Assembly: GCA_963668695.2 (NCBI GenBank)
Contig: CAXXLQ010000004.1
Coordinates: 928,001 to 992,000 of the forward strand
DNA length: 64,000 nucleotides
DNA from: Vicinamibacteria bacterium
Lineage (GTDB): Bacteria; Acidobacteriota; Vicinamibacteria; Marinacidobacterales; Marinacidobacteraceae
Reading direction: 5' to 3'
Every line of letters begins with the position of its first letter. The stretch's first letter is position 1. Below, piece by piece: positions 1 through 64,000 of the stretch. A program made the translations under genes and the position numbers. The notes under the pieces are model-generated. The model was given only the letters and a program-made list of their open reading frames with translations, did not search any database and was not told the DNA's origin.

Positions 1-1
1 G

Positions 2-202
2 CCGAGCGACGAACGGATCCACGTCGGCCACACCGCCGCCATGGATCTCGTCCCCTACCAGTTGGACCCCGCCCGCCAGGCGCTCCGCCAGCCCCGCCAG
101 CGCATCCTGATCGCCGACGCCGTGGGACTTGGGAAGACCCTCGAAGCGGGGATCCTGGTCAGCCGAGTTCCTTCTGAGTTCCCTCTCTGCCCACATCAGT
201 GA
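2..202 (+). pseudogene. SNF2/RapA-type helicase fragment truncated just after the Walker A motif (5' part outside the window)
   Basis: Frame 2 reads MDLVPYQLDPARQALRQPRQRILIADAVGLGKTLEAGILVS (Q motif and motif I), then drifts into unrelated sequence and stops at 200-202. Confidence 0.75.
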
Positions 203-371
203 TACGTCCGCGGGCATTGCAATTGCTGAAGAGGGCGGGTAGAGAATATGGAACGTCACGATTGCCGACCGGGGTCGGCGCTCCCAGCCGTCCCCGTCGT
301 CTGGCGTTGACGGAGCGGTGGAAGCGCGTTCGTATGACGGAGCGTTGTTGGAGCGGATTTCGCGCTCCTAC

Positions 372-503
372 GCGATGCCGATCTGAGGCGCCCCACCGGG
401 GGAACTGACCGGCGTTCCGAGCCGGTGGCGATATCCGGGGGCAGGAAGATTGTGCATTCGCCCGCCTTGGGCGGGCGGTGCCGGTGTGAACACCGGCGGT
501 CCC
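372..503. repeat. Two REP-like palindromic units, the first carrying the 19-bp module
   Basis: GCCGATCTGAGGCG-CCCCACCGGGGGAACTG-ACCGGCGTTCC and CGCCCGCCTTGGGCGGGCG-GTGCCGGTGTGAACACCGGCGGTCC; related units recur at 2797, 4130-4672, 9262, 34195, 34345, 37770 and 58170. Confidence 0.7.
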
Positions 504-626
504 TGACTGGCAGGCCACCTTCCTTGGGTGGGCATGGCGCGGCTCTCTTCGCTGTTTCGTGAACTGCGGCCGAGGGGGCCGCACAACATTGGCGACGGTC
601 GAGGGGCGGGACGGGCCTGCCACCGA

Positions 627-1550
627 CTATCCGGTGCCCGCTTCCAAGACTCGCTTCAAGCCGGCCACGGCGGCCGCGTGGCGGCTGGCGCTCATGCGGC
701 CGAGGTTCAGGAGCTTCCACCGTACCGCCGGCAGATCCGCGATACCGGGTAATCCCAGCAGATTCCAGTGCGGCTTCCGGTTTTTCACCGAAATCAGGAA
801 ATCGCGGTCCTGGTCGGTCAGCCCGGCGTGGATGGCGGCCACGAGTTCCTCACGGGCGCCGATCAGCCTCTCGAACGGCACGGATCGTCGGGTCATGGGC
901 TCGAACTCGCCTTCATAGAGTTGGCGAATGTCCAGGCGGCGCGGTGCGAGAAGCTCGGCCATGGGCCGGTTGTGACTGATCAGATACACGAGAAAGGTCT
1001 TGACCAGTCGGCGACTGATCCCCTCGTTTTCCAGTAAAAGCGCAATGTCGAAGAGGTCCCGTGGATGTTGCCGGTCGAGGGCGGCGCACATCTTGCCCGC
1101 GTAGAGGTCGTCAAAGGACAGCAGCCGGTTCTCGCTGTAGCCGAGCACCTCCTCCACCGCGGCGGTCACGCGGCGCGTCTCCGGTGGCCAGACCGCACCG
1201 CGCATCACCGGAGAGGCTTCCACCTTGATGCGGTAACCAGCCAGAGTGAGCGTCAGTCGTAGGGCGTCAGGTCGATCTGGGGGTGGAAGGCCGCATTCCA
1301 GGGCCGGGATCGCCCGCTTCACCTCCTCGGCGATCCGAAGGAAACCGTTACGCGCGGCGCGCAGGGTTTCGGCCCGGGGCGACAGCGGCAGATACGCGAG
1401 ATCAATGTCCACCGAGAGACGCGGAAGGTCGCGCAGGAAGAGGTTGATCGCCGTTCCGCCCTTCAGCGCGAACTCCTCCCGACGTGCGACGAAGGGCAGC
1501 ACGCGGACGACCAGCGCCGCCTGACGGTGGAAGCGGTCGCGGTTATCCAT
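627..1550 (-). CDS. AbiEii-family nucleotidyltransferase toxin (type IV TA)
   Basis: ALKGGTAINLF, PRLSVDIDL, LYAGKMCAALDRQHPRDLFD motifs; overlaps the upstream AbiEi-like gene. Confidence 0.92.
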   Translation of the reverse strand: MDNRDRFHRQAALVVRVLPFVARREEFALKGGTAINLFLRDLPRLSVDIDLAYLPLSPRAETLRAARNGFLRIAEEVKRAIPALECGLPPPDRPDALRLTLTLAGYRIKVEASPVMRGAVWPPETRRVTAAVEEVLGYSENRLLSFDDLYAGKMCAALDRQHPRDLFDIALLLENEGISRRLVKTFLVYLISHNRPMAELLAPRRLDIRQLYEGEFEPMTRRSVPFERLIGAREELVAAIHAGLTDQDRDFLISVKNRKPHWNLLGLPGIADLPAVRWKLLNLGRMSASRHAAAVAGLKRVLEAGTG

Positions 1551-2343
1551 GCATCGCGGCGGGGACGGTGATCCCGTATCGGCTCACGAACCGGCCGCCC
1601 TTCGCCAGAACGAGCTTGCCGCGGCCGAGGTCGAAGTCGTCCGGCCGGAGCGGTCGAGCCCAGGGGTGTCCCTGCCGCTCGGCGAGCCAGAAGAAGAGGC
1701 GCCGGATCTTGACGCTGCGTGTGCGCTGCAGCAGGAGTTCGAGGCGTCGCGGCGAGAGATCCGAGAGACCTTCCAGAAAACGTTCGGCGCGCTCGAACGA
1801 CACGCTTTGAGGCACGTCCTTCAACAATTCGAACAGAGCGCGCTCGGGCGTCGAGATCCGGATGGTCCGAAACCCGTCTCCCCATGGCGCGGCGGTGATC
1901 AGGAAGAATGCGCGGGACCGCCCCTCGGCGTCGGAGTCAATCCCGGAGGCGGTGAGCCAGGCGGTGCTTCTTCGGCGGAACGTCTCCGGCAGGTCCAGCC
2001 GGTTCGCCCAAGGGGGCAGCGGATCGAGGCCGTGAAGCTGGATCGAACGTCGGCCCGAGAGGGGGAGTTCCGGTGCCCGTCCCTGCTCTTCCAGCGCGGT
2101 GGCTCCCCCCACGACCAGATCCGTCCCCATTCGCTCAAGGGAGCAGACAACGCCCTGCCAGACCAGGCGCGTCCCGGGACGCACATAGACCCCGGGGCGA
2201 ACGGACAGGAGTTGGCCGCTCTTGATCTGGTTGTCGAGCGCAGAAGTGCTCATGCCGGCCCGCAGGAGCCACCTCCGGGTAGCCACCAGACCATACGGAA
2301 CGAGGTCGAGCAACTCCGTGCGCCGCTTCACGTTGAGGGGCAT
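1543..2343 (-). CDS. AbiEi-family antitoxin / transcriptional regulator (type IV TA)
   Basis: N-terminal wHTH-like region (RPGVY), STPERALFELL, SVKIRRLFFWLAE, DLGRGK and C-terminal YGITVP; coupled to AbiEii. Confidence 0.9.
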   Translation of the reverse strand: MPLNVKRRTELLDLVPYGLVATRRWLLRAGMSTSALDNQIKSGQLLSVRPGVYVRPGTRLVWQGVVCSLERMGTDLVVGGATALEEQGRAPELPLSGRRSIQLHGLDPLPPWANRLDLPETFRRRSTAWLTASGIDSDAEGRSRAFFLITAAPWGDGFRTIRISTPERALFELLKDVPQSVSFERAERFLEGLSDLSPRRLELLLQRTRSVKIRRLFFWLAERQGHPWARPLRPDDFDLGRGKLVLAKGGRFVSRYGITVPAAMHG

Positions 2344-2425
2344 TGGTTTGATTATATTTGTTTATGCAGCGGTCATCGCCGCGTATCCATGTATTATTCA
2401 ACCCACAGGTCAACGCGCTACCGAG

Positions 2426-2788
2426 ATGCATCAGGACAGAACCAACGACATCGCTTCTCGTCTTCTTGAGGCCGTGACACAGGCGGCGGAGAGAGATCGG
2501 GTGGGCCTCTCGGCCGGTGCCTTCAGCAAGACGATGGACTTTCTAACGTCCCTTCCCGCCGAACTACCACGGCCAATCGTCGTCGTCGAATCGGAGGACG
2601 AGATCGGGTTGGATTGGGACGAAGGCGCGGAAAGCGTCGTGAGCCTGACGATCGACGACTCGGACCGGATCGGCTTTGCGGCGCTGTTCGGGCGGGAGCC
2701 TCTCTACGGACGTGCCGAATTCAGTGATGGACTCCCAGAAACGGTCCGTTACCTTCTGGCGCGCCTTTATCCGTCAACACGGCTCTGA
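2426..2788 (+). CDS. Hypothetical protein (120 aa)
   Basis: Protein-like acidic ORF (EDEIGLDWDE) starting MHQDRTND; start chosen at the ATG after the AT-rich intergenic region. Confidence 0.6.
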   Translation: MHQDRTNDIASRLLEAVTQAAERDRVGLSAGAFSKTMDFLTSLPAELPRPIVVVESEDEIGLDWDEGAESVVSLTIDDSDRIGFAALFGREPLYGRAEFSDGLPETVRYLLARLYPSTRL

Positions 2789-2915
2789 GGACGATTTCGC
2801 CCGCCTGCGTCGGGCGGTGCCTGTGTGAACACCGGCGTTCCCGGGCTGGTGAGGCCAGGCGGGCGCGGGTAGTAGAGTGGGATATCGGCCGGGTCGGGTC
2901 CGGCCGATGTGCGAC

Positions 2916-3170
2916 ATGACCACTGTCACCATAACCGTGCCGGAGGATCTGGCGAGCGACTTCAGGGACGCCGGTCTCCTCGCTCCAGAGGCCGCTGAGG
3001 CGATTGAGGCCATCTTGCGGGACAGCCTGCGGCGCTACATGGTCGGAGACGTGATCCGCACTGCCGACCGACTGCTCATTCCCAAGGGACCGCCGCCGAC
3101 GCTGGAAGAGATCCAGGAGGAAGTGAAGGCCGTCCGCGCGGAGATGCGCCAGCGTACGGCTGGTTCTTGA
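2916..3170 (+). CDS. Putative antitoxin with ribbon-helix-helix-like N-terminus
   Basis: MTTVTITVPEDLA start, C-terminal TLEEIQEEVKAVR, overlaps a PIN-domain reading frame. Confidence 0.7.
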   Translation: MTTVTITVPEDLASDFRDAGLLAPEAAEAIEAILRDSLRRYMVGDVIRTADRLLIPKGPPPTLEEIQEEVKAVRAEMRQRTAGS

Positions 3171-3310
3171 CACGAACGTCGTCGTCTCGGCGCTGATCGC
3201 TCGCGGCGTCCCGCGGGAACTGTTCTTGCTCGGCGAGAACAAGGAAGTGCATCTCTTCAGCAGCGAACGGCTTCTTCTTGAAGTCGCGGGAGTGCTGCGG
3301 CGCGAGAACG
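3154..3310 (+). pseudogene. Truncated PIN-domain toxin
   Basis: Reads VRLVLDTNVVVSALIARGVPRELF...SSERLLLEVAGVLRR, then loses PIN similarity where the convergent small gene ends. Confidence 0.7.
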
Positions 3311-3523
3311 CAGGTCAGGCAGGCACCAGTGACATCCGGCGGTGTCCCGTTTCCCGATGCGCTTGGCCTCCGCTACCGCATCCGCGAGCTTGAACGGACC
3401 GAGCCAGCGATTGTCAGGGAGCCGCGATTTCTTCACGCCCCTCCCGTGGTTGCAGTAGGGGCAGAAGCCTTGGTGGATACGTGCCCAATTGGTCGGGTCG
3501 TCCACGTACAACCAGTAGTCCAT
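3257..3523 (-). CDS. Small Cys/His-rich hypothetical protein, possible metal-binding
   Basis: MDYWLYVDDPTNWARIHQGFCPYCNHGRG...RWLGPF...GCHWC; two CxxC pairs. Confidence 0.55.
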   Translation of the reverse strand: MDYWLYVDDPTNWARIHQGFCPYCNHGRGVKKSRLPDNRWLGPFKLADAVAEAKRIGKRDTAGCHWCLPDLRSRAAALPRLQEEAVRC

Positions 3524-3539
3524 CGCCGGACCAACCACG

Positions 3540-4010
3540 CTAGCACCCCCGGAACGCCGCTTCCACCTGGGGGATATCGATCTTGTTCATCCCCATCATC
3601 GCCTGAAAGGCGCGCCCGGCGGCGGCCTGGTCGTCGGACATCAGACTGTCGATCAGCGCGCGCGGCACGATCTGCCAGGAGACCCCCCAGCGGTCCGTGA
3701 GCCACGAACACCGGCCCTCTTTCCCGCCGCCTCTGATCAGTGCGCTCCAGAGCCGGTCGGTCTCCGCCTGATCCTCGGTAACCACCGATATCGAGACTGC
3801 CGGCGACTGGGAGACCTCCGGGCCGCCGTTGAGGATCTGGTAGGGCGCGCCGCCGAGGGTGAAGTCCAGGACGAGCGCGGGCCCGTCCGGATCGGGCCGG
3901 TAGCTGGACTCGATGTGACTATCGGGGAGCAGGGTGACGTAGAACCGGGCGGCTTCCTCGCCGCCTTTTTCGAACCAGAGACAGGTGCGGACTTTGTTTT
4001 CGGCGTTCAT
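3540..4010 (-). CDS. VOC family protein (PhnB / 3-demethylubiquinone-9 3-methyltransferase-like)
   Basis: KVRTCLWF, EEAARFY, LNGGP, CSWLTDRWGVSWQIVP, AMMGMNKIDI. Confidence 0.9.
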   Translation of the reverse strand: MNAENKVRTCLWFEKGGEEAARFYVTLLPDSHIESSYRPDPDGPALVLDFTLGGAPYQILNGGPEVSQSPAVSISVVTEDQAETDRLWSALIRGGGKEGRCSWLTDRWGVSWQIVPRALIDSLMSDDQAAAGRAFQAMMGMNKIDIPQVEAAFRGC

Positions 4011-4129
4011 GAGGGGGGTCGGAGGGTTGAGAGGTGGAGAGTGAATTGGGGCGGCGGATCGTAGTGCGGTCGTGTCGTTCCGACAGGCTCTTTCGGACAG
4101 CACCATCCAGGCAAACAGTTCTTCGCGGT

Positions 4130-4672
4130 TCCGCCCGCCTCCGGCGGGCGGTGCCGACCCCCACTGGGAGAACTGGCCAGAGGTCGGCGGTCCAGGCCGT
4201 CCCCGCGCTTTTTTCGCGGCTGGCGGTGCGCGGTTTCGACCGCCTCTCGGCGGTCGATGCCGGTCGGAGACCGGCGCTCCGCTGTCGCGCGCGCTCCACG
4301 CGGTTCGGGGGTACGCGGTTCCCGGGCCTGCGCGCCACCCTGTCCTCCGGGGTACGCGCCGAGAAAGGAGCCATCCCGACGGTCAGGGTCCACGCCGCCG
4401 CGGCCCTGCGGGCCGCTGTGCCGGGCCACCGGGAGAACTGCCCGGAGGTCGGCGTTCCAAGCCGTCCCCGCGCTTTTGCTCAGTCGGCGGTACGCGGTTT
4501 CGACCGCCTCTCGGCGGTCGATGCCGGTCGGAGACCGGCGCTCCGCTGTCGCGCGCGCTCCACGCGGTTCGGGGGTACGCGGGGTTTCAAGCCGTCCCCG
4601 CGATTCTTCTCGCTCGGCGGTACGCCCTCCGCGGCGCTACGCGCCGCGGTGCCGGTGTGAACACCGGCGGCC
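4130..4672. repeat. Cluster of REP-like palindromes (BIME-like) including a ~89-bp direct repeat
   Basis: GCGGTTTCGACCGCCTCTCGGCGGTCGATGCCGGTCGGAGACCGGCGCTCC...GGGGGTACGCGG at ~4230 and ~4494; GCCGA/GGTCGGCG hairpins carrying the 19-bp module at 4157 and 4426. Confidence 0.8.
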
Positions 4673-4751
4673 GATTTGAAGGCCGACCTTCCCTGTCTCC
4701 GGGGCCGCGATGCCAGTCCGGAAACCGACGTTTCTGCTCCGTACCCTCTGC

Positions 4752-4955
4752 TAGCAGCCTGTGGTGAAACCCACGTGAGCGCCGAGGCTGGCCAGTTCTC
4801 CCGGTGGGGGCGAGGCGCCCGGCTGACAAGGCGCGTGAGGGAGGAATACCTGGTGTATTTCGACCGAAACGCAACGCAGAACGGAGCGAAGCGGAGTGGT
4901 TCAGCCGGGATGGATCGCCGGTCGAACGCCGCGTGGGTTTTGCCACAGGCTGCTA
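4752..4955. mobile_element. MITE-like element, copy 1
   Basis: Ends TAGCAGCCTGTGG...CCACAGGCTGCTA (terminal inverted repeats flanked by TA); conserved core GGCTGACAAGGCGCGTGAGGGAGGAATACCTGGTGTATTTCGACCGAAACGCAACG. Confidence 0.85.
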
Positions 4956-5021
4956 GAGTCGCCGCCCCAAGGCTCGGACCTCTGGCGCAGCGCGTAGCCG
5001 ACACCGTGCCGGCGCCCCTGC

Positions 5022-5960
5022 TTGTCTCTCCTCGCCTGCGTTTTCGCCGCCCTCGGGTTCGTCGGACTGACCTTCGGCGCGAACTGGCTCGTGGACGGGG
5101 CTTCGGGCCTCGCGCGCCGGTTCCGCATCAGCCCCCTGGTGATCGGGCTCACCGTCGTCGCCTACGGAACCTCGGCGCCCGAAATCGGCGCCAGCCTGGT
5201 GGCTGTGCTCCGGGGTAGTCCGGGACTCGCGGTCGGGAACGTCATCGGAAGCAACGCGGCCAATCTCGGACTCATCCTCGGGATTACGGCGGTTCTGACT
5301 CCCTTTGCGGTGCCGCGGGGGGTGCTGCGCCGGGAGTTCTGGTTCATGCTCGCCGCCACCTGCCTCCTGTGGCCGCTCGCGCTCCACGGGGTGGTTTCCC
5401 GGCCGGTCGGATTTGTGCTCGTCGCGCTGCTCGCGCTGTTCAACATCCTTTCCATCCGCTGGAGCCGGCACGAGGCGGAGGCGGGCACCGGCGCGGACGA
5501 GCGCGACGGCGCGCCTCCCCTTAGTCGGAGCCTGGCGGGAACGGTCGCCGGACTCGTCACGCTCCTCGTGGGCGCCGAACTTCTGGTGCGGGGCGCCACC
5601 GATATCGCCCTCGCGCTCGGAGCCTCCGAGATCACCATCGGCTTCACGCTGGTGGCGGTGGGAACCTCGCTGCCCGAACTGGCGACGTGTGTGGCTGCCG
5701 CCCGGCGCGGGCAGATCCAGATCGTCGCCGGCAACGTGATCGGAAGCAACCTCTTCAACGTGTTGGGTGCGCTCGGGGTTTCGGCGTGCTTCGTGCCGGT
5801 CGCGATCGAATCGCGCCTCGCGACCGCCGAAGTGCCGGGGGTGGTGCTGCTCACCCTGCTGGCCGGGTTTTTCATGCTGACCGGCCGGCGCCTGGCCCGG
5901 ATCGAGGGCGCGATCCTGCTCGCCGGCTACGCCGGTTATCTGGCCTTCGTCGTGCTCTGA
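5022..5960 (+). CDS. Calcium/sodium antiporter (YrbG / CaCA family)
   Basis: Two alpha repeats GTSAPE / GTSLPE with GNVIGSN; about 10 TM segments. Confidence 0.92.
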   Translation: MSLLACVFAALGFVGLTFGANWLVDGASGLARRFRISPLVIGLTVVAYGTSAPEIGASLVAVLRGSPGLAVGNVIGSNAANLGLILGITAVLTPFAVPRGVLRREFWFMLAATCLLWPLALHGVVSRPVGFVLVALLALFNILSIRWSRHEAEAGTGADERDGAPPLSRSLAGTVAGLVTLLVGAELLVRGATDIALALGASEITIGFTLVAVGTSLPELATCVAAARRGQIQIVAGNVIGSNLFNVLGALGVSACFVPVAIESRLATAEVPGVVLLTLLAGFFMLTGRRLARIEGAILLAGYAGYLAFVVL

Positions 5961-5964
5961 ACCC

Positions 5965-6975
5965 ATGTCCCAAGGTTCCACTCCCCGCCCGCAGCCGGTA
6001 GTGGCGTTTTGTGAACGCCCCCCCGACGGAGTGCGCCAGATCGCGACCCAGGCGCTCTCGGGGTTCGCGCTCAGGATTCCCGAAGACGACGCGCGCCCTG
6101 CGATCGAAGCGGCCATTCGGGACAGCGATGTCCTGATCGCCAGGAAACGGCCCCTCGGAGCCCGGGAACTGGACTGTGCGAAACCATCGCTCTTGGTCGC
6201 ACTCGGAAGAAATCCGATTCCGGTGAGCCTGCGGGCGGCCCGGAGCCGGGGGATTCCGGTGCTTCCGATTCCCCATCCCGGCGCGATCGCGGTCGCCGAC
6301 CACGCGCTTGGGCTGCTCCTGGCGGTGGCCCGGCGCATCGTGGAAGGCGACCACGGGGTCCGGGCCGGCGCCTACCGGGAAAGGGGTCTCGAACCGCAGG
6401 TCACCACCGAACGCCTCTTCGCCTTCAACTGGCTGGGCCGGAAGGACGCCTTCATCCTCGACGGCCTCCAGTTGGGGCTCGTCGGGTTCGGCGCCATCGG
6501 CCAGGAGGTCGCCCGCCGCGCCGCCGGTTTCGGGATGCGGATCCGGTACTTCCAGCGGCATCCGCTGCCCGCCGCCTGGAACCGCCGGCTCGGTGCGGAA
6601 CCCGCGGCATCGCTCGAAGACCTGCTCACGCACGCCGATGTCCTGAGCCTCCACATTCCCCACACCCCCGAAACCGAAAACCTGCTGGACGGTCCGACGC
6701 TCGACCGGATGAAGCCGGGAGCGATCCTCGTGAATACCGCCCGCGGCGGGCTGGTGGACGAAGCCGCGCTGGCGGAGCGGCTCCGGGACGGGAGGCTCGG
6801 CGGCGCCGGGCTCGACGTGTTCCGGGAGGAACCCCTGCCCGCCGGCCATCCGTTCGTGGACGCCCCGCGCCTGGTGCTCGCCCCGCACACCGGGGGGGCC
6901 GGCGCGGGCGGCCAGCGGGAGCTCTTCGTCCGCGTCGCCGCCGCGATCCGCAACCATGCCGCCCGAGCGGCCTGA
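5965..6975 (+). CDS. D-isomer-specific 2-hydroxyacid dehydrogenase
   Basis: GLVGFGAIG, LVNTARGGLVDE, LDVFREEP, LAPHTGG. Confidence 0.92.
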   Translation: MSQGSTPRPQPVVAFCERPPDGVRQIATQALSGFALRIPEDDARPAIEAAIRDSDVLIARKRPLGARELDCAKPSLLVALGRNPIPVSLRAARSRGIPVLPIPHPGAIAVADHALGLLLAVARRIVEGDHGVRAGAYRERGLEPQVTTERLFAFNWLGRKDAFILDGLQLGLVGFGAIGQEVARRAAGFGMRIRYFQRHPLPAAWNRRLGAEPAASLEDLLTHADVLSLHIPHTPETENLLDGPTLDRMKPGAILVNTARGGLVDEAALAERLRDGRLGGAGLDVFREEPLPAGHPFVDAPRLVLAPHTGGAGAGGQRELFVRVAAAIRNHAARAA

Positions 6976-7000
6976 AAACAGGAAGGAAAGCAATCCCAAC

Positions 7001-8041
7001 ATGACGAAACAAGATCAGGACGTCTCGGTCGGCCCGGTTCGCTGTATCCCCGGCGGCTGCGCTACCGGCTTCGTTCCGGCCGTCCACCGGGTGGACGGGA
7101 CTCCTCTCGGGTTTCCGGTGCTGATCGCGAACGGCGTCCGACCCGGGCCGGTGCTGCTGATTGACGGCGGCATCCACGGTGACGAACAGGAGGGGACGCT
7201 CGCGGTCGCCGAGTTCGTCCGGGAGCTGGACCCGAACGCCCTCACCGGCGCGGTGGTCGCGGTTCCGCTGATGAACGTGGGGGCGTTCGAGGCCATGGCC
7301 CGCGGCAACCCCCGCGACACGCATTCCCACGACATGAACCGGATCTACCCGGGAAACGCGACGGGATACCTCACCGACCGGATCGCCGCGACCCATGCCG
7401 AAACCGCGGCTGCCGTCGCCGACATCGAGATCACCTTTCATTCCGGCGGCACCATTTGCTACCTCGGCGAAACGATCTTCACCACCTCGGAAGACCCGCT
7501 GGGGCTGGAACTCGCTCAGGCGATGGGGCCGGACTGGACCATCGTGCTGGATACGCCGCACCCGGCCGGTTCCCCGATGGCGGCGATGACGCTCGCGGGC
7601 AAACCCGCGATCACGGTGGAGCTCGGCGGCGGCGCCGGAACCATGCCAAACCAGTTCCGCGCCAACGTGGACATCCTGAAACGCGCCATCGGCAACGTCT
7701 GCCGCCACTACGGCATGCTGGAAGGCGAAGCCCGCTACGCGCCGCGCCTCTGGCGGGGTCGTCAGAGCGTGGTACGGGCGAGTGCGAGCGGGATCCTCAG
7801 CCCGGCGGCCGGGCAGGCGGGGGACCACCTGAAGCAACCCATCCGCGCCGGGCAGCCGCTGCTCCGCATCCATGACCTGCTCGGCAACCCGGTCGAGGAT
7901 CTGAACGCGCCCTGCGACGGCGTGCTGTTCGGTTTCCGCACCCATCCTTCGACAACGGCCGGTGACTGGGCCCTCTTCTGCGGCGACGCGGAATTCGTGG
8001 AGGTCGCCCCCCCCCCAACAGCGGAAGCCAAAGCCGCGTGA
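7001..8041 (+). CDS. Succinylglutamate desuccinylase / aspartoacylase family protein (M14-like deacylase)
   Basis: GGIHGDEQEG, DMNRIYPG, TFHSGG, ITVELGGG, C-terminal biotinyl-like domain. Confidence 0.88.
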   Translation: MTKQDQDVSVGPVRCIPGGCATGFVPAVHRVDGTPLGFPVLIANGVRPGPVLLIDGGIHGDEQEGTLAVAEFVRELDPNALTGAVVAVPLMNVGAFEAMARGNPRDTHSHDMNRIYPGNATGYLTDRIAATHAETAAAVADIEITFHSGGTICYLGETIFTTSEDPLGLELAQAMGPDWTIVLDTPHPAGSPMAAMTLAGKPAITVELGGGAGTMPNQFRANVDILKRAIGNVCRHYGMLEGEARYAPRLWRGRQSVVRASASGILSPAAGQAGDHLKQPIRAGQPLLRIHDLLGNPVEDLNAPCDGVLFGFRTHPSTTAGDWALFCGDAEFVEVAPPPTAEAKAA

Positions 8042-8056
8042 GGCGGGGAGCATTCC

Positions 8057-9211
8057 GTGATCGCTCAGCCGCTCCTGCTGCTCGCCTTCCTGCTGCTGAT
8101 CATTGCCGCGGCCCGGCAGGCGGAGGAGCGCTATTCCGCGATCCAGAAGATCAGCTCCGCGGTCGTCTGCACCCTGCTCGGCATCCTGCTCGCCAATATC
8201 GGGCTCATTCCGCGCGGCGGCGAGTTCATGAGTTCGATCTCGCGCTACGCGATCCCCTACGCGATCGTGCTGTTCGTGCTCTCGACCCGGCTCGCCGACC
8301 TGAAAAGCGCGGGTCCCCGGATGATGGTGTGTTTCGGACTCGCGGGGTTCGGCACTTTCGTGGGGGCCTTCGTCTCCAGCCTGCTCTTCGCCGGGCTGCT
8401 GGGGCCGGAAACCTGGAAGCTCGGAGGAACATTCGCCGGAGCGTTCTGGGGCGGGGGGCTCAACTTCGCCGCGGTGGGCCAGGGGCTCGAGATGACCCCC
8501 AGCCTCTTCGCGGGGGCCTTCGTGGTGGACAACCTTTCGACGGTGCCCTGGATGCTCGGTCAGGTCGCGCTCGCTTCGGCGCTCGCCGGGGTTTTCCTCC
8601 GGCGGGCACTGCCGGATCCGGCCGACGCCGCGGGCGACGACTCCGAGGTGGACACCGACGCGCTCCGCCGCACCTGGACCGAGGGCTCGATTTCGATCAC
8701 CCATCTGGCGATCCTCGGGGCGATCCCGTTGCTCGCCCTGGTGGCCGCGGGCCTCTTCGCCCAGATCCTCCCCGGCGTGCCCGAGGTCCTGTGGTTGACC
8801 ACCATCGCGCTGATCCTGGGACAGGTGCCGGCGATCCAGCGGCTCCGGGGCCCCCCGATGCTCTCCTACTTCGCCCTCCACCTCTTCTTCATCGTCATCG
8901 GCGCCGGCTCCGACGTGCGCGAGGTGGTGGCGGCGGGACCCTGGCTCTTCTTCTACATGATCCTGATCATCCTGATCCACGCGGCGGTCGTGTACGGGAT
9001 CGGGTGGCTCGCGCGCTTCGATCTGGCGACCGTGACGCTGGCCAGCCAGGCCGCCGTGGGCGGGCCCGGATCGGCGCTCGCGCTCGGGATGGCGCTCAAG
9101 TGGAAACATCGGATCGCCCCTGCGGTGATCGTGGGAATCTTTGGTTACGGGTTTGGCAACTACCTGGGTTTTGCCACCGCGTGGCTCCTGCGGGGGGTGC
9201 TGCCTTCGTGA
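8057..9211 (+). CDS. DUF819 family membrane protein (probable transporter)
   Basis: Polytopic; GAFWGGGLNFAAV, ASQAAVGGPGSA, GIFGYGFGNYLG. Confidence 0.85.
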   Translation: MIAQPLLLLAFLLLIIAAARQAEERYSAIQKISSAVVCTLLGILLANIGLIPRGGEFMSSISRYAIPYAIVLFVLSTRLADLKSAGPRMMVCFGLAGFGTFVGAFVSSLLFAGLLGPETWKLGGTFAGAFWGGGLNFAAVGQGLEMTPSLFAGAFVVDNLSTVPWMLGQVALASALAGVFLRRALPDPADAAGDDSEVDTDALRRTWTEGSISITHLAILGAIPLLALVAAGLFAQILPGVPEVLWLTTIALILGQVPAIQRLRGPPMLSYFALHLFFIVIGAGSDVREVVAAGPWLFFYMILIILIHAAVVYGIGWLARFDLATVTLASQAAVGGPGSALALGMALKWKHRIAPAVIVGIFGYGFGNYLGFATAWLLRGVLPS

Positions 9212-9377
9212 GCGCCAGTGCAGAGTTCTACGTTCGGCACTACGTAGGGCGACAGCGCTTCACCGCCTCGGTGGCCTGCGGCCACCGGTGCCGGTCTGAA
9301 GGCCCCCACCGGGAGAACTGGCGGCGTTCCCTTCACCTGGGTTTTGCCACCGCGTGGCTCCTGCGGGGGGTGCTGCC
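9162..9377. repeat. 43-bp direct duplication of the DUF819 3' end flanking a ~130-bp REP-containing insert
   Basis: ACCTGGGTTTTGCCACCGCGTGGCTCCTGCGGGGGGTGCTGCC at 9162-9204 and 9335-9377. Confidence 0.9.
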
Positions 9378-9383
9378 CGCCTG

Positions 9384-10193
9384 ATGGGCCGAAAACTCCG
9401 GGGGCATCGGGTCTTGGTCACCGGCGCAGCCCGGGGACTCGGCGCCTCGGCCGCGCTGGGGCTCGCCGAAGCGGGCGCGGAGTGCATCCTGCTGGACCGG
9501 TCGCGGGACGAGCTCCAGGCGACCGTCGAAACGGCAGCGAGCCGGGGACCGGGCCCCTTCCACGCGCTGGTCTGCGACCTCGCTGACCGGGAGAGCACGC
9601 TCGACGCGGCGGCCCGCGCGAAGGAGGCCGTCAGGGGAGACTTGCGCGCCCTCGTGCACTGCGCCGCGGTGCTTCATCTGCGGTCCGTAGAGGAGACGAC
9701 GGACGCGCAGTGGGACGAGATGCTGGCCGTGAATCTGCGATCGGCATTCCTGCTCGTTCGGGAGTTCATGCCCGAGCTCCGGGCGGGGAGCGGCGGTTCC
9801 ATCCTGTTCGCCAGCTCGCGGGCAGGAATCATGGGCTTTCCCCAGGAGAGCGCCTACTGCGCCACCAAGTTCGGGATCGAGGGCCTCGCCAAGGCGCTCG
9901 CCGAGGAATGCGGGGACATCGGAATTGTTGCGAACACGATTACGGCGGGGACGCGGCGCATCAAACCCACCGGGCTTTCCCGCGCCGAGGAAGCCGCCCT
10001 TCCCGCGAGCGCACGGTTCTGGGGATCCTCGGAGGCGCTCGGTCCCGCGTTCGCGGCCTTTGCCCTCCTGCCCGGCGCCAGGCGCGGGGCGCCGAACGGG
10101 GGCCGGTTCGAAGCCGACCGGGTGGCGGACATGGTCCGTGGCCGGGGCCTTCCGCTTCCCGGCGAGGCGTGGAAGGAACTTAGCAGCCTGTGA
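9384..10193 (+). CDS. Short-chain dehydrogenase/reductase
   Basis: VTGAARGLG, YCATK catalytic motif; last codons are supplied by MITE copy 2. Confidence 0.88.
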   Translation: MGRKLRGHRVLVTGAARGLGASAALGLAEAGAECILLDRSRDELQATVETAASRGPGPFHALVCDLADRESTLDAAARAKEAVRGDLRALVHCAAVLHLRSVEETTDAQWDEMLAVNLRSAFLLVREFMPELRAGSGGSILFASSRAGIMGFPQESAYCATKFGIEGLAKALAEECGDIGIVANTITAGTRRIKPTGLSRAEEAALPASARFWGSSEALGPAFAAFALLPGARRGAPNGGRFEADRVADMVRGRGLPLPGEAWKELSSL

Positions 10194-10383
10194 ACAAAGT
10201 AGCGCGGCGTTCGACCGGCGATGCATCCCGCCTGAACCGCTTCACTTCGTTCCGCTCATCGTTGCGTTTCGGTCGAAATACACCAGGTATTCCTCCCTCA
10301 CGCGCCTCGTCAGCCGGACCCCCACCGGGAGAACTGGGCCTCACCGATCTCGGCGCTCACGCCACTTTATCCACAGGCTACTA
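10181..10383. mobile_element. MITE-like element, copy 2 (reverse orientation)
   Basis: TAGCAGCCTGTG...CCACAGGCTACTA; core CGTTGCGTTTCGGTCGAAATACACCAGGTATTCCTCCCTCACGCGCC. Confidence 0.85.
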
Positions 10384-10387
10384 GCGG

Positions 10388-12355
10388 ATGAGCCATTTCT
10401 GTCCCATTCCGGTTTCCGACCGGTCGCACGCGCTGAGCGAGGGGCGGGCCCTCCCCGACCGCGGGGCGGCACTTGCTCCGGAGCACGCCGCCGCGCTCCG
10501 GTCCGCGCTGCTCAGCGGGGAGACGCACTACACGCCGCGCCCGGGTCTTCCGGAACTGCGAGAGGCGATCGCCCAGCGGATCGAGGCCGCCGGAGCGCCG
10601 GCCGGAGGCACCGTGGTCGTTACCGCCGGGCGGCAGGAGGCGCTCTTTGTCGCGCTCGCCGGGGCGCGGGCGGAGGGCGGTGACACCCCCGCCACTGTGG
10701 TCCTGTCCCCGGCGACCCATCTGGACCCCGGAGTGCGCGCCGCCTGCGCGGTGCTCGATCTGTTTCCGGTGGTGGATGAATCTCGCCAGCCGCTGGCTGA
10801 CGAGACCGGTCTGAAGTCCGGCACTCGCGAAGGCGCGGTCGCGCGGGTCTCCACACCGGAGGAAACAGGCACCGGCGCGCCGATGGAAATTGTGGACTGC
10901 GGGGACCGGTTGCTCGGCCGGGACGACGCGGAAGCGTCCTTTCTCGCCGGAGTTGGGCTCGCCGGAGTTGGGGAAGACGCGGTGCTCGTCGGATCGCTCG
11001 ACGGCCTGCCCGAGCTCGCGCCGTTCCGGGTGGGCTTCTTCCGGGCGCCGCCCCGGTTGCTCGGCCGGCTGCGGAGTCTGAAGCAGGCGATCTCGATCTG
11101 CACCGCCGCGCCGTCGCAGCGCACCGCGGCGCTGCTGCTGGGGGCCGCGCCGGCAAGGCCGGGTCCGCGCCCCGTGCTGGCCAAGCCGCGTCCGCGCCCC
11201 GTGCTGGCCAAGCCCAGTAAGGACGATTCCCGCTATTCGCTGATGGAACTGGCCGCGAGTCTCGACGGAGTCGTGAGCCTCGGCAGAGGCGATCCCGACG
11301 CCGACGCCCCGGAGTCGGTTCTGGAGGCTGCCTGCGCCCGAATCGGCGAGACCGAACCGCTCGACCCCCGCGGGCAACGCTGGCTCCGCGAACGGATCGT
11401 CGAGCGCGAGGAGGCCCGGACGGGTGTTCGTTGGGACCCGGACACCGAAACCCTGGTCACCGGCGGCGCCCAGGAGGGCATCACCCTCGCCATGCTGGCC
11501 CTGGTCGGCGAGCGCGAGGAGGTGCTGCTGGCCGATCCCCGCTACACGTCCTACGAACAGGCCATCGCGCTCGCGCGGGGACGCATGGCGCCCGTCCCCT
11601 GCGGCGGGAAGAACGGGGACGGACACGAAGACTTCGGGATGCGCGCCGCCGCGACCGAGGAGGCACTCCGCCGGACCGAGCGACCCCGGCTGCTCGCCAT
11701 CGTGAACTTCTCCAACCCGACCGGCGCCCGGACCCGCGCCGGGGAGGTCGAGGACCTCTGCCGGATGGCGGACCGCCACCACCTCTGGGTGCTTTCCGAC
11801 GAGGTCTACGCCGACATGGCGCTCGACGGGGAGGGACCGGTTCTGTCGCCATCCACGCTGCCCGGCATGCGCAACCGGACGCTGACGATGGGAAGCGTCT
11901 CCAAGAGCTACGCGATGACCGGCTTCCGCATCGGCTACCTGACCGGGCCGGCGTATGCCATCGCCGCCTGCGCCCGGGCGAAGGCGGCGCTCTCCGGTCC
12001 GAGCCCGCTGTTTTCGCAACGAGCGGCAGCGGCGGCGCTGGCCGGGGGCGAAGCGTTCCCCGCCCGGCTCCGGGCAATCTACGCCCCGCGGCGGCGCCTG
12101 CTCCTCGACGGGCTCGCCCGGCTCGGCATCCCGACCGCCGCGCACGGGGGCGGCTTCTTCGTCTGGGCGGACATCTCCCGCTTCGGCCTTTCAGCAGAAT
12201 CCTTCTGCCGCCGCCTCCTCATCGAGGCGCGGGTCCTCCTGTTCCCGGGGACCGCGTTCGGGAAGAGCTGGGACCGCTACGCGAGGGTTTCCATGCTCCA
12301 GTCGGAAGATCAGATCCGGGAAGCGCTCGCGCGGATGGAAGCCTTCGGCGGCTGA
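10388..12355 (+). CDS. Class I/II PLP aminotransferase with a duplicated, degenerate N-terminal domain
   Basis: C-half: SNPTG, SDEVY, SVSKSYAMTGFRIGY. N-half: YTPRPGLPELREAIA and VTAGRQEAL, but SLDGLPELAPFRVGF lacks the PLP lysine. Confidence 0.85.
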   Translation: MSHFCPIPVSDRSHALSEGRALPDRGAALAPEHAAALRSALLSGETHYTPRPGLPELREAIAQRIEAAGAPAGGTVVVTAGRQEALFVALAGARAEGGDTPATVVLSPATHLDPGVRAACAVLDLFPVVDESRQPLADETGLKSGTREGAVARVSTPEETGTGAPMEIVDCGDRLLGRDDAEASFLAGVGLAGVGEDAVLVGSLDGLPELAPFRVGFFRAPPRLLGRLRSLKQAISICTAAPSQRTAALLLGAAPARPGPRPVLAKPRPRPVLAKPSKDDSRYSLMELAASLDGVVSLGRGDPDADAPESVLEAACARIGETEPLDPRGQRWLRERIVEREEARTGVRWDPDTETLVTGGAQEGITLAMLALVGEREEVLLADPRYTSYEQAIALARGRMAPVPCGGKNGDGHEDFGMRAAATEEALRRTERPRLLAIVNFSNPTGARTRAGEVEDLCRMADRHHLWVLSDEVYADMALDGEGPVLSPSTLPGMRNRTLTMGSVSKSYAMTGFRIGYLTGPAYAIAACARAKAALSGPSPLFSQRAAAAALAGGEAFPARLRAIYAPRRRLLLDGLARLGIPTAAHGGGFFVWADISRFGLSAESFCRRLLIEARVLLFPGTAFGKSWDRYARVSMLQSEDQIREALARMEAFGG

Positions 12356-12402
12356 ACGCACCCGTTCCGGCCGCACGGCTTCCTGGGGCGTTCGCTGCCG
12401 CG

Positions 12403-12696
12403 TCAGCGCGCCAACTCTTCCTGGACGATTGAAGGCCGCTTGGCGATCAGTGCGAGCAACACGCGCGCCGGCCCCTCCGGTCGCCGACGGCCCTGCTCCC
12501 AGTTCTTGAGCGTACCTAGCGGGATGCCGATGCTCCGGGCGAAGGCCGGTTGCGACAGCCCGGTCCTGCGGCGAATCGCAACGACGTCGGTATCGGACAC
12601 CTCGATGTCATGCACGACAAACCCGCTGCGATTCCCCTCGAGGTAGGCGCGCGCATCGTCGAGCCCCACCATGATCTTGTCGAATGTCTTGGTCAT
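12403..12696 (-). CDS. HigA-like XRE HTH antitoxin
   Basis: RRRTGLSQPAFA...GTLKNWEQGRRRPEGPARVLL. Confidence 0.9.
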   Translation of the reverse strand: MTKTFDKIMVGLDDARAYLEGNRSGFVVHDIEVSDTDVVAIRRRTGLSQPAFARSIGIPLGTLKNWEQGRRRPEGPARVLLALIAKRPSIVQEELAR

Positions 12697-13029
12697 CGGT
12701 CCCCCCGGTAGTCCGCCGCCAGTTCCTTCGCGGCGCGGATCAGCACCGTGCGCTCCTCCACACTGAGGCCTGTCTTCTCGTTCTTGGCGAAGACGGACAG
12801 CAGGAACACCGGAATGTCCTCGCCTGCGAACAGGAATACCACTCGTGCGCCGCCACGCTTGCCGCGTCCCGGAAGAGCGATGCGGGCCTTTCGAACCCCG
12901 CCGCCGAGCGCCACGCCCGCCCGGGGATTTTCTGCCACCATGGTTGATGACATCGGCGCGGAGAGCGTCGGATAGAACACCGCGCGCCGCCGCGAGGTAG
13001 GCAGGTGTCTCCACAACGGTTTGCAGCAC
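12693..13029 (-). pseudogene. RelE/HigB-like toxin with a +1 frameshift near 12942
   Basis: LQTVVETPAYLAAARGVLSD in one frame; MVAENPRAG...GGVRKAR...GRGKRGGARV...VFAKNEK in another. Confidence 0.8.
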
Positions 13030-13150
13030 CACATCGCGAGTAGAATAGACGCCAGTGACGCCGGGAGTCAATGGCGTCCAAACCGGGGGTTGACCACCCG
13101 GGTGTTCCGGCGCGCGCGGCACCGAACTGACGCTTGGAGGAACCCCGCTC

Positions 13151-13549
13151 CTTGACCTTGGAGCGATCAGAAAAGCCGACTGGGTACTGACCACCCATGA
13201 AACCCCTCGCGACTACCGGCACAGCTTCGGGCGCATTCCCTGGAGCGTCGGCGTTTTCGACGAAGCCTGGAAGATCAAGAACCCGGCCGCCCGACTGACC
13301 GAAGCGGCGCTGCCCATGAACATCGATTTCGTGGACGTCTACCTACCGATAGCCCATCATCCTCGTTTCGCGGACTTCAGCTTTGATGTTCGGCTCGACG
13401 CGTTGCTGGAAAGGAAGCGCAGGATGAACCGCCGCGTACTCGCTCCTTCGACGGCCAGTGAGGGCGATGTGTCTCAACTCTTCGATGAAACAACCGAACA
13501 CGCACTGGAATTTGCGCGGGGAACGCCGGATAGCGTGGACGTGGACTGA
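13151..13549 (+). pseudogene. Internally deleted SNF2-family helicase remnant (ZorD-like by recollection)
   Basis: One frame reads WVLTTHETPRDYRHSFGRIPWSVGVFDEAWKIKNP (motifs Ib-II), joined directly to a C-terminal tail VYLPIAHHP...SFDVRLDALLERKRRM. Confidence 0.65.
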
Positions 13550-13668
13550 GAGCGCCCAGAGCCGACCCTTGCGGATGGCCGAGACGCTGCGAAATCCGAT
13601 AGATCCGCCAGCCCAACGTTGGATCGTCCCGTTCCCGTAGAATGGGATTCGAGCGGGAGGAACGCGCG

Positions 13669-15117
13669 ATGAAGGAACGACGGAACTGGGGTTGGCTTCT
13701 TGGACCCGGGATCGCGCTTGCGATCCTCGCCGCCTGCGGAGGCGGAAGCGAACCAGCGGAAGAGGCGGATGACGGCCGCTTCCGGAAATACGCCGCCGGG
13801 ATCGCGGCGCACCATCTCTGTTCCGGCACCTTCGTGGTCGGGCGGGTCACCGAGCGGACGCCCGAGACGGTGCTCGCCGGGGACATCGCGCCCTTCGTCG
13901 GGTTCGCCTGGCAGGACGACTTCGAGTGGGACGTGGACATGGAGGCAATGAGCGCCACCGTCTGGGCGGCCGACGTGGCCCCGCGTACCGCGAAGTACCA
14001 CGGGGACCAGGGGTGCACTCTCCTGGAAGACGGCGCCGATTCGGTGCGTTTCACGCCGGTCCCGGTGCCCCGGAACCAGCCCCCGGCGGACGAGCAGGAC
14101 TGGCCGCTCGGCGACATCGGCGCGGAAGAACCCGATCAGGCCGGCGTGGACCGGGCGGCGCTCGACGCGGCGCTCGACGCCGCCATGGGCACCGAGGAGC
14201 AAAACACCCGGGCCCTCGCGGTGGTCCGGCACGGGAAGATCGTCGGCGAGCGCTACGCGCCCGGCTTCACCCGGAACACCCCGCAGATCAGTTGGTCGGA
14301 GGGCAAGAGCGTCACCGCGACCCTGATCGGGGTGCTCATGCAGAAAGGGCACTTCGGGCTCGACGACCCGGCGCCGGTCGCCGAGTGGCGCGCGGAGGGC
14401 GACCCCCGCGGGGTCATCCTGATGCGGCACCTCCTGACCATGAGCAGCGGGCTCGACATGACGAACCTGGGACTCGACGGAGCGTCCTCCCTGATCCCCG
14501 AGAACGAGCACATGCGCGTCTATTTCGATTCGCTCAACGTCTTCGAGCACGCCTCCGGCCAGCCCTACGGCATCCCGCCGGGCACCGAATTCCGCTACCG
14601 CAACTCGGATCCGCTGACTCTCGGACGCATCGTGCGCGAGACGGTCGAGAACAACGGCAAGGAGTACCTCACCCACCCGCAGCGGATGCTGTTCGACCGG
14701 ATCGGCTCCCGCGACTTCGTGCTCGAGCCCGACCCCTGGGGCAATTTCATCCTCAGCGGCTACGAATACGGCAGCGCCGCCGACTGGATGCGCTTCGGAC
14801 TCCTCCACCTCTGGGACGGCGTCTTCGAGGGCGACCGCATCCTGCCCGAGGGCTGGTCGGAGTTCGTGAGCAGCCCCTCCCCGGGAGCGCAGAACGGGGA
14901 ATACGGCGGGTTGTGGTGGCTGAACCTCGGCGGACGCCACCCGGACATCCCGTCCGACGCCTACTGGGCCTCGGGGTTCATGGGACAAACCACCATGGTG
15001 ATCCCTTCACGCGATGTGGTGGTGGTCCGACTCGGGCCGAGCCCCGGCGGATTCGACGAGTACCTGAACGCCACGGTGGGGGCGATCCTGGCCGCGTTCG
15101 ACGACAGCGCGGAATAG
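13669..15117 (+). CDS. Serine hydrolase, beta-lactamase-like (class C) lipoprotein
   Basis: Lipobox LAAC; SxxK (WSEGKSV), YRN, YGGLWW, SGFMGQ. Confidence 0.88.
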   Translation: MKERRNWGWLLGPGIALAILAACGGGSEPAEEADDGRFRKYAAGIAAHHLCSGTFVVGRVTERTPETVLAGDIAPFVGFAWQDDFEWDVDMEAMSATVWAADVAPRTAKYHGDQGCTLLEDGADSVRFTPVPVPRNQPPADEQDWPLGDIGAEEPDQAGVDRAALDAALDAAMGTEEQNTRALAVVRHGKIVGERYAPGFTRNTPQISWSEGKSVTATLIGVLMQKGHFGLDDPAPVAEWRAEGDPRGVILMRHLLTMSSGLDMTNLGLDGASSLIPENEHMRVYFDSLNVFEHASGQPYGIPPGTEFRYRNSDPLTLGRIVRETVENNGKEYLTHPQRMLFDRIGSRDFVLEPDPWGNFILSGYEYGSAADWMRFGLLHLWDGVFEGDRILPEGWSEFVSSPSPGAQNGEYGGLWWLNLGGRHPDIPSDAYWASGFMGQTTMVIPSRDVVVVRLGPSPGGFDEYLNATVGAILAAFDDSAE

Positions 15118-15352
15118 GAAGCGGCATCGGCCGGCGCGCCCGTTCCGCCGGCGGGATCCCGCTACCTCCGAAAGCCTGTGACCAGGACGATCTTGCGCGC
15201 CATCTATCCGGGGAGGGAATCTCCCCGCGTCATCCAGGGCGGGGAGCCCTGCCGCATCCGCCGGCGGGACATGGTGTTGGCGGTGGGCGCGACGGGCGCC
15301 GTCGGCTGACGACGCCCGCCGGCCGCTGGCCGGATCAATTTTCCGTCCGGAA

Positions 15353-16006
15353 CTATTCGGTTCTCCCCCGGCAAACCGCATCTGCGGTTTTCCGTACCGC
15401 AAACCTGAGTGCGGGCCCGACCTCATAGGTCCCCGCGTGGTCGCTGCCGTCATCGTGGTCATGAAGATCACCGTTGATTCCGACGACTACCTCCCGCACA
15501 TCGCTGCAACCGGGACACACCCCGATGCTGCCGGGCGTCGCCACCGCGAGAACCGTCTCACCGTCTTCGAGCTCAAACGCGTTCTCGGCAGGCGCGGGCG
15601 GGGGCTCGTGCCTCCTTTCCCCCAGGGGGGTCGTGCTTTCCAGCTCCGGATCGGAAATGTAGAACGATCCGTGAAGGTCTCCCAGAGGGTCGGACCGACG
15701 CACCACCAGGGCTGGAATGGGGTCGCCCTCGCAAAGTTGCTCCTCGCTGGCCGGAGTCTCCCTTTCGATCCATACGCGGTGACCACCCTCGTGTCGGACT
15801 TCAGGTCCTGCCGGCCCATCGGATGGATGCAAATTCGTTTTCAATCGCTCCGGTACCGCGACACTCGCTGACGCTTCGAATTCGTCAACGGTAGCCGCAG
15901 GCTCCGGTACCGTGGAAGGCGCCATGTCGCTGTTACAGGCCGCCCACGTGCCGATACCTGTCGCAATGAGGGCGTAGACGACGCCCATCGCCATTCTTTT
16001 TCTCAT
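15353..16006 (-). CDS. Hypothetical lipoprotein, paralog A
   Basis: Signal peptide ending WAAC; RBS GGAGAA; shares LCEGD, RRSD, IGxCPxC and VVxGIN motifs with 17438-18364. Confidence 0.7.
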   Translation of the reverse strand: MRKRMAMGVVYALIATGIGTWAACNSDMAPSTVPEPAATVDEFEASASVAVPERLKTNLHPSDGPAGPEVRHEGGHRVWIERETPASEEQLCEGDPIPALVVRRSDPLGDLHGSFYISDPELESTTPLGERRHEPPPAPAENAFELEDGETVLAVATPGSIGVCPGCSDVREVVVGINGDLHDHDDGSDHAGTYEVGPALRFAVRKTADAVCRGRTE

Positions 16007-16108
16007 ATCTTCTTTCTCCTTGAGATTGCATGAGTTTCTTGTTGCTTGAAGGTCACTTTCGCGTCGCGGGCCACATGTCCCGGCGCGGCGGCCGCTGCGC
16101 TCCTGGCG

Positions 16109-17393
16109 CTGAGAGCCGACTCGCTGTTTCCCGGTGGACGAGTGCGGTGTTCGGAACGATCTGCCGGGTGCCGACGGAACTCCGGTCCCCTTCGTCGTGG
16201 TGAGTTCGGTCACATCTCGCGCCTCTGGAGACTCCTTCGGACCGCGCACTTCACGGACGCGCACGGACAGTTTGTCCTGGAAGGACTCCCGCCGGGACGG
16301 ACGATGCTGTGGATCCATCCGTACTTCGTTCCGACGGCCCACTTCTTCAGCGCCAGCGAACCGGGCGCGGACGACATCCACCACGCGCTGGTCTGGTCGG
16401 TGGTCGAAGCCGGCCGGATCGTGGACGTCGGAGAAATCACGGTCACGAGCCACCCCGGAGGACCGCAAGTGACGTTTCCTCGCCGGTCGCGTGTTGAACT
16501 GGCCGTCGGCCTTCTTCTGGGGCTCGGGTGTCAGTCCGAGCAGTCGGCGGTTCCCCGACCCACCACCCTACCGGCGCCCGCACCACCGGCACCGACTCCA
16601 CCGGAGGAACCTGCGACCAACTACCTTGTTCCGGGTTTCACCGGGCTGTACTTCACCCCCGGGCAGCCTCTTCTGCTCACGGAGGGATCGACCGTTTTCG
16701 TGGGTGTCACTGGTTGGACAGTTACTGCTCTCCGAACATGCGGCTGCGAATCCTTTCCGACGCGCCGCCGGGCGAACTGTCGGTAACACCTTCGGTGGAA
16801 ATCGGCCCGAGACTGGGGAATCCCGACGCCTTGTTGTTGACGGCGGTCGCCGACGATCGCGAGAGGGAGGCCCCGGCGACCTACAACCTGGAGATCCAAG
16901 GGCCCCTTCCACTGGCGCCCGGTTGGGCCGATGACCTGTCTCGGGCGAAGATGCAGGTGACCGTCCTGGACGGTGACTCAGGGCCCGGCGAAGATTCGGA
17001 GAGTTTCGGTTGTGACGAAACGTCGCTGCTGGCCGTTGCGCACCGAGACACCCGGGATGCCGGGAGCTGGATGCGGGCGCTCTACGGAGAGGAACTCCAC
17101 GAGTACATCTCCGGAGAGATCCGGTTGCGCGCCGTCCATCCGAAGGCGGTGCTCTCGCTGCTCGCTCCATACCGGCAACCGTCACGCACGACGAAGAGGA
17201 GGAGGCAGAGCGGCCCACGGACCGCCCCTATCCGTTCGGCTTCCTGATCGATCTCGGCTCTCGGGACTTCGCAAACGGGTTTGAGCAGACGTTGAGCCTG
17301 GCCTGGTTCGACGACCTCGAGGTGCGGGTCGAAACTCCGGGATGCGACGCCCTCGAGACGGTCTGCACCGCTGCCGCCTGCCGCTTGCGCTGA
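16109..17393 (+). pseudogene. Degraded secreted/lipoprotein gene(s) with several frameshifts
   Basis: Carboxypeptidase-regulatory-like FTDAHGQFVLEGLPPG, then LGLGC lipobox; coding signal shifts frame near 16720 and 17200; C-terminus ETPGCDALETVCTAAACRLR. Confidence 0.5.
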
Positions 17394-17437
17394 GCGCTAT
17401 CCACCCGAAGAGCGCCATTTCTGTCCGGAAGCGGGCA

Positions 17438-18364
17438 TCACCGCTGCTGGCAGAGTTCGTCCGTCGCCTTTCGGATCTGAAACACGAAGGCGTCGCCGAT
17501 CCGATAGCTCCCCGGGTCGCGGCCATCGTCTTCGGTGTAAATCAGGTCGTTGATTCCCAGGACGACATCCCTTTTCTCACCGCAGTCGGGACAACGACCG
17601 ATTCTCTTTTCGTCCAGCTCATACGTCACAATCGAGTCCTCGCCGTCCGCAAAACGGAACGGCCCTTCAATGGGCGAAAGTTGAGGCGTTCTGCTTTCCA
17701 TCTCCGGATCCACCAGGTAGACCGATCCTCGAAGTTCGCCCGCCGAATCCGATCTGCGTATGCCGATCACATGAATGTAATCGCCCTCGCACAGTTCCAT
17801 GTCTTTCGGAGGACTCGTTCCATAGATCCATACATCAGGATCCGGCAGCTCCTCAACTTCTGGCTCCTCAACTTCTGGCTCCTCAACTTCCGGCTCCTCA
17901 ACTTCCGGCTCCTCAACTTCCGGCTCCTCAACTTCCGGCTCCTCAGGTGAAGCAGTGTAGGACTGTTCGGAACCAGGAACACATTGACCAAGGCCGTCAT
18001 CGATACAGCACTGGTAGTCAGGACTGGAAAAATACGCAGTATTGTGTCCGCATTTGGGATGCCATCCAGTAAGCGTGTTCAAGAACTGGATCGGCACACA
18101 TCTTCGGCCGTCATCCGTTTGCCAATTGCCGCCATCGTCGTGAAGGCAATCGTGCCAGGGCGGTTTTTCGAACGTCAGCGCGGCCGTTTCGGTAACGGTC
18201 GCAAGAACAGTGGACGACGCATCAACCTCTAGTGATGCAGGCGGAAGCAGTGCGGCAGGTTCGGGCACCGTAGATGGCCCCGTGCCATTGTTGCAGGCTA
18301 TCCAGCTACCGAAGCAGATCGCGATGATCGTTCCGATTCCATGTAACGTAATTCGTCTTTGCAT
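17438..18364 (-). CDS. Hypothetical lipoprotein, paralog B, with Cys-rich insert and (EEPEV)n linker
   Basis: Signal peptide ending WIAC; C-terminal domain paralogous to 15353-16006; lower GC than flanks. Confidence 0.75.
   Translation of the reverse strand: MQRRITLHGIGTIIAICFGSWIACNNGTGPSTVPEPAALLPPASLEVDASSTVLATVTETAALTFEKPPWHDCLHDDGGNWQTDDGRRCVPIQFLNTLTGWHPKCGHNTAYFSSPDYQCCIDDGLGQCVPGSEQSYTASPEEPEVEEPEVEEPEVEEPEVEEPEVEEPEVEELPDPDVWIYGTSPPKDMELCEGDYIHVIGIRRSDSAGELRGSVYLVDPEMESRTPQLSPIEGPFRFADGEDSIVTYELDEKRIGRCPDCGEKRDVVLGINDLIYTEDDGRDPGSYRIGDAFVFQIRKATDELCQQR
17850..17945. repeat. 15-bp coding tandem repeat, about 6 copies (EEPEV)
   Basis: CTCCTCAACTTCYGG repeated. Confidence 0.95.
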
Positions 18365-18899
18365 TTTCTTACCTCTTTTGGTTTCTTCTCTTCATGCCAC
18401 TGAAAGCGTGCCGCCAACAGTTACGACATATCTCCTCTTCACCAAGGTCGGTCCAAGGCATTCCTTTCCTGCTTTGGAAATGCCCAGCCTGTGGCTTGTC
18501 TTACGGAAGAAGTCGCGATGCTCAACCAGCATCGTCGCGGGTATGGCTGCCCAAGACGGCGGACCCTCGATAGTCGATGGATCGCGTCACGAAAAGCAAG
18601 GGCTCTGCTGCCCGCAGCGCGAGTCATTTCGTCAATGACTCGGACGCTCAGCCATGTCCCGTCTTGCGGAACCAGCGACCCTGTGCTTCGTCGTATCACT
18701 CTTGTCTCGTCTCCTGAGTTCTAGCACGCCAGCGGCGACATTTCAAGTTTTATGGAAATGTCGGAGTCATCCCAGCAGAAACGACGCGCTCGTTGTCAAA
18801 CGCACCTCGCGGCCAGCGCGTACCGGGACGCACGGGATACCGGAAACTGGGTGCGGGGGTCCACGGGGACGGCCTGACCCAGTGTTCCGCCGCGTACGT

Positions 18900-19169
18900 T
18901 TTGTGCGCACCACACACCCGAAGGCGGCGCTTTCCCGACTCGCTCCACACCGGCGACCCTTGGCGTACCGGGAAGAAGAAGGCGGGCCGCCTCTGGGTCG
19001 CCCCTACCCCTTCGGCTTCCTCTTCGGTCTAAGTCTCCGCGAGACCCGAGGGGGCTTCGAGTCCACGATGAACCCGGCCTGGCTCGACGGTCTCCACATG
19101 CCGCTCGAAACTCCGGGATGCGAAGCGCTGGAGGCGGCCTGCGACGACGGCGCCTGCCGGGGTCGCTGA
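18900..19169 (+). pseudogene. 3' fragment paralogous to the end of the 16109-17393 gene
   Basis: HPKAALSRLAPHRRP...PYPFGFLFGL...ETPGCEALEAACDDGACRGR matches 17137-17393. Confidence 0.65.
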
Positions 19170-19400
19170 GCGGAGCCAGAGAAGGGACTCGAGCTCTCTT
19201 AGTGTGAAAAACAGGACGACATAGGCTGAGTTACTCAGTTCAATGATTAGGGTTGGAAATGGACACGGGAGGACCGAAGAGAAATTGGGGAGGGGCAGGA
19301 AGAAAGCCAGAACAAATAGAGCGGCGCTCTTTCTCTTTCCATTACTGTCCAAATAGGAATTGTATTTTGAGTTCAGACGGTCCAGAGACAAAATAGACAT

Positions 19401-20531
19401 GTGATTCGTCGTCCTCTCTGGCTAGACCGGATTCGTCAGGCGTGGTCCCGACGGCCGATCGTCTGGCTCTCCGGCGTGCGGCGGGTGGGGAAGACGACGC
19501 TGTCCCGGATGTTTCCACACGCAATCCACCGGAACTGCGACCGCCCCGCCGTCGCTCGGGAGTTGGCGGACCCGGAGCTGTTTCTTGGCAGCCAGCGTCC
19601 GGGGGCGACCATCGTGTTGGACGAGGTCCACCGCCTCCCAGACCCGAGCCTCGTGCTCAAGATCGCCGCGGACGAGTACCCGGGGCTCCGGGTGCTGGCC
19701 ACCGGTTCCTCGACGCTGTCCGCCACCGGCAAATTCCGGGACTCGCTGACCGGGCGGAAGGAGGCAGTCCATCTGTCTCCGGTCCTGTGGGAAGAGTGCG
19801 CCGAACCCTTCGGCGTGGGGGATTTCGACCGCCGGCTGCTCCACGGCGGGTTGCCCGAGGCGCTCCTTGGGGAGGAGAAGCGTCGCTCCGCCTTCAGTGA
19901 ATGGATGGACAGCTTTTACGCGCGGGACATTCTGGAGTTGTTCCGGGTCCGGAACCGCCAGGGCTTCCTGTCGCTGTTCCGGCTCCTGCTCCGCTGGAGT
20001 GGAGGGCAGCTCGATGGGAGCCGGCTCGCCCGCCAGTCCGAATTGAGCCAGCCGACGGTCAAGGCGTATCTCGAAGCGCTGCAGACCGCCCACGCGGTGT
20101 ACCTCGTGCGCCCGTTTCACGGCGGCGGCAGCCGCGAGATCGTGGCCCGGCCCAAGGGCTACGCCTTCGATACCGGGTTCATCACCTTCGAAAAGGGCTG
20201 GGACACCCTGCGGGCAGAGGACCGCGGCATCCTGTGGGAGCATCTGGTGCTCGACGCGCTGCGATTCCGGCACTCCGAGGATGGCATCTTCTACTGGCGC
20301 GACAAGGCCGGCCGGGAGGTGGATTTCGTCATCCGCCGCGGGCGGGACCGCGTGGATCTCGTCGAGTGCAAGATGGACCCCGATGAACTCGACGGCACGG
20401 CGGTCCGCGCCTTCCGCGCGATCTATCCGTCAGGCGAGAACTTCCTCGCGTCTCCGGCGGCGAAGGAGCCCTACCGGATCCGACGGCGCGATCAGGTGTT
20501 CACCGTCTGTCCGGTGGACGCAATCGTCTGA
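19401..20531 (+). CDS. AAA+ ATPase (AAA_14) with DUF4143 domain
   Basis: GVRRVGKTT, LDEVH, ATGSS, DSLTGR, YWRDKAGREVDFV, VECK. Confidence 0.92.
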   Translation: MIRRPLWLDRIRQAWSRRPIVWLSGVRRVGKTTLSRMFPHAIHRNCDRPAVARELADPELFLGSQRPGATIVLDEVHRLPDPSLVLKIAADEYPGLRVLATGSSTLSATGKFRDSLTGRKEAVHLSPVLWEECAEPFGVGDFDRRLLHGGLPEALLGEEKRRSAFSEWMDSFYARDILELFRVRNRQGFLSLFRLLLRWSGGQLDGSRLARQSELSQPTVKAYLEALQTAHAVYLVRPFHGGGSREIVARPKGYAFDTGFITFEKGWDTLRAEDRGILWEHLVLDALRFRHSEDGIFYWRDKAGREVDFVIRRGRDRVDLVECKMDPDELDGTAVRAFRAIYPSGENFLASPAAKEPYRIRRRDQVFTVCPVDAIV

Positions 20532-20703
20532 TCTAGCAGCGCCCACCGGCGGACCGGCGCTCAGAAGACGATCCGCAGACCGAGCTGGGCTCGCCGCTGG
20601 GCGCCCACCCGGGCGGACCCGAGCCCGAACTCGGGATTCGGCGCCCCGTCATCAAGCACCGGCTCCTGCTGGTCGGAGCCCGACACCCGGAAGGTCGCGG
20701 TGT

Positions 20704-20888
20704 TAACAGCCTGTGGTGAAACCCAGGCGGCGTTCGAGCGGCGATGCATCCCGGCTGAACCGCGTCGCTTCGCGCCGCTCATCGTTGCGTTTCGGTCGAA
20801 ATACACCAGGTATTCCTCCCTCACGCGCCTTGTCAGCCGGGCGCCTCGCCGCTCTCGGCGCTCACCCGGGTTCCACCACAGGCTGTTA
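20704..20888. mobile_element. MITE-like element, copy 3 (adds 183 bp in frame)
   Basis: TAACAGCCTGTGG...CCACAGGCTGTTA; TTAA at 20703 and 20886. Confidence 0.9.
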
Positions 20889-21310
20889 AGCACATTGAAG
20901 ACCTCGAACAGCGCTTCGAGTTGAGCGCCGCCCAGGTCAAAGCGTTTCGTGAGCCGGAAATCGAAGTTCGTCCAGGCGTCGTTGCGCTCGCCGTTCACCG
21001 GCGCGAGCTCGCCGCCGACGACCGCACGCGTCTGAGGGCCGTAGGGGCCGACGTAGAAACCCGGGTGGTTGTGGAAGCCCACCGCCGGGTCCGGCGCGGT
21101 GTAGGGGGATCCCGACTGGGCGGTCAGGATGCCGCTCACCAGGATGTCGAGCGGAAGGGTGAAGATCCCGCTCGCCACGAAGCGGTGCGGAATGTCGCGG
21201 CTCGAGAGGCCCCAGTCGTAGTCGGGATCCGCAGGATCGGTGAGGGTCAGATCCCCGGAGGAGCGTTCGTTGTCGTCGTTGGAACGGTCGCGGGACCAGG
21301 TGTAGTGGGC

Positions 21311-21370
21311 CTGGAACTGCCTGGAACTGCCTGGAACTGCCTGGAACTGCCTGGAACTGCCTGGAACTGG
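21311..21370. repeat. 10-bp tandem repeat x6 (CTGGAACTGC)
   Basis: Directly visible; breaks the frame at GIQFQA|HYTW. Confidence 0.95.
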
Positions 21371-21802
21371 ATGCCGTCCCGGAAGCGCCGCCGGAGGGCC
21401 GCGGTGAGCGCCACGTAGTCCGAACGCGCCAGCGCGTCCCGCACCAGGATCGTCCCGTAGTTCGGGTCGATCCGCTCCCCGGAATAGACCGGGCGGCCGT
21501 GGGCGTCCCGCGAGGGCGCCGGTACGGGCTCTGGCCGCGCTCGAGGTCCACAAGTTCGACGTTCACGCCCGGCGCGGCAGCGCCGCTGCGTCAGTGACGA
21601 AACTCTGCACCGTGGAGAGCGATTGCACGGCGCCCGCCGGACCGGCGATCGAAAGGGCCGGCGCGAGGCCGGCGATCAAGGATTTGGCTTTGGACACTGT
21701 CACTCCTGCGACGCGATCCGGAGAAGGGGAACCCCCACTCAGCCCGCGCGGCGCCGGTATCCTCGACTCGGGACGGTTCCAATTCAAGGGAAATCGCAAG
21801 AC

Positions 21803-22576
21803 ATGTCGAACAACAACAGATTGGATCACCGGGTCGCCGTGGTAACCGGCGCTGCCGCCGGGATCGGCCGGGCTACCGCGGAACTCTTTGCCGAAGAGGG
21901 CGCCCAAGTCGTGCTCGCTGACATCGCCGGGGAGGCGCTCGAGCGGGTGGCCGCCGCGATTCGCGATTCGGGTGGGTCGGCGACAGCGGTGGTCGCCGAC
22001 GTTTCCACAGAAGAAGGCGTCGAGACGACCGTGGGGACCGCGGAGCGCGGGTTCGGCCCGGTGGATGTCCTCGTGAACAACGCGGGCGTCGAACTGAAGA
22101 AGCTCGTCGAGGACACGAGCCTCGAGGAGTGGAACCGCATCCTTCGTACGAACCTGACGTCGGCGTTCCTGATGTCCCGCCGGGTGGTGCCCGGCATGAA
22201 GGAGCGGCGGCGCGGCGCGATCGTCATGAACTCGTCGGTCGGGAACTTCATCGCGGCGACCAGGAGTTCCGCTTACGGGGCGTCGAAGGCCGGAATGATG
22301 GCGCTCGCGCGGGGACTGGCGCTCGAGGGCGCGCCCTACGGAATCCGGGTGAACGCGGTTTGCCCTGGCGTCATCGACACCCCGATGAACGAGCGGAATC
22401 TGGCGCGGACCGAGGATCCGGAGGCGATGCGCCGTTCCTGGTACGACGTCACACCGCTCGGGCGGCTCGGCACCCCGCGCGATGTCGCCCAGTCCATCCT
22501 CTTCCTGTCGTGCGACGAATCGAGCTTCGTGACGGGGTTGCCGCTGGTTATCGACGGCGGCCGATTGATCCAGTAA
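21803..22576 (+). CDS. Short-chain dehydrogenase/reductase (FabG-like)
   Basis: TGAAAGIG, NNAG, YGASK, IRVNAVCPG, DGG. Confidence 0.93.
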   Translation: MSNNNRLDHRVAVVTGAAAGIGRATAELFAEEGAQVVLADIAGEALERVAAAIRDSGGSATAVVADVSTEEGVETTVGTAERGFGPVDVLVNNAGVELKKLVEDTSLEEWNRILRTNLTSAFLMSRRVVPGMKERRRGAIVMNSSVGNFIAATRSSAYGASKAGMMALARGLALEGAPYGIRVNAVCPGVIDTPMNERNLARTEDPEAMRRSWYDVTPLGRLGTPRDVAQSILFLSCDESSFVTGLPLVIDGGRLIQ

Positions 22577-22625
22577 CGTATTCGTTACTATTAGCACAAT
22601 CCCATAGAGTAACGAATACGTTACT
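22572..22625. promoter_or_regulatory. Pair of 18-bp palindromic operators
   Basis: AGTAACGTATTCGTTACT (22572-22589) and its exact reverse complement AGTAACGAATACGTTACT (22608-22625) in an AT-rich patch before an HTH gene. Confidence 0.75.
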
Positions 22626-22635
22626 ATGCGAAGTC

Positions 22636-22956
22636 GTGATCCGGCGCACGTTCCGCAAGTCAATTCGCGCCCGCGCCGTCCGGGATCCGGCGTTTCGGTC
22701 CTCGCTGCTGGAATCCGGCTTCGACGCGCTGCTGGCCGGAGATCTCGCCGCGTTTCGCAGCGGCCTCCGCACCTATGTGAACGCGACGCTGGGGTTTTCT
22801 CGCCTCGCGGATCGCACCGGCATCCCGGAAAAGAGCCTGATGCGCATGCTGGGGCCGAACGGCAACCCCCGGGCGGCCCACCTGGCAACGCTGATCGGGG
22901 CGATCTCGGAGCACGAAGGGGTCGAAATCTCCGCCCGCATCACCGAACCGGAGTAG
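22636..22956 (+). CDS. Addiction-module antidote-type HTH regulator (no cognate toxin adjacent)
   Basis: YVNATLGFSRLADRTGIPEKSLMRMLGPNGNPRA. Confidence 0.8.
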   Translation: MIRRTFRKSIRARAVRDPAFRSSLLESGFDALLAGDLAAFRSGLRTYVNATLGFSRLADRTGIPEKSLMRMLGPNGNPRAAHLATLIGAISEHEGVEISARITEPE

Positions 22957-22976
22957 GAAGGGAACGCCCCGATTGT

Positions 22977-23005
22977 TTGACACGAAGTTCGTGTTTTCGT
23001 ATTCT
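22977..23005 (+). promoter_or_regulatory. Sigma70-like promoter with overlapping operator; probably leaderless transcript
   Basis: TTGACA-17bp-TATTCT; palindrome ACACGAAGTTCGTGT overlaps the -35 box; ATG at 23012. Confidence 0.7.
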
Positions 23006-23011
23006 CGTGTC

Positions 23012-23335
23012 ATGAGGAACATCACCATCACGCTGCCTGAGGAATGCGCCCGTTGGGTGCGCGTGCGCGCCGCCCAGGAAGACCGCAGCGTCTCGCGCTG
23101 GCTGGCCGAGCTCCTCGACGGGATGCGCCGTCGAGAAGACGACTATGACGCCGCCATGGAACGCCTGCTGGCGATCAAGCCTCAGAAACTGAACTGGATC
23201 GCCGGACGAAGACCCACCCGGGAGGAGATCTACGACCGGCCGATTCTGCATCGCGACCGGACACCGGTCGCCGAACCGGCCGCCAAGGGTGAAACCGAAG
23301 AGAAGCCGGAGTCCGAGGCGGCGCAAGTTCCGTGA
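23012..23335 (+). CDS. CopG/RHH-type antitoxin
   Basis: MRNITITLPEE...AAQEDRSVSRWL...PTREEIYDR; GTGA overlap with the PIN gene. Confidence 0.85.
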   Translation: MRNITITLPEECARWVRVRAAQEDRSVSRWLAELLDGMRRREDDYDAAMERLLAIKPQKLNWIAGRRPTREEIYDRPILHRDRTPVAEPAAKGETEEKPESEAAQVP

Positions 23336-23793
23336 TCGGTCCCGTCTTCGTGGACATCAACGTCCTCGTCTATTGGCAGGACACCTCGGACCCGGTGAAG
23401 CAGTCCCGCGCGGGAGACTGGGTTGACCTGGTTTCCCGGAGTCGGTCCGCGCGGACGAGCGGCCAGATCCTCGTGGAGCTCTATTCGACGCTGACGCGCA
23501 AACTGCAGGGGTTCAGCACCGAAAAAGCGCAGCGGATCGTTCGCGGCGTCGCCGCCTGGCGGCCCGTGGCTCGGGATCTGGCGCTAATCGAGCGCGCCTG
23601 GCGCCTGCAGGAGCGCTATGCGCTCTTGTGGTGGGACGCGCTCATCGTCGCGGCGGCGCAGAGCAGCGGGTGCGCCGTCCTGCTGACGGAAGACCTCCAG
23701 CACGGCCAGCGGCTGGGGGAGGTCACGGTGATCAACCCGTTCCGCTCACCCGAGAGGACCCCCGCCGAAGTGCTGGAGGCACTCGCCGCGTAG
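23332..23793 (+). CDS. PIN-domain (VapC-like) toxin
   Basis: VFVDINVLVY, WWDALIVAAA, LLTEDLQHG, VINPF. Confidence 0.9.
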   Translation: MIGPVFVDINVLVYWQDTSDPVKQSRAGDWVDLVSRSRSARTSGQILVELYSTLTRKLQGFSTEKAQRIVRGVAAWRPVARDLALIERAWRLQERYALLWWDALIVAAAQSSGCAVLLTEDLQHGQRLGEVTVINPFRSPERTPAEVLEALAA

Positions 23794-23801
23794 TGCGCGC
23801 C

Positions 23802-25482
23802 ATGCGGCTCGGAAGCGCGGAAGCGTGGGCGCTCGGGGTTTCGACGGTCGTGGCGTGCGGCGCGGGTGCCTCCTGCTTTCCGGATGGCGGCCGCCACGCC
23901 GACCTCGTCGTCCTGGATGCCAACGTCCTCACCGTGGACGCGGACTTCACCGTGGCCGAAGCCCTGGCGGTCCGGGACGGTCGGGTCCTGGCCGTAGGTT
24001 CGGACGCGGACATCCGGAACCTCATCGGACCGGACACCGAAGTCATTGAAATGGCGGGTAAAACGGTCGACCCCCGGCCTCGCCGACAATCACCTTCACG
24101 GCGCCGGCGGCGGGGACGGCGTGGACCTCTCCCGGGTCCGCACCATGGACGAGCTGCTCGGGGCGATCGCCGAACGCGCCCGGACCTCCGGCCCCGGCGA
24201 ACTGGTCGCCACGAACTCCGACTGGCACGAGGGGCAACTTCAGGAGCAGCGGCTCCCCCTGCGGCGGGATCTCGACGAGGCGGCGCCGGGAAACCCGGTG
24301 GTCGTGGTCCGGGGCGGCCACGAGTACATCCTGAACTCGCAGGCCCTCGAGAAGTGGGGCATCACCACCGATACCCCGGTCCCGGACGGCGGGCGCGTCA
24401 CCCGCTATCCGGACGGCGCGCTGAACGGGGAACTGGTGGACACCGCCAAGCGGCTCGTCACCATGCCGGAGCGCCCGTCCCGGGATCTCGAAACCCGCAT
24501 CCGGGACCAGGTCGAGGAGTACCGGACCCTTCACTCCGTGGGCCTGACCAGCGTCCGTCATCCCGGGAGCGGCATCGAGCAGTTCCGGCTGCTCGAGGAG
24601 ATGAAGCGGCGGGGATTGCTCACCATGCGGGTGACCTTCCTGATGCGCATGCGCGCTCGCACCGCGGATGAGGTGGACGCCGCGCTCGCTGCATGGGATC
24701 TCGAACCCCAGCAGGGCGACGAATGGCTACGCCTCGGCGGGGTGAAGCTGGGCGTGGACGGGGGATTCGAGGGCGGCCTGATGCGCGAGCCGTACGAGGA
24801 ACCCTGGGGACAGGGAGGAACGTTCCACGGGCTCCGGACGATGCCGCAGACGGCGTTCAACGAAGTCGTGGTTCGCCTGGCCGAGAAGGGCTGGCGGGTA
24901 GCCACCCACGCGGTGGGGGACCTGGCGATCGACCAGGTGCTGGAAGGCTACGTGGCCGCCAACGAGGTGGCGCCGCTCGCGGGCAAGCGCTGGGCAATCG
25001 AGCACGGGTTCATCCCTCGTCCCGACCATTTCCCGACCATCAACCGGCTCGGGTTGCTGGTCGCCGGCCAGCACCACCTCTATCTCGCCGGTCCCAGCCT
25101 CGAGAAGTACTGGGGCCGGGAACGGGCCGACTGGACGACCCCGATGCGCGCCTATCTGGACGCCGGGGTGATGGTCTCGGCCGGCACCGACGCGCCGGTC
25201 GTGCCCTATCCGCCCCTCTGGGTGCTGCACCACTTCGTCACCCGCGAGACGATCAGCGGCGGGGTGTTCGGGGAGGATCAGCGGGTGAGCGTGGAGGAAG
25301 GCCTCCGACTCCTCACCGAAAACGTCGCCTACCTGAACTTCGAGGAAGACCTGAAAGGCTCCCTCGAACCCGGGAAGCTGGCCGACTTCGTGGTCCTCTC
25401 AGCCGATCCCCGCGAGGTCCCCGCGGACGAGATCCAGGTGGAGATGACGGTGGTGGGCGGGCGAAACGGTGTTCGGCGCTGA
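23802..25482 (+). pseudogene. Amidohydrolase_3 (YtcJ-like) with a +1 frameshift at ~24070 (real or sequencing error)
   Basis: N-part AEALAVRDGRVLAVG...MAGKTV and C-part PGLADNHLH, THAVGD, IEHG, GTDAP, GSLEPGKLADFVVL are in different frames at a C5 run. Confidence 0.8.
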
Positions 25483-25487
25483 ATCGC

Positions 25488-27624
25488 TCAGGGGGCGCTG
25501 ACCGAAACCGCAGCGCGCGCCATGGCGATCCCGGAGGCCGAAGCCATCGCGTCGTAGTAGCCGACAAAGCGCCGGGTTTCCGGGGCGTCGTAGGGGCGCA
25601 GGTTTTCGGCCCAGCGGTATCCGATGGACTGATACCAGAGGGCCACCTCCACGGTGAGCGGGCCCCGGGCCCCGGCCAGATCCACCGAGTAGCGGACCCG
25701 ATCCCCGCCGGCAGCGAAGTCCGCGTCCGCGCCGGCGCGCCCGTGGACCGCGATGTCCGGCCCGGCGGCCGCCTTGTCGAACCCGGTGGGTAGCAGCCGG
25801 TTGTCCTTGACGTAGCGCACGCCGTGGAGGAGGCCCGTCGTGACCGCATCGGTGCTGTCAACCAGAATGGATTCGTAGATCTGGACCTCACCGGCCTCGG
25901 TGATCGCTTCGTAGTGCGGTTCGTAGGCGCGGGGGTTGGCGTCGTTGTCGTTGCCCTCGATCTGCCCGTCCGGGCCGAGGGCCCCCGATTGGAAGAGAAC
26001 TGCTCCGCCCGCATCGCGGACCGTCAACTCCAGCCAGACCCGCCGTGACGGGTAGGCGGTCGGCAGCTTGTGACCGGCGAGGCTTTCGATGACGACCTCA
26101 GCTTCGAGACGGCCCGCTTCGATCCGCGCACCCTCGATCCGGACGCGGGCGCTTTCCTTTTGCAGATGCTCGCGGGCATCCCGGGCCGCGAGCTCCAACT
26201 CCTGCGGCAGGGCTTCGACGCCGAGTTCGGTGCGGTAGCGCAGGAGCATCCGCAACATGAAGGCGTTGCCGCCGCGGAACGAGTGCCGCGAAAGACCCTC
26301 CCGTTCCTCGCCGAGCACCGAACTGATCGGCGCCGGCGTCTCGACCTCCGGCATGTGGCAGTCCTGGCAGGACTGCCGGGTCCGATAGTCGCTCGCGAGC
26401 CACTCCTGATAGGGCGTCTGCTCGGGCAGTTCGCCGATGACCTCGCCGTCCGGCCCCAGCGCGTGGGTGATCAGGGTGTGGCAGGTGGCGCAGAGTTCCG
26501 AATCCTGAATGTGCGAAGCCTCGGTCTGCCGAAAACCCGTCGTCGACTGCATCAGCCGGATCCGGTTGTCCTCGATCTCGAAGGGGCCGAAGATGGCCCG
26601 CTCGCCGTCGGGCCGCTCGGTGTCAATCCGGAAGTTGCCGGTGAGGCTCGCCTCGGTCCCCAGCCCCTCGTCGGTGATCTGGTGGCAAAGCGCGCAGGAC
26701 ACGCCGTCCGCGGCGAGCAGGCCCTGTGGGGTGGAGGCCGAACCGATCGGCAGGTGTTCGAAAACGGTCCCGAGGCCGCCGCCGGCATTCGCCTGGTAGC
26801 GGGCCATCGGCATGTGGCACTTGGAGCATTCATCCTCGATGGCGGCGGCGGCTTCCGGATGGTCCATCGTTTCGCGCCGGACCGCCGCTTGCCAGTACGG
26901 ATCGCGCGCCGAGTTGGCCATCATGGAGGCCCGCCAGTCGAATCCGATCGAGACGTCCTCCCCGGTGGCAGTGGTGAGTCCGTTGTGACAGGCGAGGCAG
27001 GATTGGCTGGTGGTGAACAGATCCGCGGTGTGGACAGCGCGGGGCTCCGACTGGGCGGCGGCCGAAAACCCGGGCGAGCGGATGGCCAGGAGACCCAGCG
27101 CCCCCAGGACGATTCCCAGCGGTAACAGCCTGTGGTGGAACCCGGGTGAGCGCCGAGGTGGGCGAGGCCCAGTTCTCCCGGTGGGGCCAGTTCTCCCGGT
27201 GGGGGCCCGGCTGACAAGGCGCGTGAGGGAGGAATACCTGGTGTATTTCGACCGAAACGCAACGATGAGCGGCGCGAAGCGACGCGGTGAACAGCCGGTG
27301 GTGGAACCCACGTGAGCGCCGAGGCCGGGGAGGCCCAGTTCTCCCGGTGGGGCCAGTCCTCCCGGTGGGGGCCCGGCTGACAAGGCGCGTGAGGGAGGAG
27401 CCCCCACCGGGAGAACTGGCCCGCGTGTATTCCGACCGAAACGCAACGATGAGCGGCGCGAAGCGACGCGGTTCAGCCGGGATGGATCGCCGGCCGAGCC
27501 CCCACCGGGAGAACTGGGCCGCGTGGGTTTCATCACCGGTTGTTTGGCCGGGATGGATCGCCCGCCAGCCCCCACCGAACTGGGCCGCCTGGGTTTCAGC
27601 ACAGGCTGTTAACCAGCGAATCAC
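25488..27624 (-). CDS. Penta-heme c-type cytochrome whose signal-peptide region is interrupted by a nested MITE
   Basis: CLACH, CSKCH, CALCH, CATCH, CQDCH; removing the insert restores MIRWL|PLGIVLGALGLLA. Confidence 0.85.
27123..27611. mobile_element. MITE-like element, copy 4, with a second copy nested inside (~27290-27544)
   Basis: Outer TAACAGCCTGTGG...CACAGGCTGTTA; inner AACAGCCGGTGGTGGAACCC...TTTCATCACCGGTTGTT; two cores. Confidence 0.85.
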
Positions 27625-27630
27625 GGCGAA

Positions 27631-28746
27631 CTACCACCCATCGAAGAACCCTCCGTCGAACCAGTCCCAAAGCAGATAAGCCAACACCTGTGCGGACCGG
27701 CCGTCGGCCTCGCCGAGGGGGACGCGGACGCCGGCGTTCAGCAGGACGTGTTGCCGCGTGCTGAGGCTGAGCTGGATTTGAGGGATGGCGTCCCAGTGGG
27801 TGGTCCCGCCTTCGCCGAGGGTCCGCGCCGCGAGGATCTCGATCATGGGGGACCAGGCGCGGCCGAAACCATTTTGGGCGAAGGTGGTTCCAAGAGCCGT
27901 ACGCCAGAAGACTTCCCTCGGGAGTTCTCCGCCCGAAGGGAGCTCGAAACCCGCCTGGAAGTGCACAAAGCTGTCCCGCGGGAGGATCTGGCCGAAGGCG
28001 ACGAACGGTTCGAAGACGGTGACGCCGTCCCCGAGACCCCGCTCCCGGTCTCCGGTGGGGACGACGACTTCGCCGGCGGCGCTGAGGATCGAGCCGCTCT
28101 CCAGGCTGTGGAACAGCACCCGCTTGTAGGCGAAGGCCATGTCCCCGACCCCGCCGTTCCAGTCGCCCGACGGTTGTCCGAAGCGGAACGGCAGGAGCAC
28201 CTCGATCTGGTTCCGGGAACCGAAGCGCTTTTCGTAGAGGAACTCGCTCGTGATCTCGCCCGCCTCGCCGCCGTCCCGGCTGAGGGTCAATACGTACTCG
28301 TCTTCCGGAAAGGCCTTCTCGGTGGCGAGCGGCCGCGGCAGATTCAGCTCGCCCCGCGGCCAGGTGGGATCCTCGCAAAACACCCGGATGTGACGGAGGA
28401 TCCGCAGCGTCTCGTCCTCGCTGAGCGCGTCACCAAAGGCCGGCATCATGCGGTCGAAGGCGCGTACCGGCCCTCCTTCGTGAACGACCCAGAGCCAGTC
28501 GCCATCCGGCTCCCGCGAAGCGAAACTGCAGTCACTGAAGTCGGGTACCGGGGTGTCGAAGCCGAGGGTCGAAGCCGGGACACCCTTCCCGTCGCTGCCG
28601 TGGCAGGCGGCGCAGGCGGCCGTGTAGAGTTGGGCCCCGGTTTGCTGGGCGCTGACCTCCACCGCCTGGGCGAGGAGCGCGACCACGGGGAGGATTCCAA
28701 CCACGAGCCTCACGATCCGCGATCCGCGGCGAGGAGACGCCGGCAT
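27631..28746 (-). CDS. Mono-heme cytochrome c fused to a probable beta-barrel-like domain
   Basis: Signal peptide, CAACH, MMPAF; C-terminal alternating beta-strand pattern; start uncertain (28746 or 28713). Confidence 0.8.
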   Translation of the reverse strand: MPASPRRGSRIVRLVVGILPVVALLAQAVEVSAQQTGAQLYTAACAACHGSDGKGVPASTLGFDTPVPDFSDCSFASREPDGDWLWVVHEGGPVRAFDRMMPAFGDALSEDETLRILRHIRVFCEDPTWPRGELNLPRPLATEKAFPEDEYVLTLSRDGGEAGEITSEFLYEKRFGSRNQIEVLLPFRFGQPSGDWNGGVGDMAFAYKRVLFHSLESGSILSAAGEVVVPTGDRERGLGDGVTVFEPFVAFGQILPRDSFVHFQAGFELPSGGELPREVFWRTALGTTFAQNGFGRAWSPMIEILAARTLGEGGTTHWDAIPQIQLSLSTRQHVLLNAGVRVPLGEADGRSAQVLAYLLWDWFDGGFFDGW

Positions 28747-28762
28747 TCTGCGGCGTCTGATC

Positions 28763-29185
28763 GTGGTCATCCTGATGGTGGGAATACTGGGGACCGGAGC
28801 GGAACTCCTCCTGTTGGAGCATACCGAGGACATCTGGCAGTGGACGCCGCTGGTGCTCTTCGCGGTGGCGCTTCCAGCCGCCGGCTGGCTCCTCCTGGCC
28901 CCCGGCGCGGCGAACATTCGGGTCTTTCGGATCCTGATGCTGGCCTTCGTTGCTTCGGGTTTCGCCGGCCAGTGGCTCCACTACCGGGGAAATCTCGAGT
29001 TCGATCGCGAGATGCATCCGTCCGATACCCGGCTCGAACTCGTCCGGGATGCTCTTGGCGGCGCCACCCCGACGCTCGCGCCGGGGACGATGACGCTCTT
29101 CGGATTGCTCGGCCTGGTGGCCTGTTTTCGCCACCCCGAACTGGATGTAACCCAGCGGGCGAAAGCCCCACGGGAGGAAGCATGA
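28763..29185 (+). CDS. Hypothetical 4-TM membrane protein
   Basis: ELLLLEH, WLHYRGNLEF, PTLAPG; ATGA overlap with the next gene. Confidence 0.7.
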   Translation: MVILMVGILGTGAELLLLEHTEDIWQWTPLVLFAVALPAAGWLLLAPGAANIRVFRILMLAFVASGFAGQWLHYRGNLEFDREMHPSDTRLELVRDALGGATPTLAPGTMTLFGLLGLVACFRHPELDVTQRAKAPREEA

Positions 29186-29895
29186 CGACTCACCAGAGAA
29201 AAACGACTTTCGCCGGCGCGGGGGCGCTCCTGGGGTGCCTCGCGCTGCTCGGCGCCTGTGGCGGATCCGAAACGGCGGAGGCGCCCGCCCCGGCGCCTGT
29301 TGCGGCGCCTGTTGCGGCGGAAGCGGAAGCCGAGAGCGGCGCGGCGGTCCTCAACCCGAATCTCGGCGGGACCGACGAACTCGGCGCCCTGCCCGGAATG
29401 ACCCAGGAACTGGTCGAAGCCATCTTGGAGCAGCGTCCCTTCCTCGGGATGGAAGCGCTGCACCCGGTGGTCGCCGGCCACCTGACCCCGGAGGAGGCCG
29501 AGGCGCTCTACGTCGGGATGTTCCTTTCCATCGACCTGAACACCGCCAGCAGCGAGGAAATCCACCTCGTGCCCGGCGTGGGTGACCGGATGACCCATGA
29601 GTTCGAGGAGTACCGCCCGTACACCGCGATGGCGCAGTGGCGCCGGGAGATGGGCAAGTACGTGGACGACGAAGAGGTCGCCCGGATGGAGCAGTACGTC
29701 TTCGTTCCGATTGACCTGAACACCGCCACCCGGGAGGAAATCCTCGATGTCCCCGGTGTCGGCGAGCGGATGGCGCACGAGTTCGAGGAGTACCGCCCGT
29801 ACACCAGCCTCGAGCAATTCCGGCGCGAAATCGGCAAGTACGTGGACGACGAAGAGGTCGCCCGCCTGGAGCGCTACGTAGAGATCCGCCCGTAG
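29182..29895 (+). CDS. Lipoprotein with repeated helix-hairpin-helix (ComEA-like) modules
   Basis: LGAC lipobox; IDLNTAxxEEIxxVPGVGxRMxHEFEEYRPY repeated twice plus one degenerate copy. Confidence 0.8.
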   Translation: MTTHQRKTTFAGAGALLGCLALLGACGGSETAEAPAPAPVAAPVAAEAEAESGAAVLNPNLGGTDELGALPGMTQELVEAILEQRPFLGMEALHPVVAGHLTPEEAEALYVGMFLSIDLNTASSEEIHLVPGVGDRMTHEFEEYRPYTAMAQWRREMGKYVDDEEVARMEQYVFVPIDLNTATREEILDVPGVGERMAHEFEEYRPYTSLEQFRREIGKYVDDEEVARLERYVEIRP

Positions 29896-29910
29896 GAGCG
29901 CGCGGCACGC

Positions 29911-31068
29911 TCAAAGCAACTCGTCCGACCAGAGTCGTTCCAGAAACTCCCGCCACGGCAGGATCCAGAGCCCGTCGCTCGTGCGCCGGGGAGCGGCCTC
30001 GTTGCAGACGAGAAGGGCGTGGCGCGGCCGATGTTCCTCGGCGTACGCCCGCAACCCCGACAGGTCCCGTGTCGGAACATCGGACTTTGCTTTGACCTCG
30101 ACCGCAACCTCGCCCTCGGGGCCGAGCACGAAGTCGCACTCCAGGCCCGTCTTCGTGCGCCAGAAGCGGATCGGGAAGTCCCGCTCCCGATAGCTGCGGT
30201 ACGCGAGCAGTTCCATCAGCACGAAGTGCTCGAGAGCTCGGCCAAAGTCCGGCCCGGTGGTGGCTTCCAGCCGGCGGCGGGTCACGTACCCCGCGAGCCC
30301 CACATCGAACAGATAGAACTTCGGTATCCGGGTCAGGATCGCACGTGAGCGCCGGCGAGCGAACGGCTCCACGAAGACCCCGAGCAGCGTGTCCACCAGA
30401 ATCTGGAAGTACTCGCGGACGGTCTTGGAGTCCACTCCGCAATCCCGGGCGATGTTGCTGAAGTTGATGAGTTCGCCGTGCGAGAACGCGAGCGCCTCGA
30501 AAAACCGTGAGAAAGCGGGGGCGTTTCGGGTGAGCCCCTCCGCGAAGACTTCCTCCTTGAGGTAGTCATCCACGTACCCGGCCAGGGCTCGCCGTGGGTG
30601 TCCGCCGTCGTAGTGCTGAGGGATGAGGCCGTGGTTGAGAGCGCGCAGTAGATCGAAATCCGGGATCTCGGTCCGGGTCAGCGGATGGAGGGCGAAGCGC
30701 CATGCTCGACCGCCAAGCAGGTTCGCACGACCGCGCTTCAGCTTCCGGGCGCTGGATCCGCACAGGACAAAGCGAAACCCCTCGCTCTCGATGAGGCGGT
30801 GCACTTCGTCCAGAAGCGCCGGGACCTTCTGGACCTCGTCAATGATGATGGGATGAGCGCGCGTTGAGGCATCGAGCGCCCGCACTCTTTCCGCGAACGT
30901 CCACGGCGCCCGGGTGAACTCCAGGAGAAGCCGGGTGTCGAGGAGGTCAAAGCGTGCCGAGCGCGCGAATTGCTGCCGGAGCAGGGTGGACTTCCCGGTC
31001 TTCCGCGGCCCCCAGAGGAAGGCGGACTGGCCGGACGGGAGTTCGATCCCGAGCGTGCGTGGATACAT
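29911..31068 (-). CDS. AAA+ ATPase (AAA_14) with DUF4143 domain
   Basis: GPRKTGKST, IDEVQK, CGSSARKL, PKFYLFDVG, FWRTKTGLECDFV, VEVK. Confidence 0.92.
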   Translation of the reverse strand: MYPRTLGIELPSGQSAFLWGPRKTGKSTLLRQQFARSARFDLLDTRLLLEFTRAPWTFAERVRALDASTRAHPIIIDEVQKVPALLDEVHRLIESEGFRFVLCGSSARKLKRGRANLLGGRAWRFALHPLTRTEIPDFDLLRALNHGLIPQHYDGGHPRRALAGYVDDYLKEEVFAEGLTRNAPAFSRFFEALAFSHGELINFSNIARDCGVDSKTVREYFQILVDTLLGVFVEPFARRRSRAILTRIPKFYLFDVGLAGYVTRRRLEATTGPDFGRALEHFVLMELLAYRSYRERDFPIRFWRTKTGLECDFVLGPEGEVAVEVKAKSDVPTRDLSGLRAYAEEHRPRHALLVCNEAAPRRTSDGLWILPWREFLERLWSDELL

Positions 31069-31074
31069 GACTAT

Positions 31075-31122
31075 TTCGGAGTATATTCCGAACTAGTCAG
31101 CCTAACTCGGAATATATTCCGA
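31075..31122. promoter_or_regulatory. Twin palindromic operators upstream of the AAA-DUF4143 gene
   Basis: TTCGGAGTATATTCCGAA (31075-31092) and TCGGAATATATTCCGA (31107-31122). Confidence 0.7.
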
Positions 31123-31154
31123 ATCGGCTATGCCCTGACGCTTCTGGAAGCTGA

Positions 31155-32087
31155 TCAGGAGGCCTGTCGGAATTCCCGGTAGCGAAGGTTCAGCCGATCG
31201 GGATCGGGGTGGTCCGCCGCGCGCCGCGGCCGGTGGATTCGCGTCTCGTGGAGTCCCTGCAACCCGTGCCGCAGCATCGGCCCGTCCTTTTCGAGCAGCA
31301 GGTCGGGCCGGACATGGATGACGCCCTTCGGGGTTACGCCGAGAAACATCTCGTCAAAGGCCGCGTGATGAAGCTTGCACAGCGAGAGTCCGTTCGGCAC
31401 TACGGGGTCTCCCGCCGGATCGCGGTCGGGGACGATGTGCGCGGCATCCAGAAGCGGCTCGTGCCTCAGACGGCAAAAGGCGCAGCGATGCTGGTAGGCC
31501 CGTAGCACCCGATGCCGGAAAACCCGCTGGTGGATGCGTGTCAAAGTGGTGTGCGTCGTGTAGCGCCGTTCAAGCTCACGATCCCCGGCAGCGGCCACGC
31601 CGATTCCCGCCGCCTCGGCGGCCAGCCGATCCTCGGCAAAGGCCGGGTTGTCCACGGCGACCGCGAAAGTGAGGCCGGGCGGATCGTCGCCGACGATGAA
31701 AGCTGGCCAGGCGGGCAGATAACGCCCCGGGCGGATGCCGTGAAAGTAGATGACCGGCCGCTGCGCCGCCATGATCCGGCGTAGGCCCACGTTGTCGGCG
31801 TGGCGGGGATCCTGTCCGAAGTACCGGTAGTCGAGCAGTTGCTTCTCCCGGTCGAAGGTGTCCCGGTATGGGTTTTCCGGTGAGGTCCTGATGGAGAGCG
31901 GCATCTCCATCTGCCTCGGCTTCCAGATTCCGCGCTGGTTGACCAGCGCGATACGCGCACCCCGGAACGCGAATCCATGGATCAGTGCGCTCCATTCGAG
32001 TTCCGCGCCACGTTGTTCGGTCTGCTCCCGCAGCCAATCCGCCGCCGCCAACCGGATCGCGTGATCGTCGAACGATGCTGGAACCAA
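31155..32087 (-). CDS. HNH endonuclease (putative restriction nuclease)
   Basis: RIHQRVFR, CAFC, LDAAHIVPD, NGLSLCKLHHAAFD. Confidence 0.9.
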   Translation of the reverse strand: MVPASFDDHAIRLAAADWLREQTEQRGAELEWSALIHGFAFRGARIALVNQRGIWKPRQMEMPLSIRTSPENPYRDTFDREKQLLDYRYFGQDPRHADNVGLRRIMAAQRPVIYFHGIRPGRYLPAWPAFIVGDDPPGLTFAVAVDNPAFAEDRLAAEAAGIGVAAAGDRELERRYTTHTTLTRIHQRVFRHRVLRAYQHRCAFCRLRHEPLLDAAHIVPDRDPAGDPVVPNGLSLCKLHHAAFDEMFLGVTPKGVIHVRPDLLLEKDGPMLRHGLQGLHETRIHRPRRAADHPDPDRLNLRYREFRQAS

Positions 32088-32282
32088 CTAAACCTCGATC
32101 GAGGGTTGCGGATCAGGCTGCTGAGCCCGGGGGCAGCCGTCGCAGGCGTCTCCGACCGGACCTTCAACACCGCACCGTCTCAGCACGCAGCGGCCCTTCA
32201 GGAGCGAGCCGAGTCCGAGCAGGAAGATCGAGAGCGCGACTACCGCAAGGGAGAGGAGGACGACTACGAGCGCTTGAAACAT
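32088..32282 (-). CDS. nqrM: NqrM-like Na+-NQR maturation factor
   Basis: Single TM helix followed by a Cys cluster (RCVLRRCG...CDGCP); same strand as and downstream of nqr-apbE. Confidence 0.6.
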   Translation of the reverse strand: MFQALVVVLLSLAVVALSIFLLGLGSLLKGRCVLRRCGVEGPVGDACDGCPRAQQPDPQPSIEV

Positions 32283-32382
32283 CCGCGGCTCATCCTACCG
32301 CCGGCCGGCGCGTGGGATTCGGGATTCGCCTCCACGGACATGGATTGAAGCTGTCAGACACCCGCGGCCGATGCAGAATGAC

Positions 32383-32411
32383 TTGATAGGTCATGATCCA
32401 AAGACCATAAT
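32383..32411 (+). promoter_or_regulatory. Sigma70-like promoter of the TA operon; probably leaderless
   Basis: TTGATA-17bp-CATAAT, ATG 6 nt downstream; GGTC/GACC half-sites in the spacer. Confidence 0.6.
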
Positions 32412-32417
32412 GGACCC

Positions 32418-32699
32418 ATGCAGACCGCGTCCGTTTCCGAACTCAAGGCGAACCTCTCCCGATATCTGCGCGAAGTGCGGCGCGGGGGTGAAATTCAAAT
32501 CCTCAGTCGGGGCACTCCGATTGCGCGACTCATCCCGTTAGCGGAGAGTCAGGATGACGACCGGCAGCGGCTGATCGCGGCGGGAATTCTGAGACCGGGG
32601 AAAGGGACCGGCAGGGTGTTTCTGGAGAGACCGCCCTTGAAGGTGCCAGGGGTGAATCTCTCGGGAGCCCTTCAGGAGGATCGTGAGGATCGGGTGTGA
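32418..32699 (+). CDS. Phd/YefM-family antitoxin
   Basis: SVSELKANLSRYLREVRRG...RGTPIARLIP. Confidence 0.92.
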   Translation: MQTASVSELKANLSRYLREVRRGGEIQILSRGTPIARLIPLAESQDDDRQRLIAAGILRPGKGTGRVFLERPPLKVPGVNLSGALQEDREDRV

Positions 32700-33127
32700 G
32701 GTACTGGGACACTTCGGCGCTCGTCCCGCTCATCCTTGAGGAAGGGTCCACGACACGGGTGCGGCGGTGGCTCGACGACGACGATCACGTCGTCACCTGG
32801 GTCTGGACGCGAGCGGAGATCATCAGCGCTATCGAGCGCCGGGTCAGGGAGAGCCTCCTGTCTCGGGAACAGCGGCGGGCCGCACTGGACGGCGTGGACA
32901 GCTTGGCGGGTCAATGGGATGAAGTAACCGAAGTCCTCGCCGTTCGGTCCCGCGCGACTTCCCTTCTCGCCCGCCACCCGCTGCGCGCCGCCGATGCCGG
33001 GCAGCTTGGCGCCGCTTTGCTGGCGCAGAGTCAGAGCGCCGGCCAGCTCACGTTCGTCTGTCTGGACCAGAACCTTTCAACCGCGGCGGAACGCGAAGGG
33101 TTTCGCGTGCTCGATACCGCGAGCTGA
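32696..33127 (+). CDS. VapC PIN-domain toxin
   Basis: YWDTSALVPL, LRAADAGQL, FVCLD, AAEREG. Confidence 0.92.
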   Translation: MRYWDTSALVPLILEEGSTTRVRRWLDDDDHVVTWVWTRAEIISAIERRVRESLLSREQRRAALDGVDSLAGQWDEVTEVLAVRSRATSLLARHPLRAADAGQLGAALLAQSQSAGQLTFVCLDQNLSTAAEREGFRVLDTAS

Positions 33128-33167
33128 TCGGAAGCCGTGCCTCGGCGCGGGACCGGGGCCTGACTCT

Positions 33168-34274
33168 TCACTCGGTCGGACTCCGGACCGCGGCGCCGAA
33201 GGCAGTGGAAGTGGTTTCCTCGACAGTTCCTTCCGGGTTCGCGGTGAGGAAGAGCGCCGCGAGACCGCGGGCTTCGGCGAGTTCGAGTCCCGCGTCGGGG
33301 CCGAGGACGTAGAGCGCCGTAGCCCAGGCGTCGGCATCAACGCACGAGTCCGCAAGCACCGTGACCGAGCCGGTCCGCCGTTCGACCGGGCGGCCGGTGC
33401 GGGGATCCAGGATGTGGGTCCAGAACCGATCCTCCTCGCCGTCGGCGGCGCGGAAATCCCGGTAGCCGCCGGAGGTCGCCATTCCGAGGTCGCGTAGCGG
33501 AAACGACCGGTGGACCCGGGTGGCCAGGCCGCCGGAAGGGTTCTGGACGCCCGCCGTCCATTCGCCCTGCGCCTGAATCTCGCCCCCGACCTCAACGAGA
33601 TGTTCCGTAAACCCCAGTTCGGTGAGCGCAGCGGAAACCCGGTCCACCGCGTAGCCCTTGGCGATTCCGGAGAGATCCATTTCGATATCCGGAATCTGTC
33701 GATGGAGGACGGCGCGCCCGCCGGGTTCGCGTTCGACAAAGAGCAGGCCGCTGCCGACCAGGGAACGGATAGCCTCGAACTCCGCGGAGTTGGGCGCCGG
33801 CTGATCGGGATCCCCGCCGGGACCGAAACCGAAGAGCCGGAGCAGCGGCCCGACGGTGATGTCGAAGGCGCCGCTGGATTCGTCGTGGACGCGAAGCGCC
33901 GATTCGAGAACCAGCGCCAGGGGATCGGAGATCGGCAACGGGCCGGTTTCTTTTGATGCGTTCAGACGGGAGAGTTCGGAATCGGGACGCCAGTTGGACA
34001 TGCTGCGATCCACGGCGTCGAGTTCGGCCTCGATGGCGGCGCGGACGGCGTCGGCGTTTGTTTCGGGGCCGCGGATCTGGACGGTCCAACGGGTACCGAA
34101 GGCTTCGCCGTCGAGGGTCCAGGATGGGGTGGGGGGTGGCGGCGTGCAGGAGGCGGCCCAGGTCAGGGCTGTGAGCGCGAGCAGCGCTTCGGGTTTCGCC
34201 CGCCTCCGGCGGGCGGTGCCGGTCTGAAGGCCCCCACCGGGAGAACTGGCGGCGTTCCCTAATCGCAGCGCCAT
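33168..34274 (-). CDS. apbE: FAD:protein FMN transferase ApbE
   Basis: FDITVGPL, DLSGIAKGYAVD, VEVGGE, ATSGGY, HILDPRTG, ADAWATAL; lipobox WAASC; start uncertain. Confidence 0.92.
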   Translation of the reverse strand: MALRLGNAASSPGGGLQTGTARRRRAKPEALLALTALTWAASCTPPPPTPSWTLDGEAFGTRWTVQIRGPETNADAVRAAIEAELDAVDRSMSNWRPDSELSRLNASKETGPLPISDPLALVLESALRVHDESSGAFDITVGPLLRLFGFGPGGDPDQPAPNSAEFEAIRSLVGSGLLFVEREPGGRAVLHRQIPDIEMDLSGIAKGYAVDRVSAALTELGFTEHLVEVGGEIQAQGEWTAGVQNPSGGLATRVHRSFPLRDLGMATSGGYRDFRAADGEEDRFWTHILDPRTGRPVERRTGSVTVLADSCVDADAWATALYVLGPDAGLELAEARGLAALFLTANPEGTVEETTSTAFGAAVRSPTE

Positions 34275-34461
34275 GCCGTCTACCGACACAGCCCCCTCCG
34301 CTGTCGCGCGCGCTTCACGCCGCTCAGCATCGTGCGTTCTCGCGGCCCTCCGGGCCGCAGTGCCGGCCCCCACCGGGAGACTGGCCGGAGGTCGGCGTTC
34401 CCTTGCCTTCGCGCCGTGATGCCGACCGAAGACCGCCGGCCCCTTCCCGGCCCGGGCCGCA

Positions 34462-35691
34462 TCAGCCGAAGTCGTCGAAGGCGATGTTTTCCGGCTCCAC
34501 GCCGAGGCTGTCGAGCATCTGGAGGCAGGCCTTGAGCATGAGCGGCGGGCCGCAGAGGTAGTACTCGGCGTCTTCGGGGCTCGGGTGGTCCTTCAGGTAG
34601 TGGTCGTAGAGGACCTGGTGGATGAAGCCGGTGTAGCCGGCCCAGTTGTCCTCGGGGAGGGGCTCGGATAGCGCCAGTTTCCAGTCGAAGTTGGGATTCT
34701 CGGCGGCGATCGCGTCGAAGTCGTCCTGGTAGAAGGCTTCCCGGAGGCTCCGGGCGCCGTACCAGAAGGACACCCGGCGGTTCGTCCGGAGCCGCCGGAA
34801 CTGGTCGAAGATGTGGGAGCGCATCGGCGCCATGCCGGCCCCGCCGCCGACAAAGACCATTTCGTGGTCGGTCTCCTTGGCGAAGAACTCGCCGAAGGGG
34901 CCCGAAATCGTCACCTCATCCCCCGGTTTCAGCCCGAAGAGCCAGGACGTCATCTTGCCGGGCGGGACATCGGGCATCCGGGGCGGCGGCGAGGCGATCC
35001 GCACGTTCAGCAGGATGATGCCCCGCTCCTCGGGATAGTTCGCCATCGAGTAGGCGCGCACCACCTCCTCCCCATCGGCCACCGAAGCGGTGTACTTCCA
35101 CATGTTGAAGCGGTCCCAGTCGTCCCGGTACTCCTCCTCGATCTCGAAATCCCGGTAACGGAACTCGTACGGCGGGCAATCGATCTGGATGTAGCCGCCG
35201 GCGCGGAAGGGCACGGCCTCTCCCGGCGGCAGCTCGAGCACCAGTTCCTTGATGAAGGTCGCCACGTTGTGGTTCGAGCGGACCCGGCATTTCCACTGCC
35301 GCACGCTGAAGAGTTCGGCCGGGATCTCGATTTTCAGATCCTGCTTCACCCGGACCTGGCAGGAGAGCCGGACGCCCTCGCGCTCCTCTCCGCGGGTGAG
35401 GTGGCTGCGCTCGGTCGGAAGGACGGCGCCGCCCCCGTCGAGCACCTTCAGGGTGCATACCCCGCAACTCCCCTTCCCGCCGCAGGCGGAGGGGATGAAG
35501 AGCTGCTGCGCCGCGAGGGTGCCGAGCAGCGTGCCCCCCGCCGGCGTGCAGATGTCGTGCTCCGGATCGTCGTTGATCCGGATCGTCACCTCCCCGGTGG
35601 CCACCAGGCGCTTTCGCGCGTAGAGGAGCGCGACCACCAGCGCCAGGATGACCCCGGTGAAGCCGGCAACCCCGAGGAGGACGGTGGTCAT
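34462..35691 (-). CDS. nqrF: Na+-translocating NADH:quinone reductase subunit F
   Basis: [39 protein letters not shown], terminal FDDFG. Confidence 0.97.
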
Positions 35692-35697
35692 GGACGA

Positions 35698-36318
35698 CTA
35701 CAACTGGATGCCGCCGAAGGCCATGAAACCGATGGCCATCAGCCCGGTGAGCAGGAAGGTGATGCCGAGCCCGCGCAGCCCGGCCGGAATGTGGTGGTAC
35801 CGCAGTCGCTCCCGGATCCCGGCCAGCGCGGCGATCGCGAGCGCCCAGCCGAGGCCGGACCCGAACCCGAACACCGCCGCTTCCGGCAGGGTGAGACCGC
35901 GCTCCACCATCAGCAGCGACGCGCCGAGGATCGCGCAGTTGACCGCGATGAGCGGCAGGAAAACCCCGAGGGCGGCGTGGAGGATCGGAAAGAAGCGGTC
36001 GAGCGCCATTTCGACCACCTGGACGGTGGCCGCGATCGTCCCGATGAAGGTGAGGAAGCGGAGGAACGACAGGTCCTGGCCCGACAGCGAGGCGTGCGCC
36101 CAGCCGAGAGCTCCGGGACGGAGCAGATAGTCGTTGATGGCGTGGTTCAGGGGAACCGTGACCGTGAGGACGAAGACCACCGCCGCCCCGAGGCCGATGG
36201 CGGTGCTGACCCGCTTCGAGACGGCGAGGAACGAGCACATCCCCAGGAAGAAGGTCAGCGCCATGTTCTCGACGAAGATCGCCTTGATCGCGATGTTCAG
36301 ATAGTCCTGAAGCATCAC
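35698..36318 (-). CDS. nqrE: Na+-NQR subunit E
   Basis: [32 protein letters not shown]. Confidence 0.96.
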
Positions 36319-36938
36319 TCCGCCTCGTTCTGCTCGGGCCGGAAGGTCCGCAGGCCCCAGATCAGGAAGCCGATCACGAAGAACGCGCCGGGGGACAGGC
36401 TCATCAGCCCGTTGGGGACGAACCAGCCTCCCTCGGAAGCAAGCGGCAGCACCGGGATGCCCCAGAAGGAGCCGGCGCCCAGGATCTCGCGGAACGCTCC
36501 GGTGACGAGCAGGATGGCCGCGTACCCGAGGCCGTTTCCGATCCCGTCGATGAGGCTCCTGAGCGGCGGGTTCTGCATCGCGAACGCCTCCGCGCGGCCC
36601 ATGATGATGCAGTTCGTGATGATGAGACCCACGAAGACGCTGAGCTGCTTCGAGATCTCATAGACATACGCCTTCAGGATCTGGTCGGTGACGATGACCA
36701 GCGAGGCGATGATGGTGAGTTGGACGATGATCCGGATGCTGGTCGGGATCAGGTTCCGCAGCAGACTGATCGACAGATTGGAGAGCCCGGTCACCGCCAC
36801 CACCGCGACGCTCATCACGAACGAGGTCTGCATGCCGGTGGTGACCGCGAGCGCCGAACAGATCCCGAGCACCTGAAGCGCGATCGGGTTGTTTTGGATG
36901 AGCGGATCCATCAGGACCCGCCGCACTTCGGTGGCCAT
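36315..36938 (-). CDS. nqrD: Na+-NQR subunit D
   Basis: [39 protein letters not shown]. Confidence 0.96.
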
Positions 36939-36944
36939 ACGCGT

Positions 36945-37727
36945 CTAGTCGCCGGCGGCGCTCAGTCGTTCCCCAAGTCTTTGCAGGAAAGGGCCGAAGC
37001 CATTCTCGGCCAACCAGAAACGGAGCAGATTGGTGACGCCGCGACTGGTCATGGTGGCGCCCGACAGCCCGTCCACCCGGTGCGGGTCCTCGGCCGGCGG
37101 CCCGGCGGCGGCCCGCGCCACCTCGATCACCGGCTCGCCGGAGGGGCCGAACACCCGTCGTCCCGGCCAAAGCGCTTTCCAATTCGGGTTGTCCACCTCC
37201 CCGCCCAGCCCGGGGGTCTCCTTGTGCTCGTAGAAGGTGAGTCCGCGCACCGTGTCGAGATCCGCCTCGAGCGCCAGGTAGCCGTAGAGCACGGACCAGA
37301 GCCCCTGCCCCCGGATCGGCAGCACGACCGCCTCGAGTTGTCCACCTTGTTCGATGAGGTAGACCACCGAGCGTTTCTCCACCCGCCGGACGCGCGCCAG
37401 GTTTTTCGGAACCGGGCGCGAGGAATCCGTGATGCCGGCCTCGACCAGCGGATCCACGCTCGTCGGATCCACCTCGGGAAGCTCGGCGCCGGTTTCGAGA
37501 TCCACCACCACCGCGCGGACCGCCGCGAAGCGCTCGGCCATCGCCGACTCGGAGAGATCCTCGTCGGGAACGGCGAGCCCGGCGGCAAGAAGAACGTTGC
37601 GCTGCCGCTCCCGCTCGGCGTTTGCCGCCTGCAGATCCCGCAGGGCGACCGCCGAGCCCGACACCATCACCGCACAGACGAGGCACACGGCCGCCGCGAA
37701 CCCCAGGATGTAGCGAGCGGTTCTCAC
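36945..37727 (-). CDS. nqrC: Na+-NQR subunit C
   Basis: GLWS, HKETPGLGGEV, VDGLSGATMTS (FMN-Thr). Confidence 0.96.
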   Translation of the reverse strand: MRTARYILGFAAAVCLVCAVMVSGSAVALRDLQAANAERERQRNVLLAAGLAVPDEDLSESAMAERFAAVRAVVVDLETGAELPEVDPTSVDPLVEAGITDSSRPVPKNLARVRRVEKRSVVYLIEQGGQLEAVVLPIRGQGLWSVLYGYLALEADLDTVRGLTFYEHKETPGLGGEVDNPNWKALWPGRRVFGPSGEPVIEVARAAAGPPAEDPHRVDGLSGATMTSRGVTNLLRFWLAENGFGPFLQRLGERLSAAGD

Positions 37728-37760
37728 GAAAACGGCGGAAGGATGTTAGCCCTCGTCCCG

Positions 37761-39053
37761 CTAGCCTGTTTCGCCGCCTGCGGCGGCGATGCCGGTCTGA
37801 AGGCCTCCACCGGGAGAACTGGCGGCGCCCCGGGCCCTCCGGCGGACGTTGCTCCGCAGGGCGAAATGGTCGATGAGCGGCGCGAAGACATTCATCAGCA
37901 GGATGGAGAGCATCATGCCTTCCGGGTAGGCGGGATTCACGACCCGGATCAGCACCACCAACACCCCGATGAGGAAACCGTAGACCACCCGCCCGCCGTT
38001 CGTCGAGGGCGCCGTCACCGGCTCGGTGGCCATGAACACGGCGCCGAAGGCCCACCCGCCCAGCAGGTAGTGCCACCAGAACGGCATTGCGAAAAACGGA
38101 TTGGTATCCGAACCGATCAGGTTCAGGAGGCCGCCCACTACGAAGGTCCCTGCCGCCACCGCCAGCATGATCCGGAGCGAACCGATCCCGGTCGCTACCA
38201 GCACGAGCGCACCGAAGAGGCAGGCGAGCACCGAGGTTTCGCCCATGGAACCGGGCAGCAGACCGATGAAGGCGTCCCACGCCGAGATCCCCGCACCGCC
38301 CGCCGGATGGAACGTCTCTTGAAGCGCCTCCGGACCGATGAGACTGAGCCGCGCGAGCCAGGTCGCCCCGCTGACCGCGTCGGGAGCGGTGTCGGCGGCG
38401 ATCCAGATGCGGTCCCCGCTGAGGTCGCTCGGATAGGCGAAGAACAAAAACGCCCGGGCGGTCAGCGCCGGGTTCAGGATGTTGAAACCGCTGCCTCCGA
38501 AAATCTCCTTGCCCACCACCACGCCGAAGCTGATGCCGAGCGCGACCTGCCAGAGCGGAACGGTGGGCGGCAGGATGAGCGGGAAGAGCATCCCGGTGAC
38601 CAGGAAGCCCTCGCTGACCTCGTGGCGCCGGACCGCCGCGAAGACCACTTCCCAGGCGCCGCCGACGGCGAAGGTGACGATCAGGACCGGCAGGTACCAG
38701 AGGCCGCCATGGACCACCGCAGCGAGCACGCTGTCCGGAGAAAACCCGATGCCGAGGGCCTCGATGACGCCGCTCCGCCACCCCGGAAGGGGCGACGCGC
38801 CGTGGGCGATTGCCAGGTTCGCCTGAAGGCCGGTGTTGTAGAAGGCCATCGCCACCGTGCCGGCGAGGGCCGCCACCACCGTGAACATGAGCCGCTTCAT
38901 GTCGAGGCGGTCGCGGGCGTGCGACGGCCCGGCCGTGGTCTTCCCGGGGGTGTAGAGGAAGGTGTCCTGCGCGTCCCAGAGCGGCCACAGGCGATGGAGC
39001 GGGCCCCCGGCTTCGAAGGGAGCCCCGAGCCGGTCCAGCAGCGAACGCAGCAC
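37761..39053 (-). CDS. nqrB: Na+-NQR subunit B
   Basis: DMKRLM, KEIFGG, NPALTARAFLFFAYP, SGAT, GSMGETS, NPAYPEG. Confidence 0.96.
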   Translation of the reverse strand: MLRSLLDRLGAPFEAGGPLHRLWPLWDAQDTFLYTPGKTTAGPSHARDRLDMKRLMFTVVAALAGTVAMAFYNTGLQANLAIAHGASPLPGWRSGVIEALGIGFSPDSVLAAVVHGGLWYLPVLIVTFAVGGAWEVVFAAVRRHEVSEGFLVTGMLFPLILPPTVPLWQVALGISFGVVVGKEIFGGSGFNILNPALTARAFLFFAYPSDLSGDRIWIAADTAPDAVSGATWLARLSLIGPEALQETFHPAGGAGISAWDAFIGLLPGSMGETSVLACLFGALVLVATGIGSLRIMLAVAAGTFVVGGLLNLIGSDTNPFFAMPFWWHYLLGGWAFGAVFMATEPVTAPSTNGGRVVYGFLIGVLVVLIRVVNPAYPEGMMLSILLMNVFAPLIDHFALRSNVRRRARGAASSPGGGLQTGIAAAGGETG

Positions 39054-39059
39054 CGGACC

Positions 39060-39262
39060 TAACAGCCTGTGGTGGAACCCGGGTGAGCGCCGAGGCTGGC
39101 CAGTCTCCCGGTGGGGGCGAGGCGCCCGGCTGACAAGGCGCGTGAGGGAGGAATACCGGGTGTATTTCGACCGAAACGCAACGCAGAACGCAGCGAAGCG
39201 GAGTGGTTCAGCCGGGATGGATCGCCGGCCGAACGCCGCGCGGGTTTCACCACAGGCTGTTA
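39060..39262. mobile_element. MITE-like element, copy 5, inserted at the nqrA stop codon
   Basis: TAACAGCCTGTGG...CCACAGGCTGTTA with full core. Confidence 0.9.
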
Positions 39263-40642
39263 ACCCTCCTTTTCCAGGGTGTCCAGGATCCGGCGCAGCG
39301 CCGGGGCGTAGTCGTTCTTCGCGGGGCAGGCGAAGCTCAGCAGACCCAGGTCCTCCTCGATGAGTTCGAGCACCCCAAGTTCCTCGGCCCGCTCGATGTC
39401 CTCCATCAGCAGGGCCCGGAGCAGCATCACCGCCGGGATGTCGAAAGCCATCACCCGCTCATAGCTCCCGATCGGCACGATGGCGCGCCGGGAACCGTAC
39501 GTCCCGGTGGTGAGGGGGCGGGCTCCGCCGGGCAGCACCGCGGAGAGGAAGGCGCGGCTCACCGAAACCGCGCCCGCACCGGGAGCGAGCCAGCCCAGGA
39601 ACCGCCGCCGGCGGTCTTCGGCGAGCACCGTCACCTGCCGGTGATAGCGGCCGAGGTAGCCCGCCACCTCATCCGAGACGGTCCGCCCGGAGAGGAGAGA
39701 CCCGGATATGACCCGGCGCTCGCCCGGAGTCCCGCCTTCGGAGGTGGCGAAGTCCACGAGCGACGCGCCGATGGGAGCGCGCATGAGGGTCGGCCGCCGG
39801 ACCGGAGGGCCTCCCAGCGACACCACCCGGTACGGATCACCGGCCCCCGTTCGGAAGAGCTTGCCGATGGAGGCCAGGTCCTGGGCGTCGAGGTGCCAGG
39901 CCTCGTGGCCGCGGCGGACCGGAGCCAGACGGTGGATGTGGAGTCCCGCGGTACCGGCTGGATGAGGCCCGGCGAACTCCTCGTGTCGGACCCGGCCCGC
40001 TTCCTTCACCGGAAGCTGCCGGCCGGCGCGGGAGCAGACGAATACCGGTCCCTCGGTGAGACGCGAAACGGCTCCGATTCCCCAGTCGAGATCGGTAGCC
40101 CGGTCCCGGACCGCGGCCACCGGATCCGGGGCGAGGGGGGCGGTGTCGGTGGCAGTGACGAAGATCGCGTGAGGCCGCGTCCCGGGGTTCGCCACCCGCC
40201 CGAAGGGCCGGGTGCGGATCGCGGTCCACTCCCCCGATTCGAGCAGAAGGTCCCGGACCGCGTCGTCGCCGAGCGCGTCGGGATGGCGCCCCGACCAGGC
40301 TCCCGGGGCATGTCCCGAGCTGCCCCCGCCGGCGCGTTCCCCGGGGTTCACCTCGATGACGAGCGAGACGAAGGCCCGGCGCTCGCCGCGATGCACCGCG
40401 GTCACCCGTCCCGCAAGCGGCGCGGTGAACCGGACCCCGGGCGTTTTCTTGTCCTCGAAGAGCACCGCACCCCGGGAAACCGAATCTCCCTCCCGGACCG
40501 TCATCGTGGGCCGGGTCCCGGGGTAGTCCGCGCCGAGCAGCGCGATCCTGGAGGGGATCCGGAGTTCGCCCGCCGGACCGTCCGGTGCGGGAGCCCCCAT
40601 GACGCGGATGTCGAATCCGCGGCGCACGGTATGAAGACTCAT
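39260..40642 (-). CDS. nqrA: Na+-NQR subunit A
   Basis: LFEDKKTPGV, TRPFG, GPHPAG, SGSLLSG, YLGRYH, CPAKNDY; ATG at 40642. Confidence 0.93.
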   Translation of the reverse strand: MSLHTVRRGFDIRVMGAPAPDGPAGELRIPSRIALLGADYPGTRPTMTVREGDSVSRGAVLFEDKKTPGVRFTAPLAGRVTAVHRGERRAFVSLVIEVNPGERAGGGSSGHAPGAWSGRHPDALGDDAVRDLLLESGEWTAIRTRPFGRVANPGTRPHAIFVTATDTAPLAPDPVAAVRDRATDLDWGIGAVSRLTEGPVFVCSRAGRQLPVKEAGRVRHEEFAGPHPAGTAGLHIHRLAPVRRGHEAWHLDAQDLASIGKLFRTGAGDPYRVVSLGGPPVRRPTLMRAPIGASLVDFATSEGGTPGERRVISGSLLSGRTVSDEVAGYLGRYHRQVTVLAEDRRRRFLGWLAPGAGAVSVSRAFLSAVLPGGARPLTTGTYGSRRAIVPIGSYERVMAFDIPAVMLLRALLMEDIERAEELGVLELIEEDLGLLSFACPAKNDYAPALRRILDTLEKEG

Positions 40643-41097
40643 TAGCGGCCCGTGGACAAGGTGGGGCGAGCACCGAGAGCGGCGAGGCCCAGTTCTCCCG
40701 GTGGGGCCAGTTCTCCCGGTGGGGCCAGTTCTCCCGGTGGGGGCCCGGCTGACAAGGCGCGCGAGGGAGGAGCTCCCACCGGGAGAACTGGCCCGAGTGT
40801 CTTTCGACCGAAGCGCAACGATGAGCGACGCGCAGCGGCAGTTCTCCCGGTGGGGGGGCGGTTCAGCCGGGATGGATCGCCGCTCGCTTCCGGAGCGGGG
40901 CGACAGCACCGCGCAGACCCCGGAGCGGAAGGGACAGGGGGCGGGGCACCCCGACCCCTAGCCCTGCTGGCTCGGGCTTCCGGAGCGGGGCGACAGCACC
41001 GCGCAGACCCCGGAGCGGAAGGGACAGGGGGCGGGGCACCCCGACCCCTAGCCCTTCTGGCTCGGGAATGCCGGTTCAGTTTGTTCACGGGCTGCTA
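40643..41097. mobile_element. Expanded, diverged MITE-like element, copy 6, abutting the nqrA start codon
   Basis: TAGCGGCCCGTG...CACGGGCTGCTA ends; core present; five 18-19-bp modules; internal 90-bp tandem duplication (40886 and 40976). Confidence 0.8.
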
Positions 41098-41137
41098 GGA
41101 CTTGGTGTTCAGAAGGGGTGCGAACCGGACCCCGGTC

Positions 41138-41212
41138 GGAAGAACTGGCGGGGCCGGAGAAACTGGCGGGGCCGGAGAAACTGGCGGGGCCGGAGAAACT
41201 GGCGGGGCCGGG
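41138..41212. repeat. 18-bp tandem repeat x4 (CCGGAGAAACTGGCGGGG)
   Basis: Directly visible; resembles the dispersed module core CCGGGAGAACTGG. Confidence 0.9.
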
Positions 41213-41296
41213 GACCCGGGCAGGCCGGAACGGCGAATCATCCGTTTCTGGGCAACCGAGAATCTTCGCACAACGCGGCGGCCGGGCGGCGCGCCT

Positions 41297-42220
41297 TCAG
41301 GTCTCCCGGGGGGGCGCCGCCTTCCGGCGAACCGCCTGCTGGCGGGCCGCCTTCTTCGCGGCCTTCTTGCGGGTCGCTTTCTTCCGAGCCGCCTTCTTGC
41401 GGGTCGCCTTCTTCCGCGTGGCCTTCTTCCTCGCGGCTTTCTTCCGCGTGACCTTCTTCCGCGTGACCTTTTTCCGCGCCGCCTTCTTCACCGGGCGTTC
41501 CGAGTCCCGTGACTTCGGCTCCGTCTCGATCTCGACCCCGAAGAGGGCGGCCAGATCCTCCGGGCCGAACGCTTCGTCTTCGGGCGGGGCCGCCGCCTCG
41601 ACCGCCGCGCCCACCAGGTCGTCGGCGCTCACCCCCCGCAGGGTGAAGAGCTGTCCCGGGTCGTGGTCCAGCCGTGCGCCGATGCCGTACATCGCGGCGG
41701 CCGCGTGCTTGCACATCTCCGCCCAGTCGGGACAGGAGCAGTCCAACGCGATCTCGTCGGGCGACGGGAAGAGTCCTTCGCCGGGCCGGCTCACGATCTC
41801 CATCACGCGCTGGGGCGGCCTGCCGGAAAGAAGCTCCACCAGCGATCCGATCTCGCCGGCGCACTCGGTGCGAACGGACTTCCAGCGAGCTTCGGGGAGC
41901 GCAGCGATCCGGACGGAGATCTCGTAGAGGTCCGTCCCGTTGACCAGGGCGCGGACGAGACCCGGCTCCACCGCGAGGTGGACAACCGACCCGGTGCGCA
42001 CGTATTTCCGGCCGCGGGGCATGCGATTCTCGAAATCGCTGTAGTGAAGCAGGTTCTCGCACCACGCCTTGCCCCAGAAGGTCTTCGCGATCCGGTTGCC
42101 GGAGATCGGCTCCACGGGCACGACCTCCTTCCCCTCCTTCTTCAGCTTCCGGAGCCGCTCGGAAGCCCGGAAGCGCAGCTCGCCCACCGTCGGCGGCGAA
42201 TACCAGCGGCGGTAGTACAA
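41297..42220 (-). CDS. SWIM zinc-finger protein with histone H1-like basic tail
   Basis: CSCPDWAEMCKH; NRMPRGRKY; C-terminal (RKKAT/RKKAA/RKKVT)n from a 15-bp repeat. Confidence 0.9.
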   Translation of the reverse strand: MYYRRWYSPPTVGELRFRASERLRKLKKEGKEVVPVEPISGNRIAKTFWGKAWCENLLHYSDFENRMPRGRKYVRTGSVVHLAVEPGLVRALVNGTDLYEISVRIAALPEARWKSVRTECAGEIGSLVELLSGRPPQRVMEIVSRPGEGLFPSPDEIALDCSCPDWAEMCKHAAAAMYGIGARLDHDPGQLFTLRGVSADDLVGAAVEAAAPPEDEAFGPEDLAALFGVEIETEPKSRDSERPVKKAARKKVTRKKVTRKKAARKKATRKKATRKKAARKKATRKKAAKKAARQQAVRRKAAPPRET

Positions 42221-42320
42221 GGGCCCCGTTCTCTCCGGTCAGCGGGCCCGCGGCGGTTTTCCGGCGGCGCGCCACCGGAGTCCGGTCTCCGGGATCGCCA
42301 TGGAATGCTCCCGCCCGCCC

Positions 42321-43160
42321 TCACGGTCCGCCGAAGAGCGTCCGTGGGGGCCGTTTCGGTTTGCGGTTCTCCTCGGCCGGCAACGGATCCAGCGACGCGA
42401 GGTCCGGTTCGGGTTCGACTTCGACGCCAAAGACGTCCGCGAGCCCCTGCGCGTCCAGGGGGAGCGTCTTCCCCGGCGCGGGCTCGGGCAGGCCCTTCAG
42501 CGCGGAGTTGGCCACGGCGCCGAGGTGCGCGCCGCGCAGTTCGAAAAGCGCTTCCGGAACCTCATCCAGCCGGATCCCCACACCGTAGAGCGCCGCCGCC
42601 GCGTGTTCGCAGAGCGGGAAGCGCCGGTCGAGACAAACGCAGCGGAAGGAGATCTCGGCCGGGGACGGGAGCAGGCCGCCGACGACCGCGGCCTTCCGAA
42701 AGGCCTCCGGCGGCTGCCCGACGATCTCCCACCGCAACCACCCCCGGCGCGAGCACAGCTCCCGCAGGGCGTTCCAGCGGGGCGCGGAGAGGAGGGCGAT
42801 GTCCAGCGCCACCCCGTACTCGGACCCCGCCCGCACCCGCGCCCGGACGCCGCCTTGCCGGATCTCGAGGTGGATCACCGCGCCGCGCGCGACGGTTTCC
42901 CGGCCCCGCGCGAGGGTTTCCCGGCCGCGCGCGAGGAGCTCCGGGCAGGCGTAACGGCGTTCGAAGTGGTCGTGCCAGGCCGTGCCCCAGAGGTCCGTGT
43001 CGGGCAACCAGCCTTCGCTTCCCGGAACCGGCTGGAGGGCATGAAGGCGCTCCCGGGCACGCTCTGCGGCGCGGCGGAGGAACTCGTCGCGGGAAGGACT
43101 CGGAGAGGACCGGCGTCGGGGCGGCGGGGGCGGGCGGTCCACGCTCCCGGAGCGGCTCAC
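42321..43160 (-). CDS. Diverged SWIM zinc-finger paralog
   Basis: LLPSPAEISFRCVCLD...LCEHAAAALYGVGIRLD...LFELRG; overlaps the helicase stop. Confidence 0.82.
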   Translation of the reverse strand: MSRSGSVDRPPPPPRRRSSPSPSRDEFLRRAAERARERLHALQPVPGSEGWLPDTDLWGTAWHDHFERRYACPELLARGRETLARGRETVARGAVIHLEIRQGGVRARVRAGSEYGVALDIALLSAPRWNALRELCSRRGWLRWEIVGQPPEAFRKAAVVGGLLPSPAEISFRCVCLDRRFPLCEHAAAALYGVGIRLDEVPEALFELRGAHLGAVANSALKGLPEPAPGKTLPLDAQGLADVFGVEVEPEPDLASLDPLPAEENRKPKRPPRTLFGGP

Positions 43161-45925
43161 GCGACCTCACTCTCGACGGCGCGTCCGAGGTCGAGCCGCA
43201 CGAGATCCACGAGCTGATCGTCGCTCATTTCGGTGAGCGCCGCCTCCGCCCCGGCGGACAGCACCTCGGCGGAGAGCTGGCGCTTGTCCTGGATCATCGC
43301 GTCAATCCGCTCTTCCAGAGTGCCCCGGCAGACGAACTTGTGCACGAGGACGTTCCGGTGCTGGCCGATGCGGTAGGCCCGGTCGCTGGCCTGGTCCTCC
43401 ACCGCCGGATTCCACCAGCGGTCGAAGTGGATCACGTGCGAGGCCGCCGTCAGGTTCAGCCCGACGCCGCCGGCCTTCAGCGAGAGCGCGAGGAACGGCG
43501 TCCGCTCGTCCTCCTGGAACCGCCGGACGATCCCCGGCCGTTTCCTCACCGGAGTCCCGCCGTGGAGGATCAGCCCCGGCCGGCCGAACACGCGGTCGAG
43601 GAAGGCGGCGAGCGGCGGGAGCAGAGCGCGGAACTGGGTGAAGACGAGCGCCTTGTCCTGCCGCGCGGCGACCGATTCGCAGATCTCCCGTAGCCGCGTG
43701 AACTTCCCGCTCTCCGCGGGGTCGAAGTCGCCGTCGCCCAGCCACTGGGAGGGATGGTTGCAGATCTGCTTGAAGCGGGTCAGGAAGGCGAGCACCACGC
43801 CCCGGCGCTTGATCCCGTCTTCCGCCTTGAGGGCCGCCTCCATCTCAGCGACGGCTCGTTCGTAGAGTGCCGCCTGCTTCCGGCTGAGGGCGCAAAAAGC
43901 GGTGACCTCGGTCTTGTCCGGGAGGTCCGCGATGATGCTCCGGTCGGTCTTGAGCCTCCGGAGGACGTACGGCCGGAGGAGCCGGCGAAGCGGCGCGTAG
44001 CCCTGCTTCCGGTCCCGGGCCATGGATTTCGCGGCGCGCTGGAACTCCTTCGCGGTCCCGAGGAGCCCCGGGTTCAGGAAGTCGAAGAGCGACCAGAGAT
44101 CCCCCAGCCGGTTCTCCACCGGGGTCCCGGTGAGCGCGAGCTTCCAGCCGGCCGGGATCGCCTTGACCGCGCGCGTCTGTTTCGCGGCCGGGTTCTTGAT
44201 CGCCTGCGCCTCGTCGAGCACCACGCTGCGCCAGCGCCGCTTCCGCATCCACGGCGTGCGCAGGACCGTGCCGTAGGTCGTCACCACCAGATCGGCGGCA
44301 GCGAGTTCGGCTGCCGGGAGCTTCTTGAGGCGCGCCGACGGAATCCGGGACGGATGCGCGATCAGCAACCGCAGCTGCGGCGCGAAGCGCTCGGCTTCCC
44401 GCCGCCAGTTCTCGAGGAGCGACGCCGGCGCGACCAGCAGGTCCGGGCCTTTTTCACGGTTTTGGGCCTCACCGTTTTGGGCCTCGCCGTCCTGAGCCGC
44501 GAGGCAGAACACGGCGAGCGCCTGGATGGTCTTCCCGAGCCCCATGTCGTCGGCAAGACAGCCGCCGAGCCGGAGGCCCCGGAGGGTGAGCAGCCAGCCC
44601 ACCCCGCGCTCCTGGTAGGGGCGGAGGACCGCCCGCAGTCCGGCCTCTGCGGCCGCTTCAGCCGGCGGCGGGGCGTCCCGCAGCGCCCGGAGCTGCTCCC
44701 GGAGCCAGGGACCGGCAACCACGTTCGACCAGTCGGGGGCCTCCGGATCTTCGACCTCGCCGGACGCTTCCGAGAGGTTGACCCCGGCGAGGAGCCGCAT
44801 CGCCTCGCCCAGCGGGATCCCGAGCGCCTCGGCACGCTCCTGCGCCTTCTCCCAGACGCCGAGCACCTCCCGGAGTTTCTCCGCGTCCACCTCGACCCAT
44901 TTCCCCCGGATGAGCGCCAGTCCTTCGGAAGCACCGAGGAGTTCTGCGCGCTCGGCCTCGCTGAGCGCTTCGCCGTCGAGGGTGAGCGAGAGGTCGAAAT
45001 CGAGCAGGGCGTCCACCCCCAGCCGCGACGGTTCGCGCGATCCCACGGTGACGGAGACCCGCGGCCGGGGCGGCGCCTTCGGGTTCCACCAATCGGGCGT
45101 TCGGGTCACGAGCCCGGCGCGTTCATAGACGGCGGTCTCGCGGAGGAAGCGGTGGGCCTCGGCCGCGCTCCAGGGCAGCGGCCGGTAGATGCGCCCCGAA
45201 GCCAGTAACTCCCGCAGGAACTCGCTCTCTTCCGCGGCGCGGTTGAGCGGGGCGAGCAGCGCGAGCAGCTTCTTGCGGTTCCGCTGGCCGGCGTAGTCGC
45301 GGAGCGCCCGATGGAGCGGGAGGTGGGAGGGCTGGGCGCGCCCGGTCACCCGGTGGACGTAGGTCGCCATGAACGCGAACGGGTGGCGCGGGTCGCGGCG
45401 GTTCTCGGCGAGGTGGAGGCAGACCCGCCCCACCACGTTCCACAGGCGGCTCTCCTGCCGCAACCAGCCCGAGAGTCCGCCGGGCGCCGACCGCGCGCGC
45501 TCGGCGAGCACGCTGCCGAGATCGCGCCAGAGCCTTTCGAGGACCTCGGCGGTGACGAGTTCGGCGCCGGGCATCGGGGGAACCGATTCGGCGTGCCCGG
45601 CCAGCCCTCCCGGATCGGGCTCGGGGTGGACGAAGGTCTCGGGTTCCAGCGGATCGAGCGCCGTACAGGCGCCGGCGACGAACATCCGCCCGAGGTCACG
45701 CCAGAACTCCAGGGACGGATGGAAGTCCGTCCCGGGCTCCGCCACCCCGAGGTGCAGGACCCCGGCGGCCGGACCTTCGGCAAAGGCCTCCAGCACCCGC
45801 CTTTCTGCCGCGGCGGAGAGTTCCGGGCCCGGTTCGCCGGAAACGCCGACGAGGATCCGCCCGCCCGGCGTCCGTTCCGCGACGAGGACGCGCGGCTTCG
45901 GTTCCGGGCCCGCGGCTGGTTCCAT
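43157..45925 (-). CDS. SNF2-family helicase/ATPase
   Basis: LADDMGLGKT, DEAQAIKN, LTGTPVEN, SLKAGGVGLNL, DRWWNPAVEDQASDRAYRIGQ. Confidence 0.95.
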   Translation of the reverse strand: MEPAAGPEPKPRVLVAERTPGGRILVGVSGEPGPELSAAAERRVLEAFAEGPAAGVLHLGVAEPGTDFHPSLEFWRDLGRMFVAGACTALDPLEPETFVHPEPDPGGLAGHAESVPPMPGAELVTAEVLERLWRDLGSVLAERARSAPGGLSGWLRQESRLWNVVGRVCLHLAENRRDPRHPFAFMATYVHRVTGRAQPSHLPLHRALRDYAGQRNRKKLLALLAPLNRAAEESEFLRELLASGRIYRPLPWSAAEAHRFLRETAVYERAGLVTRTPDWWNPKAPPRPRVSVTVGSREPSRLGVDALLDFDLSLTLDGEALSEAERAELLGASEGLALIRGKWVEVDAEKLREVLGVWEKAQERAEALGIPLGEAMRLLAGVNLSEASGEVEDPEAPDWSNVVAGPWLREQLRALRDAPPPAEAAAEAGLRAVLRPYQERGVGWLLTLRGLRLGGCLADDMGLGKTIQALAVFCLAAQDGEAQNGEAQNREKGPDLLVAPASLLENWRREAERFAPQLRLLIAHPSRIPSARLKKLPAAELAAADLVVTTYGTVLRTPWMRKRRWRSVVLDEAQAIKNPAAKQTRAVKAIPAGWKLALTGTPVENRLGDLWSLFDFLNPGLLGTAKEFQRAAKSMARDRKQGYAPLRRLLRPYVLRRLKTDRSIIADLPDKTEVTAFCALSRKQAALYERAVAEMEAALKAEDGIKRRGVVLAFLTRFKQICNHPSQWLGDGDFDPAESGKFTRLREICESVAARQDKALVFTQFRALLPPLAAFLDRVFGRPGLILHGGTPVRKRPGIVRRFQEDERTPFLALSLKAGGVGLNLTAASHVIHFDRWWNPAVEDQASDRAYRIGQHRNVLVHKFVCRGTLEERIDAMIQDKRQLSAEVLSAGAEAALTEMSDDQLVDLVRLDLGRAVESEVA

Positions 45926-45957
45926 CGGGCGGAGAGAGTATTCGCGTGCCCCGGGTC

Positions 45958-46005
45958 GGGAGTCAGCGGATCAGGGAGTCAGCGGCTCAGGAGTCAGCGG
46001 ATCGG
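45958..46005. repeat. ~16-bp tandem repeat x3 (GGGAGTCAGCGGATCA)
   Basis: Directly visible upstream of the helicase gene. Confidence 0.85.
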
Positions 46006-46077
46006 GGACGTCGCGGCCGCGGCTGGCGGAACGCCCCGGGGGCCGGCGCTATGGATCACCCGGGGCCGGTTCATGAG

Positions 46078-46166
46078 CCACAACGCCCGTTGTGGTGCAC
46101 AGGTGATCCACTAATCCCGTTGTGGATCACTTTTCGTCGTAAGTGAGACACAACGCCCGTTGTGAA
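46078..46166. promoter_or_regulatory. Three CACAAC-N4-GTTGTG palindromes upstream of the SNF2-SWIM operon
   Basis: CACAACGCCCGTTGTG at 46079 and 46149, variant CACTAATCCCGTTGTG at 46109; flanking GTGA/TCAC arms. Confidence 0.55.
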
Positions 46167-46209
46167 TCACCGGTGAGACACAAGAAGCCCTGGAGGCCCC
46201 CAAGAGCCG

Positions 46210-47658
46210 CTACGGTTTGCCGCCGGGTCGCGGGATCTTCAGTTCCGCCCACAGCCAGGACAGATCCACCGGGCGGCGACTGTCCTCAACGGCGCTTCGT
46301 GATTCGAGGTTCTCGATTCCCTTGAGCCACTCCACCACGGCAGCGCGACCTTTCTTCGTCTTCACCGCCCGCCGGGGCGTTCGTTTCCCCAGCATGGGAA
46401 CCGGCTCGTCCAGGACCTGCCGGTAGTGCTCCTCATACTGGCCGCGCACGAGCGCCTCCATGACCTCGGGCGGCAGGTCCGGTTTCTTCGGTTTCGGCGG
46501 CGATTCTCCCGGCGGGGTTCGAAGTCGCTGCGCGGGATCCTCGTGCGAGGTCAACGGATTCCCCAGCAGCGGCCCGAGACGCGAGTTGAGCAACTCCCGT
46601 CCCCGCTCGGCGCGTTCGACGGAGTTCACGCGGAGCAAGAGAGCTCCGTCCACGATCTCGGCGCTCCCGAGGTCGAGATAGGCGACACCCGCCTCCGGAT
46701 CGTCCTGTAAAAGCTCTCTGGGAAGCCGCAGCGCCGAAACAGCGCGGCCCTGCCACGACCACCGCAGTTCGTTCCCATCCGCCCGGTCGAACTCGGGGAC
46801 GTCGTCCAGCGCGGCGGCGACTTCGGTCTCACTTCCCTTGATCGGAAACCGAACAGTGGACAGGACCAAGGGTTCGTCATCCGTGTTCCTCATCTGGGGG
46901 AGGGGGGCCTCGAGCCGTTCCAGGGTCCACTCCGCATAGGAAGTCGTGAAGAAGACTCCAGCTTTGGGGCTCTGCAGCAAGAAATCCCGCGTCTCAGCCT
47001 CACTGGCTTCCTGATCTTGGCCCAACTTCTTCGCGGCCTTGCGAATCTCCTTCTGGAGATCCTTGGCGATACCTCCAAGTCTCGCGATGCAGTGCTGGGC
47101 CAGCTCGCGGGGGAAGTGGAGCACCGCCCCGGTAAAGCACCTCGTCCGGCCCACCCGCACCACCCGCGCGAAGACGCAGTCCCAAAGACCCAGCGTTTCG
47201 GAGCCGGCCTGTTCGTCCACCCGCACCGGCTCGCTTTCCCGGATGAGGTCCCGAACGGTCAGTTCGCGGCCGCGCTTGAAATCCACTACCTCGTAGAGCG
47301 AAGCCGTCGAGTCCCGGAGGGCCAGGAGATAGTTGCGGGCGGGGCCTTTCTCGAGCCATCCCCGCCGGGCGAGGTAGCCGTCCACCACGTTCTCCTCCCC
47401 GTCCTCGCCGAAGCGAGCGGAGAGAAAGTCCTCAAAGATGCAGGCGAAAAACGGTGGCCCCAGCGGACCCAGTCTGTTGAACAGTTCCTTGTCGGAGATT
47501 CCGATTTCTTCGAACTGCTCCAAGTGGACCGCGAACACGCTGTTCTTGCGGTCCTCCCACTCGTTGCCGCTCGCCCACTGCATGACGTTTCTCACGGCTC
47601 GCTCGCCGCCGCGAATACGCACGACAGAAAGGTAACGGAACCAGCCTCCCGTAGGCAC
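46210..47658 (-). CDS. Conserved-looking hypothetical protein with C-terminal DUF2384/MbcA-like motif
   Basis: 482-aa ORF; SLYEVV, LDEPVPMLGKRTPR, WLWAELKI; start uncertain. Confidence 0.7.
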   Translation of the reverse strand: MPTGGWFRYLSVVRIRGGERAVRNVMQWASGNEWEDRKNSVFAVHLEQFEEIGISDKELFNRLGPLGPPFFACIFEDFLSARFGEDGEENVVDGYLARRGWLEKGPARNYLLALRDSTASLYEVVDFKRGRELTVRDLIRESEPVRVDEQAGSETLGLWDCVFARVVRVGRTRCFTGAVLHFPRELAQHCIARLGGIAKDLQKEIRKAAKKLGQDQEASEAETRDFLLQSPKAGVFFTTSYAEWTLERLEAPLPQMRNTDDEPLVLSTVRFPIKGSETEVAAALDDVPEFDRADGNELRWSWQGRAVSALRLPRELLQDDPEAGVAYLDLGSAEIVDGALLLRVNSVERAERGRELLNSRLGPLLGNPLTSHEDPAQRLRTPPGESPPKPKKPDLPPEVMEALVRGQYEEHYRQVLDEPVPMLGKRTPRRAVKTKKGRAAVVEWLKGIENLESRSAVEDSRRPVDLSWLWAELKIPRPGGKP

Positions 47659-47708
47659 CCATCGATGGCGCGCCGGGAGAGACTGCCGACCTCCCGGTCG
47701 GCATCGCT

Positions 47709-47783
47709 CCGCCGCCAGATCCGGCTACTGCGACATGTTCCCGCCCAGCCGATCCCGCTGGAGCAACATGTTCCCCTGCCAGA
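47709..47783. repeat. Detached degenerate units of the satellite
   Basis: CCAGATCCGGCTACTGCGACATGTTCCC...GCAACATGTTCCCC. Confidence 0.8.
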
Positions 47784-47840
47784 CCAGGACTGTCAGGAAT
47801 TGGGACTGTCAGGAATTCCGTGTGTAGGCGGGTGACTGTG

Positions 47841-48160
47841 GAATAGACGCATGCTCGGGCCGACCGATCCCGGAATTGACGCATGGTTCAGCCAACCGGC
47901 TCCGAAATAGACGCATGCCCGAGTCAACCGATTCCGGAATTGACGCATGCTCAGGCCGACCGATCCCGGAATTGACGCATGGTTGAGCCAGCCGACACCG
48001 GAATAGACGCATGCCCGGGCCGACCGATCCCGGAATTGACGCATGGTTGAGCCGGCCGACCCCGAAATAGACGCATGCCCGGGTCAACCGGCTCCGAAAT
48101 AGACGCATGCTCAGGCCAGCCGATCCCGGGATTGACGCATGGTTGAGCCAGCCGACACCG
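47841..48160. repeat. Ten 32-bp tandem units (family 1, core GACGCATG)
   Basis: e.g. GAATAGACGCATGCTCGGGCCGACCGATCCCG and GAATTGACGCATGGTTGAGCCAGCCGACACCG; exact 32-bp period over 320 bp. Confidence 0.95.
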
Positions 48161-51030
48161 CTAGTGCGACATGTCCAGCCAGCCGACACCGCTAGTGCGA
48201 CATGTTCCCCCGACAGATCCCGCTATTGCGACATGTTCGGCTTCAGCAGATCCGGCTAGTGCAACATGTTCCTCCGCCAGATCCCGCTATTGCGACATGT
48301 TCGGCTTCAGCAGATCCCGCTAGAGCGACATGTTCCCCCGCCAGATCCCGCTATTGCGACATGTTCGGCTTCAGCAGATCCCGCTAGAGCGACATGTTCC
48401 CCCGCCAGATCCCGCTACTGCGACATGTTCGACCCCAGCAGATCCTGCTAGGGCGACATGTTCCCCCGCCAGATCCCGCTACTGCGACATGTTCGACCCC
48501 AGCCGACCCCGCTAGAGCGACATGTTCCCCCGCCAGATCCCGCTACTGCGACATGTTCGACCCCAGCCGACCCCGCTAGAGCGACATGTTCCCCCGCTAG
48601 AACCCGCTACTGCGACATGTTCGACCCAGCCGACCCCGCTAGAGCGACATGTTCCCCCGCCAGATCCCGCTACTGCGACATGTTCGACCCCAGCCGACCC
48701 CGCTAGAGCGACATGTTCCCCCGCCAGATCCCGCTATTGCGACATGTTCGGCTTCAGCAGATCCCGCTAGTGCGACATGTTCCCCCGCCAGATCCCGCTA
48801 TTGCGACATGTTCGGCTTCGGCCGACCCCGCTAGTGCGACATGTTCCCCCGCCAGATCCCGCTATTGCGACATGCGACATGTTCGACATGTTCCCCCGCC
48901 AGATCCCGCTATTGCGATGTTCGGCTTCGGCCGACCCCGCTAGTGCGACATGTTCCCCCGCCAGATCCCGCTACTGCGACATGTTCGACCCCAGCCGACC
49001 CCGCTAGTGCGACATGTTCCCCCGCCAGATCCCGCTACTGCGACATGTTCGACCCCGGCCGACCCCGCTAATGCGACATGTTCCCCCGCCAGATCCCGCT
49101 ATTGCGACATGTTCGGCTTCAGCAGATCCCGCTAGTGCGACATGTTCCCCCGCCAGATCCCGCTATTGCGACATGTTCGGCTTCGGCCGACCCCGCTAGT
49201 GCGACATGTTTCCCGCCAGATCCCGCTATTGCGACATGTTCGGCCAGCAGATCCCGCTAGAGCGACATGTTCCCCCGCCAGATCCCGCTACTGCGACATG
49301 TTCGACCCCAGCCGACCCCGCTAGTGCGACATGTTCCCCCGCCAGATCCCGCTACTGCGACATGTTCGACCCCAGCCGACCCCGCTAGAGCGACATGTTC
49401 CCCCGCCAGATCCCGCTACTGCGACATGTTCGACCCCAGCCGATCCCGCTAGAGCGACATGTTCCCCCGCCAGATCCCGCTACTGCGACATGTTCGACCC
49501 CCAGATCCCGCCGATGTTCCCCCGCTAGCTACTGCGACATGTTCGACCCAGCCGATCCCTAGTGCGACATGTTCCTCCGCCAGTCCCGTTACTGCGACAT
49601 GTTCCCAGCCAACCGACCCCGCTAGTGCGACATGTTCCCCCGCCAGATCCCGCTAGTGCGACATGTTCCCCCGCCGATCCCGCTAGTGCGACATGTTCCC
49701 CCGCCAGATCCCGCTAGTGCGACATGTTCCCCCGCCAGATCCCGCTAGTGCGACATGTTCGGCTTCAGCAGATCCCGCTAGTGCGACATGTTCGACATGT
49801 TCAGCCGACCCCGCTAGAGCGACATGTTCCCCCGCCAGATCCCGCTACTGCGACATGTTCGACCCCAGCCGATCCCGCTAGAGCGACATGTTCCCCCGCC
49901 AGATCCCGCTACTGCGACATGTTCGACCCCAGCCGACCCCGCTAGAGCGACATGTTCCCCCGCCAGATCCCGCTACTGCGACATGTTCGACCCCAGCCGA
50001 CCCCGCTAGTGCGACATGTTCCCCCGCCAGATCCCGCTACTGCGACATGTTCGACCCAGCCCCGCTAGTGCGACATGTTCGACCCCAGCCGACCCCGCTA
50101 GTGCGACATGTTCCCCCGCCAGATCCCGCTAGTGCGACATGTTCGACAGATCCCGCTAGTGCGACATGTTCCCCCGACAGATCCCGTTGCGACATGTTCG
50201 ACCCCAGCCGACCCCGCTAGAGCGACATGTTCCCCCGCCAGATCCCGCTACTGCGACATGTTCGACCCCAGCCGACCCCGCTAGTGCGACATGTTCCCCC
50301 GCCAGATCCCGCTACTGCGACATGTTCGACCCCAGCCGACCCCGCTACTGCGACATGTTCCCCCGCCAGATCCCGCTACTGCGACATGTTCGACCCCAGC
50401 CGACCCCGCTAGAGCGACATGTTCCCCCGCCAGATCCCGCTAATGCGACATGTTCGCCTCCAGCCGACTGCGACATGTTCGCCAGATCCCCTACTGCGAC
50501 CGAGCCCCGCTAGAGCGACATGTTCCCCCGCCAGATCCCGCTAGTGTGCGACATGTTCCCCCGCCAGATCCGGCTAGTGCGACATGTTCCCGGCCAGCCG
50601 ACCCCGCTAGTGCGACATGTTCCCCCGCCAGACCCGGCTAGTGCGACATGTTCCGCCCACCGACCCCGCTGCGACATGTTCCCCCGAGATCCCGCTACTG
50701 CGACATGGACCCCGGGAACCCCTGCGAATTCCCCCGCTCCCGAGAGCGATCCCGCTAGTGCGACATGTTCCCCCGCCAGATCCCGCTACTGCGACATGTT
50801 CCCCCGGCAGATCCCGCTAGAGCGACATGTTCCCCCGCCAGATCCCGCTATTGCGACATGTTCGACCCCAGCCGACCCCGCTAGAGCGACATGTTCCCCC
50901 GCCAGATCCCGCTACTGCGACATGTTCGACCCCAGCCGACCCCGCTAGTGCGACATGTTCCCCCGCCAGATCCCGCTACTGCGACATGTTCCCCCGCCAG
51001 ATCCCGCTAGAGCGACATGTTCCCCCCGAC
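48161..51030. repeat. Satellite array of about 90 units (family 2): alternating 31-bp and 33-bp units, 64-bp higher-order period
   Basis: A = GCGACATGTTCCCCCGCCAGATCCCGCTACT, B = GCGACATGTTCGACCCCAGCCGACCCCGCTAGA; spurious ORF starts recur every 64 bp. Confidence 0.97.
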
Positions 51031-51176
51031 AGGCCCGAAACGCGCCAGCGAGCCGAGAGCGGGAAGAAGGCCCAGAAGGGGTGGCAACAAATGGCAGTCC
51101 TCCAGGGCAGACTCCTCGACACCGCGAAGTCCAGAGTGCCCCGCCCTTCCCCGTTCGCCGCCGGCCCCGCCGGACG

Positions 51177-52025
51177 GTGGCTGAGAACGTGCGCCACATC
51201 TGTGGCATTTCGGGGGGCAAGGACTCCAGCGCGCTCGCCCTCTATCTGCGCGGCAAGGTGCCGGACATGGAGTACTTCTTCTGCGACACCGGCGCGGAGC
51301 TCCCTGAGACCTACGAGTACCTGACCCGGCTCGAAGTGTTGCTCGGCCGCCCGATCGTCCGCCTGAACGCCGAACGGGGCTTCGACCATTGGTTCGAGGT
51401 GTTCCGCGGCGCGCTGCCCTCGCCCCAGATGCGCTGGTGCACCCGCAACATGAAGATCAAGCCGATCGAGGCGTGGATCGGGGACGAACCGGCGGTGTCC
51501 TACGTGGCGATCCGCGCCGACGAGGCGAACCGCAAGGGGTACATCTCCACGAAGCCGAACATCAAGAGCCGCTTCCCGTTCGTCGAGGACGGGGTTGACC
51601 GGGACGGCGTGATGCGGATCCTGGAGGACGCCGGGATCGGCCTTCCGAGCTACTACGAGTGGCGTACCCGGTCGGGGTGCTACTTCTGCTTCTACCAGCG
51701 CAAGGCGGAGTGGGTCGGCCTCGCGGACCGCCACCCAGACCTCTTCGAGCGTGCGGTGGCGATTGAGCAGAAGGTGCTGCAGGACGCCGGGGTTGCGGGG
51801 GACGCGGATTTCGGGGATCAGGCGATGCGGGGTCGGAACTACACCTGGTCCGGCGGCGAAAGCCTCCCCCAACTCCACGCCCGCCGGGACGAAATCCTCC
51901 GGAAGCATCATGACTCGCTGTCGCGCTCCCGGCGATCACGGCAGAACGTCCCGCTTCTCGAAGTGCTGGGGGACGCTCTCGACGAGGACGACGACACCAC
52001 GCCGTGCACCGTCTGCGCGCTGTAG
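51177..52025 (+). CDS. PAPS-reductase family protein, SspD/DndC-like (DNA phosphorothioation-associated type)
   Basis: ISGGKDS PP-loop, CDTGAELPETY, RWCTRNMKIKP, IRADE, RSGCYFCFYQ, terminal CxxC; GTG start inferred. Confidence 0.85.
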   Translation: MAENVRHICGISGGKDSSALALYLRGKVPDMEYFFCDTGAELPETYEYLTRLEVLLGRPIVRLNAERGFDHWFEVFRGALPSPQMRWCTRNMKIKPIEAWIGDEPAVSYVAIRADEANRKGYISTKPNIKSRFPFVEDGVDRDGVMRILEDAGIGLPSYYEWRTRSGCYFCFYQRKAEWVGLADRHPDLFERAVAIEQKVLQDAGVAGDADFGDQAMRGRNYTWSGGESLPQLHARRDEILRKHHDSLSRSRRSRQNVPLLEVLGDALDEDDDTTPCTVCAL

Positions 52026-52057
52026 CAGCGGCTGGTTCGGCCAGGCGCCGTTTCGAT

Positions 52058-53793
52058 TCAGACGTAGGGCGTGCCGCTCCATTCCGGAACCTGCTGGTTC
52101 TGTTGCAGCCGTAGCCGCTGCAGATTCAAGGCGGAAAAGCAGCCATCAAGATCGGTATCCGTCGGTGGGATGCCCGGCAAGCTGACCGCCGCCTCCAGCA
52201 TGAACCGCTCGGCCAGCGGGTGGTGCGGGTCCGCCCGGTACGCATCGCGCCACCAGCCGACGATCCGACCCTCAGCAGCCCGAAGCAGCCGGTCGGACGG
52301 CAACCGGTTCCGCTTCTGGCGCTGATTGACTGTTCGATCCGCGGGCAGGAGGTTCCAGAGATCTCCGCAGGGCCACACCGACCACGGAAAACAGTGGTCG
52401 ATGTCGAGCTTGTCCACGGACAGGCGCTTGCCACTCCATACGCAATGGAGCGGCTGCTCGGTGAGCAACCGCTCGGCCCGTTCCCGTGCAATGCCCACGT
52501 CCCGTTTGGGATCCTCCCAGGTCATGGCGTCAGAGAGCCGGGCAGTATCGAGCAGGCGTCCTTGGCTCTCCGCGTAGGATCGGGTCACCCGAGCCCATTC
52601 GGCGATGATGGCGGGCTCGATCCAGGCGGCGAAGCGTTGCGCCGCCAACCACAGGTGGGTTGGCACCCGCATCGTGCCGAAGCTGGCGAGATACGGCTCA
52701 TCCAGCCGCGCGGCGCCCGGATAACGCCCGGCCCCGACGGCGCACACGCGAAGAATCGGATTCGTCCCGCTGGGATACGTCATGTAGTGCGCCGGCATTC
52801 TGCGGATCGTTTGGACGGCATCCTTGAGCGCCTGATGAAGCGCCCCGCCGCTGTCGCCGCTGAGCCGTAAGCCCACGCGCAGATCGCGATGCGACAGGTC
52901 TGTGAGCCGTCCCAGCGCCTCCTTGGCGAAACCGAGTTGCTCGCCACCACGCCGGTTCTGTGGGCTCTGGGGCATGTTCGCCGCCAGCAGCGGCTTGTAG
53001 AGCCGAATCCACGTCAGCGCCACCAGGCCCATCGGGACCGCGACGTACTCTTCGTCCGTGGACGACGCGAGCCCGCCCGCGCCGTCCGCAATGCGGCAGA
53101 GCACGCGGAGCAGCCCGAGTTTGTAGGTGGAGTTCTTGTCATCGTTCAGGATGACGTGGCGCAGCAGCGGCAGAGCGCCGGTGCCGTCGTCCGGCAGCCG
53201 GACCGCCAGTTGTTGCCAGCGGATCTCGCTGCGGCCGAGATAGTCCTCGGCCGTGACCTCCCGCTCGACGAACGCGCCGTGGTCACGGGCCAGGCTCTTG
53301 ATCTCCCCGACGGAAACGGGATGGCTGCCGCGTTGTCCCTCGGAAGGGCCGCAGCGCAGTGTGATGGCCAAGACGCCGCCCGGCTTGAGCAGCGTAATCA
53401 GTTTCCTGAACGCCCTCGCCCGGTCCGATGCGGCGACGTGCATCCAGACCGCGCTGACCAGGATGACGTCGAAGGCGAGGCCCGTCCGGAACGTGCGTTT
53501 GAGACCGGGCAGCGAGTCGGAGATCCACTGGATGCGAGGAACATCATGCTGTTCGCGCGCCATCGTCCGGAGTCTGGAGGACGGTTCGACCGCGACGACA
53601 TTGTGGCCTTTGTAGGCCAACCATGCCGCGTCGCGACCGCTGCCCGCGCCGATGTCGAGGACGGTCGCAGGCTGCGAGGGCAGCAGGTCCGTCAGCCAGC
53701 CGTGCCTTCCGGTACGCGCTCTGGGGAGACAGCCTCGTAGCGATCCGCCAGCGTCTCCGCGTGCGTGTTGTACCAGGCGATCTCGTCGGACAC
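52058..53793 (-). pseudogene. Class I SAM methyltransferase - HNH nuclease fusion, frameshifted near codon 28
   Basis: LDIGAGSGRDA, SAVWMH, TYKLGLLR, CVWSG, DIDHCFPW, WNLLP; the N-terminus VSDEIAWY...ERV is out of frame by the 8 bases at 53705-53712. Confidence 0.82.
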
Positions 53794-53942
53794 TGTCCCA
53801 TTCTGGCGGCCCGCGCCGTCGCTGCCGAGCGGCGACCGGCCCCCGCGACATGGTACGTCCGCGGCCGGGCGATGGCGTTCCCGAGCCCTCACGCCACGGT
53901 GCCGGTCGGAAGGCGGGCGTCTGCCCGGCTGGCTACCTCCCG

Positions 53943-54959
53943 TCAGGAATCATCGGACTCCCGCAGCCGGCGGAAGAAGTCAGCCACGCTCGCGGCGGTC
54001 AAGGCAGCCGCCGCCACCGCGCCCGGCGACGCGCAGCCGAGCAACTTCCGATCCGTGGCGGAAAGGTCCGCCGGAAATGCAGCGGAAATCGCGAGGCCGC
54101 GGCGCACCAGCAGTTCGCACGCCGTCGCGGCAGTCACCTCGGCGCGCGCCTCGGCGCGCTGCTCCCGCAAGAGTGGGTCGTCCTCCGGGCCCGTCCCCTC
54201 CCGCAACCCGAGCGCCCGACCCACGCGAGACGCCAGCGCCGCCGTCTCCGGGGACGACCCCCGCTCGTTCAGCACCCGGTGCGCCTCCTCCGCCCTGAGT
54301 CCCGGAAACGCCCGGCTCTTCCCGGTCTCCCGATACTCCCCCGCCTCCAGTACATAGATCGTCAGCCCCGGCCGCCGACCCCGGGGGCGACTTGGCGAAT
54401 ACGCCTCCGGAACCTCCACCCACAGCTCCGGGAACCCCCAGTCCGCATACACCAGCAACTTGTTCCGCCGCACGTCCGTCGTGTTATCCACTTCCAGCAC
54501 CACGTCCGGGTGTTCCTGATCCGCCGCCCACTCGTATTTCGATCCGATCCGCTCCTGGCGCTCCGGGTCGAGGAACACCATCTCGTCCGGGTGCATCGCC
54601 CGCACCTGCGCCCGGTCCGCATCCAGCAGATCCAGCCCCGCCGCGCCTCCCAGCATGATCGGTGAACCCCGCACCATGGCGACCCGCTCCACGAACTTGC
54701 GGAACATGGTGAGCGGATCCTCGTGCGGCGCCTTGGCGGCCTCCGCCACCCGCCAGGCGCGCGCCACCTCGGCATCGAACAGCTCGACCTTTCCGTCGTC
54801 GTCGAGCGCCCGATATTCGGCGAGCGTCATGCGGCACGACACGCAGCCGATGAACTCCAGCGCCGACGTCGGCCGCCAGCGTCCCTCCGACCGCTTTCTC
54901 TCCGCCGTCGGGAGAAGTGCTTCCGCCACTCCCGGCCCCACCCCCACGCCGTTCGCCAT
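53943..54959 (-). CDS. Uma2/DUF820-family PD-(D/E)xK endonuclease-like protein
   Basis: MHPDEM, PDVVLEVD, KLLVYADWGFPELW, SRAFPG. Confidence 0.8.
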   Translation of the reverse strand: MANGVGVGPGVAEALLPTAERKRSEGRWRPTSALEFIGCVSCRMTLAEYRALDDDGKVELFDAEVARAWRVAEAAKAPHEDPLTMFRKFVERVAMVRGSPIMLGGAAGLDLLDADRAQVRAMHPDEMVFLDPERQERIGSKYEWAADQEHPDVVLEVDNTTDVRRNKLLVYADWGFPELWVEVPEAYSPSRPRGRRPGLTIYVLEAGEYRETGKSRAFPGLRAEEAHRVLNERGSSPETAALASRVGRALGLREGTGPEDDPLLREQRAEARAEVTAATACELLVRRGLAISAAFPADLSATDRKLLGCASPGAVAAAALTAASVADFFRRLRESDDS

Positions 54960-55097
54960 CTTCGGAGTCTAAACCCCGGGCGGCCGGCTGGCGCGGGGGT
55001 CGGCGCCGGGCCAGGCCGGGCGGCACGGCGGCCCCTGCCGCCGTGACACGACCCCCGAGGAAGGCGGATAATCCCGCGTTCCCTGGGGAGCACCTTC

Positions 55098-55685
55098 ATG
55101 AGCGCATACTTCGACCTCCGGTCCGAACTCTTCCACCGCGCTTTCAGAGACGCCCTGCCTTACCGCGAATACCTCGCAACCGGGAACAGTCGCGAAGCGG
55201 CAGCCTGGGCGCGGGCCGACGCGGCGCTGCCGGCGCTCCCGCACGACGCGCATACCCGCCTCGATCCGGCCGGCCGGATCGTGAACACGCTGTGTCTCAG
55301 TGGCATCTGGTGCGGGGACTGCGTTCGGTCGGTCCCGATCGTGGCCCGGCTCGCCGAGGCGGCAGGACCGCCTCTAGATCTCCGCTTCGTGGATCGGGAC
55401 GCCATTCCGGAACTTCGGGACGACCTCCGCGTTCTGGGAGCGATGCGGGTTCCGATGGTCCTTTTCCTGACCGAGGATTTCCACGAGATCGGTCGCTACG
55501 GGGACCGGCCGCTGAGCGTGTACCGGGAGAAGGCGGCGACGGAACTCGGGGCCGCCTGTCCATTGCCCGGGTCGGCGGACGGCGGGGCGCTGGCCGCCGA
55601 GACTGCCGAGTGGCTGGATGTGTTCGAGCGGATGATCCTGATGGCGCGGCTGGCGCCGCCGCTGAGGGCGCGGCACGGGGATTGA
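55098..55685 (+). CDS. Thioredoxin-like protein (Thioredoxin_9 type)
   Basis: WCGDC, RFVDRD, RVP cis-Pro loop, GDRP. Confidence 0.9.
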   Translation: MSAYFDLRSELFHRAFRDALPYREYLATGNSREAAAWARADAALPALPHDAHTRLDPAGRIVNTLCLSGIWCGDCVRSVPIVARLAEAAGPPLDLRFVDRDAIPELRDDLRVLGAMRVPMVLFLTEDFHEIGRYGDRPLSVYREKAATELGAACPLPGSADGGALAAETAEWLDVFERMILMARLAPPLRARHGD

Positions 55686-55689
55686 GGGT

Positions 55690-56110
55690 GGAGAGGGGCT
55701 TCGGAAGATCTGGGAAAAACGGCTCGTCCGACCGCCGCCAGAAGCTCCGGGCGATTCGGGTCGCCGCCTCCTACTCCTTCCCAACCGCCGACATTGATCA
55801 GATGCTCGCCGAGATCGAAGCGGGGCGGAGCTCGGAGTGACTGCCGAACAGCTTTCGTGGATTCCAACATCCCGATGTACCCGATCGGAAGCTCCCACCC
55901 CTACCGGGACGAGGCCCGGCGGGCGCTGGAGACGCTCGCGCTGGCCGGCGAGAGGCTGTTGACCACCGTGGAGGTGGTCCCGGAGATCCTCCACCGTTAT
56001 TCCGCGATCCGCCGCCACGAGGCGATCCACCCGGCGTTTCCAAGCGATGCTCGATCTCGTGGACGAGGTGTTTCCCGTCACTCTCGGGGATGCGCTCCGG
56101 GCTCCCAATC
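55690..56110 (+). pseudogene. Decayed antitoxin-PIN toxin pair
   Basis: Antitoxin tail FPTADIDQMLAEIEAG with no start; PIN FVDSNIPMY...EVVPEILHRY with frameshifts, truncated by a thioredoxin fragment. Confidence 0.7.
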
Positions 56111-56118
56111 GCTCCCGG

Positions 56119-56360
56119 GCGCGACTCGATCCGGCTGGCCGCATCGTGAACGTTGCTCTGTCTGAGCGGCATCTGGTGCGGAGATTGTGTCCGCTCCGTC
56201 CGGATCGTGGCCCGGTTGTCCGAGGCGGCGGGACCGCCGATCGAATCGCGCGTTGTGGACCGGGACGCGCTCCCGGACCTTCGGGACGAACGCCGCGTTG
56301 TGGGAGCCACGCGGTTCCGATCGCGGTCTGCCTCACCGAGGACTTCCACGATATCGGCCG
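56119..56360 (+). pseudogene. Thioredoxin gene fragment (central part)
   Basis: RLDPAGRIVNV-LCLSGIWCGDCVRSV...LTEDFHDIGR paralogous to 55258-55496, with indels. Confidence 0.85.
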
Positions 56361-56510
56361 CCAATCCCCGCTAACCTTCCGCTAACCCGGTTATCTCATA
56401 CTCGAGCGTTGGGAAGGGGCTTTGTATCAACGACTTAGACTCTTTGGCCGGTGAAACTTCGGGTTAGAGAGGCGCTGAACGCGTTCTCCGGCCGCGATAC
56501 TTTCCGGCGG

Positions 56511-56831
56511 ATGGGAACACTGCTTGCCACCGTGATGCTCAGCGTCAGCATGGGTGTTCAATCCGCTTACGTGCCGGAGTTTTGGACCGTGGCCTGTAGG
56601 GACAAGGAGTTTATGGAGGATCTTGTGAACGCGTACAGAGACCGAGACACGGAGGCCGTCGAGATTGCCATAATGGCGGCGCTACTCTCGGACGAATGCG
56701 TAGAGATTGAAAAGGGCCAGCGGGTTTCTGTCCATGACGTTGGGTTCTTCTCGCCGCTGCATGAGATTCGGATCCGTGGGCAACTCGGCCGGTATTACGT
56801 AATCGCCGGGCTCTTCGAACGGGTGCGCTAG
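56511..56831 (+). CDS. Small secreted hypothetical protein
   Basis: Signal-like N-terminus, two Cys, SH3-like strand pattern; lower GC. Confidence 0.6.
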   Translation: MGTLLATVMLSVSMGVQSAYVPEFWTVACRDKEFMEDLVNAYRDRDTEAVEIAIMAALLSDECVEIEKGQRVSVHDVGFFSPLHEIRIRGQLGRYYVIAGLFERVR

Positions 56832-57257
56832 CCCAATGGGGTGGAAACCGTGCTACTCCGAACCGAGGCGCTCGCGGTAGCGACGGCCACAGCCCACCGG
56901 ATGAGGCGCTTCGAGAGGCGGCCGAACGACTGCAAAACGCCGCGGCCGCCGGCTCGACCTCCGGTCGCAGACTCCGTCTGCCGGCCCCCGTCTGCCGGCC
57001 TGCGGTCCGGCCGATAACCGCGTCCGATTTGGCCCGCGACCGCTCGTGGTCGGGAGTACCGCGAAGATTTCCTCGGGAAGAGAGCCCCAGCGACTGTTGA
57101 CTGACCTCCCCCAAGCGAGGTCGCCGGTCCTCGCCGGCGCACGGCGTCTTCGCACCGACTTTTCCACATTGTCCCTGGAGGTGAGAAGGAACCTGCCCGA
57201 ATTCCGTCGATAGCAGCAGAGGAAGACATCGCGCCTTCCGACGACCACCGACAAGGA

Positions 57258-57812
57258 ATGCCCGACGCCGCGCCGCAACCGCCCGCCCCTGCACCGCCCC
57301 GAAAGTCGTCTCCACCACCGGGGGACCCCTCGCCCCCCGGTCCCGAAACGGCGACCCCGAAACCGGCCGAGGAAGGCGCCCTCTTCCGCGCCCTCGTGGA
57401 CGCAGGAGCCGACGCGGTGGTCGCCTATACTGCGGATCGGCGAACGCAGACCATGACCTCGGAGACCGTCGCCACGCAGCTTCAGCCGTTCGTGGTGGAG
57501 ATGCGCCAACTGTTCGCTGCCCAGGAACGGCGATTCATCGAACGATTCGACGAACAAGACCGCAAGCTGGACGCCCTAGCCGGGCGCGTGGACGCCCTGG
57601 CCGGGCGCATGGACGCCCTCACCTCCCGCGTCGACGTCCTCACCTCCCGCGTCGACGTCCTCACCTCCCGCGTCGACGCCCTCACCACCGGTCTGGACGT
57701 CCTCACCGTTCGCGTGGACGGGCTGAAGGTGCTGGGGCAGATCGTTCTCGGCGCCCTGGCCCTCCTGGTCACGGTGCTGATCGCGGTGTTCGGCTTCCTG
57801 TTCACCACCTGA
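57258..57812 (+). CDS. Coiled-coil protein with heptad (21-bp) repeats and C-terminal TM anchor
   Basis: (VDALAGR/VDVLTSR)n repeats and hydrophobic tail; RBS AAGGA. Confidence 0.8.
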   Translation: MPDAAPQPPAPAPPRKSSPPPGDPSPPGPETATPKPAEEGALFRALVDAGADAVVAYTADRRTQTMTSETVATQLQPFVVEMRQLFAAQERRFIERFDEQDRKLDALAGRVDALAGRMDALTSRVDVLTSRVDVLTSRVDALTTGLDVLTVRVDGLKVLGQIVLGALALLVTVLIAVFGFLFTT

Positions 57813-57920
57813 ACACCTTCGCAGCCTGCGGGACGCCGCTGACAGGCAGCCGACCTGGTTCCGGCGGAACCGAGGGGGCCCGGCGCTACGGGTGTGGCGG
57901 AATCTAGAATCCCGGGTTCC

Positions 57921-58119
57921 ATGTCCTCGCCGTGCTTCGACCGACGGCTTCAGCTCTTTCGGCAGGCCTTTCGGGACGCCGTCCCCAACCCCGAAGACCT
58001 CGCTGACGGGAACGACCGAGACCGGGTTGCCCGGGCACGGGCGGCGGCGGCGCTTCCGGCGCGCCCGGGCGCGACTCGATCCGGCTGGCCGCATCGTGAA
58101 CGTGCTCTGCCTCAGCGGC
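57921..58119 (+). pseudogene. Thioredoxin gene fragment (5' part)
   Basis: MSSPCFDRRLQLFRQAFRDAVP parallels MSAYFDLRSELFHRAFRDALP; ends at VLCLSG. Confidence 0.8.
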
Positions 58120-58169
58120 GTTTCCCTGGCCGGCGGAACCATCTGGGCAGACAGCATTACGCCTTTCAC

Positions 58170-58252
58170 CGCGCTCCGCGCCGCAGTGCCGACCGGAGGT
58201 CGGCGTTCCAAGCCCTCCGCGCCACCTTGCCGGTCTGAAGACCGGCGTTCCC
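58170..58252. repeat. Two REP-like units without the 19-bp module
   Basis: GTGCCGACCGGAGGTCGGCGTTCC and GCCGGTCTGAAGACCGGCGTTCCC. Confidence 0.8.
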
Positions 58253-58262
58253 TGAACAACTG

Positions 58263-60062
58263 ATGCTGGATATGTGGCGGCGGGTGCTGCCGTATCTCAC
58301 CCGCTACCGGCGGCGGCTTGCGATCGGGCTGGTGGCGCTCGCGCTGTGCCGGGTCTTCTACCTGATCGTGCCGCAGGTGCTCGAGCGGGCCGTCGATGCG
58401 CTCCAGTCGGGCGCCACCGGCGAAATGTGGACCTACGGCGGCTTCATCGTGGCCGCCGCCGCCGGGTCGGCCGTCTTCCGCTTCTTCATGCGCTGGTACC
58501 TGATCGGCATCTCCCGCTACGCCGAATACGACCTGCGGCGGGATTTCTACGCCCAGCTCCAGCGCCTGCCGGCGGCCTTCTACGCCCGCTACCGGGTGGG
58601 GGACATCCTTTCCCGCGGCGCCCAGGACATGAATGCGGTCCGGATGGTGCTGGGTCCCGGCGTGATGTACCCGGTGGAGACGGTGATCACCACCATCGGC
58701 TGTTTCGGCTTCATGCTGGCCATCAGCCCGCGTCTCACCCTCGTCGCGCTGGCGGTAATGCCGGTGGTCTCCATCCTGATGAAGATCCTCGGAGCAAGGA
58801 TCTTCCGGCGCTCCGAAGTAGTGCAGGCGAAGATGGCCGACATCTCCGCGGTGGTCCAGGAGAACGCGGCGGCCTCGCGCCTCGTGCGCGCCTTCGTGCA
58901 GGAGGACGCCCAGCGCAAGGTTTTCGGGAAGGAAAACGAGGCCTACGCCACGCTGAACATGAGACTGGTCGCCGTGAGCGCGGCGCTCTTCCCGCTCCTG
59001 CTCGCCCTCATCGGGATGGGCCTCGCCGGTTCGCTCGTGCTCGGCGGACGCCTCGTCATCGACGAATCAATCACGCTCGGCCAATTGGTGGCCTTCCTCT
59101 TCTACTACGGCTACCTGACCTGGCCGATGATCGCTATCGGCTGGGTGGTGAACATCCACCAGCGCGGCGCGGCCTCCATGAAGCGGCTGGCGGTGATCTT
59201 CGACGCCGATCCCCTCGACGCCCCGCCGGCCGGCGACGCCGGGATCGACCCGTCCCGGCCCGCCGCCGCCATCGAGTTCCGGGACGTCCGGTTCGCCTAC
59301 CCCTCCCGGGGGGTGGGAGGCAAGGAGAGTTCGAACGGGAGAGAGTCGCCGGCGGTCCTCTCGGACTTCAACCTGCGCGTAGAGCCCGGCCAGACCGTGG
59401 CGCTCGTGGGGCGCACCGGCAGCGGCAAGAGCACGGTGGCCCGGCTCATTCCGCGGATCTACGACGCCCAGGAAGGCTCGATCCGGATTGACGGACGCGA
59501 CGTGCGGGAAATCCCGCTCGACGAACTGCGGAGCGACATCGGTTTCGTCCCACAGGACAGCTTCCTGTTTTCCATGACCCTGCGGGAGAACTTCGCCTTC
59601 GGCGACGCCGAGGCGCCGATCGACGACGTGCGCCGGGTGGCGGAGGAAGCCGGTCTCGCGAGCGACATCGAGGACTTCGCGGGCGGCTACGAAACCATGG
59701 TCGGCGAACGCGGCGTGACGCTTTCCGGCGGGCAGCGCCAGCGGACGGCCATCGCCCGCGCCCTCCTCCTCGACACCCGGATCCTGGTGTTCGACGACGT
59801 GTTCAGCGCGGTGGACTCCGAGACCGAGTCCCGCATTCTGAAAGCGGTCCGCCGGGCCGCGCGCGACCGCACCACGATCATCGTGGCCCACCGGCTGAGC
59901 ACGGTGAAGGACGCGGACGTGATCTACCTGCTCGACGCCGACGAAGCCGGGGCGACCCAGGTCGTCGAGAGCGGGACCCACAACGAGCTGGTCGCCGCCG
60001 GAGGGTTGTACGCAGGCATGTACCGCCGGCAGATGCTCGAAGAGGAGCTTTCCCGGCTGTGA
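58263..60062 (+). CDS. ABC exporter permease/ATPase (MdlA-like half)
   Basis: TM domain, GRTGSGKS, LSGGQRQR, degenerate Walker B FDD, AHRLS. Confidence 0.93.
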   Translation: MLDMWRRVLPYLTRYRRRLAIGLVALALCRVFYLIVPQVLERAVDALQSGATGEMWTYGGFIVAAAAGSAVFRFFMRWYLIGISRYAEYDLRRDFYAQLQRLPAAFYARYRVGDILSRGAQDMNAVRMVLGPGVMYPVETVITTIGCFGFMLAISPRLTLVALAVMPVVSILMKILGARIFRRSEVVQAKMADISAVVQENAAASRLVRAFVQEDAQRKVFGKENEAYATLNMRLVAVSAALFPLLLALIGMGLAGSLVLGGRLVIDESITLGQLVAFLFYYGYLTWPMIAIGWVVNIHQRGAASMKRLAVIFDADPLDAPPAGDAGIDPSRPAAAIEFRDVRFAYPSRGVGGKESSNGRESPAVLSDFNLRVEPGQTVALVGRTGSGKSTVARLIPRIYDAQEGSIRIDGRDVREIPLDELRSDIGFVPQDSFLFSMTLRENFAFGDAEAPIDDVRRVAEEAGLASDIEDFAGGYETMVGERGVTLSGGQRQRTAIARALLLDTRILVFDDVFSAVDSETESRILKAVRRAARDRTTIIVAHRLSTVKDADVIYLLDADEAGATQVVESGTHNELVAAGGLYAGMYRRQMLEEELSRL

Positions 60063-61852
60063 GCGCTGAACGCGCCGGCGGCAAGAAGCCCAGCGGCGGG
60101 AAGCCCAGCCGGGGCCTGCTCCGGCGCATGCTGCCCTACGTGTTTCCGTATTGGCCGTTCGTCACCCTCGCCGTGGGGCTCGTTCTGATCGGGACCGCGG
60201 CGCAGCTCACCGGGCCGTACCTCACCCGGATCGCCCTCGACGACTACATCGCCGCGGGCGACCTGGAAGGGCTCGTCGGGATCCTCGGCCTTTACGCCGT
60301 CATCCTGGCGGTCGGTTTCGCCGGCGCCTACGGACAGGCCTGGATCGTGAACCTGTTCGGCCAGCGGGTGATGCGCGACATTCGCCGCGACGTCTTCGAC
60401 CACATCCAGAAACTGCACCCCGGCTGGTTCGACCGTCACCCCATCGGCCAGGTCGTCACGCGGGCGACGAGCGACGTGGATGCGCTCAACGAACTGCTGA
60501 GTTCCGGGGTGGTGATGATCATCACCGACGTGGTTCTGCTCGTCGGGATCATGGCGGTGCTCATCTGGATGAACCCGGCGCTCGCGCTCGTCACCTTCGG
60601 GGCGGTACCCGCCCTCTTCATCGCCGGCTGGATCTTCCGCCGCCGGATCCGGCCGGCCTTCCGCCGGGTGCGCACCGCGGTGGCATCGGTGAACTCCTTC
60701 ATCCAGGAAACGCTGACCGGGATGGAGGTCCTGCAGCTCTTCCGTCAGGAGCGCCGGCGGGCTCGCGAGTACCGGAAGCTGAACCGGGAGCACACGGACG
60801 CCCATCTCGACACCGTGCTGTGCTTTTCGGTCTTCTACCCGGTGGTCGAAATGATCACCGCCATCACCGTCGCGCTGATCGTGGGCTACGGAGGCTCCCG
60901 GATCGGCACCGGAACGCTCACCGTCGGGGCCCTGGTCGCGTTCTTGATGTATTCGGAGATGTTCTTCCGGCCCATCCGCGACCTGACCGAGAAGTTCAAC
61001 ATCCTGCAAGGAGCGATGGCCGCTTCGGAGCGCATCGTGGAACTCCTCGACACGGAACCCGCTATCCGGAACGCGCCGGCCGCCCGCCTCCCCGCACACC
61101 GTCACGGCGCGTTCCGGCTCGAGGGAGTCTCGTTCGCCTACAACAAGGAGGAGTGGGTGCTGCGGGACATCGATCTCGATGTGGCCCCCGGCGAAACGGT
61201 GGCGCTCGTGGGGCACACCGGGTCGGGCAAAACCACCCTCGCCGCCCTGCTCCTCCGGCTTTACGACGTGCAGCGCGGCCGGGTGCTGGTGGACGGCCTC
61301 GACGTGCGGGATTGGCGGGTGCCGAACCTGCGCCGTCAGTTCTCGATGGTGCAGCAGGACGTACACCTCTTTTCCGGATCGGTGCTCGACAACATCCGGC
61401 TGGGCGACGAAACGATCAGCGAAGAAGACGCCCGCCGGGCTGCCGAGGCTGCCGAAGTGGCCGCCTGGTCCCGGAATCTGCCCGACGGCCTCGACACTCA
61501 GCTAGGAGAACGCGGCGGCGGCCTCTCGCAGGGCCAGCGCCAGTTGGTCGGGATAGCTCGCGCCATGGCCCGCACCTCGCGGGTGCTGGTGCTCGACGAG
61601 GCGACGTCGAGCGTGGACACCGAGACCGAGCGCGCGGTGCAGACCGCCCTCCAGCGGGTGCTCGAGAACCGCACCAGTCTCGTGATCGCACACCGGCTCT
61701 CCACCATCCGGGGGGCCGACCGCATCGTGGTGCTGCACCGGGGGCGAATCCGCGAGAGCGGCACCCACGACGAGCTGCTCGCCGTCGGAGGTATCTACCG
61801 GCGGCTCTACGAGCTGCAGTTCGCGGACGAGGCCGTGCTGGCCGCCGGCTGA
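60059..61852 (+). CDS. ABC exporter permease/ATPase (MdlB-like half)
   Basis: GHTGSGKT, LSQGQRQL, LDEATSSVD, AHRLSTI. Confidence 0.93.
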   Translation: MSAERAGGKKPSGGKPSRGLLRRMLPYVFPYWPFVTLAVGLVLIGTAAQLTGPYLTRIALDDYIAAGDLEGLVGILGLYAVILAVGFAGAYGQAWIVNLFGQRVMRDIRRDVFDHIQKLHPGWFDRHPIGQVVTRATSDVDALNELLSSGVVMIITDVVLLVGIMAVLIWMNPALALVTFGAVPALFIAGWIFRRRIRPAFRRVRTAVASVNSFIQETLTGMEVLQLFRQERRRAREYRKLNREHTDAHLDTVLCFSVFYPVVEMITAITVALIVGYGGSRIGTGTLTVGALVAFLMYSEMFFRPIRDLTEKFNILQGAMAASERIVELLDTEPAIRNAPAARLPAHRHGAFRLEGVSFAYNKEEWVLRDIDLDVAPGETVALVGHTGSGKTTLAALLLRLYDVQRGRVLVDGLDVRDWRVPNLRRQFSMVQQDVHLFSGSVLDNIRLGDETISEEDARRAAEAAEVAAWSRNLPDGLDTQLGERGGGLSQGQRQLVGIARAMARTSRVLVLDEATSSVDTETERAVQTALQRVLENRTSLVIAHRLSTIRGADRIVVLHRGRIRESGTHDELLAVGGIYRRLYELQFADEAVLAAG

Positions 61853-61899
61853 GAATCCCGGCTGAGAATCCCGGCTGAAAACCCCCGGCTAAAGAATCA
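61845..61899. repeat. 13-bp tandem repeat, about 4 copies (CCGGCTGAGAATC), starting over the stop codon
   Basis: Directly visible. Confidence 0.85.
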
Positions 61900-61903
61900 C
61901 GAC

Positions 61904-62332
61904 ATGACCGAGTCGCTGACCCTCGACCAGGCCGGCGTGCTGGAGGTCCTTCCCCACCGCGAACCTTTCCTGTTCGTGCACGGAGTCTCGGAGCTCGTGC
62001 CGGGCAAGAGCGGCCGGGGATTCGTGACCGTTCCGGCGGATCATCCCTACGCGCTGGGCCAACCCCACGTGCCGGCGGGGCTCATCATCGAAGCCATGGC
62101 CCAGCTGGGCGGCGTCGCCATGCTCTACGACCGGCGCAGCGAGAACCTGGTTGTCCTCTTCCGCTCGGTGAAGGATTTCGTCATGGAAAGGACGGTGGAC
62201 TTCGGCCAGCGTCTCGACCTCTTCGCCGAAGTCAGCCGCTTTCGGGGACGGTTCGCCGAGGTTCGGACCTCGGCCAGCACCGGTGGCGAACCCGTTGCGT
62301 CCGCCACGCTCGCCTTCGCGCTGCCCCAGTGA
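61904..62332 (+). CDS. FabZ-like hot-dog fold dehydratase
   Basis: LPHREPFLFV, LIIEAMAQ. Confidence 0.8.
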   Translation: MTESLTLDQAGVLEVLPHREPFLFVHGVSELVPGKSGRGFVTVPADHPYALGQPHVPAGLIIEAMAQLGGVAMLYDRRSENLVVLFRSVKDFVMERTVDFGQRLDLFAEVSRFRGRFAEVRTSASTGGEPVASATLAFALPQ

Positions 62333-63624
62333 CCGCATTGCGAAACGCCGGCCCGCGCGCCCGGATCCCGCTGCTGTTCGGGGCCGTCGGACTCGTCGTC
62401 GCGGCGAGCGCCGCCGCGCAGGACTGGCCCGGGTTTCGGGGAGCGAACGGGGGCGGGCGAGTACCCGGATGGCCGGAAGAGATGAGCGATCCAGAGGGGT
62501 GGCCGGAGTCGCTGGAGCGGAAGTGGAAGATTCCCGTGGGGCTCGGACACGCAAGCCCGGTGGTGCAGGGCGACCGGGTCTTCGTCTTCTCCCGCGAGGG
62601 CGACGAAGAGGTTCTGCGCGCACTCCAGGCGGCGAGCGGTGAAGAGATTTGGCGGTCGTCCTATGCAGCCCCCTACACCATGAACCCTGCCGCGGTGAAT
62701 CACGGACCGGGGCCGAAGGGGACGCCCGAACTGGCCGCGGGAAGGATCTTCACGCTCGGGATCTCCGGGATCCTTTCGGCGTGGGACGCGAGCGACGGTT
62801 CGCTTCTCTGGCGCCGGCCGCCGGACCCTCGCTTCACCGGGAGCCATTGGCCGCTCTACGGCGCCGGCAGTTCCCCAAGGGCATTCGCCGGTGGGGAGCA
62901 GCTCCTCGTACACCTCGGAGGACCGGACAACGGGACGCTCGCCGCGCTCGAGGCAGCGAGCGGCGAAACGAAGTGGGAGCTTCGAGGCGACGGCCCCGCG
63001 TACGTAACTCCAACGCTCGCCGAAGTCGCCGGCGTTGCCGCGATCCTGACCATGACCGAGGAGCGCATCGTGATCCTCAGCCCGGAAGACGGCCGCCTCC
63101 TGTGGGAGATGCCCTTCACCACCCCCTACGACCAGAACATCGTCGACCCGGCGGTTCTTCCCGGGGGCGAAGTCGTCATCTTCGCCGGGCTTGGGAACCC
63201 GACCTTCGCGGTCCGCTTCCGGGGCGCGCCGGATGGCGGGCTGGCGGGGGAGACGGTCTGGGAGGCGGACGAAAGCCCCTTCTACATGAGTAACCCGGTG
63301 CTGGCCGGCGATCGTCTGATCGGGTTCTCCGAACGGAACAGCGGTCAATGGGTGGCTCTGGACCTGGCCACCGGAGCGGACATCTGGCGTTCGCCGCCCC
63401 GGTCGGGAGAAAACGCTGCCCTCCTGGTGGCTGGACGCACGGTCCTCGCGCTCACCGACTCGGCGGACCTCCTCGTTCTGGACGCGGCCGCCGCGCGCTA
63501 CGAACCCCTACGGACCTACGAAGTCGCCGAAAGCCCGACCTGGGCCCACCCGGTCCCGCTCGCGGGAGGTCTCTTGATCAAGGACGAGACTCACCTGACG
63601 CGCTGGAACTTTCGTCCAGAGTGA
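62329..63624 (+). CDS. PQQ-like beta-propeller repeat protein (secreted)
   Basis: Signal peptide, DWPGFRG, repeated A.SG...W motifs, TWAHPV. Confidence 0.88.
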   Translation: MTALRNAGPRARIPLLFGAVGLVVAASAAAQDWPGFRGANGGGRVPGWPEEMSDPEGWPESLERKWKIPVGLGHASPVVQGDRVFVFSREGDEEVLRALQAASGEEIWRSSYAAPYTMNPAAVNHGPGPKGTPELAAGRIFTLGISGILSAWDASDGSLLWRRPPDPRFTGSHWPLYGAGSSPRAFAGGEQLLVHLGGPDNGTLAALEAASGETKWELRGDGPAYVTPTLAEVAGVAAILTMTEERIVILSPEDGRLLWEMPFTTPYDQNIVDPAVLPGGEVVIFAGLGNPTFAVRFRGAPDGGLAGETVWEADESPFYMSNPVLAGDRLIGFSERNSGQWVALDLATGADIWRSPPRSGENAALLVAGRTVLALTDSADLLVLDAAAARYEPLRTYEVAESPTWAHPVPLAGGLLIKDETHLTRWNFRPE

Positions 63625-63662
63625 CGGACTACGCCCACAGACCGCCTGCTAGGCTGCGTTCG

Positions 63663-63890
63663 GTGACTGAGCGAGCGAGGGCCTTCCTGCGGGGTATGGG
63701 GAGCCTGTTGGACATTTATCCCGAGCCCCGGCGTTACGAGGACCTGATCCCGAAGGGAACGGCCGAGGAACGCCTCGCGGGACATTGGCAGCGCGTCGGG
63801 CAGTACATCGCGGGCGCCATGCAGGAAGTCGATGACGAAATCGCTCTCCCGAAAAAGGAATCGCGACGCAAGCGAGCCCGTCGGCGCTAG
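63663..63890 (+). CDS. Small hypothetical protein
   Basis: AFLRGMGSLLDI...LAGHWQRVGQYIAGAM; protein-like composition. Confidence 0.5.
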   Translation: MTERARAFLRGMGSLLDIYPEPRRYEDLIPKGTAEERLAGHWQRVGQYIAGAMQEVDDEIALPKKESRRKRARRR

Positions 63891-64000
63891 CCACGCGGTC
63901 GAAACGCCCGGGGGCGGTTGGCCTTCGGATAGCACAGTTTCGCGGTCCGCTGCCGCCGCCGGCGGTCCTTGAGTAATACGACCGCCTTCTGGCGGGGGCG

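Follow-up and report, generated by a model that had tools for sequence, protein, structure and literature searches.

The short sequence that recurs among the repeats of this 64,000-nucleotide stretch of DNA (hereafter the window), which comes from a lineage of sponge-associated Acidobacteria, is probably, at roughly 60%, a modular sub-repeat of the BOX or BIME kind: one component of a mosaic system, carried by a MITE and by REP hairpins and shuffled by conversion, slippage and box-to-box recombination. The repeated 19-mer, CCCCCACCGGGAGAACTGG, is the core of an optional box of 20–22 nt, composed of GC and the 18-nt unit CCCCACCGGGAGAACTGG; the base after the unit is usually C or G, followed by C. 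BOX, BIME and other modular repeats were described decades ago. The present system is unusually clean and large for studying how such repeats gain and lose modules, with one 18-nt unit, at least five sites and hundreds of MITE copies. In this uncultured symbiont one can measure directly how often, in which direction and over what tract length dispersed repeats exchange sequence, and a new insertion mechanism, should there be one, would come to light.

When up to three mismatches are allowed, the window holds 18 copies of the 19-mer where 0.06 would be expected, and none of 100 shuffles reaches 18. The matches lie at 390, 4158, 4792, 9303, 10319, 27169/27187, 27335/27353, 27401, 27499, 34231, 37804, 40689/40707/40725, 40773 and 40838. 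Four degenerate boxes accompany them: a partial copy at 4423, one with a 4-nt internal deletion at 27567, and two with 1-nt deletions at 34364 and 39098. A three-mismatch match at 41297 looks like a chance occurrence. The original prediction spoke of more than 20 copies, each inside a MITE or a REP hairpin, in both orientations and sometimes head-to-tail, and all of this agrees with what we find; the head-to-tail copies have a period of 18. The empty sites that it quoted, GCCGACCGGAGGTCGGCG at 58188 and GCCGGTCTGAAGACCGGCG at 58229, are both present, as is the MITE copy that it described as boxless (Table 1).

Table 1. Filled and empty repeats in the window, and the corresponding loci in relatives.
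Feature	Coordinates	Strand	Details
Degenerate box (3 mismatches), 3' arm of REP1-type hairpin	390..408	+	
Box (1 mismatch) in REP2-type hairpin, GCCGA..CCAGAGGTCGGCG	4158..4176	+	
Partial/degenerate box, second REP2-type hairpin	4423..4441	+	
202-bp MITE copy, single box at S4	4753..4954	+	Box at 4792-4810, minus orientation
Box in REP1 hairpin	9303..9321	+	Surrounding 131-bp REP block (9204-9335) wholly missing from relatives G004 and G001
Box at MITE site S3, A-type allele CAGCCGGA-C...	10319..10337	+	Host MITE reversed
Empty MITE copy, 183 bp, no box	20705..20887	+	
Composite of 2.5 MITE units	27124..27610	+	S3 double arrays 27169-27205 and 27335-27371, minus; S1 empty in unit 1 (ATA ~27236), filled at 27401-27419; S2 filled 27499-27517, degenerate S2 box (4-nt deletion) ~27567-27583; block entirely missing in G004 and G001
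Box in REP1 hairpin	34231..34249	+	
Box with 1-nt deletion in REP2 hairpin	34366..34384	+	G004 ortholog empty (GTGCCGACCGGAGG)
Box (1 mismatch) in REP1 hairpin	37804..37822	+	REP1 missing from G001 and from the strain of run X9
201-bp MITE copy, one 17-nt box variant at S4	39061..39261	+	Box ~39100-39116, minus; G004 ortholog with S4 empty, S5 and S2 filled (3/5 sites differ); empty TA site in G001
MITE-derived unit	40689..40856	.	S3 triple array 40689-40743, minus; S1 filled 40773-40791, plus; S5 filled 40838-40856, minus
Empty REP2 (58188-58205) and empty REP1 (58229-58247) hairpins	58188..58247	+	

A genome-wide count, which had been proposed as a check, far exceeds the earlier tally: the 4.1-Mb genome (G000) contains 1655 matches at up to three mismatches (1123 exact, 403 with one, 87 with two and 42 with three), of which about 110 fall in duplicated strain haplotigs. 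At S3, the tandem site of the MITE described below, the arrays comprise 1423 single boxes, 141 doubles, 2 triples, one of four and one of five. The box is found in 17 of the 18 genomes searched from the same family, and in none of the 12 from sister families.

The main carrier in the genome is a single 183-bp, TA-flanked, hairpin-forming MITE, which offers the box no fewer than five fixed sites; the box lies there in either orientation, and it forms tandem arrays at one of the sites (S3, where the arrays of 1–5 units are located). Several REP hairpins, which are here high-copy, GC-rich extragenic palindromes, serve as secondary carriers. We count 1014 matches to the terminal inverted repeat (TIR) and 337 TIR-bounded elements in G000. 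A set of 302 TIR-bounded MITEs forms one cluster, and once the 18-nt units are removed the host length is 182–184 bp in 268 of them. Their lengths therefore climb a ladder of 183+18n, from no box (71 elements) through one (53), two (54), three (62), four (47) and five (14) to six (1). The MITE has TA on both sides, and a matching empty TA site is seen in G001. Besides the filled forms, the genome contains 226 empty hairpins of REP1 type and 14 of REP2 type. The hosts in G000 are thus the MITE and at least two types of REP; in another genus they are a different REP and other positions of the MITE, and in low-copy congeners the box is mostly a motif adjacent to, or internal to, a REP.

Each site of the box is either empty or filled, and these two discrete alleles also differ in their junction bases. 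The variable stretch at S1 is 11 nt long in 291 copies and 29 nt in 296; at S2 the corresponding numbers are 137 and 194. Empty and filled junctions read GGAATACC versus GGAGC+18+CCC and CGAACGCC versus CGAGC+18+GCC in the MITE, and AAGACCGG versus AAGGC+18+CCGG in a REP, so that the filled alleles carry fixed substitutions (ATA versus GC..C, AC versus GC, A versus GC). One view that had been raised against an acquired module, namely that the 19-mer is an ancestral, fixed-position part of one repeat that was lost from some copies, holds to the extent that the positions are fixed and two-allelic, but it fails in that the positions are many and lie in unrelated hosts. The independence of the box from any one host repeat, as originally proposed, is upheld by 106 distinguishable flank contexts, by its presence in the MITE and in REPs of two genera, and by changes in place between strains.

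Occupancy of the MITE is combinatorial, since 27 of the 32 possible patterns occur among 245 typed elements. At S1, S2 and S3/4 the state of the box is nearly uncorrelated with non-adjacent host SNPs (r2 at most 0.07); S5 is the exception, with r2 of 0.82 for the adjacent base and 0.31 for the next. Pairs of elements that have at most one host difference mostly agree in state: of 74 such pairs, 10 disagree at S1, 17 at S2 and 19 at S3/4, versus 50%, 47% and 71%, respectively, of random pairs. The state at S1 is unlinked even to a polymorphic base only 3 nt away (filled copies have a G:A ratio of 163:89, empty copies one of 105:61), which requires either a hypermutable base or exchange of the cassette alone.

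Strain haplotigs within the assembly, with 108 and 110 aligned box copies (103 of them shared), provide the strain comparison that had been suggested, and they reveal nine real differences in state; the strains compared differ by less than 1%. Three flips occur at S3, all between CGGGC followed by G and CGGAC+18, and two at S1, between ATA and GC+18+C with more than 100 bp identical on either side. Two differences concern the number of units in the S3 array. One flip falls within a cluster of 7 SNPs in 120 bp that resembles a conversion tract. One REP1 differs by a clean indel of 19 nt with GGCC as its flanks, and a 265-bp deletion has both ends in boxes. Of the 12 indels of at least 8 bp that separate the haplotigs at either end of contig C4, 4 are due to boxes. 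The box itself is a recombination substrate, and the deletions that boxes cause between repeats matter for the assembly and strain-typing of these sponge symbionts. Most of the state changes recreate pre-existing alleles, which suggests that the sequence is copied from elsewhere among the repeats and that the box is not newly inserted. The density of SNPs is the same in repeats (107/16706) and in unique DNA (1735/256433), and co-converted SNPs accompany only 1 of 5 canonical presence/absence flips; the tracts must therefore be very short, or the donors nearly identical.

The following scheme would accommodate these patterns. The number of boxes may grow mostly by hitch-hiking on the multiplication of the MITE and the REPs, while states would change through short-tract ectopic gene conversion between copies. 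Slippage or unequal exchange, with occasional deletion at GCC/GGCC microhomology, could alter the tandem site, and entry into new hairpin contexts would be a rare event of illegitimate, microhomology-guided copying. Besides the even SNP density and the unlinked state at S1, three facts sit poorly with conversion. The clean REP1 indel fits precise deletion or true insertion but does not fit conversion to the common empty allele; conversion does not account for the arrival of the box, exactly bounded, at a dozen or more unrelated positions; and it leaves unexplained the unequal load of congeners per MITE end. Complete congeneric genomes differ more than 100-fold in their number of boxes, which does not scale with the number of MITE ends: G010 has 13 boxes (16 with a looser 17-mer search) and 132 ends, G000 has 1526 boxes and 1014 ends, with ends counted at up to four mismatches in G000 and up to three in the other genomes.

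We consider it unlikely that the box is a functional recognition site, maintained by selection or molecular drive and merely distributed by the repeats, and the same holds for the candidate roles, which are binding by the MITE transposase or by a nucleoid or regulatory protein, or an uptake-type signal. The exact sequence is conserved across two genera, but so is the host MITE. The roughly 1500 copies are divided equally between the strands and spread evenly along the chromosome, one site in G018 carries a dialect variant (CCTACCGGGAGAACCGG), and box states correlate with one another (odds ratios 4–6) more than with the host background. Against this, 532 of the 1655 copies are mismatched, and the columns of the box, at least 0.99 identical, are at the same level as conserved host columns, so that no extra constraint is needed. 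No copy was seen in supported coding or unique DNA, all high-quality copies being in repeat contexts; the few unusual contexts and long-open-frame candidates are other small repeats or 5' (upstream) leaders, as judged from reading frames rather than from a protein family search. The box, moreover, shows no likeness to the ends of the MITE or of IS630, and no protein that binds it has been identified.

We give still less weight to the view that the box is a tiny non-autonomous mobile or templated insertion that spreads through the repeats independently of them, whether by a hypothetical enzyme or by replication template switching at single-stranded hairpins with GCC/CCGG microhomology. It would explain why the 106 flank contexts share exact boundaries (the bases preceding the core are G in 79, C in 82 and C in 103 of them, and C or G, then C, follow it), why unrelated hairpins host the box in two genera, including hairpin loops in G014, and why boxes in the palindromic REP1 occupy one arm or the other as mirror images. 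The clean 19-nt indel, the lack of co-converted SNPs in most flips and the disproportionate load also speak for it. The alignments of filled and empty sites, however, show no consistent target-site duplication, and filling adds 18 nt at S1, S2, S3 and S5 but 19 nt at S4 and in the REPs. The same site-specific substitutions recur in independent flips in place, which a fresh insertion would not recreate, and the forms that would arise if boxes inserted into the common empty alleles, or were simply excised, are almost lacking: a form of S1 lacking both box and ATA occurs in 0 copies, and its counterpart at S2 in 1. The same observations weigh against the original suggestion of a scar left by an element that targets hairpins. 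Templated addition by a reverse transcriptase, also suggested, finds no candidate enzyme in a search with the RVT_1 profile (PF00078), which gives 0 matches in G000 (91.7% complete); G000 likewise has 0 matches to Y1_Tnp, the RAYT profile (PF01797), for which control genomes did give matches.

An association with IS110, raised earlier as well, is rejected in the form of a scar or target, since the box lies neither at the IS ends, nor in the non-coding RNA region, nor at the insertion point. The single IS110 is inserted in a REP2 after GGAGGTC, a position different from the box sites; nearby boxes sit in neighbouring REPs 100–200 bp away, and no box was found within a copy of IS110 or of IS630, copies of which exist in the genome.

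Yet more doubtful is the boldest form of the insertion idea, in which the 20–22-nt box is a micro-element that propagates by copying itself into hairpin-forming DNA and is smaller than any mobile unit so far seen in bacteria. If this were true, a dedicated activity, or a box-specific template switch at stalled hairpins, would do the copying, and the cassette would toggle with its neighbouring bases untouched, as a parasite of parasites driving through selfish repeat families. An artefact (adapter, barcode or assembly error) has next to no probability: exact copies occur in MAGs that several projects produced with several assemblers, both on long-read chromosomes and on NODE_ and k141_ contigs; run contigs from several studies span box-bearing REPs (X5 record 22 covers 35248-38563 of the window gaplessly); and the reversed pattern, searched as a control, gives 0 matches in 31 genomes. 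Since the box is internal to these chromosomes and contigs, an adapter or barcode is rejected.

Several known systems resemble this one in part. The boxB module of BOX elements is about 45 nt long. In Streptococcus pneumoniae and S. suis, these elements have the layout boxA-boxB(n)-boxC, and one boxB of S. suis is flanked by differing terminal boxes, according to PMC3049150. As described there, BOX elements share with ours a small, non-coding, TIR-bounded composite structure, an internal module that is absent, single or tandem, that varies in number between strains and that folds largely independently of the remaining element, and, in the S. suis boxB, the use of one module in different settings, much as our box is common to the MITE and the REPs (PMC3049150). 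TIRs with target duplication, an optional arrayed module and strain-variable module number are all found here, as in a BOX-type modular MITE. It differs in that the box is 18–20 nt long, occupies at least five separate sites in both orientations, lies also inside REP hairpins and has single-site alleles with fixed junction substitutions, in Acidobacteriota and with no known sequence relation; at 68% GC and in a different phylum, homology to boxA, boxB or boxC is not expected.

Mosaics of REP (PU) hairpins and short, conserved, non-palindromic extra-PU motifs, in set arrangements, also resemble our system. They are the BIMEs of enterobacteria (PMC3333891, PMC2817692). Unlike BIMEs, our system yielded no RAYT, and the box forms 18-nt tandem arrays and lies in hairpin arms, loops and the MITE rather than in linkers alone. 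The host MITE, with its TIRs, its TA flanks and the empty TA site in G001, belongs among the TA-duplicating MITEs of IS630/Tc1-mariner type (RUP, Correia-like). This likeness concerns the carrier; the box has neither TIRs of its own nor a TA or other constant target duplication, and is flanked only by GCC/GGCC-type bases. DNA uptake sequences (DUS/USS) occur in thousands of exact, strand-equal copies, with inverted pairs in hairpins, genus-level dialects and copy numbers that vary widely among relatives; they are also found in unique and coding DNA, where they arise by point mutation. The box is similar in its high exact copy number, strand equality, inverted pairs, dialects and variable load, but it is confined to repeats and forms tandem arrays.

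Paired inverted boxes would be expected to make the MITE hairpin longer. Opposite-orientation pairs are barely favoured in two-box elements (22 versus 18), so that compensation within the hairpin is not demonstrated. Predicted stability per nucleotide is lower with one box (-0.573 versus -0.610), and with two to six boxes, the inverted ones being paired, it is raised to between -0.60 and -0.74.

The repeated sequence that the original prediction had picked out from the sequence alone is readily recovered. Its core, CCCCCACCGGGAGAACTGG, matches the window 18 times at up to three mismatches, compared with 0.06 matches expected from shuffles, and the positions agree with those predicted. Four further predicted copies are also present, but they are degenerate, with small internal deletions, and fall outside the 18 matches. 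Both hairpins of the REP type that had been described as empty are real, and the MITE said to lack the sequence is a 183-bp copy. We refer to this optional sequence of 18-20 nt (GC plus an 18-nt unit) as the box. In the genome that holds the window, G000 (4.10 Mb, 67.5% GC, four contigs), there are 1655 matches at up to three mismatches, about 110 of which fall in duplicated strain haplotigs; 1123 are exact, and 403, 87 and 42 carry one, two and three mismatches, respectively. We found no strand or replichore bias in G000, the strands being equal and the copies spread evenly along the chromosome, and no Rfam match within the window at gathering thresholds.

We searched 30 relatives for the box pattern at up to one mismatch, and found it in 15 of 15 genomes of the same genus, in 17 of 18 of the same family, and in 0 of 12 from two sister families; a reversed control pattern gave 0 in every genome searched. 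The matching contigs are titled as MAGs named Candidatus Marinacidobacterium, Vicinamibacteria or Acidobacteria, from various assemblers, and the stretch is present in public runs, a number of which are labelled sponge metagenome, from eight or more studies. Since the box is found across several assemblers and these studies, an adapter or barcode origin, which had been raised as a possible refutation, is excluded. Logan contigs of public runs collapse repeats, making box-only polymorphism unreadable, and we scored only the absence of whole units, two of which are missing from the strain of one run (see the table). Likewise, sequencing depth over the MITEs, that of RNA run X17 included, is the sum of hundreds of copies and is uninformative on expression.

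The main carrier of the box in G000 is a TA-flanked MITE with ends AACAGCCTGTGGTGAAACCC (1014 end matches at up to four mismatches, and 337 end-to-end pairs). Its lengths form a ladder of 183, 201, 219, 237, 255 and 273 bp, plus a +1 series. We considered whether the 183-, 201- and 219-bp classes might be distinct families lacking boxes and rejected this, since clustering after removal of the 18-nt units yields one family of 302 elements with lengths of 183+18n, of which 268 are then 182-184 bp. The number of elements with zero, one, two, three, four, five and six units is 71, 53, 54, 62, 47, 14 and 1, respectively. A consensus by length class is misleading, because elements of both orientations were mixed. 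A mini-MITE of about 75 bp, with two variant-type ends (..GTGGACAAAGTGACGTG..) and one box between them, occurs at one mapped locus and nine similar ones.

When tandem copies, whose period is 18, are collapsed, the boxes of G000 form 1568 arrays in 195 flank clusters: 1423 single, 141 double, two triple, one of four and one of five. Five fixed sites within the MITE make up the large clusters: S1, between GTGAGGGAGGA and CCGGGTGTATTTCGACC (311 arrays); S2, which adjoins the right end (302, plus variants); S3, which adjoins CTTGTCAGCCGG and is the sole site with tandem arrays (219); S4 (156, plus variants); and S5 (63). Other clusters correspond to positions in either arm of the REP hairpins GCCGGTCTGAAGACCGGC and GCCGACCGGAGGTCGGC. 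Among 106 flank contexts, the bases preceding the 17-nt core are G (79), C (82) and C (103), and those following it are C or G (74/30) and then C (80), while the farther flanks are variable.

Alignment of filled against empty sites, the comparison proposed with the original prediction, defines the junctions and reveals each site to be sharply two-allelic. Two lengths separate the anchors at S1, 11 nt (291 copies) and 29 nt (296), and the same two recur at S2 (137 and 194 copies, respectively); at S3/S4 the series of lengths is 10/11, 29/30, 47/48 and 65/66 nt. The net gain is 18 nt at S1, S2, S3 and S5, and 19 nt at S4 and the REPs. The alleles differ by more than a mere insertion, however, as the junction bases change too: GGAATACC when empty versus GGAGC+18+CCC when filled at S1, CGAACGCC versus CGAGC+18+GCC at S2, CGCGC versus CGCCC+18 at S5, AAGACCGG versus AAGGC+18+CCGG at hairpin repeat REP1, and CCGACCGG versus CCGGC+18+CC(A/G)G at REP2.

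Strain-variant duplicates within the G000 assembly, 96.5-99.9% identical overall, probably explain its 9.3% contamination figure, and they inflate its repeat counts by about 7%. They also permit a check on strain polymorphism, and differences in box state are indeed found. The haplotig alignments contain 108 and 110 facing box copies, of which 103 are shared; nine differences are real, three alignment artefacts having been removed. Three are flips at S3, all between CGGGC|GCCTCG and CGGAC+18+GCCTCG, one of them located in a patch with 7 SNPs in 120 bp. Two are adjacent flips at S1, ATA versus GC+18+C, with more than 100 bp identical on either side. The others are two changes of array number at S3, one 15-nt microhomology deletion within an S1 box, and one clean, GGCC-flanked difference of 19 nt in REP1, whose empty form is of the rare AAGGCCGG type (6 copies, versus 58 of the common type). 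In addition, contig C1 lacks 265 bp, with the ends of the missing stretch in two boxes, and has three additional 71-bp end-plus-box units; between the two ends of C4, box events make up 4 of 12 indels of at least 8 bp. An orthologous MITE and an orthologous REP2 differ in occupancy between G000 and its congener G004. A 43-bp direct duplication of the upstream gene's 3' end, unusually long for a repeat insertion, brackets a 131-bp block in the window.

Coordinates of the repeats, insertion elements and strain-variant stretches discussed in the text (C1, C3 and C4, contigs of G000; L130, L131, L162 and L163, stretches of G000; L100, stretch of G018, a genome of genus g4 in the same family; G001 and G004, congeners)
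Feature	Location	Observation
Empty REP hairpins	window 58188, 58229	
Box-free MITE	window 20705-20887	
Orthologous MITE	window 39061-39261	G000, S4 filled; G004, S5 and S2 filled; G001, empty TA site
Orthologous REP2	window ~34366	filled in G000, empty in G004
131-bp block with REP1 hairpin and box	window 9204-9335	absent from G004 and G001
Whole MITE/REP units	window 39057-39259, 37732-37833	missing in strain of run X9
Haplotig C1 (144.5 kb)	C4:304184-421223	~99.5% identity
Haplotig C3 (31 kb)	C4:3505137-3538141	97.6-99.7% identity
First 148 kb vs last 138 kb of C4	C4:9354-148038 vs C4:3775642-3913787	96.5-99.5% identity
Complete IS630-type element	L130 2053-3194 (C4 ~667052-668193)	between two MITEs
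IS110-family element	L131 ~1600-3200 (C4 ~482100-483700)	within REP2 hairpin, right after GCCGACCGGAGGTC
Mini-MITE	L130 3193-3270	
Conserved leader	L162 ~2480-2540 (C4:1639308)	
Conserved leader	L163 ~2370-2430 (C4:2603392)	
44-bp tandem arrays	L100 ~10090-10200	half-REP hairpin plus one box
GGAGGAACTGGCGGGGCC repeat	region orthologous to window ~40650-40700	~4 times in G001, once in G004
Tandem array, ~23 kb	C4:2803874-2826790	

We typed 298 elements at S3/4, S1, S5 and S2. Among the 245 with clean lengths, 27 of the 32 possible occupancy patterns are seen, the commonest being all-empty (62) and then 2,1,0,1 (30). The states of S1, S2 and S3/4 reach r2 of at most 0.07 with non-adjacent host SNPs, while blocks of host SNPs reach 0.9; S5 is the exception and follows host SNPs (r2 of 0.82 with the adjacent base and 0.31 with the next). 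The three main states are intercorrelated, with odds ratios of 4.3-5.7 and r2 of 0.12-0.16. Pairs of elements with at most one host difference, some of which are haplotig duplicates, mostly have the same state, differing in 10 of 74 cases at S1, 17 of 74 at S2 and 19 of 74 at S3/4, against 50%, 47% and 71% of random pairs. So box states are inherited with the copy, yet their rate of change is close to that of one substitution per element.

The number of boxes in complete or near-complete congeners is 13 in G010, 78 in G014, 114 in G009, 665 in G008, 710 in G001 and 740 in G004, compared with 1526 in G000. This load is not proportional to the number of MITE ends (132, 26, 119 and 493 in G010, G014, G009 and G008, respectively, and 1014 in G000 at up to four mismatches). 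In the low-load genomes G010 and G014, most boxes either are associated with REPs, inside or alongside, or occupy the loops of other GC hairpins. The 240 kb examined of G018 contain 63 copies. There, the box replaces AC in GCCGGACTGGAGTCCGGC of the genome's own REP, a gain of 18 nt, and also occurs in tandem arrays. The G018 MITE has boxes at positions unused in G000, one of which replaces TT in GCGCC(TT)GTCAGCC (+18). G018 further has a two-mismatch box dialect at S2 and 13-nt sub-repeats. The box has therefore entered at least a dozen unrelated positions, always in hairpin-forming repeats. At two loci in G000, genes are preceded by a shared, conserved leader some 100 nt long, in which a box is enclosed by two short CGCG stems; this pair is another small repeat family bearing the box.

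In our reading, to which we give a probability of roughly 0.6, the box is an optional module within a system of mosaic repeats, and its states change by conversion. The MITE and REPs would carry the box to high copy number, and changes of state would arise by short-tract ectopic gene conversion from other repeat copies. Such copying is indicated because changes arising independently in place yield the same site-specific alleles again, together with the linked substitutions. The arrays at S3 may change by slippage or unequal exchange; boxes also mediate deletions, and occasional microhomology events could produce the non-canonical forms. Three observations speak against simple conversion: SNP density in the haplotigs is equal in repeats (107/16706) and unique DNA (1735/256433), co-converted SNPs accompany one canonical flip only, and the state of S1 shows no linkage to a polymorphic base 3 nt from it. 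Thus, either the tracts are very short or the exchange is cassette-specific. The system is tractable for measuring exchange among dispersed repeats.

According to PMC3049150, BOX elements consist of a boxB tandem array of variable length enclosed by boxA and boxC; strains differ in the number of modules, and in S. suis one and the same boxB can be bounded by terminal boxes of different kinds. The system described here has all of these functional features. It differs in that the module is tiny, occupies at least five separate sites in both orientations as well as REP hairpins, and has two-allele junctions. As an optional module, the box also resembles the extra motifs of BIMEs. Literature searches on Marinacidobacterium (0 papers for the name) and on modular MITEs and gene conversion, supplements aside, returned nothing specific and no description of the box.

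The box might be a selected site, putatively of a binding or uptake type. Identity of its columns is at least 0.99 both at S1 (n=135) and at S2 (n=125), which equals that of conserved host columns, and at these two sites we see no constraint beyond that of the latter. We consider selection of this kind improbable, though compatible with the modular-box reading.

Conversion leaves unexplained the first arrival of the box at each new hairpin and the 100-fold spread of load among congeners. A true micro-insertion mechanism for the box is, in our estimate, quite unlikely. The forms predicted by simple excision, or by insertion into the common empty allele, are nearly absent (0 copies of S1 with neither box nor ATA, and 1 copy of the S2 equivalent), and the comparison of filled and empty sites yielded no consistent target duplication. 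Among the enzyme families searched (RVT_1, Y1_Tnp, DDE_3 and DEDD_Tnp_IS110), profiles for RVT_1 and for Y1_Tnp (RAYT) have no match in G000, while controls responded. IS630-type DDE_3 genes occur at three loci, and IS630-type transposases lie at C4:667625 and C4:3754338; the complete element is bounded by inverted ends of its own (GTGTGGTGTCC...), with TA at either side, and TGTGGTG is all that these ends have in common with those of the MITE. The single IS110-family element is inserted in REP2 at a position other than that of the box. It had been suggested that the box might be found at the ends of a larger element or in an ncRNA, but the IS630 and IS110 copies are without it, and no unique RNA gene or locus containing it was found in G000; a search for such a source among partial 11-mers outside full copies returned degenerate boxes.

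A template-switch origin for the inverted S3/S1 pair is without support, because the pre-existing CCCGG/CCGGG stem is not an axis of mirror symmetry for the two boxes, and a likeness to a tRNA primer-binding site was rejected, on inspection, by its orientation.

Folded with RNA parameters, the empty MITE is predicted to be one long hairpin. Predicted stability per nt drops with one box (-0.573, versus -0.610 when empty) and rises with two to six boxes (from -0.60 to -0.74). Pairing of the left arm's minus-oriented boxes with plus-oriented boxes at S1 and S2 would account for the rise. In two-box elements, however, opposite orientations are just slightly commoner (22 versus 18).

Finally, two tandem repeats were observed. 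The 18-nt repeat GGAGGAACTGGCGGGGCC and the box have in common a GGAACTGG core and the 18-nt period; the likeness may mean that this repeat is related to the box or is its precursor, or may be coincidental. Self-comparison of the long tandem array of G000 gives matches at offsets that are multiples of about 351 bp, with identities of 90-94%.

Follow-up and report, generated by a model that had tools for sequence, protein, structure and literature searches.

The window analysed here, a 64,000-nucleotide stretch of a Vicinamibacteria genome, holds a long tandem array whose two neighbouring genes both read away from it, so that the array lies between divergent genes, as the initial annotation had described. 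In order along the stretch, the features are:

46210–47658, minus strand: left flanking gene, 482 aa, reading away from the array
47722–47795, plus strand: two further F1 units, with cores at 47730 and 47763, from direct reading of the sequence
47787–47843, plus strand: fragment of an IS256-family (Mutator-type) terminal inverted repeat, preceded by a 16-bp partial duplicate
47840–48155, plus strand: array of the sister family F3, 10 units of 32 bp with core GACGCATG(C/G), Tandem Repeats Finder (TRF) period 32/96
48158–51044, plus strand: main F1 satellite array, 87 head-to-tail units as assembled, from TRF, the unit list, motif counts and GC skew
51045–51176, plus strand: spacer of 132 bp that separates the final unit from the start of sspD, from blastn against L092 and L093
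51177–52025, plus strand: orphan sspD with a GTG start, reading away from the array; full-length PADLOC match to SspD (E 3e-108) and Pfam PAPS_reduct

The F1 unit of about 32 bp consists of a near-invariant box of 16–18 bp, CCGCTA-NN-GCGACATGTTC, and a variable linker, and units of 31 and 33 bp alternate to form a 64-bp dimer. TRF reports a period of 64 at 48158–51026 (45.4 copies, 82% matches, 8% indels, score 2482) and also calls a period of 128 (score 2973). Between 47650 and 51100 there are 89 cores with at most one mismatch from GCGACATGTT, 87 of them in the main array (48166–51044) and two upstream, and the core-to-core spacings over this interval are dominated by 31 bp (40 times) and 33 bp (31 times), followed by 30 bp (four), 28 bp (three) and eleven odd values found once each. 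These counts bear out the earlier description of some 90 tandem units, each with the core and a CCCGCTA box, in 31/33-bp alternation. Of the spacings in the window array, about 15% are irregular and break the phase; ragged units, which may be consensus errors, lie at about 49485–49800 and 50445–50760. Motif counts over 48151–51050 give 85 exact cores, 79 CCCGCTA and 89 ACATGT, and the plus strand of the same interval is C-rich (A517, C1184, G665, T534), with a GC skew across the array of −0.22 to −0.30. A 20-letter box pattern matches the genome 152 times, whereas the same pattern read backwards has no match, which excludes chance.

The 31-bp units share one common consensus, while the 33-bp B units (n = 30) comprise 16 ACT/CGACCCC, 7 ATT/CGGCTTC and 7 other combinations; ATT is joined to CGACCCC in 1/30 and ACT to CGGCTTC in 0/30. 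The 23 of 30 B units that are one of the two linked variants are arranged in blocks along the array, as had been noticed, and the order of the unit variants fits the block-wise segmental amplification then proposed. Array size would change through replication slippage and unequal recombination, a process that would account for variants lying in blocks and for units that are cut short. The array was also rightly considered non-coding: its period is not divisible by 3, and inside it the longest reading frames reach 82–142 aa.

The product of the left gene has no match in Pfam, NCBIfam or PADLOC, and its nearest Atlas clusters, carrying DUF7986 or Xre/MbcA/ParS-like names (score 0.98), serve as a lead only. 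On the right, sspD encodes the PAPS-reductase-like component of the Ssp DNA phosphorothioation system. SspA, SspB, SspC and SspD are all detected at the loci of relatives, in which sspA, sspB and sspC come after the array; these three genes are missing at the window locus. Similarity to genome G025 restarts exactly at the sspD start, and the 132-bp spacer is shared with G026 and absent from G025. The window array marks the border of a variable defence island, which here has lost sspABC and kept sspD alone. A functional link between array and Ssp was rejected, because ssp genes stand beside an array at the window locus only. Among the 31 proteins flanking arrays there is no recurrent DNA-binding or partition family, only Amidohydro_1 appearing twice, and the F1 arrays, all intergenic, lie alike between divergent, convergent and tandem gene pairs.

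The locus is composite. The two upstream F1 units are separated from the main array by the insertion-sequence (IS) fragment and the F3 array, which meet at a short common GGAA, and the F3 array directly precedes the main array in identical orientation. Genome-wide, 319 exact F1 cores were counted, 309 in seven arrays and 10 single; the arrays represent six distinct loci plus one on a duplicate contig, the window array being the largest. None of the 205 blastn-short matches was an F1 unit outside the arrays. Whole-genome TRF, used as a core-independent search, revealed four sister families (17 loci, about 23 kb) of the same build with other cores and spacings of 21+32, 32 and 30 bp, which bring the number of related families, F1 included, to five. 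The F3 array, the two upstream F1 units and the membership of a genome-wide family had all escaped the initial annotation. F3 has five further arrays in the genome, two of which adjoin an array of another family (C4:422916, C4:1173358). A hairpin/18-mer module also adjoins several arrays, but the 18-mer, of a MITE, occurs 1631 times in the genome (at most 2 mismatches), and its closeness to arrays is thus expected by chance.

A centromere-like role, one of the possibilities raised by the initial annotation, gains no support from this distribution. The six F1 arrays are spread around the chromosome, the window array lies about 117 kb from dnaA, and no parA/parB-type gene was found among the flanking genes of the window array or the 31 proteins flanking other arrays. 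Relative to the dnaA origin three F1 arrays point each way, so there is no replication strand bias, and a replication-linked orientation was rejected.

The F1 dimer pattern was found in 5/15 other genomes of the genus and in 0/12 genomes drawn from six further genera within the family. A search of 185,579 species genomes gave 27 loci with at least two matches, and all were labelled Ca. Marinacidobacterium, Vicinamibacteria or Acidobacteria bacterium. On these sequence searches, the array families are confined to one genus, Candidatus Marinacidobacterium, of uncultured marine Acidobacteria; a literature search for the name Marinacidobacterium returned no match. Within the genus, G021 and G024, near-complete congeners on 1–2 contigs, have none of three family patterns. 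A search of IMG/VR gave six single matches and no arrays, and a phage origin was rejected on that result.

Many of the arrays in relatives are orthologous to those of this genome, since 18/26 of their loci have a flank mapping at most 2 kb from one of its F1 arrays. Orthologous arrays keep their locus-specific linkers and differ in copy number: across genomes, the window locus has 77/17/16/11/44 regular units, other orthologous loci have 50/4/29, 62/15/14/51 and 38/4/11/21, and copy number at such loci ranges overall from 4 to 85. In all six relatives examined for the window locus, a tandem satellite array adjoins the orthologue of the left gene, and the F1 core is present in 4/6. Two of these, G018 and G019, have an F1-core array even though the DNA identity of the left gene is only 69–70%, while G016 and G021 have arrays with non-F1 cores at the same place. 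At least six genomes have arrays with the 31+33 spacing.

This orthology bears directly on whether the array is real at its assembled length. That the true array is much shorter, the assembler having inflated or mis-joined it, would be in keeping with the truncated units, with a redundant assembly (contamination 9.3%, duplicated regions), with the lack of any aligned contig spanning the array and with an about 8-fold difference in contig depth from the left flank to the right one (205 vs 26 and 157 vs 23). We nevertheless regard such an artefact as extremely unlikely, given that independently assembled genomes carry orthologous arrays of the family with up to 59 cores, that both flanks are single-copy here and have exact matches in contigs from two studies, and that the inner order of variants follows no simple pattern of collapse or expansion.

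Box and linker contrast in their variability. Whole-unit matching of 293 units in six arrays, using consensuses built from exact-core-anchored units, gave substitutions at 10/2930 core positions (0.34%), 75/1465 positions of CGCTA (5.1%), 90/586 NN positions (15.4%) and 472/4328 linker positions (10.9%). The 10-bp core is therefore about 30-fold less variable than the linkers within arrays, and this holds across A, B1 and B2 units, arrays and species. GCTA occurs in 43/46 unit consensuses, though it lies outside every search pattern. We infer that the box is a constrained recognition site, most likely of a DNA-binding protein. The protein-loading array suggested earlier is indirectly supported by a core that hardly changes within arrays or from one array to another, against linkers that vary; the 31 flanking proteins yielded no candidate for a binding protein.

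The explanation that we favour, and to which we give about an even chance, is that the window array is the largest copy of a genus-specific non-coding satellite family whose box is kept as a protein recognition site. Selection would maintain the invariant box for a sequence-specific DNA-binding protein, and copies of that protein would line up along an array in large number, one about every three helical turns. Such binding may serve the cell, through nucleoid organisation or titration, or merely the upkeep of the repeat itself. Several observations temper this explanation. Because boxes have been swapped between species and families, reading them as binding sites needs several proteins or a shifting specificity; the range of 4 to 85 copies at orthologous loci argues against a dose-dependent role; and the shared period of families of common ancestry need not be selected. 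Homogenisation with its starting point at the palindromic core, instead of selection, could also be what conserves the box.

That last possibility is central to a neutral or selfish reading, in which the satellite is junk tolerated by a weakly selected symbiont, resized by slippage and unequal crossing-over and homogenised around the box, and no protein reads it. The genome is indeed tolerant of repeats, with 143 TRF arrays of at least 250 bp in addition to the abundant MITE 18-mer, and the variable copy number, the swapping of cores between families and species, the lack of a recurrent neighbour gene and the absence of replication strand bias are all in agreement with it. On the other hand, whole-unit unequal exchange does not readily yield a 30-fold contrast between core and linker, and the arrays stay at the same sites where flanking coding DNA is only about 70% identical. 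Deletion bias is usual in bacteria, and the persistence of the arrays runs counter to it. Taken together, we find the neutral reading somewhat unlikely, with an appreciable chance of being right.

A protein reading the box might alternatively be a transposase. Arrays accumulate insertion-sequence ends at their edges and act as landing sites: a 26-letter IS256-type end has 9 genome copies, 7 of which adjoin satellite arrays, and 6/8 distinct copies of the end lie beside arrays (binomial p ~2e-12, given the fraction of the genome that arrays occupy). These ends are mostly truncated and solo, face the 5′ side of the array, and are often found one-sided at F2/F3 arrays, as well as at the composite array of the window. 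One end closes a reading frame with Pfam Transposase_mut (E 2e-129), and a complete 1.76-kb IS copy with both ends is present in L093. The repeats could then be amplified transposase-binding sites, or cargo of IS elements (an IS256-type end, or IS630 pairs); the F3 unit and the IS256-type end have CGGAATT and then GAC in common in the same orientation, and an IS630-type DDE_3 gene flanks the C4:2887224 array, on both sides of which about 110 bp of the IS end stand in direct repeat. However, the common 7-mer has an estimated chance probability of a few percent, 5/6 F1 arrays have no such end alongside, the arrays lie outside the IS end and not within it, and repeat ends beyond the arrays never carry an F1 box. 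Moreover, orthologous arrays are older than the species splits, whereas IS copies differ between genomes. An IS-linked origin with a transposase as reader accordingly has, in our judgement, a small chance of being correct.

The array had also been suggested to be the template of a repetitive non-coding RNA. Transcription would then start in the divergent promoter region, with processing into RNAs of 32 or 64 nt, and the array does fill a divergent intergenic region. Two metatranscriptome libraries gave 8 and 2 short contigs on the stretch and none on the single-copy left flank; six of them, all from one library, lie on array sequence, and these are short, of low depth (2–6) and with 0–5 mismatches, and may be DNA carry-over from multi-copy sequence. 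No sigma-70-like promoter site was found in 46000–52500, and the six terminator-like sites are all outside the array. The sole Rfam match, mir-486 (E 0.57), also falls outside the array and is attributable to chance, and the consensus fold of 20 arrays, as RNA or single-stranded DNA, is the trivial pairing of the ACAUGU palindrome only. With divergent, convergent and tandem contexts alike and no cas or processing genes nearby, the RNA-template proposal fared poorly, and we consider it very improbable.

By its properties, F1 belongs with dispersed minisatellites of the VNTR type, as its head-to-tail units are non-coding, occupy several intergenic loci and vary in copy number between relatives. 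CRISPR had been dismissed from the outset, and correctly so, since the inter-core segments sort into two or three types that recur, and the flanks carry no cas gene; among seven genes within about 7 kb no Cas family was detected, a weak match to the Cas9d HNH region scoring 22 bits against a cut-off of 375. Elsewhere in this genome a true CRISPR-like array with a different repeat is located at C4:3280876–3283455. A role as restriction-site decoy was rejected because the core palindromes of three families show no avoidance outside the arrays (observed/expected ACATGT 0.99, GCATGC 1.01, GATATC 1.04).

A bolder version of the favoured explanation would make the arrays bacterial boxed higher-order satellites, in which a dedicated protein, or a paralogue for each core family, coats one face of the helix. 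The arrays would then be fixed sites for organising or anchoring the chromosome, staying in place over long times, and box and protein would co-evolve, with occasional replacement, as in eukaryotic centromeres. We regard this version as unlikely.

Kilobase-scale non-coding satellites are regarded as eukaryotic, and dispersed prokaryotic families as rare; according to a 261-genome prokaryote survey, long-unit dispersed non-coding satellite families occurred in two species only (2/261), in line with the earlier remark that such arrays are unusual in bacteria (PMC6749651). In long-read assemblies, the genus described here is an unusually complete example, combining related families, a dimer, a constant box with drifting linkers, orthologous sites, a 20-fold range of copy number, and arrays that receive insertion sequences and border a variable defence island. 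If a protein reads the box, it would provide a tractable bacterial model for the co-evolution of satellites and their binding proteins; if none does, it would be a clean example of the limits of selfish tandem DNA in a compact genome. The arrays are also breakpoints able to mislead the assembly and binning of these symbionts.

Several known systems share part of this organisation. The MIRU-VNTR loci of mycobacteria are dispersed intergenic minisatellites with strain-dependent copy number at fixed loci, as here; MIRUs have units of 40–100 bp, few copies per locus, positions inside operons and small overlapping reading frames, whereas the present units are 31–33 bp, number up to 87, carry no reading frame and combine a conserved box with variable linkers. 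The REP/BIME elements of enterobacteria are high-copy and extragenic, with two alternating unit types, short and long linkers and bound host proteins, but REP units are hairpin palindromes in alternating orientation that depend on a RAYT (Y1) transposase. F1 units are all direct, with the cores of every array on one strand, and have no conserved stable hairpin, the fold showing only ACATGT pairing between neighbouring units. The Y1 transposase family (Y1_Tnp, PF01797) has no match in this genome, which is 91.7% complete (the control was positive in 6/14 reference genomes), and a REP/RAYT mechanism was rejected on that ground.

Centromere-like partition sites such as sopC of plasmid F are also tandem direct repeats; the repeat measures a few tens of bp and contains a short palindrome, and the site takes up one DNA-binding protein in many copies. 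A replicon has a single site of this type, of about a dozen units and next to its parAB-type genes, whereas the F1 arrays occupy six chromosomal sites, reach 87 units and have no adjacent partition genes. Eukaryotic centromeric satellites have a conserved box with a variable remainder, higher-order units, block homogenisation, a library of families and turnover at conserved positions; they serve as an analogy only, being of another domain and scale, and no evidence ties the F1 arrays to segregation.

BrickBuilt of Porphyromonas gingivalis resembles F1 in being a short-unit array (23 nt there) that is intergenic, has many copies and no unique spacers, and is found in one lineage; BrickBuilt has leader and tail subunits and small inverted-repeat ends, while the F1 flanks share no common leader or tail (PMC4596501). 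The nearest counterparts are the families of Leptospira interrogans and Methanocella conradii, which are likewise non-coding and chromosome-wide, with units that exceed 30 nt and whose length is not divisible by 3 (Subirana and Messeguer 2019, PMC6749651). Compared by description, the arrays reported here differ from these families in their dimeric higher-order unit and in being orthologous across species (PMC6749651). They are also more extensive, with five families at 17 loci and up to 87 units, against 3–6 arrays with units of 37–69 nt as given in the same account (PMC6749651).

The array in the window is a real member, and the largest found, of a genus-specific satellite DNA superfamily that is apparently undescribed; a full-text literature search on the genus name returned no paper. 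Tandem Repeats Finder (TRF) reports positions 48158-51026 as a single array of period 64 with 45.4 copies, 82% matches and 8% indels, with period 128 scoring slightly above period 64. Anchoring units on the core GCGACATGTT (at most one mismatch, range 47650-51100) recovered 89 cores, 87 in the main array (48166-51044) and two at 47730 and 47763, a count that holds for the array as assembled, none of the short contigs built from reads spanning it. Core spacings of 31 bp (40 cases) and 33 bp (31 cases) alternate strictly across long runs, which upholds the alternating tandem array described in the initial annotation; the other 17 comprise 30 bp (four), 28 bp (three), the 403 bp that separate the main array from the two upstream units, and irregular distances, among them 25, 27, 36, 38, 45, 49, 71 and 89 bp. 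The main array holds 85 exact cores, 79 copies of CCCGCTA and 89 of ACATGT. The two linked variants that had been proposed for the 33-bp (B) unit do exist, with 16 of 30 units carrying ACT/CGACCCC, seven ATT/CGGCTTC and just one ATT with CGACCCC; each variant tends to stand two or three times in a row. Base composition shows a C-rich plus strand (A 517, C 1184, G 665, T 534), with a GC skew of -0.22 to -0.30. The locus as a whole is a composite of several repeat and insertion-sequence (IS) parts, where F1 denotes the satellite family of the main array:

46210-47658, minus strand: 482-aa gene, whose start is the leftmost part of the locus
47722-47795: two F1 units (cores at 47730 and 47763)
47787-47843: IS end fragment, 57 bp
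47840-48155: sister-family array of ten 32-bp units, core GACGCATG
48166-51044 (cores): F1 main array, 87 units
132-bp spacer between the last F1 unit and the right-hand gene
51177-52025, plus strand: right-hand gene, sspD, with a GTG start at 51177

The 4.1-Mb genome contains 319 F1 cores. Seven arrays with 14 to 85 units each (one on a small contig that duplicates part of the main contig) account for 309, and the 10 solitary cores are about as many as chance would give. None of 205 blastn-short hits in the genome was an F1 unit outside the arrays, and the 20-letter box pattern has 152 genome matches, against none when it is read backwards. Whole-genome TRF, which is independent of any core, revealed sister families that share this build and differ in core, namely F2 (core GCTACAGCGTGGAGTTCC, alternating 21-bp and 32-bp units), F3 (core GGAATTGACGCATGC, 32 bp), F4 (32 bp) and a further family of 30 bp. 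All families together occupy 18 loci and 23,357 bp; two loci have identical flanks, which probably reflects assembly redundancy. Three of six F3 arrays lie immediately upstream of another family's array in the same orientation. Every array is intergenic; the neighbouring genes are divergent at seven, convergent at five and on the same strand at the rest. A scan of 31 flanking proteins turned up ordinary enzymes and a small number of mobile or toxin-antitoxin genes; Amidohydro_1, seen twice, is the one family that recurs.

Other repeats are abundant in this genome. An 18-mer, CCAGTTCTCCCGGTGGGG, has 1631 copies (at most two mismatches) in 4.1 Mb and belongs to a MITE family; it occurs in the window at about 27169-27610, 40689-40742 and 41143-41211, and many genomic tandem arrays of at least 250 bp are pile-ups of modules carrying it. 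The 62-unit F1 array at 2553692-2555870 of the main contig is broken by about 150 bp comprising a direct repeat that ends in ACTTTTACGCAC and a GC-rich hairpin, possibly another IS end. Repeats with a 351-bp unit (a multiple of 3) at 2804007-2826733 (64.5 copies, 22.7 kb) and 3762099-3769062 (19.8 copies, 7 kb) of the same contig may lie inside giant repeat-protein genes.

Whole-unit matching with equal weight per position and up to eight substitutions, applied to 293 units from six arrays of the source genome, gave substitution rates of 0.34% in the 10-bp core (10/2930), 5.1% in CGCTA (75/1465), 15.4% at the two free positions (90/586) and 10.9% in the linkers (472/4328). Both unit types have an identical box (CCGCTA, two free positions and the core) and diverged linkers, and GCTA, which was in none of the search patterns, is kept in 43 of the 46 consensuses derived for units of 23 arrays. 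We take the box to be under constraint. Two limits bear on this reading: the consensuses used in the unit matching came from units with an exact core as anchor, and sorting arrays into families by core involves some circularity, which leaves the within-array contrast untouched. Judged from sequence, the simplest cause of the constraint would be recognition by a protein. Boxes lie 21, 30-33, 53 and 64 bp apart, each distance close to a multiple of the helical repeat, and might thus all point to the same side of the DNA; the shared ancestry of the families makes this a weak hint. The explanation that we favour, at about even odds, is a vertically inherited satellite whose arrays would be resized by slippage and unequal recombination, and whose box would be kept because a putative protein reads it. 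Its main rival is a purely neutral satellite, which we consider rather improbable.

The flanks of 26 array loci from relatives were compared with the source genome, and in 18 of them a flank falls no more than 2 kb from an F1 array there; one of these 18 (L057) matches solely via an IS copy, yet is the window locus by locus comparison. Orthologous arrays keep locus-specific linkers (GGCGTCCCGCCGATCC at one locus in three genomes, GATTCCGGCCGG at another in two), and their regular-unit counts vary widely between genomes: 77, 17, 16, 11 and 44 at the window locus; 62, 15, 14 and 51 at main-contig position 2553692; 38, 4, 11 and 21 at 1574060; and 50, 4 and 29 at 574310. At the window locus, a tandem array adjoins the left-gene orthologue in all six relatives examined, with the F1 core in four (G025, G026, G019 and G018), the left-gene DNA of G019 and G018 being just 69-70% identical to the window. 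The arrays of G016 and G021 belong to other families, one with 21+32 spacing, so the array position is older than the sequence filling it. The F1 dimer pattern was found in five of 15 other same-genus genomes and was absent from all 12 genomes representing the family's six other genera; F2 (2/15) and F3 (6/15) are likewise restricted to the genus. Most pattern-negative congeners are fragmented assemblies, in which repeats are often missing; the F1, F2 and F3 patterns are also absent from two near-complete congeners, G021 and G024. A scan of 185,579 species (one genome each) returned 73 loci; each of the 27 that had at least two matches belongs to a record with the title Candidatus Marinacidobacterium sp., Vicinamibacteria bacterium or Acidobacteria bacterium, and 45 of the 46 single-match loci are scattered across unrelated taxa. 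In a virus collection the pattern turned up six times, always as a single match and never as an array.

IS ends recur at array edges. The 26-letter end at 47803-47828 has nine genome copies (at most four mismatches), seven of them 0-40 bp from a satellite array, or six of eight once a duplicated locus is removed. Arrays with 100 bp on each side make up 0.65% of the genome, giving a binomial probability of about 2e-12 for six of eight, or about 1e-6 if arrays are 6% of eligible intergenic DNA. Most copies are truncated solo ends facing the 5' side of the array; one terminates an ORF with Pfam Transposase_mut (E 2e-129), and in G026 the left-gene orthologue is split by a complete 1.76-kb copy that has its two ends and, apparently, a target duplication of 8 bp. 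An IS630-type DDE_3 gene adjoins the array at main-contig position 2887224.

The right-hand gene codes for a full-length SspD, the PAPS-reductase-like member of the Ssp system for DNA phosphorothioation (PADLOC E 3e-108; Pfam PAPS_reduct). The left gene has no match in Pfam, NCBIfam or PADLOC; its nearest Atlas clusters (score 0.98) are DUF7986 carriers or named Xre/MbcA/ParS-like, which serves as a lead only. Farther away lie an SNF2 helicase (ZorD/DpdE type), a mad2-like methyltransferase-HNH protein and a Uma2-type nuclease, and the surroundings look like a defence island. Next after the array, G025, G016, G021 and G018 carry sspA, sspB (where found), sspC and sspD; in the source genome and G026 homology restarts precisely at the start codon of sspD, with sspABC absent; and in G019 the array abuts the mad2-like gene, with no ssp gene present. 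Given the orphan sspD, the sspABC loss common to G026 and the lack of ssp in G019, the system is decaying or variable in this lineage. Contig depth falls about eightfold from the left to the right flank (45500-47740 versus 51689-53000; 205 versus 26 and 157 versus 23 in two DNA runs from different studies), and both flanks are single-copy in the source genome and matched by contigs without mismatch. This fits a right side that may be carried by some strains only; alternatively, the assembly may join strains at the array. Main-contig region 3826024-3913787 repeats 52206-139969 at constant offset (the end of the contig versus a region near its start), and 137000-140500 of contig C1 is a second copy of 308000-311000 of the main contig (the 309-kb locus), array included; both fit the 9.3% contamination figure and suggest that the assembly is redundant or includes a second strain. 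Positions 46047-46185, immediately downstream of the 482-aa gene, hold clustered repeats, both inverted and direct, composed of GTGAGACACAA and TTGTGGATCAC; their location is conserved in six relatives (TRF periods of 30/70 at L092 and L094-L097, loci from relatives). A minus-strand ORF at 41297-42220 with an extremely basic, repeat-rich C-terminus matches a histone H1-like DNA-binding protein weakly in NCBIfam (E 4e-4); tandem repeats with periods of 15/30/45 bp overlap it at 41314-41489.

Several other identities were considered for the window array. The initial annotation had called it non-coding and not CRISPR, and both statements stand: the period is no multiple of 3, frames inside are short, and a CRISPR identity is rejected. 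Its suggestion of a non-coding RNA template found no backing, with no known RNA family, conserved fold or sigma-70-like promoter at the array. REP/BIME elements are discounted by direct units, no conserved hairpin and no Y1 transposase, and a restriction-site sink by palindromes that are not avoided elsewhere in the genome. The arrays have no strand bias relative to replication; the origin lies at dnaA (main-contig position 1096265), coincident with the GC-skew minimum and about 117 kb from the window array.

Mycobacterial MIRU-VNTR loci are among the closest described things, and the superfamily differs from them in array size, the dimeric higher-order unit, a conserved box with free linkers, the existence of sister families and its long retention at orthologous sites. 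The same five features set it apart from the other closest counterparts, the families of non-coding satellites dispersed in Leptospira interrogans and Methanocella conradii (PMC6749651) and the BrickBuilt minisatellite of Porphyromonas gingivalis (PMC4596501).
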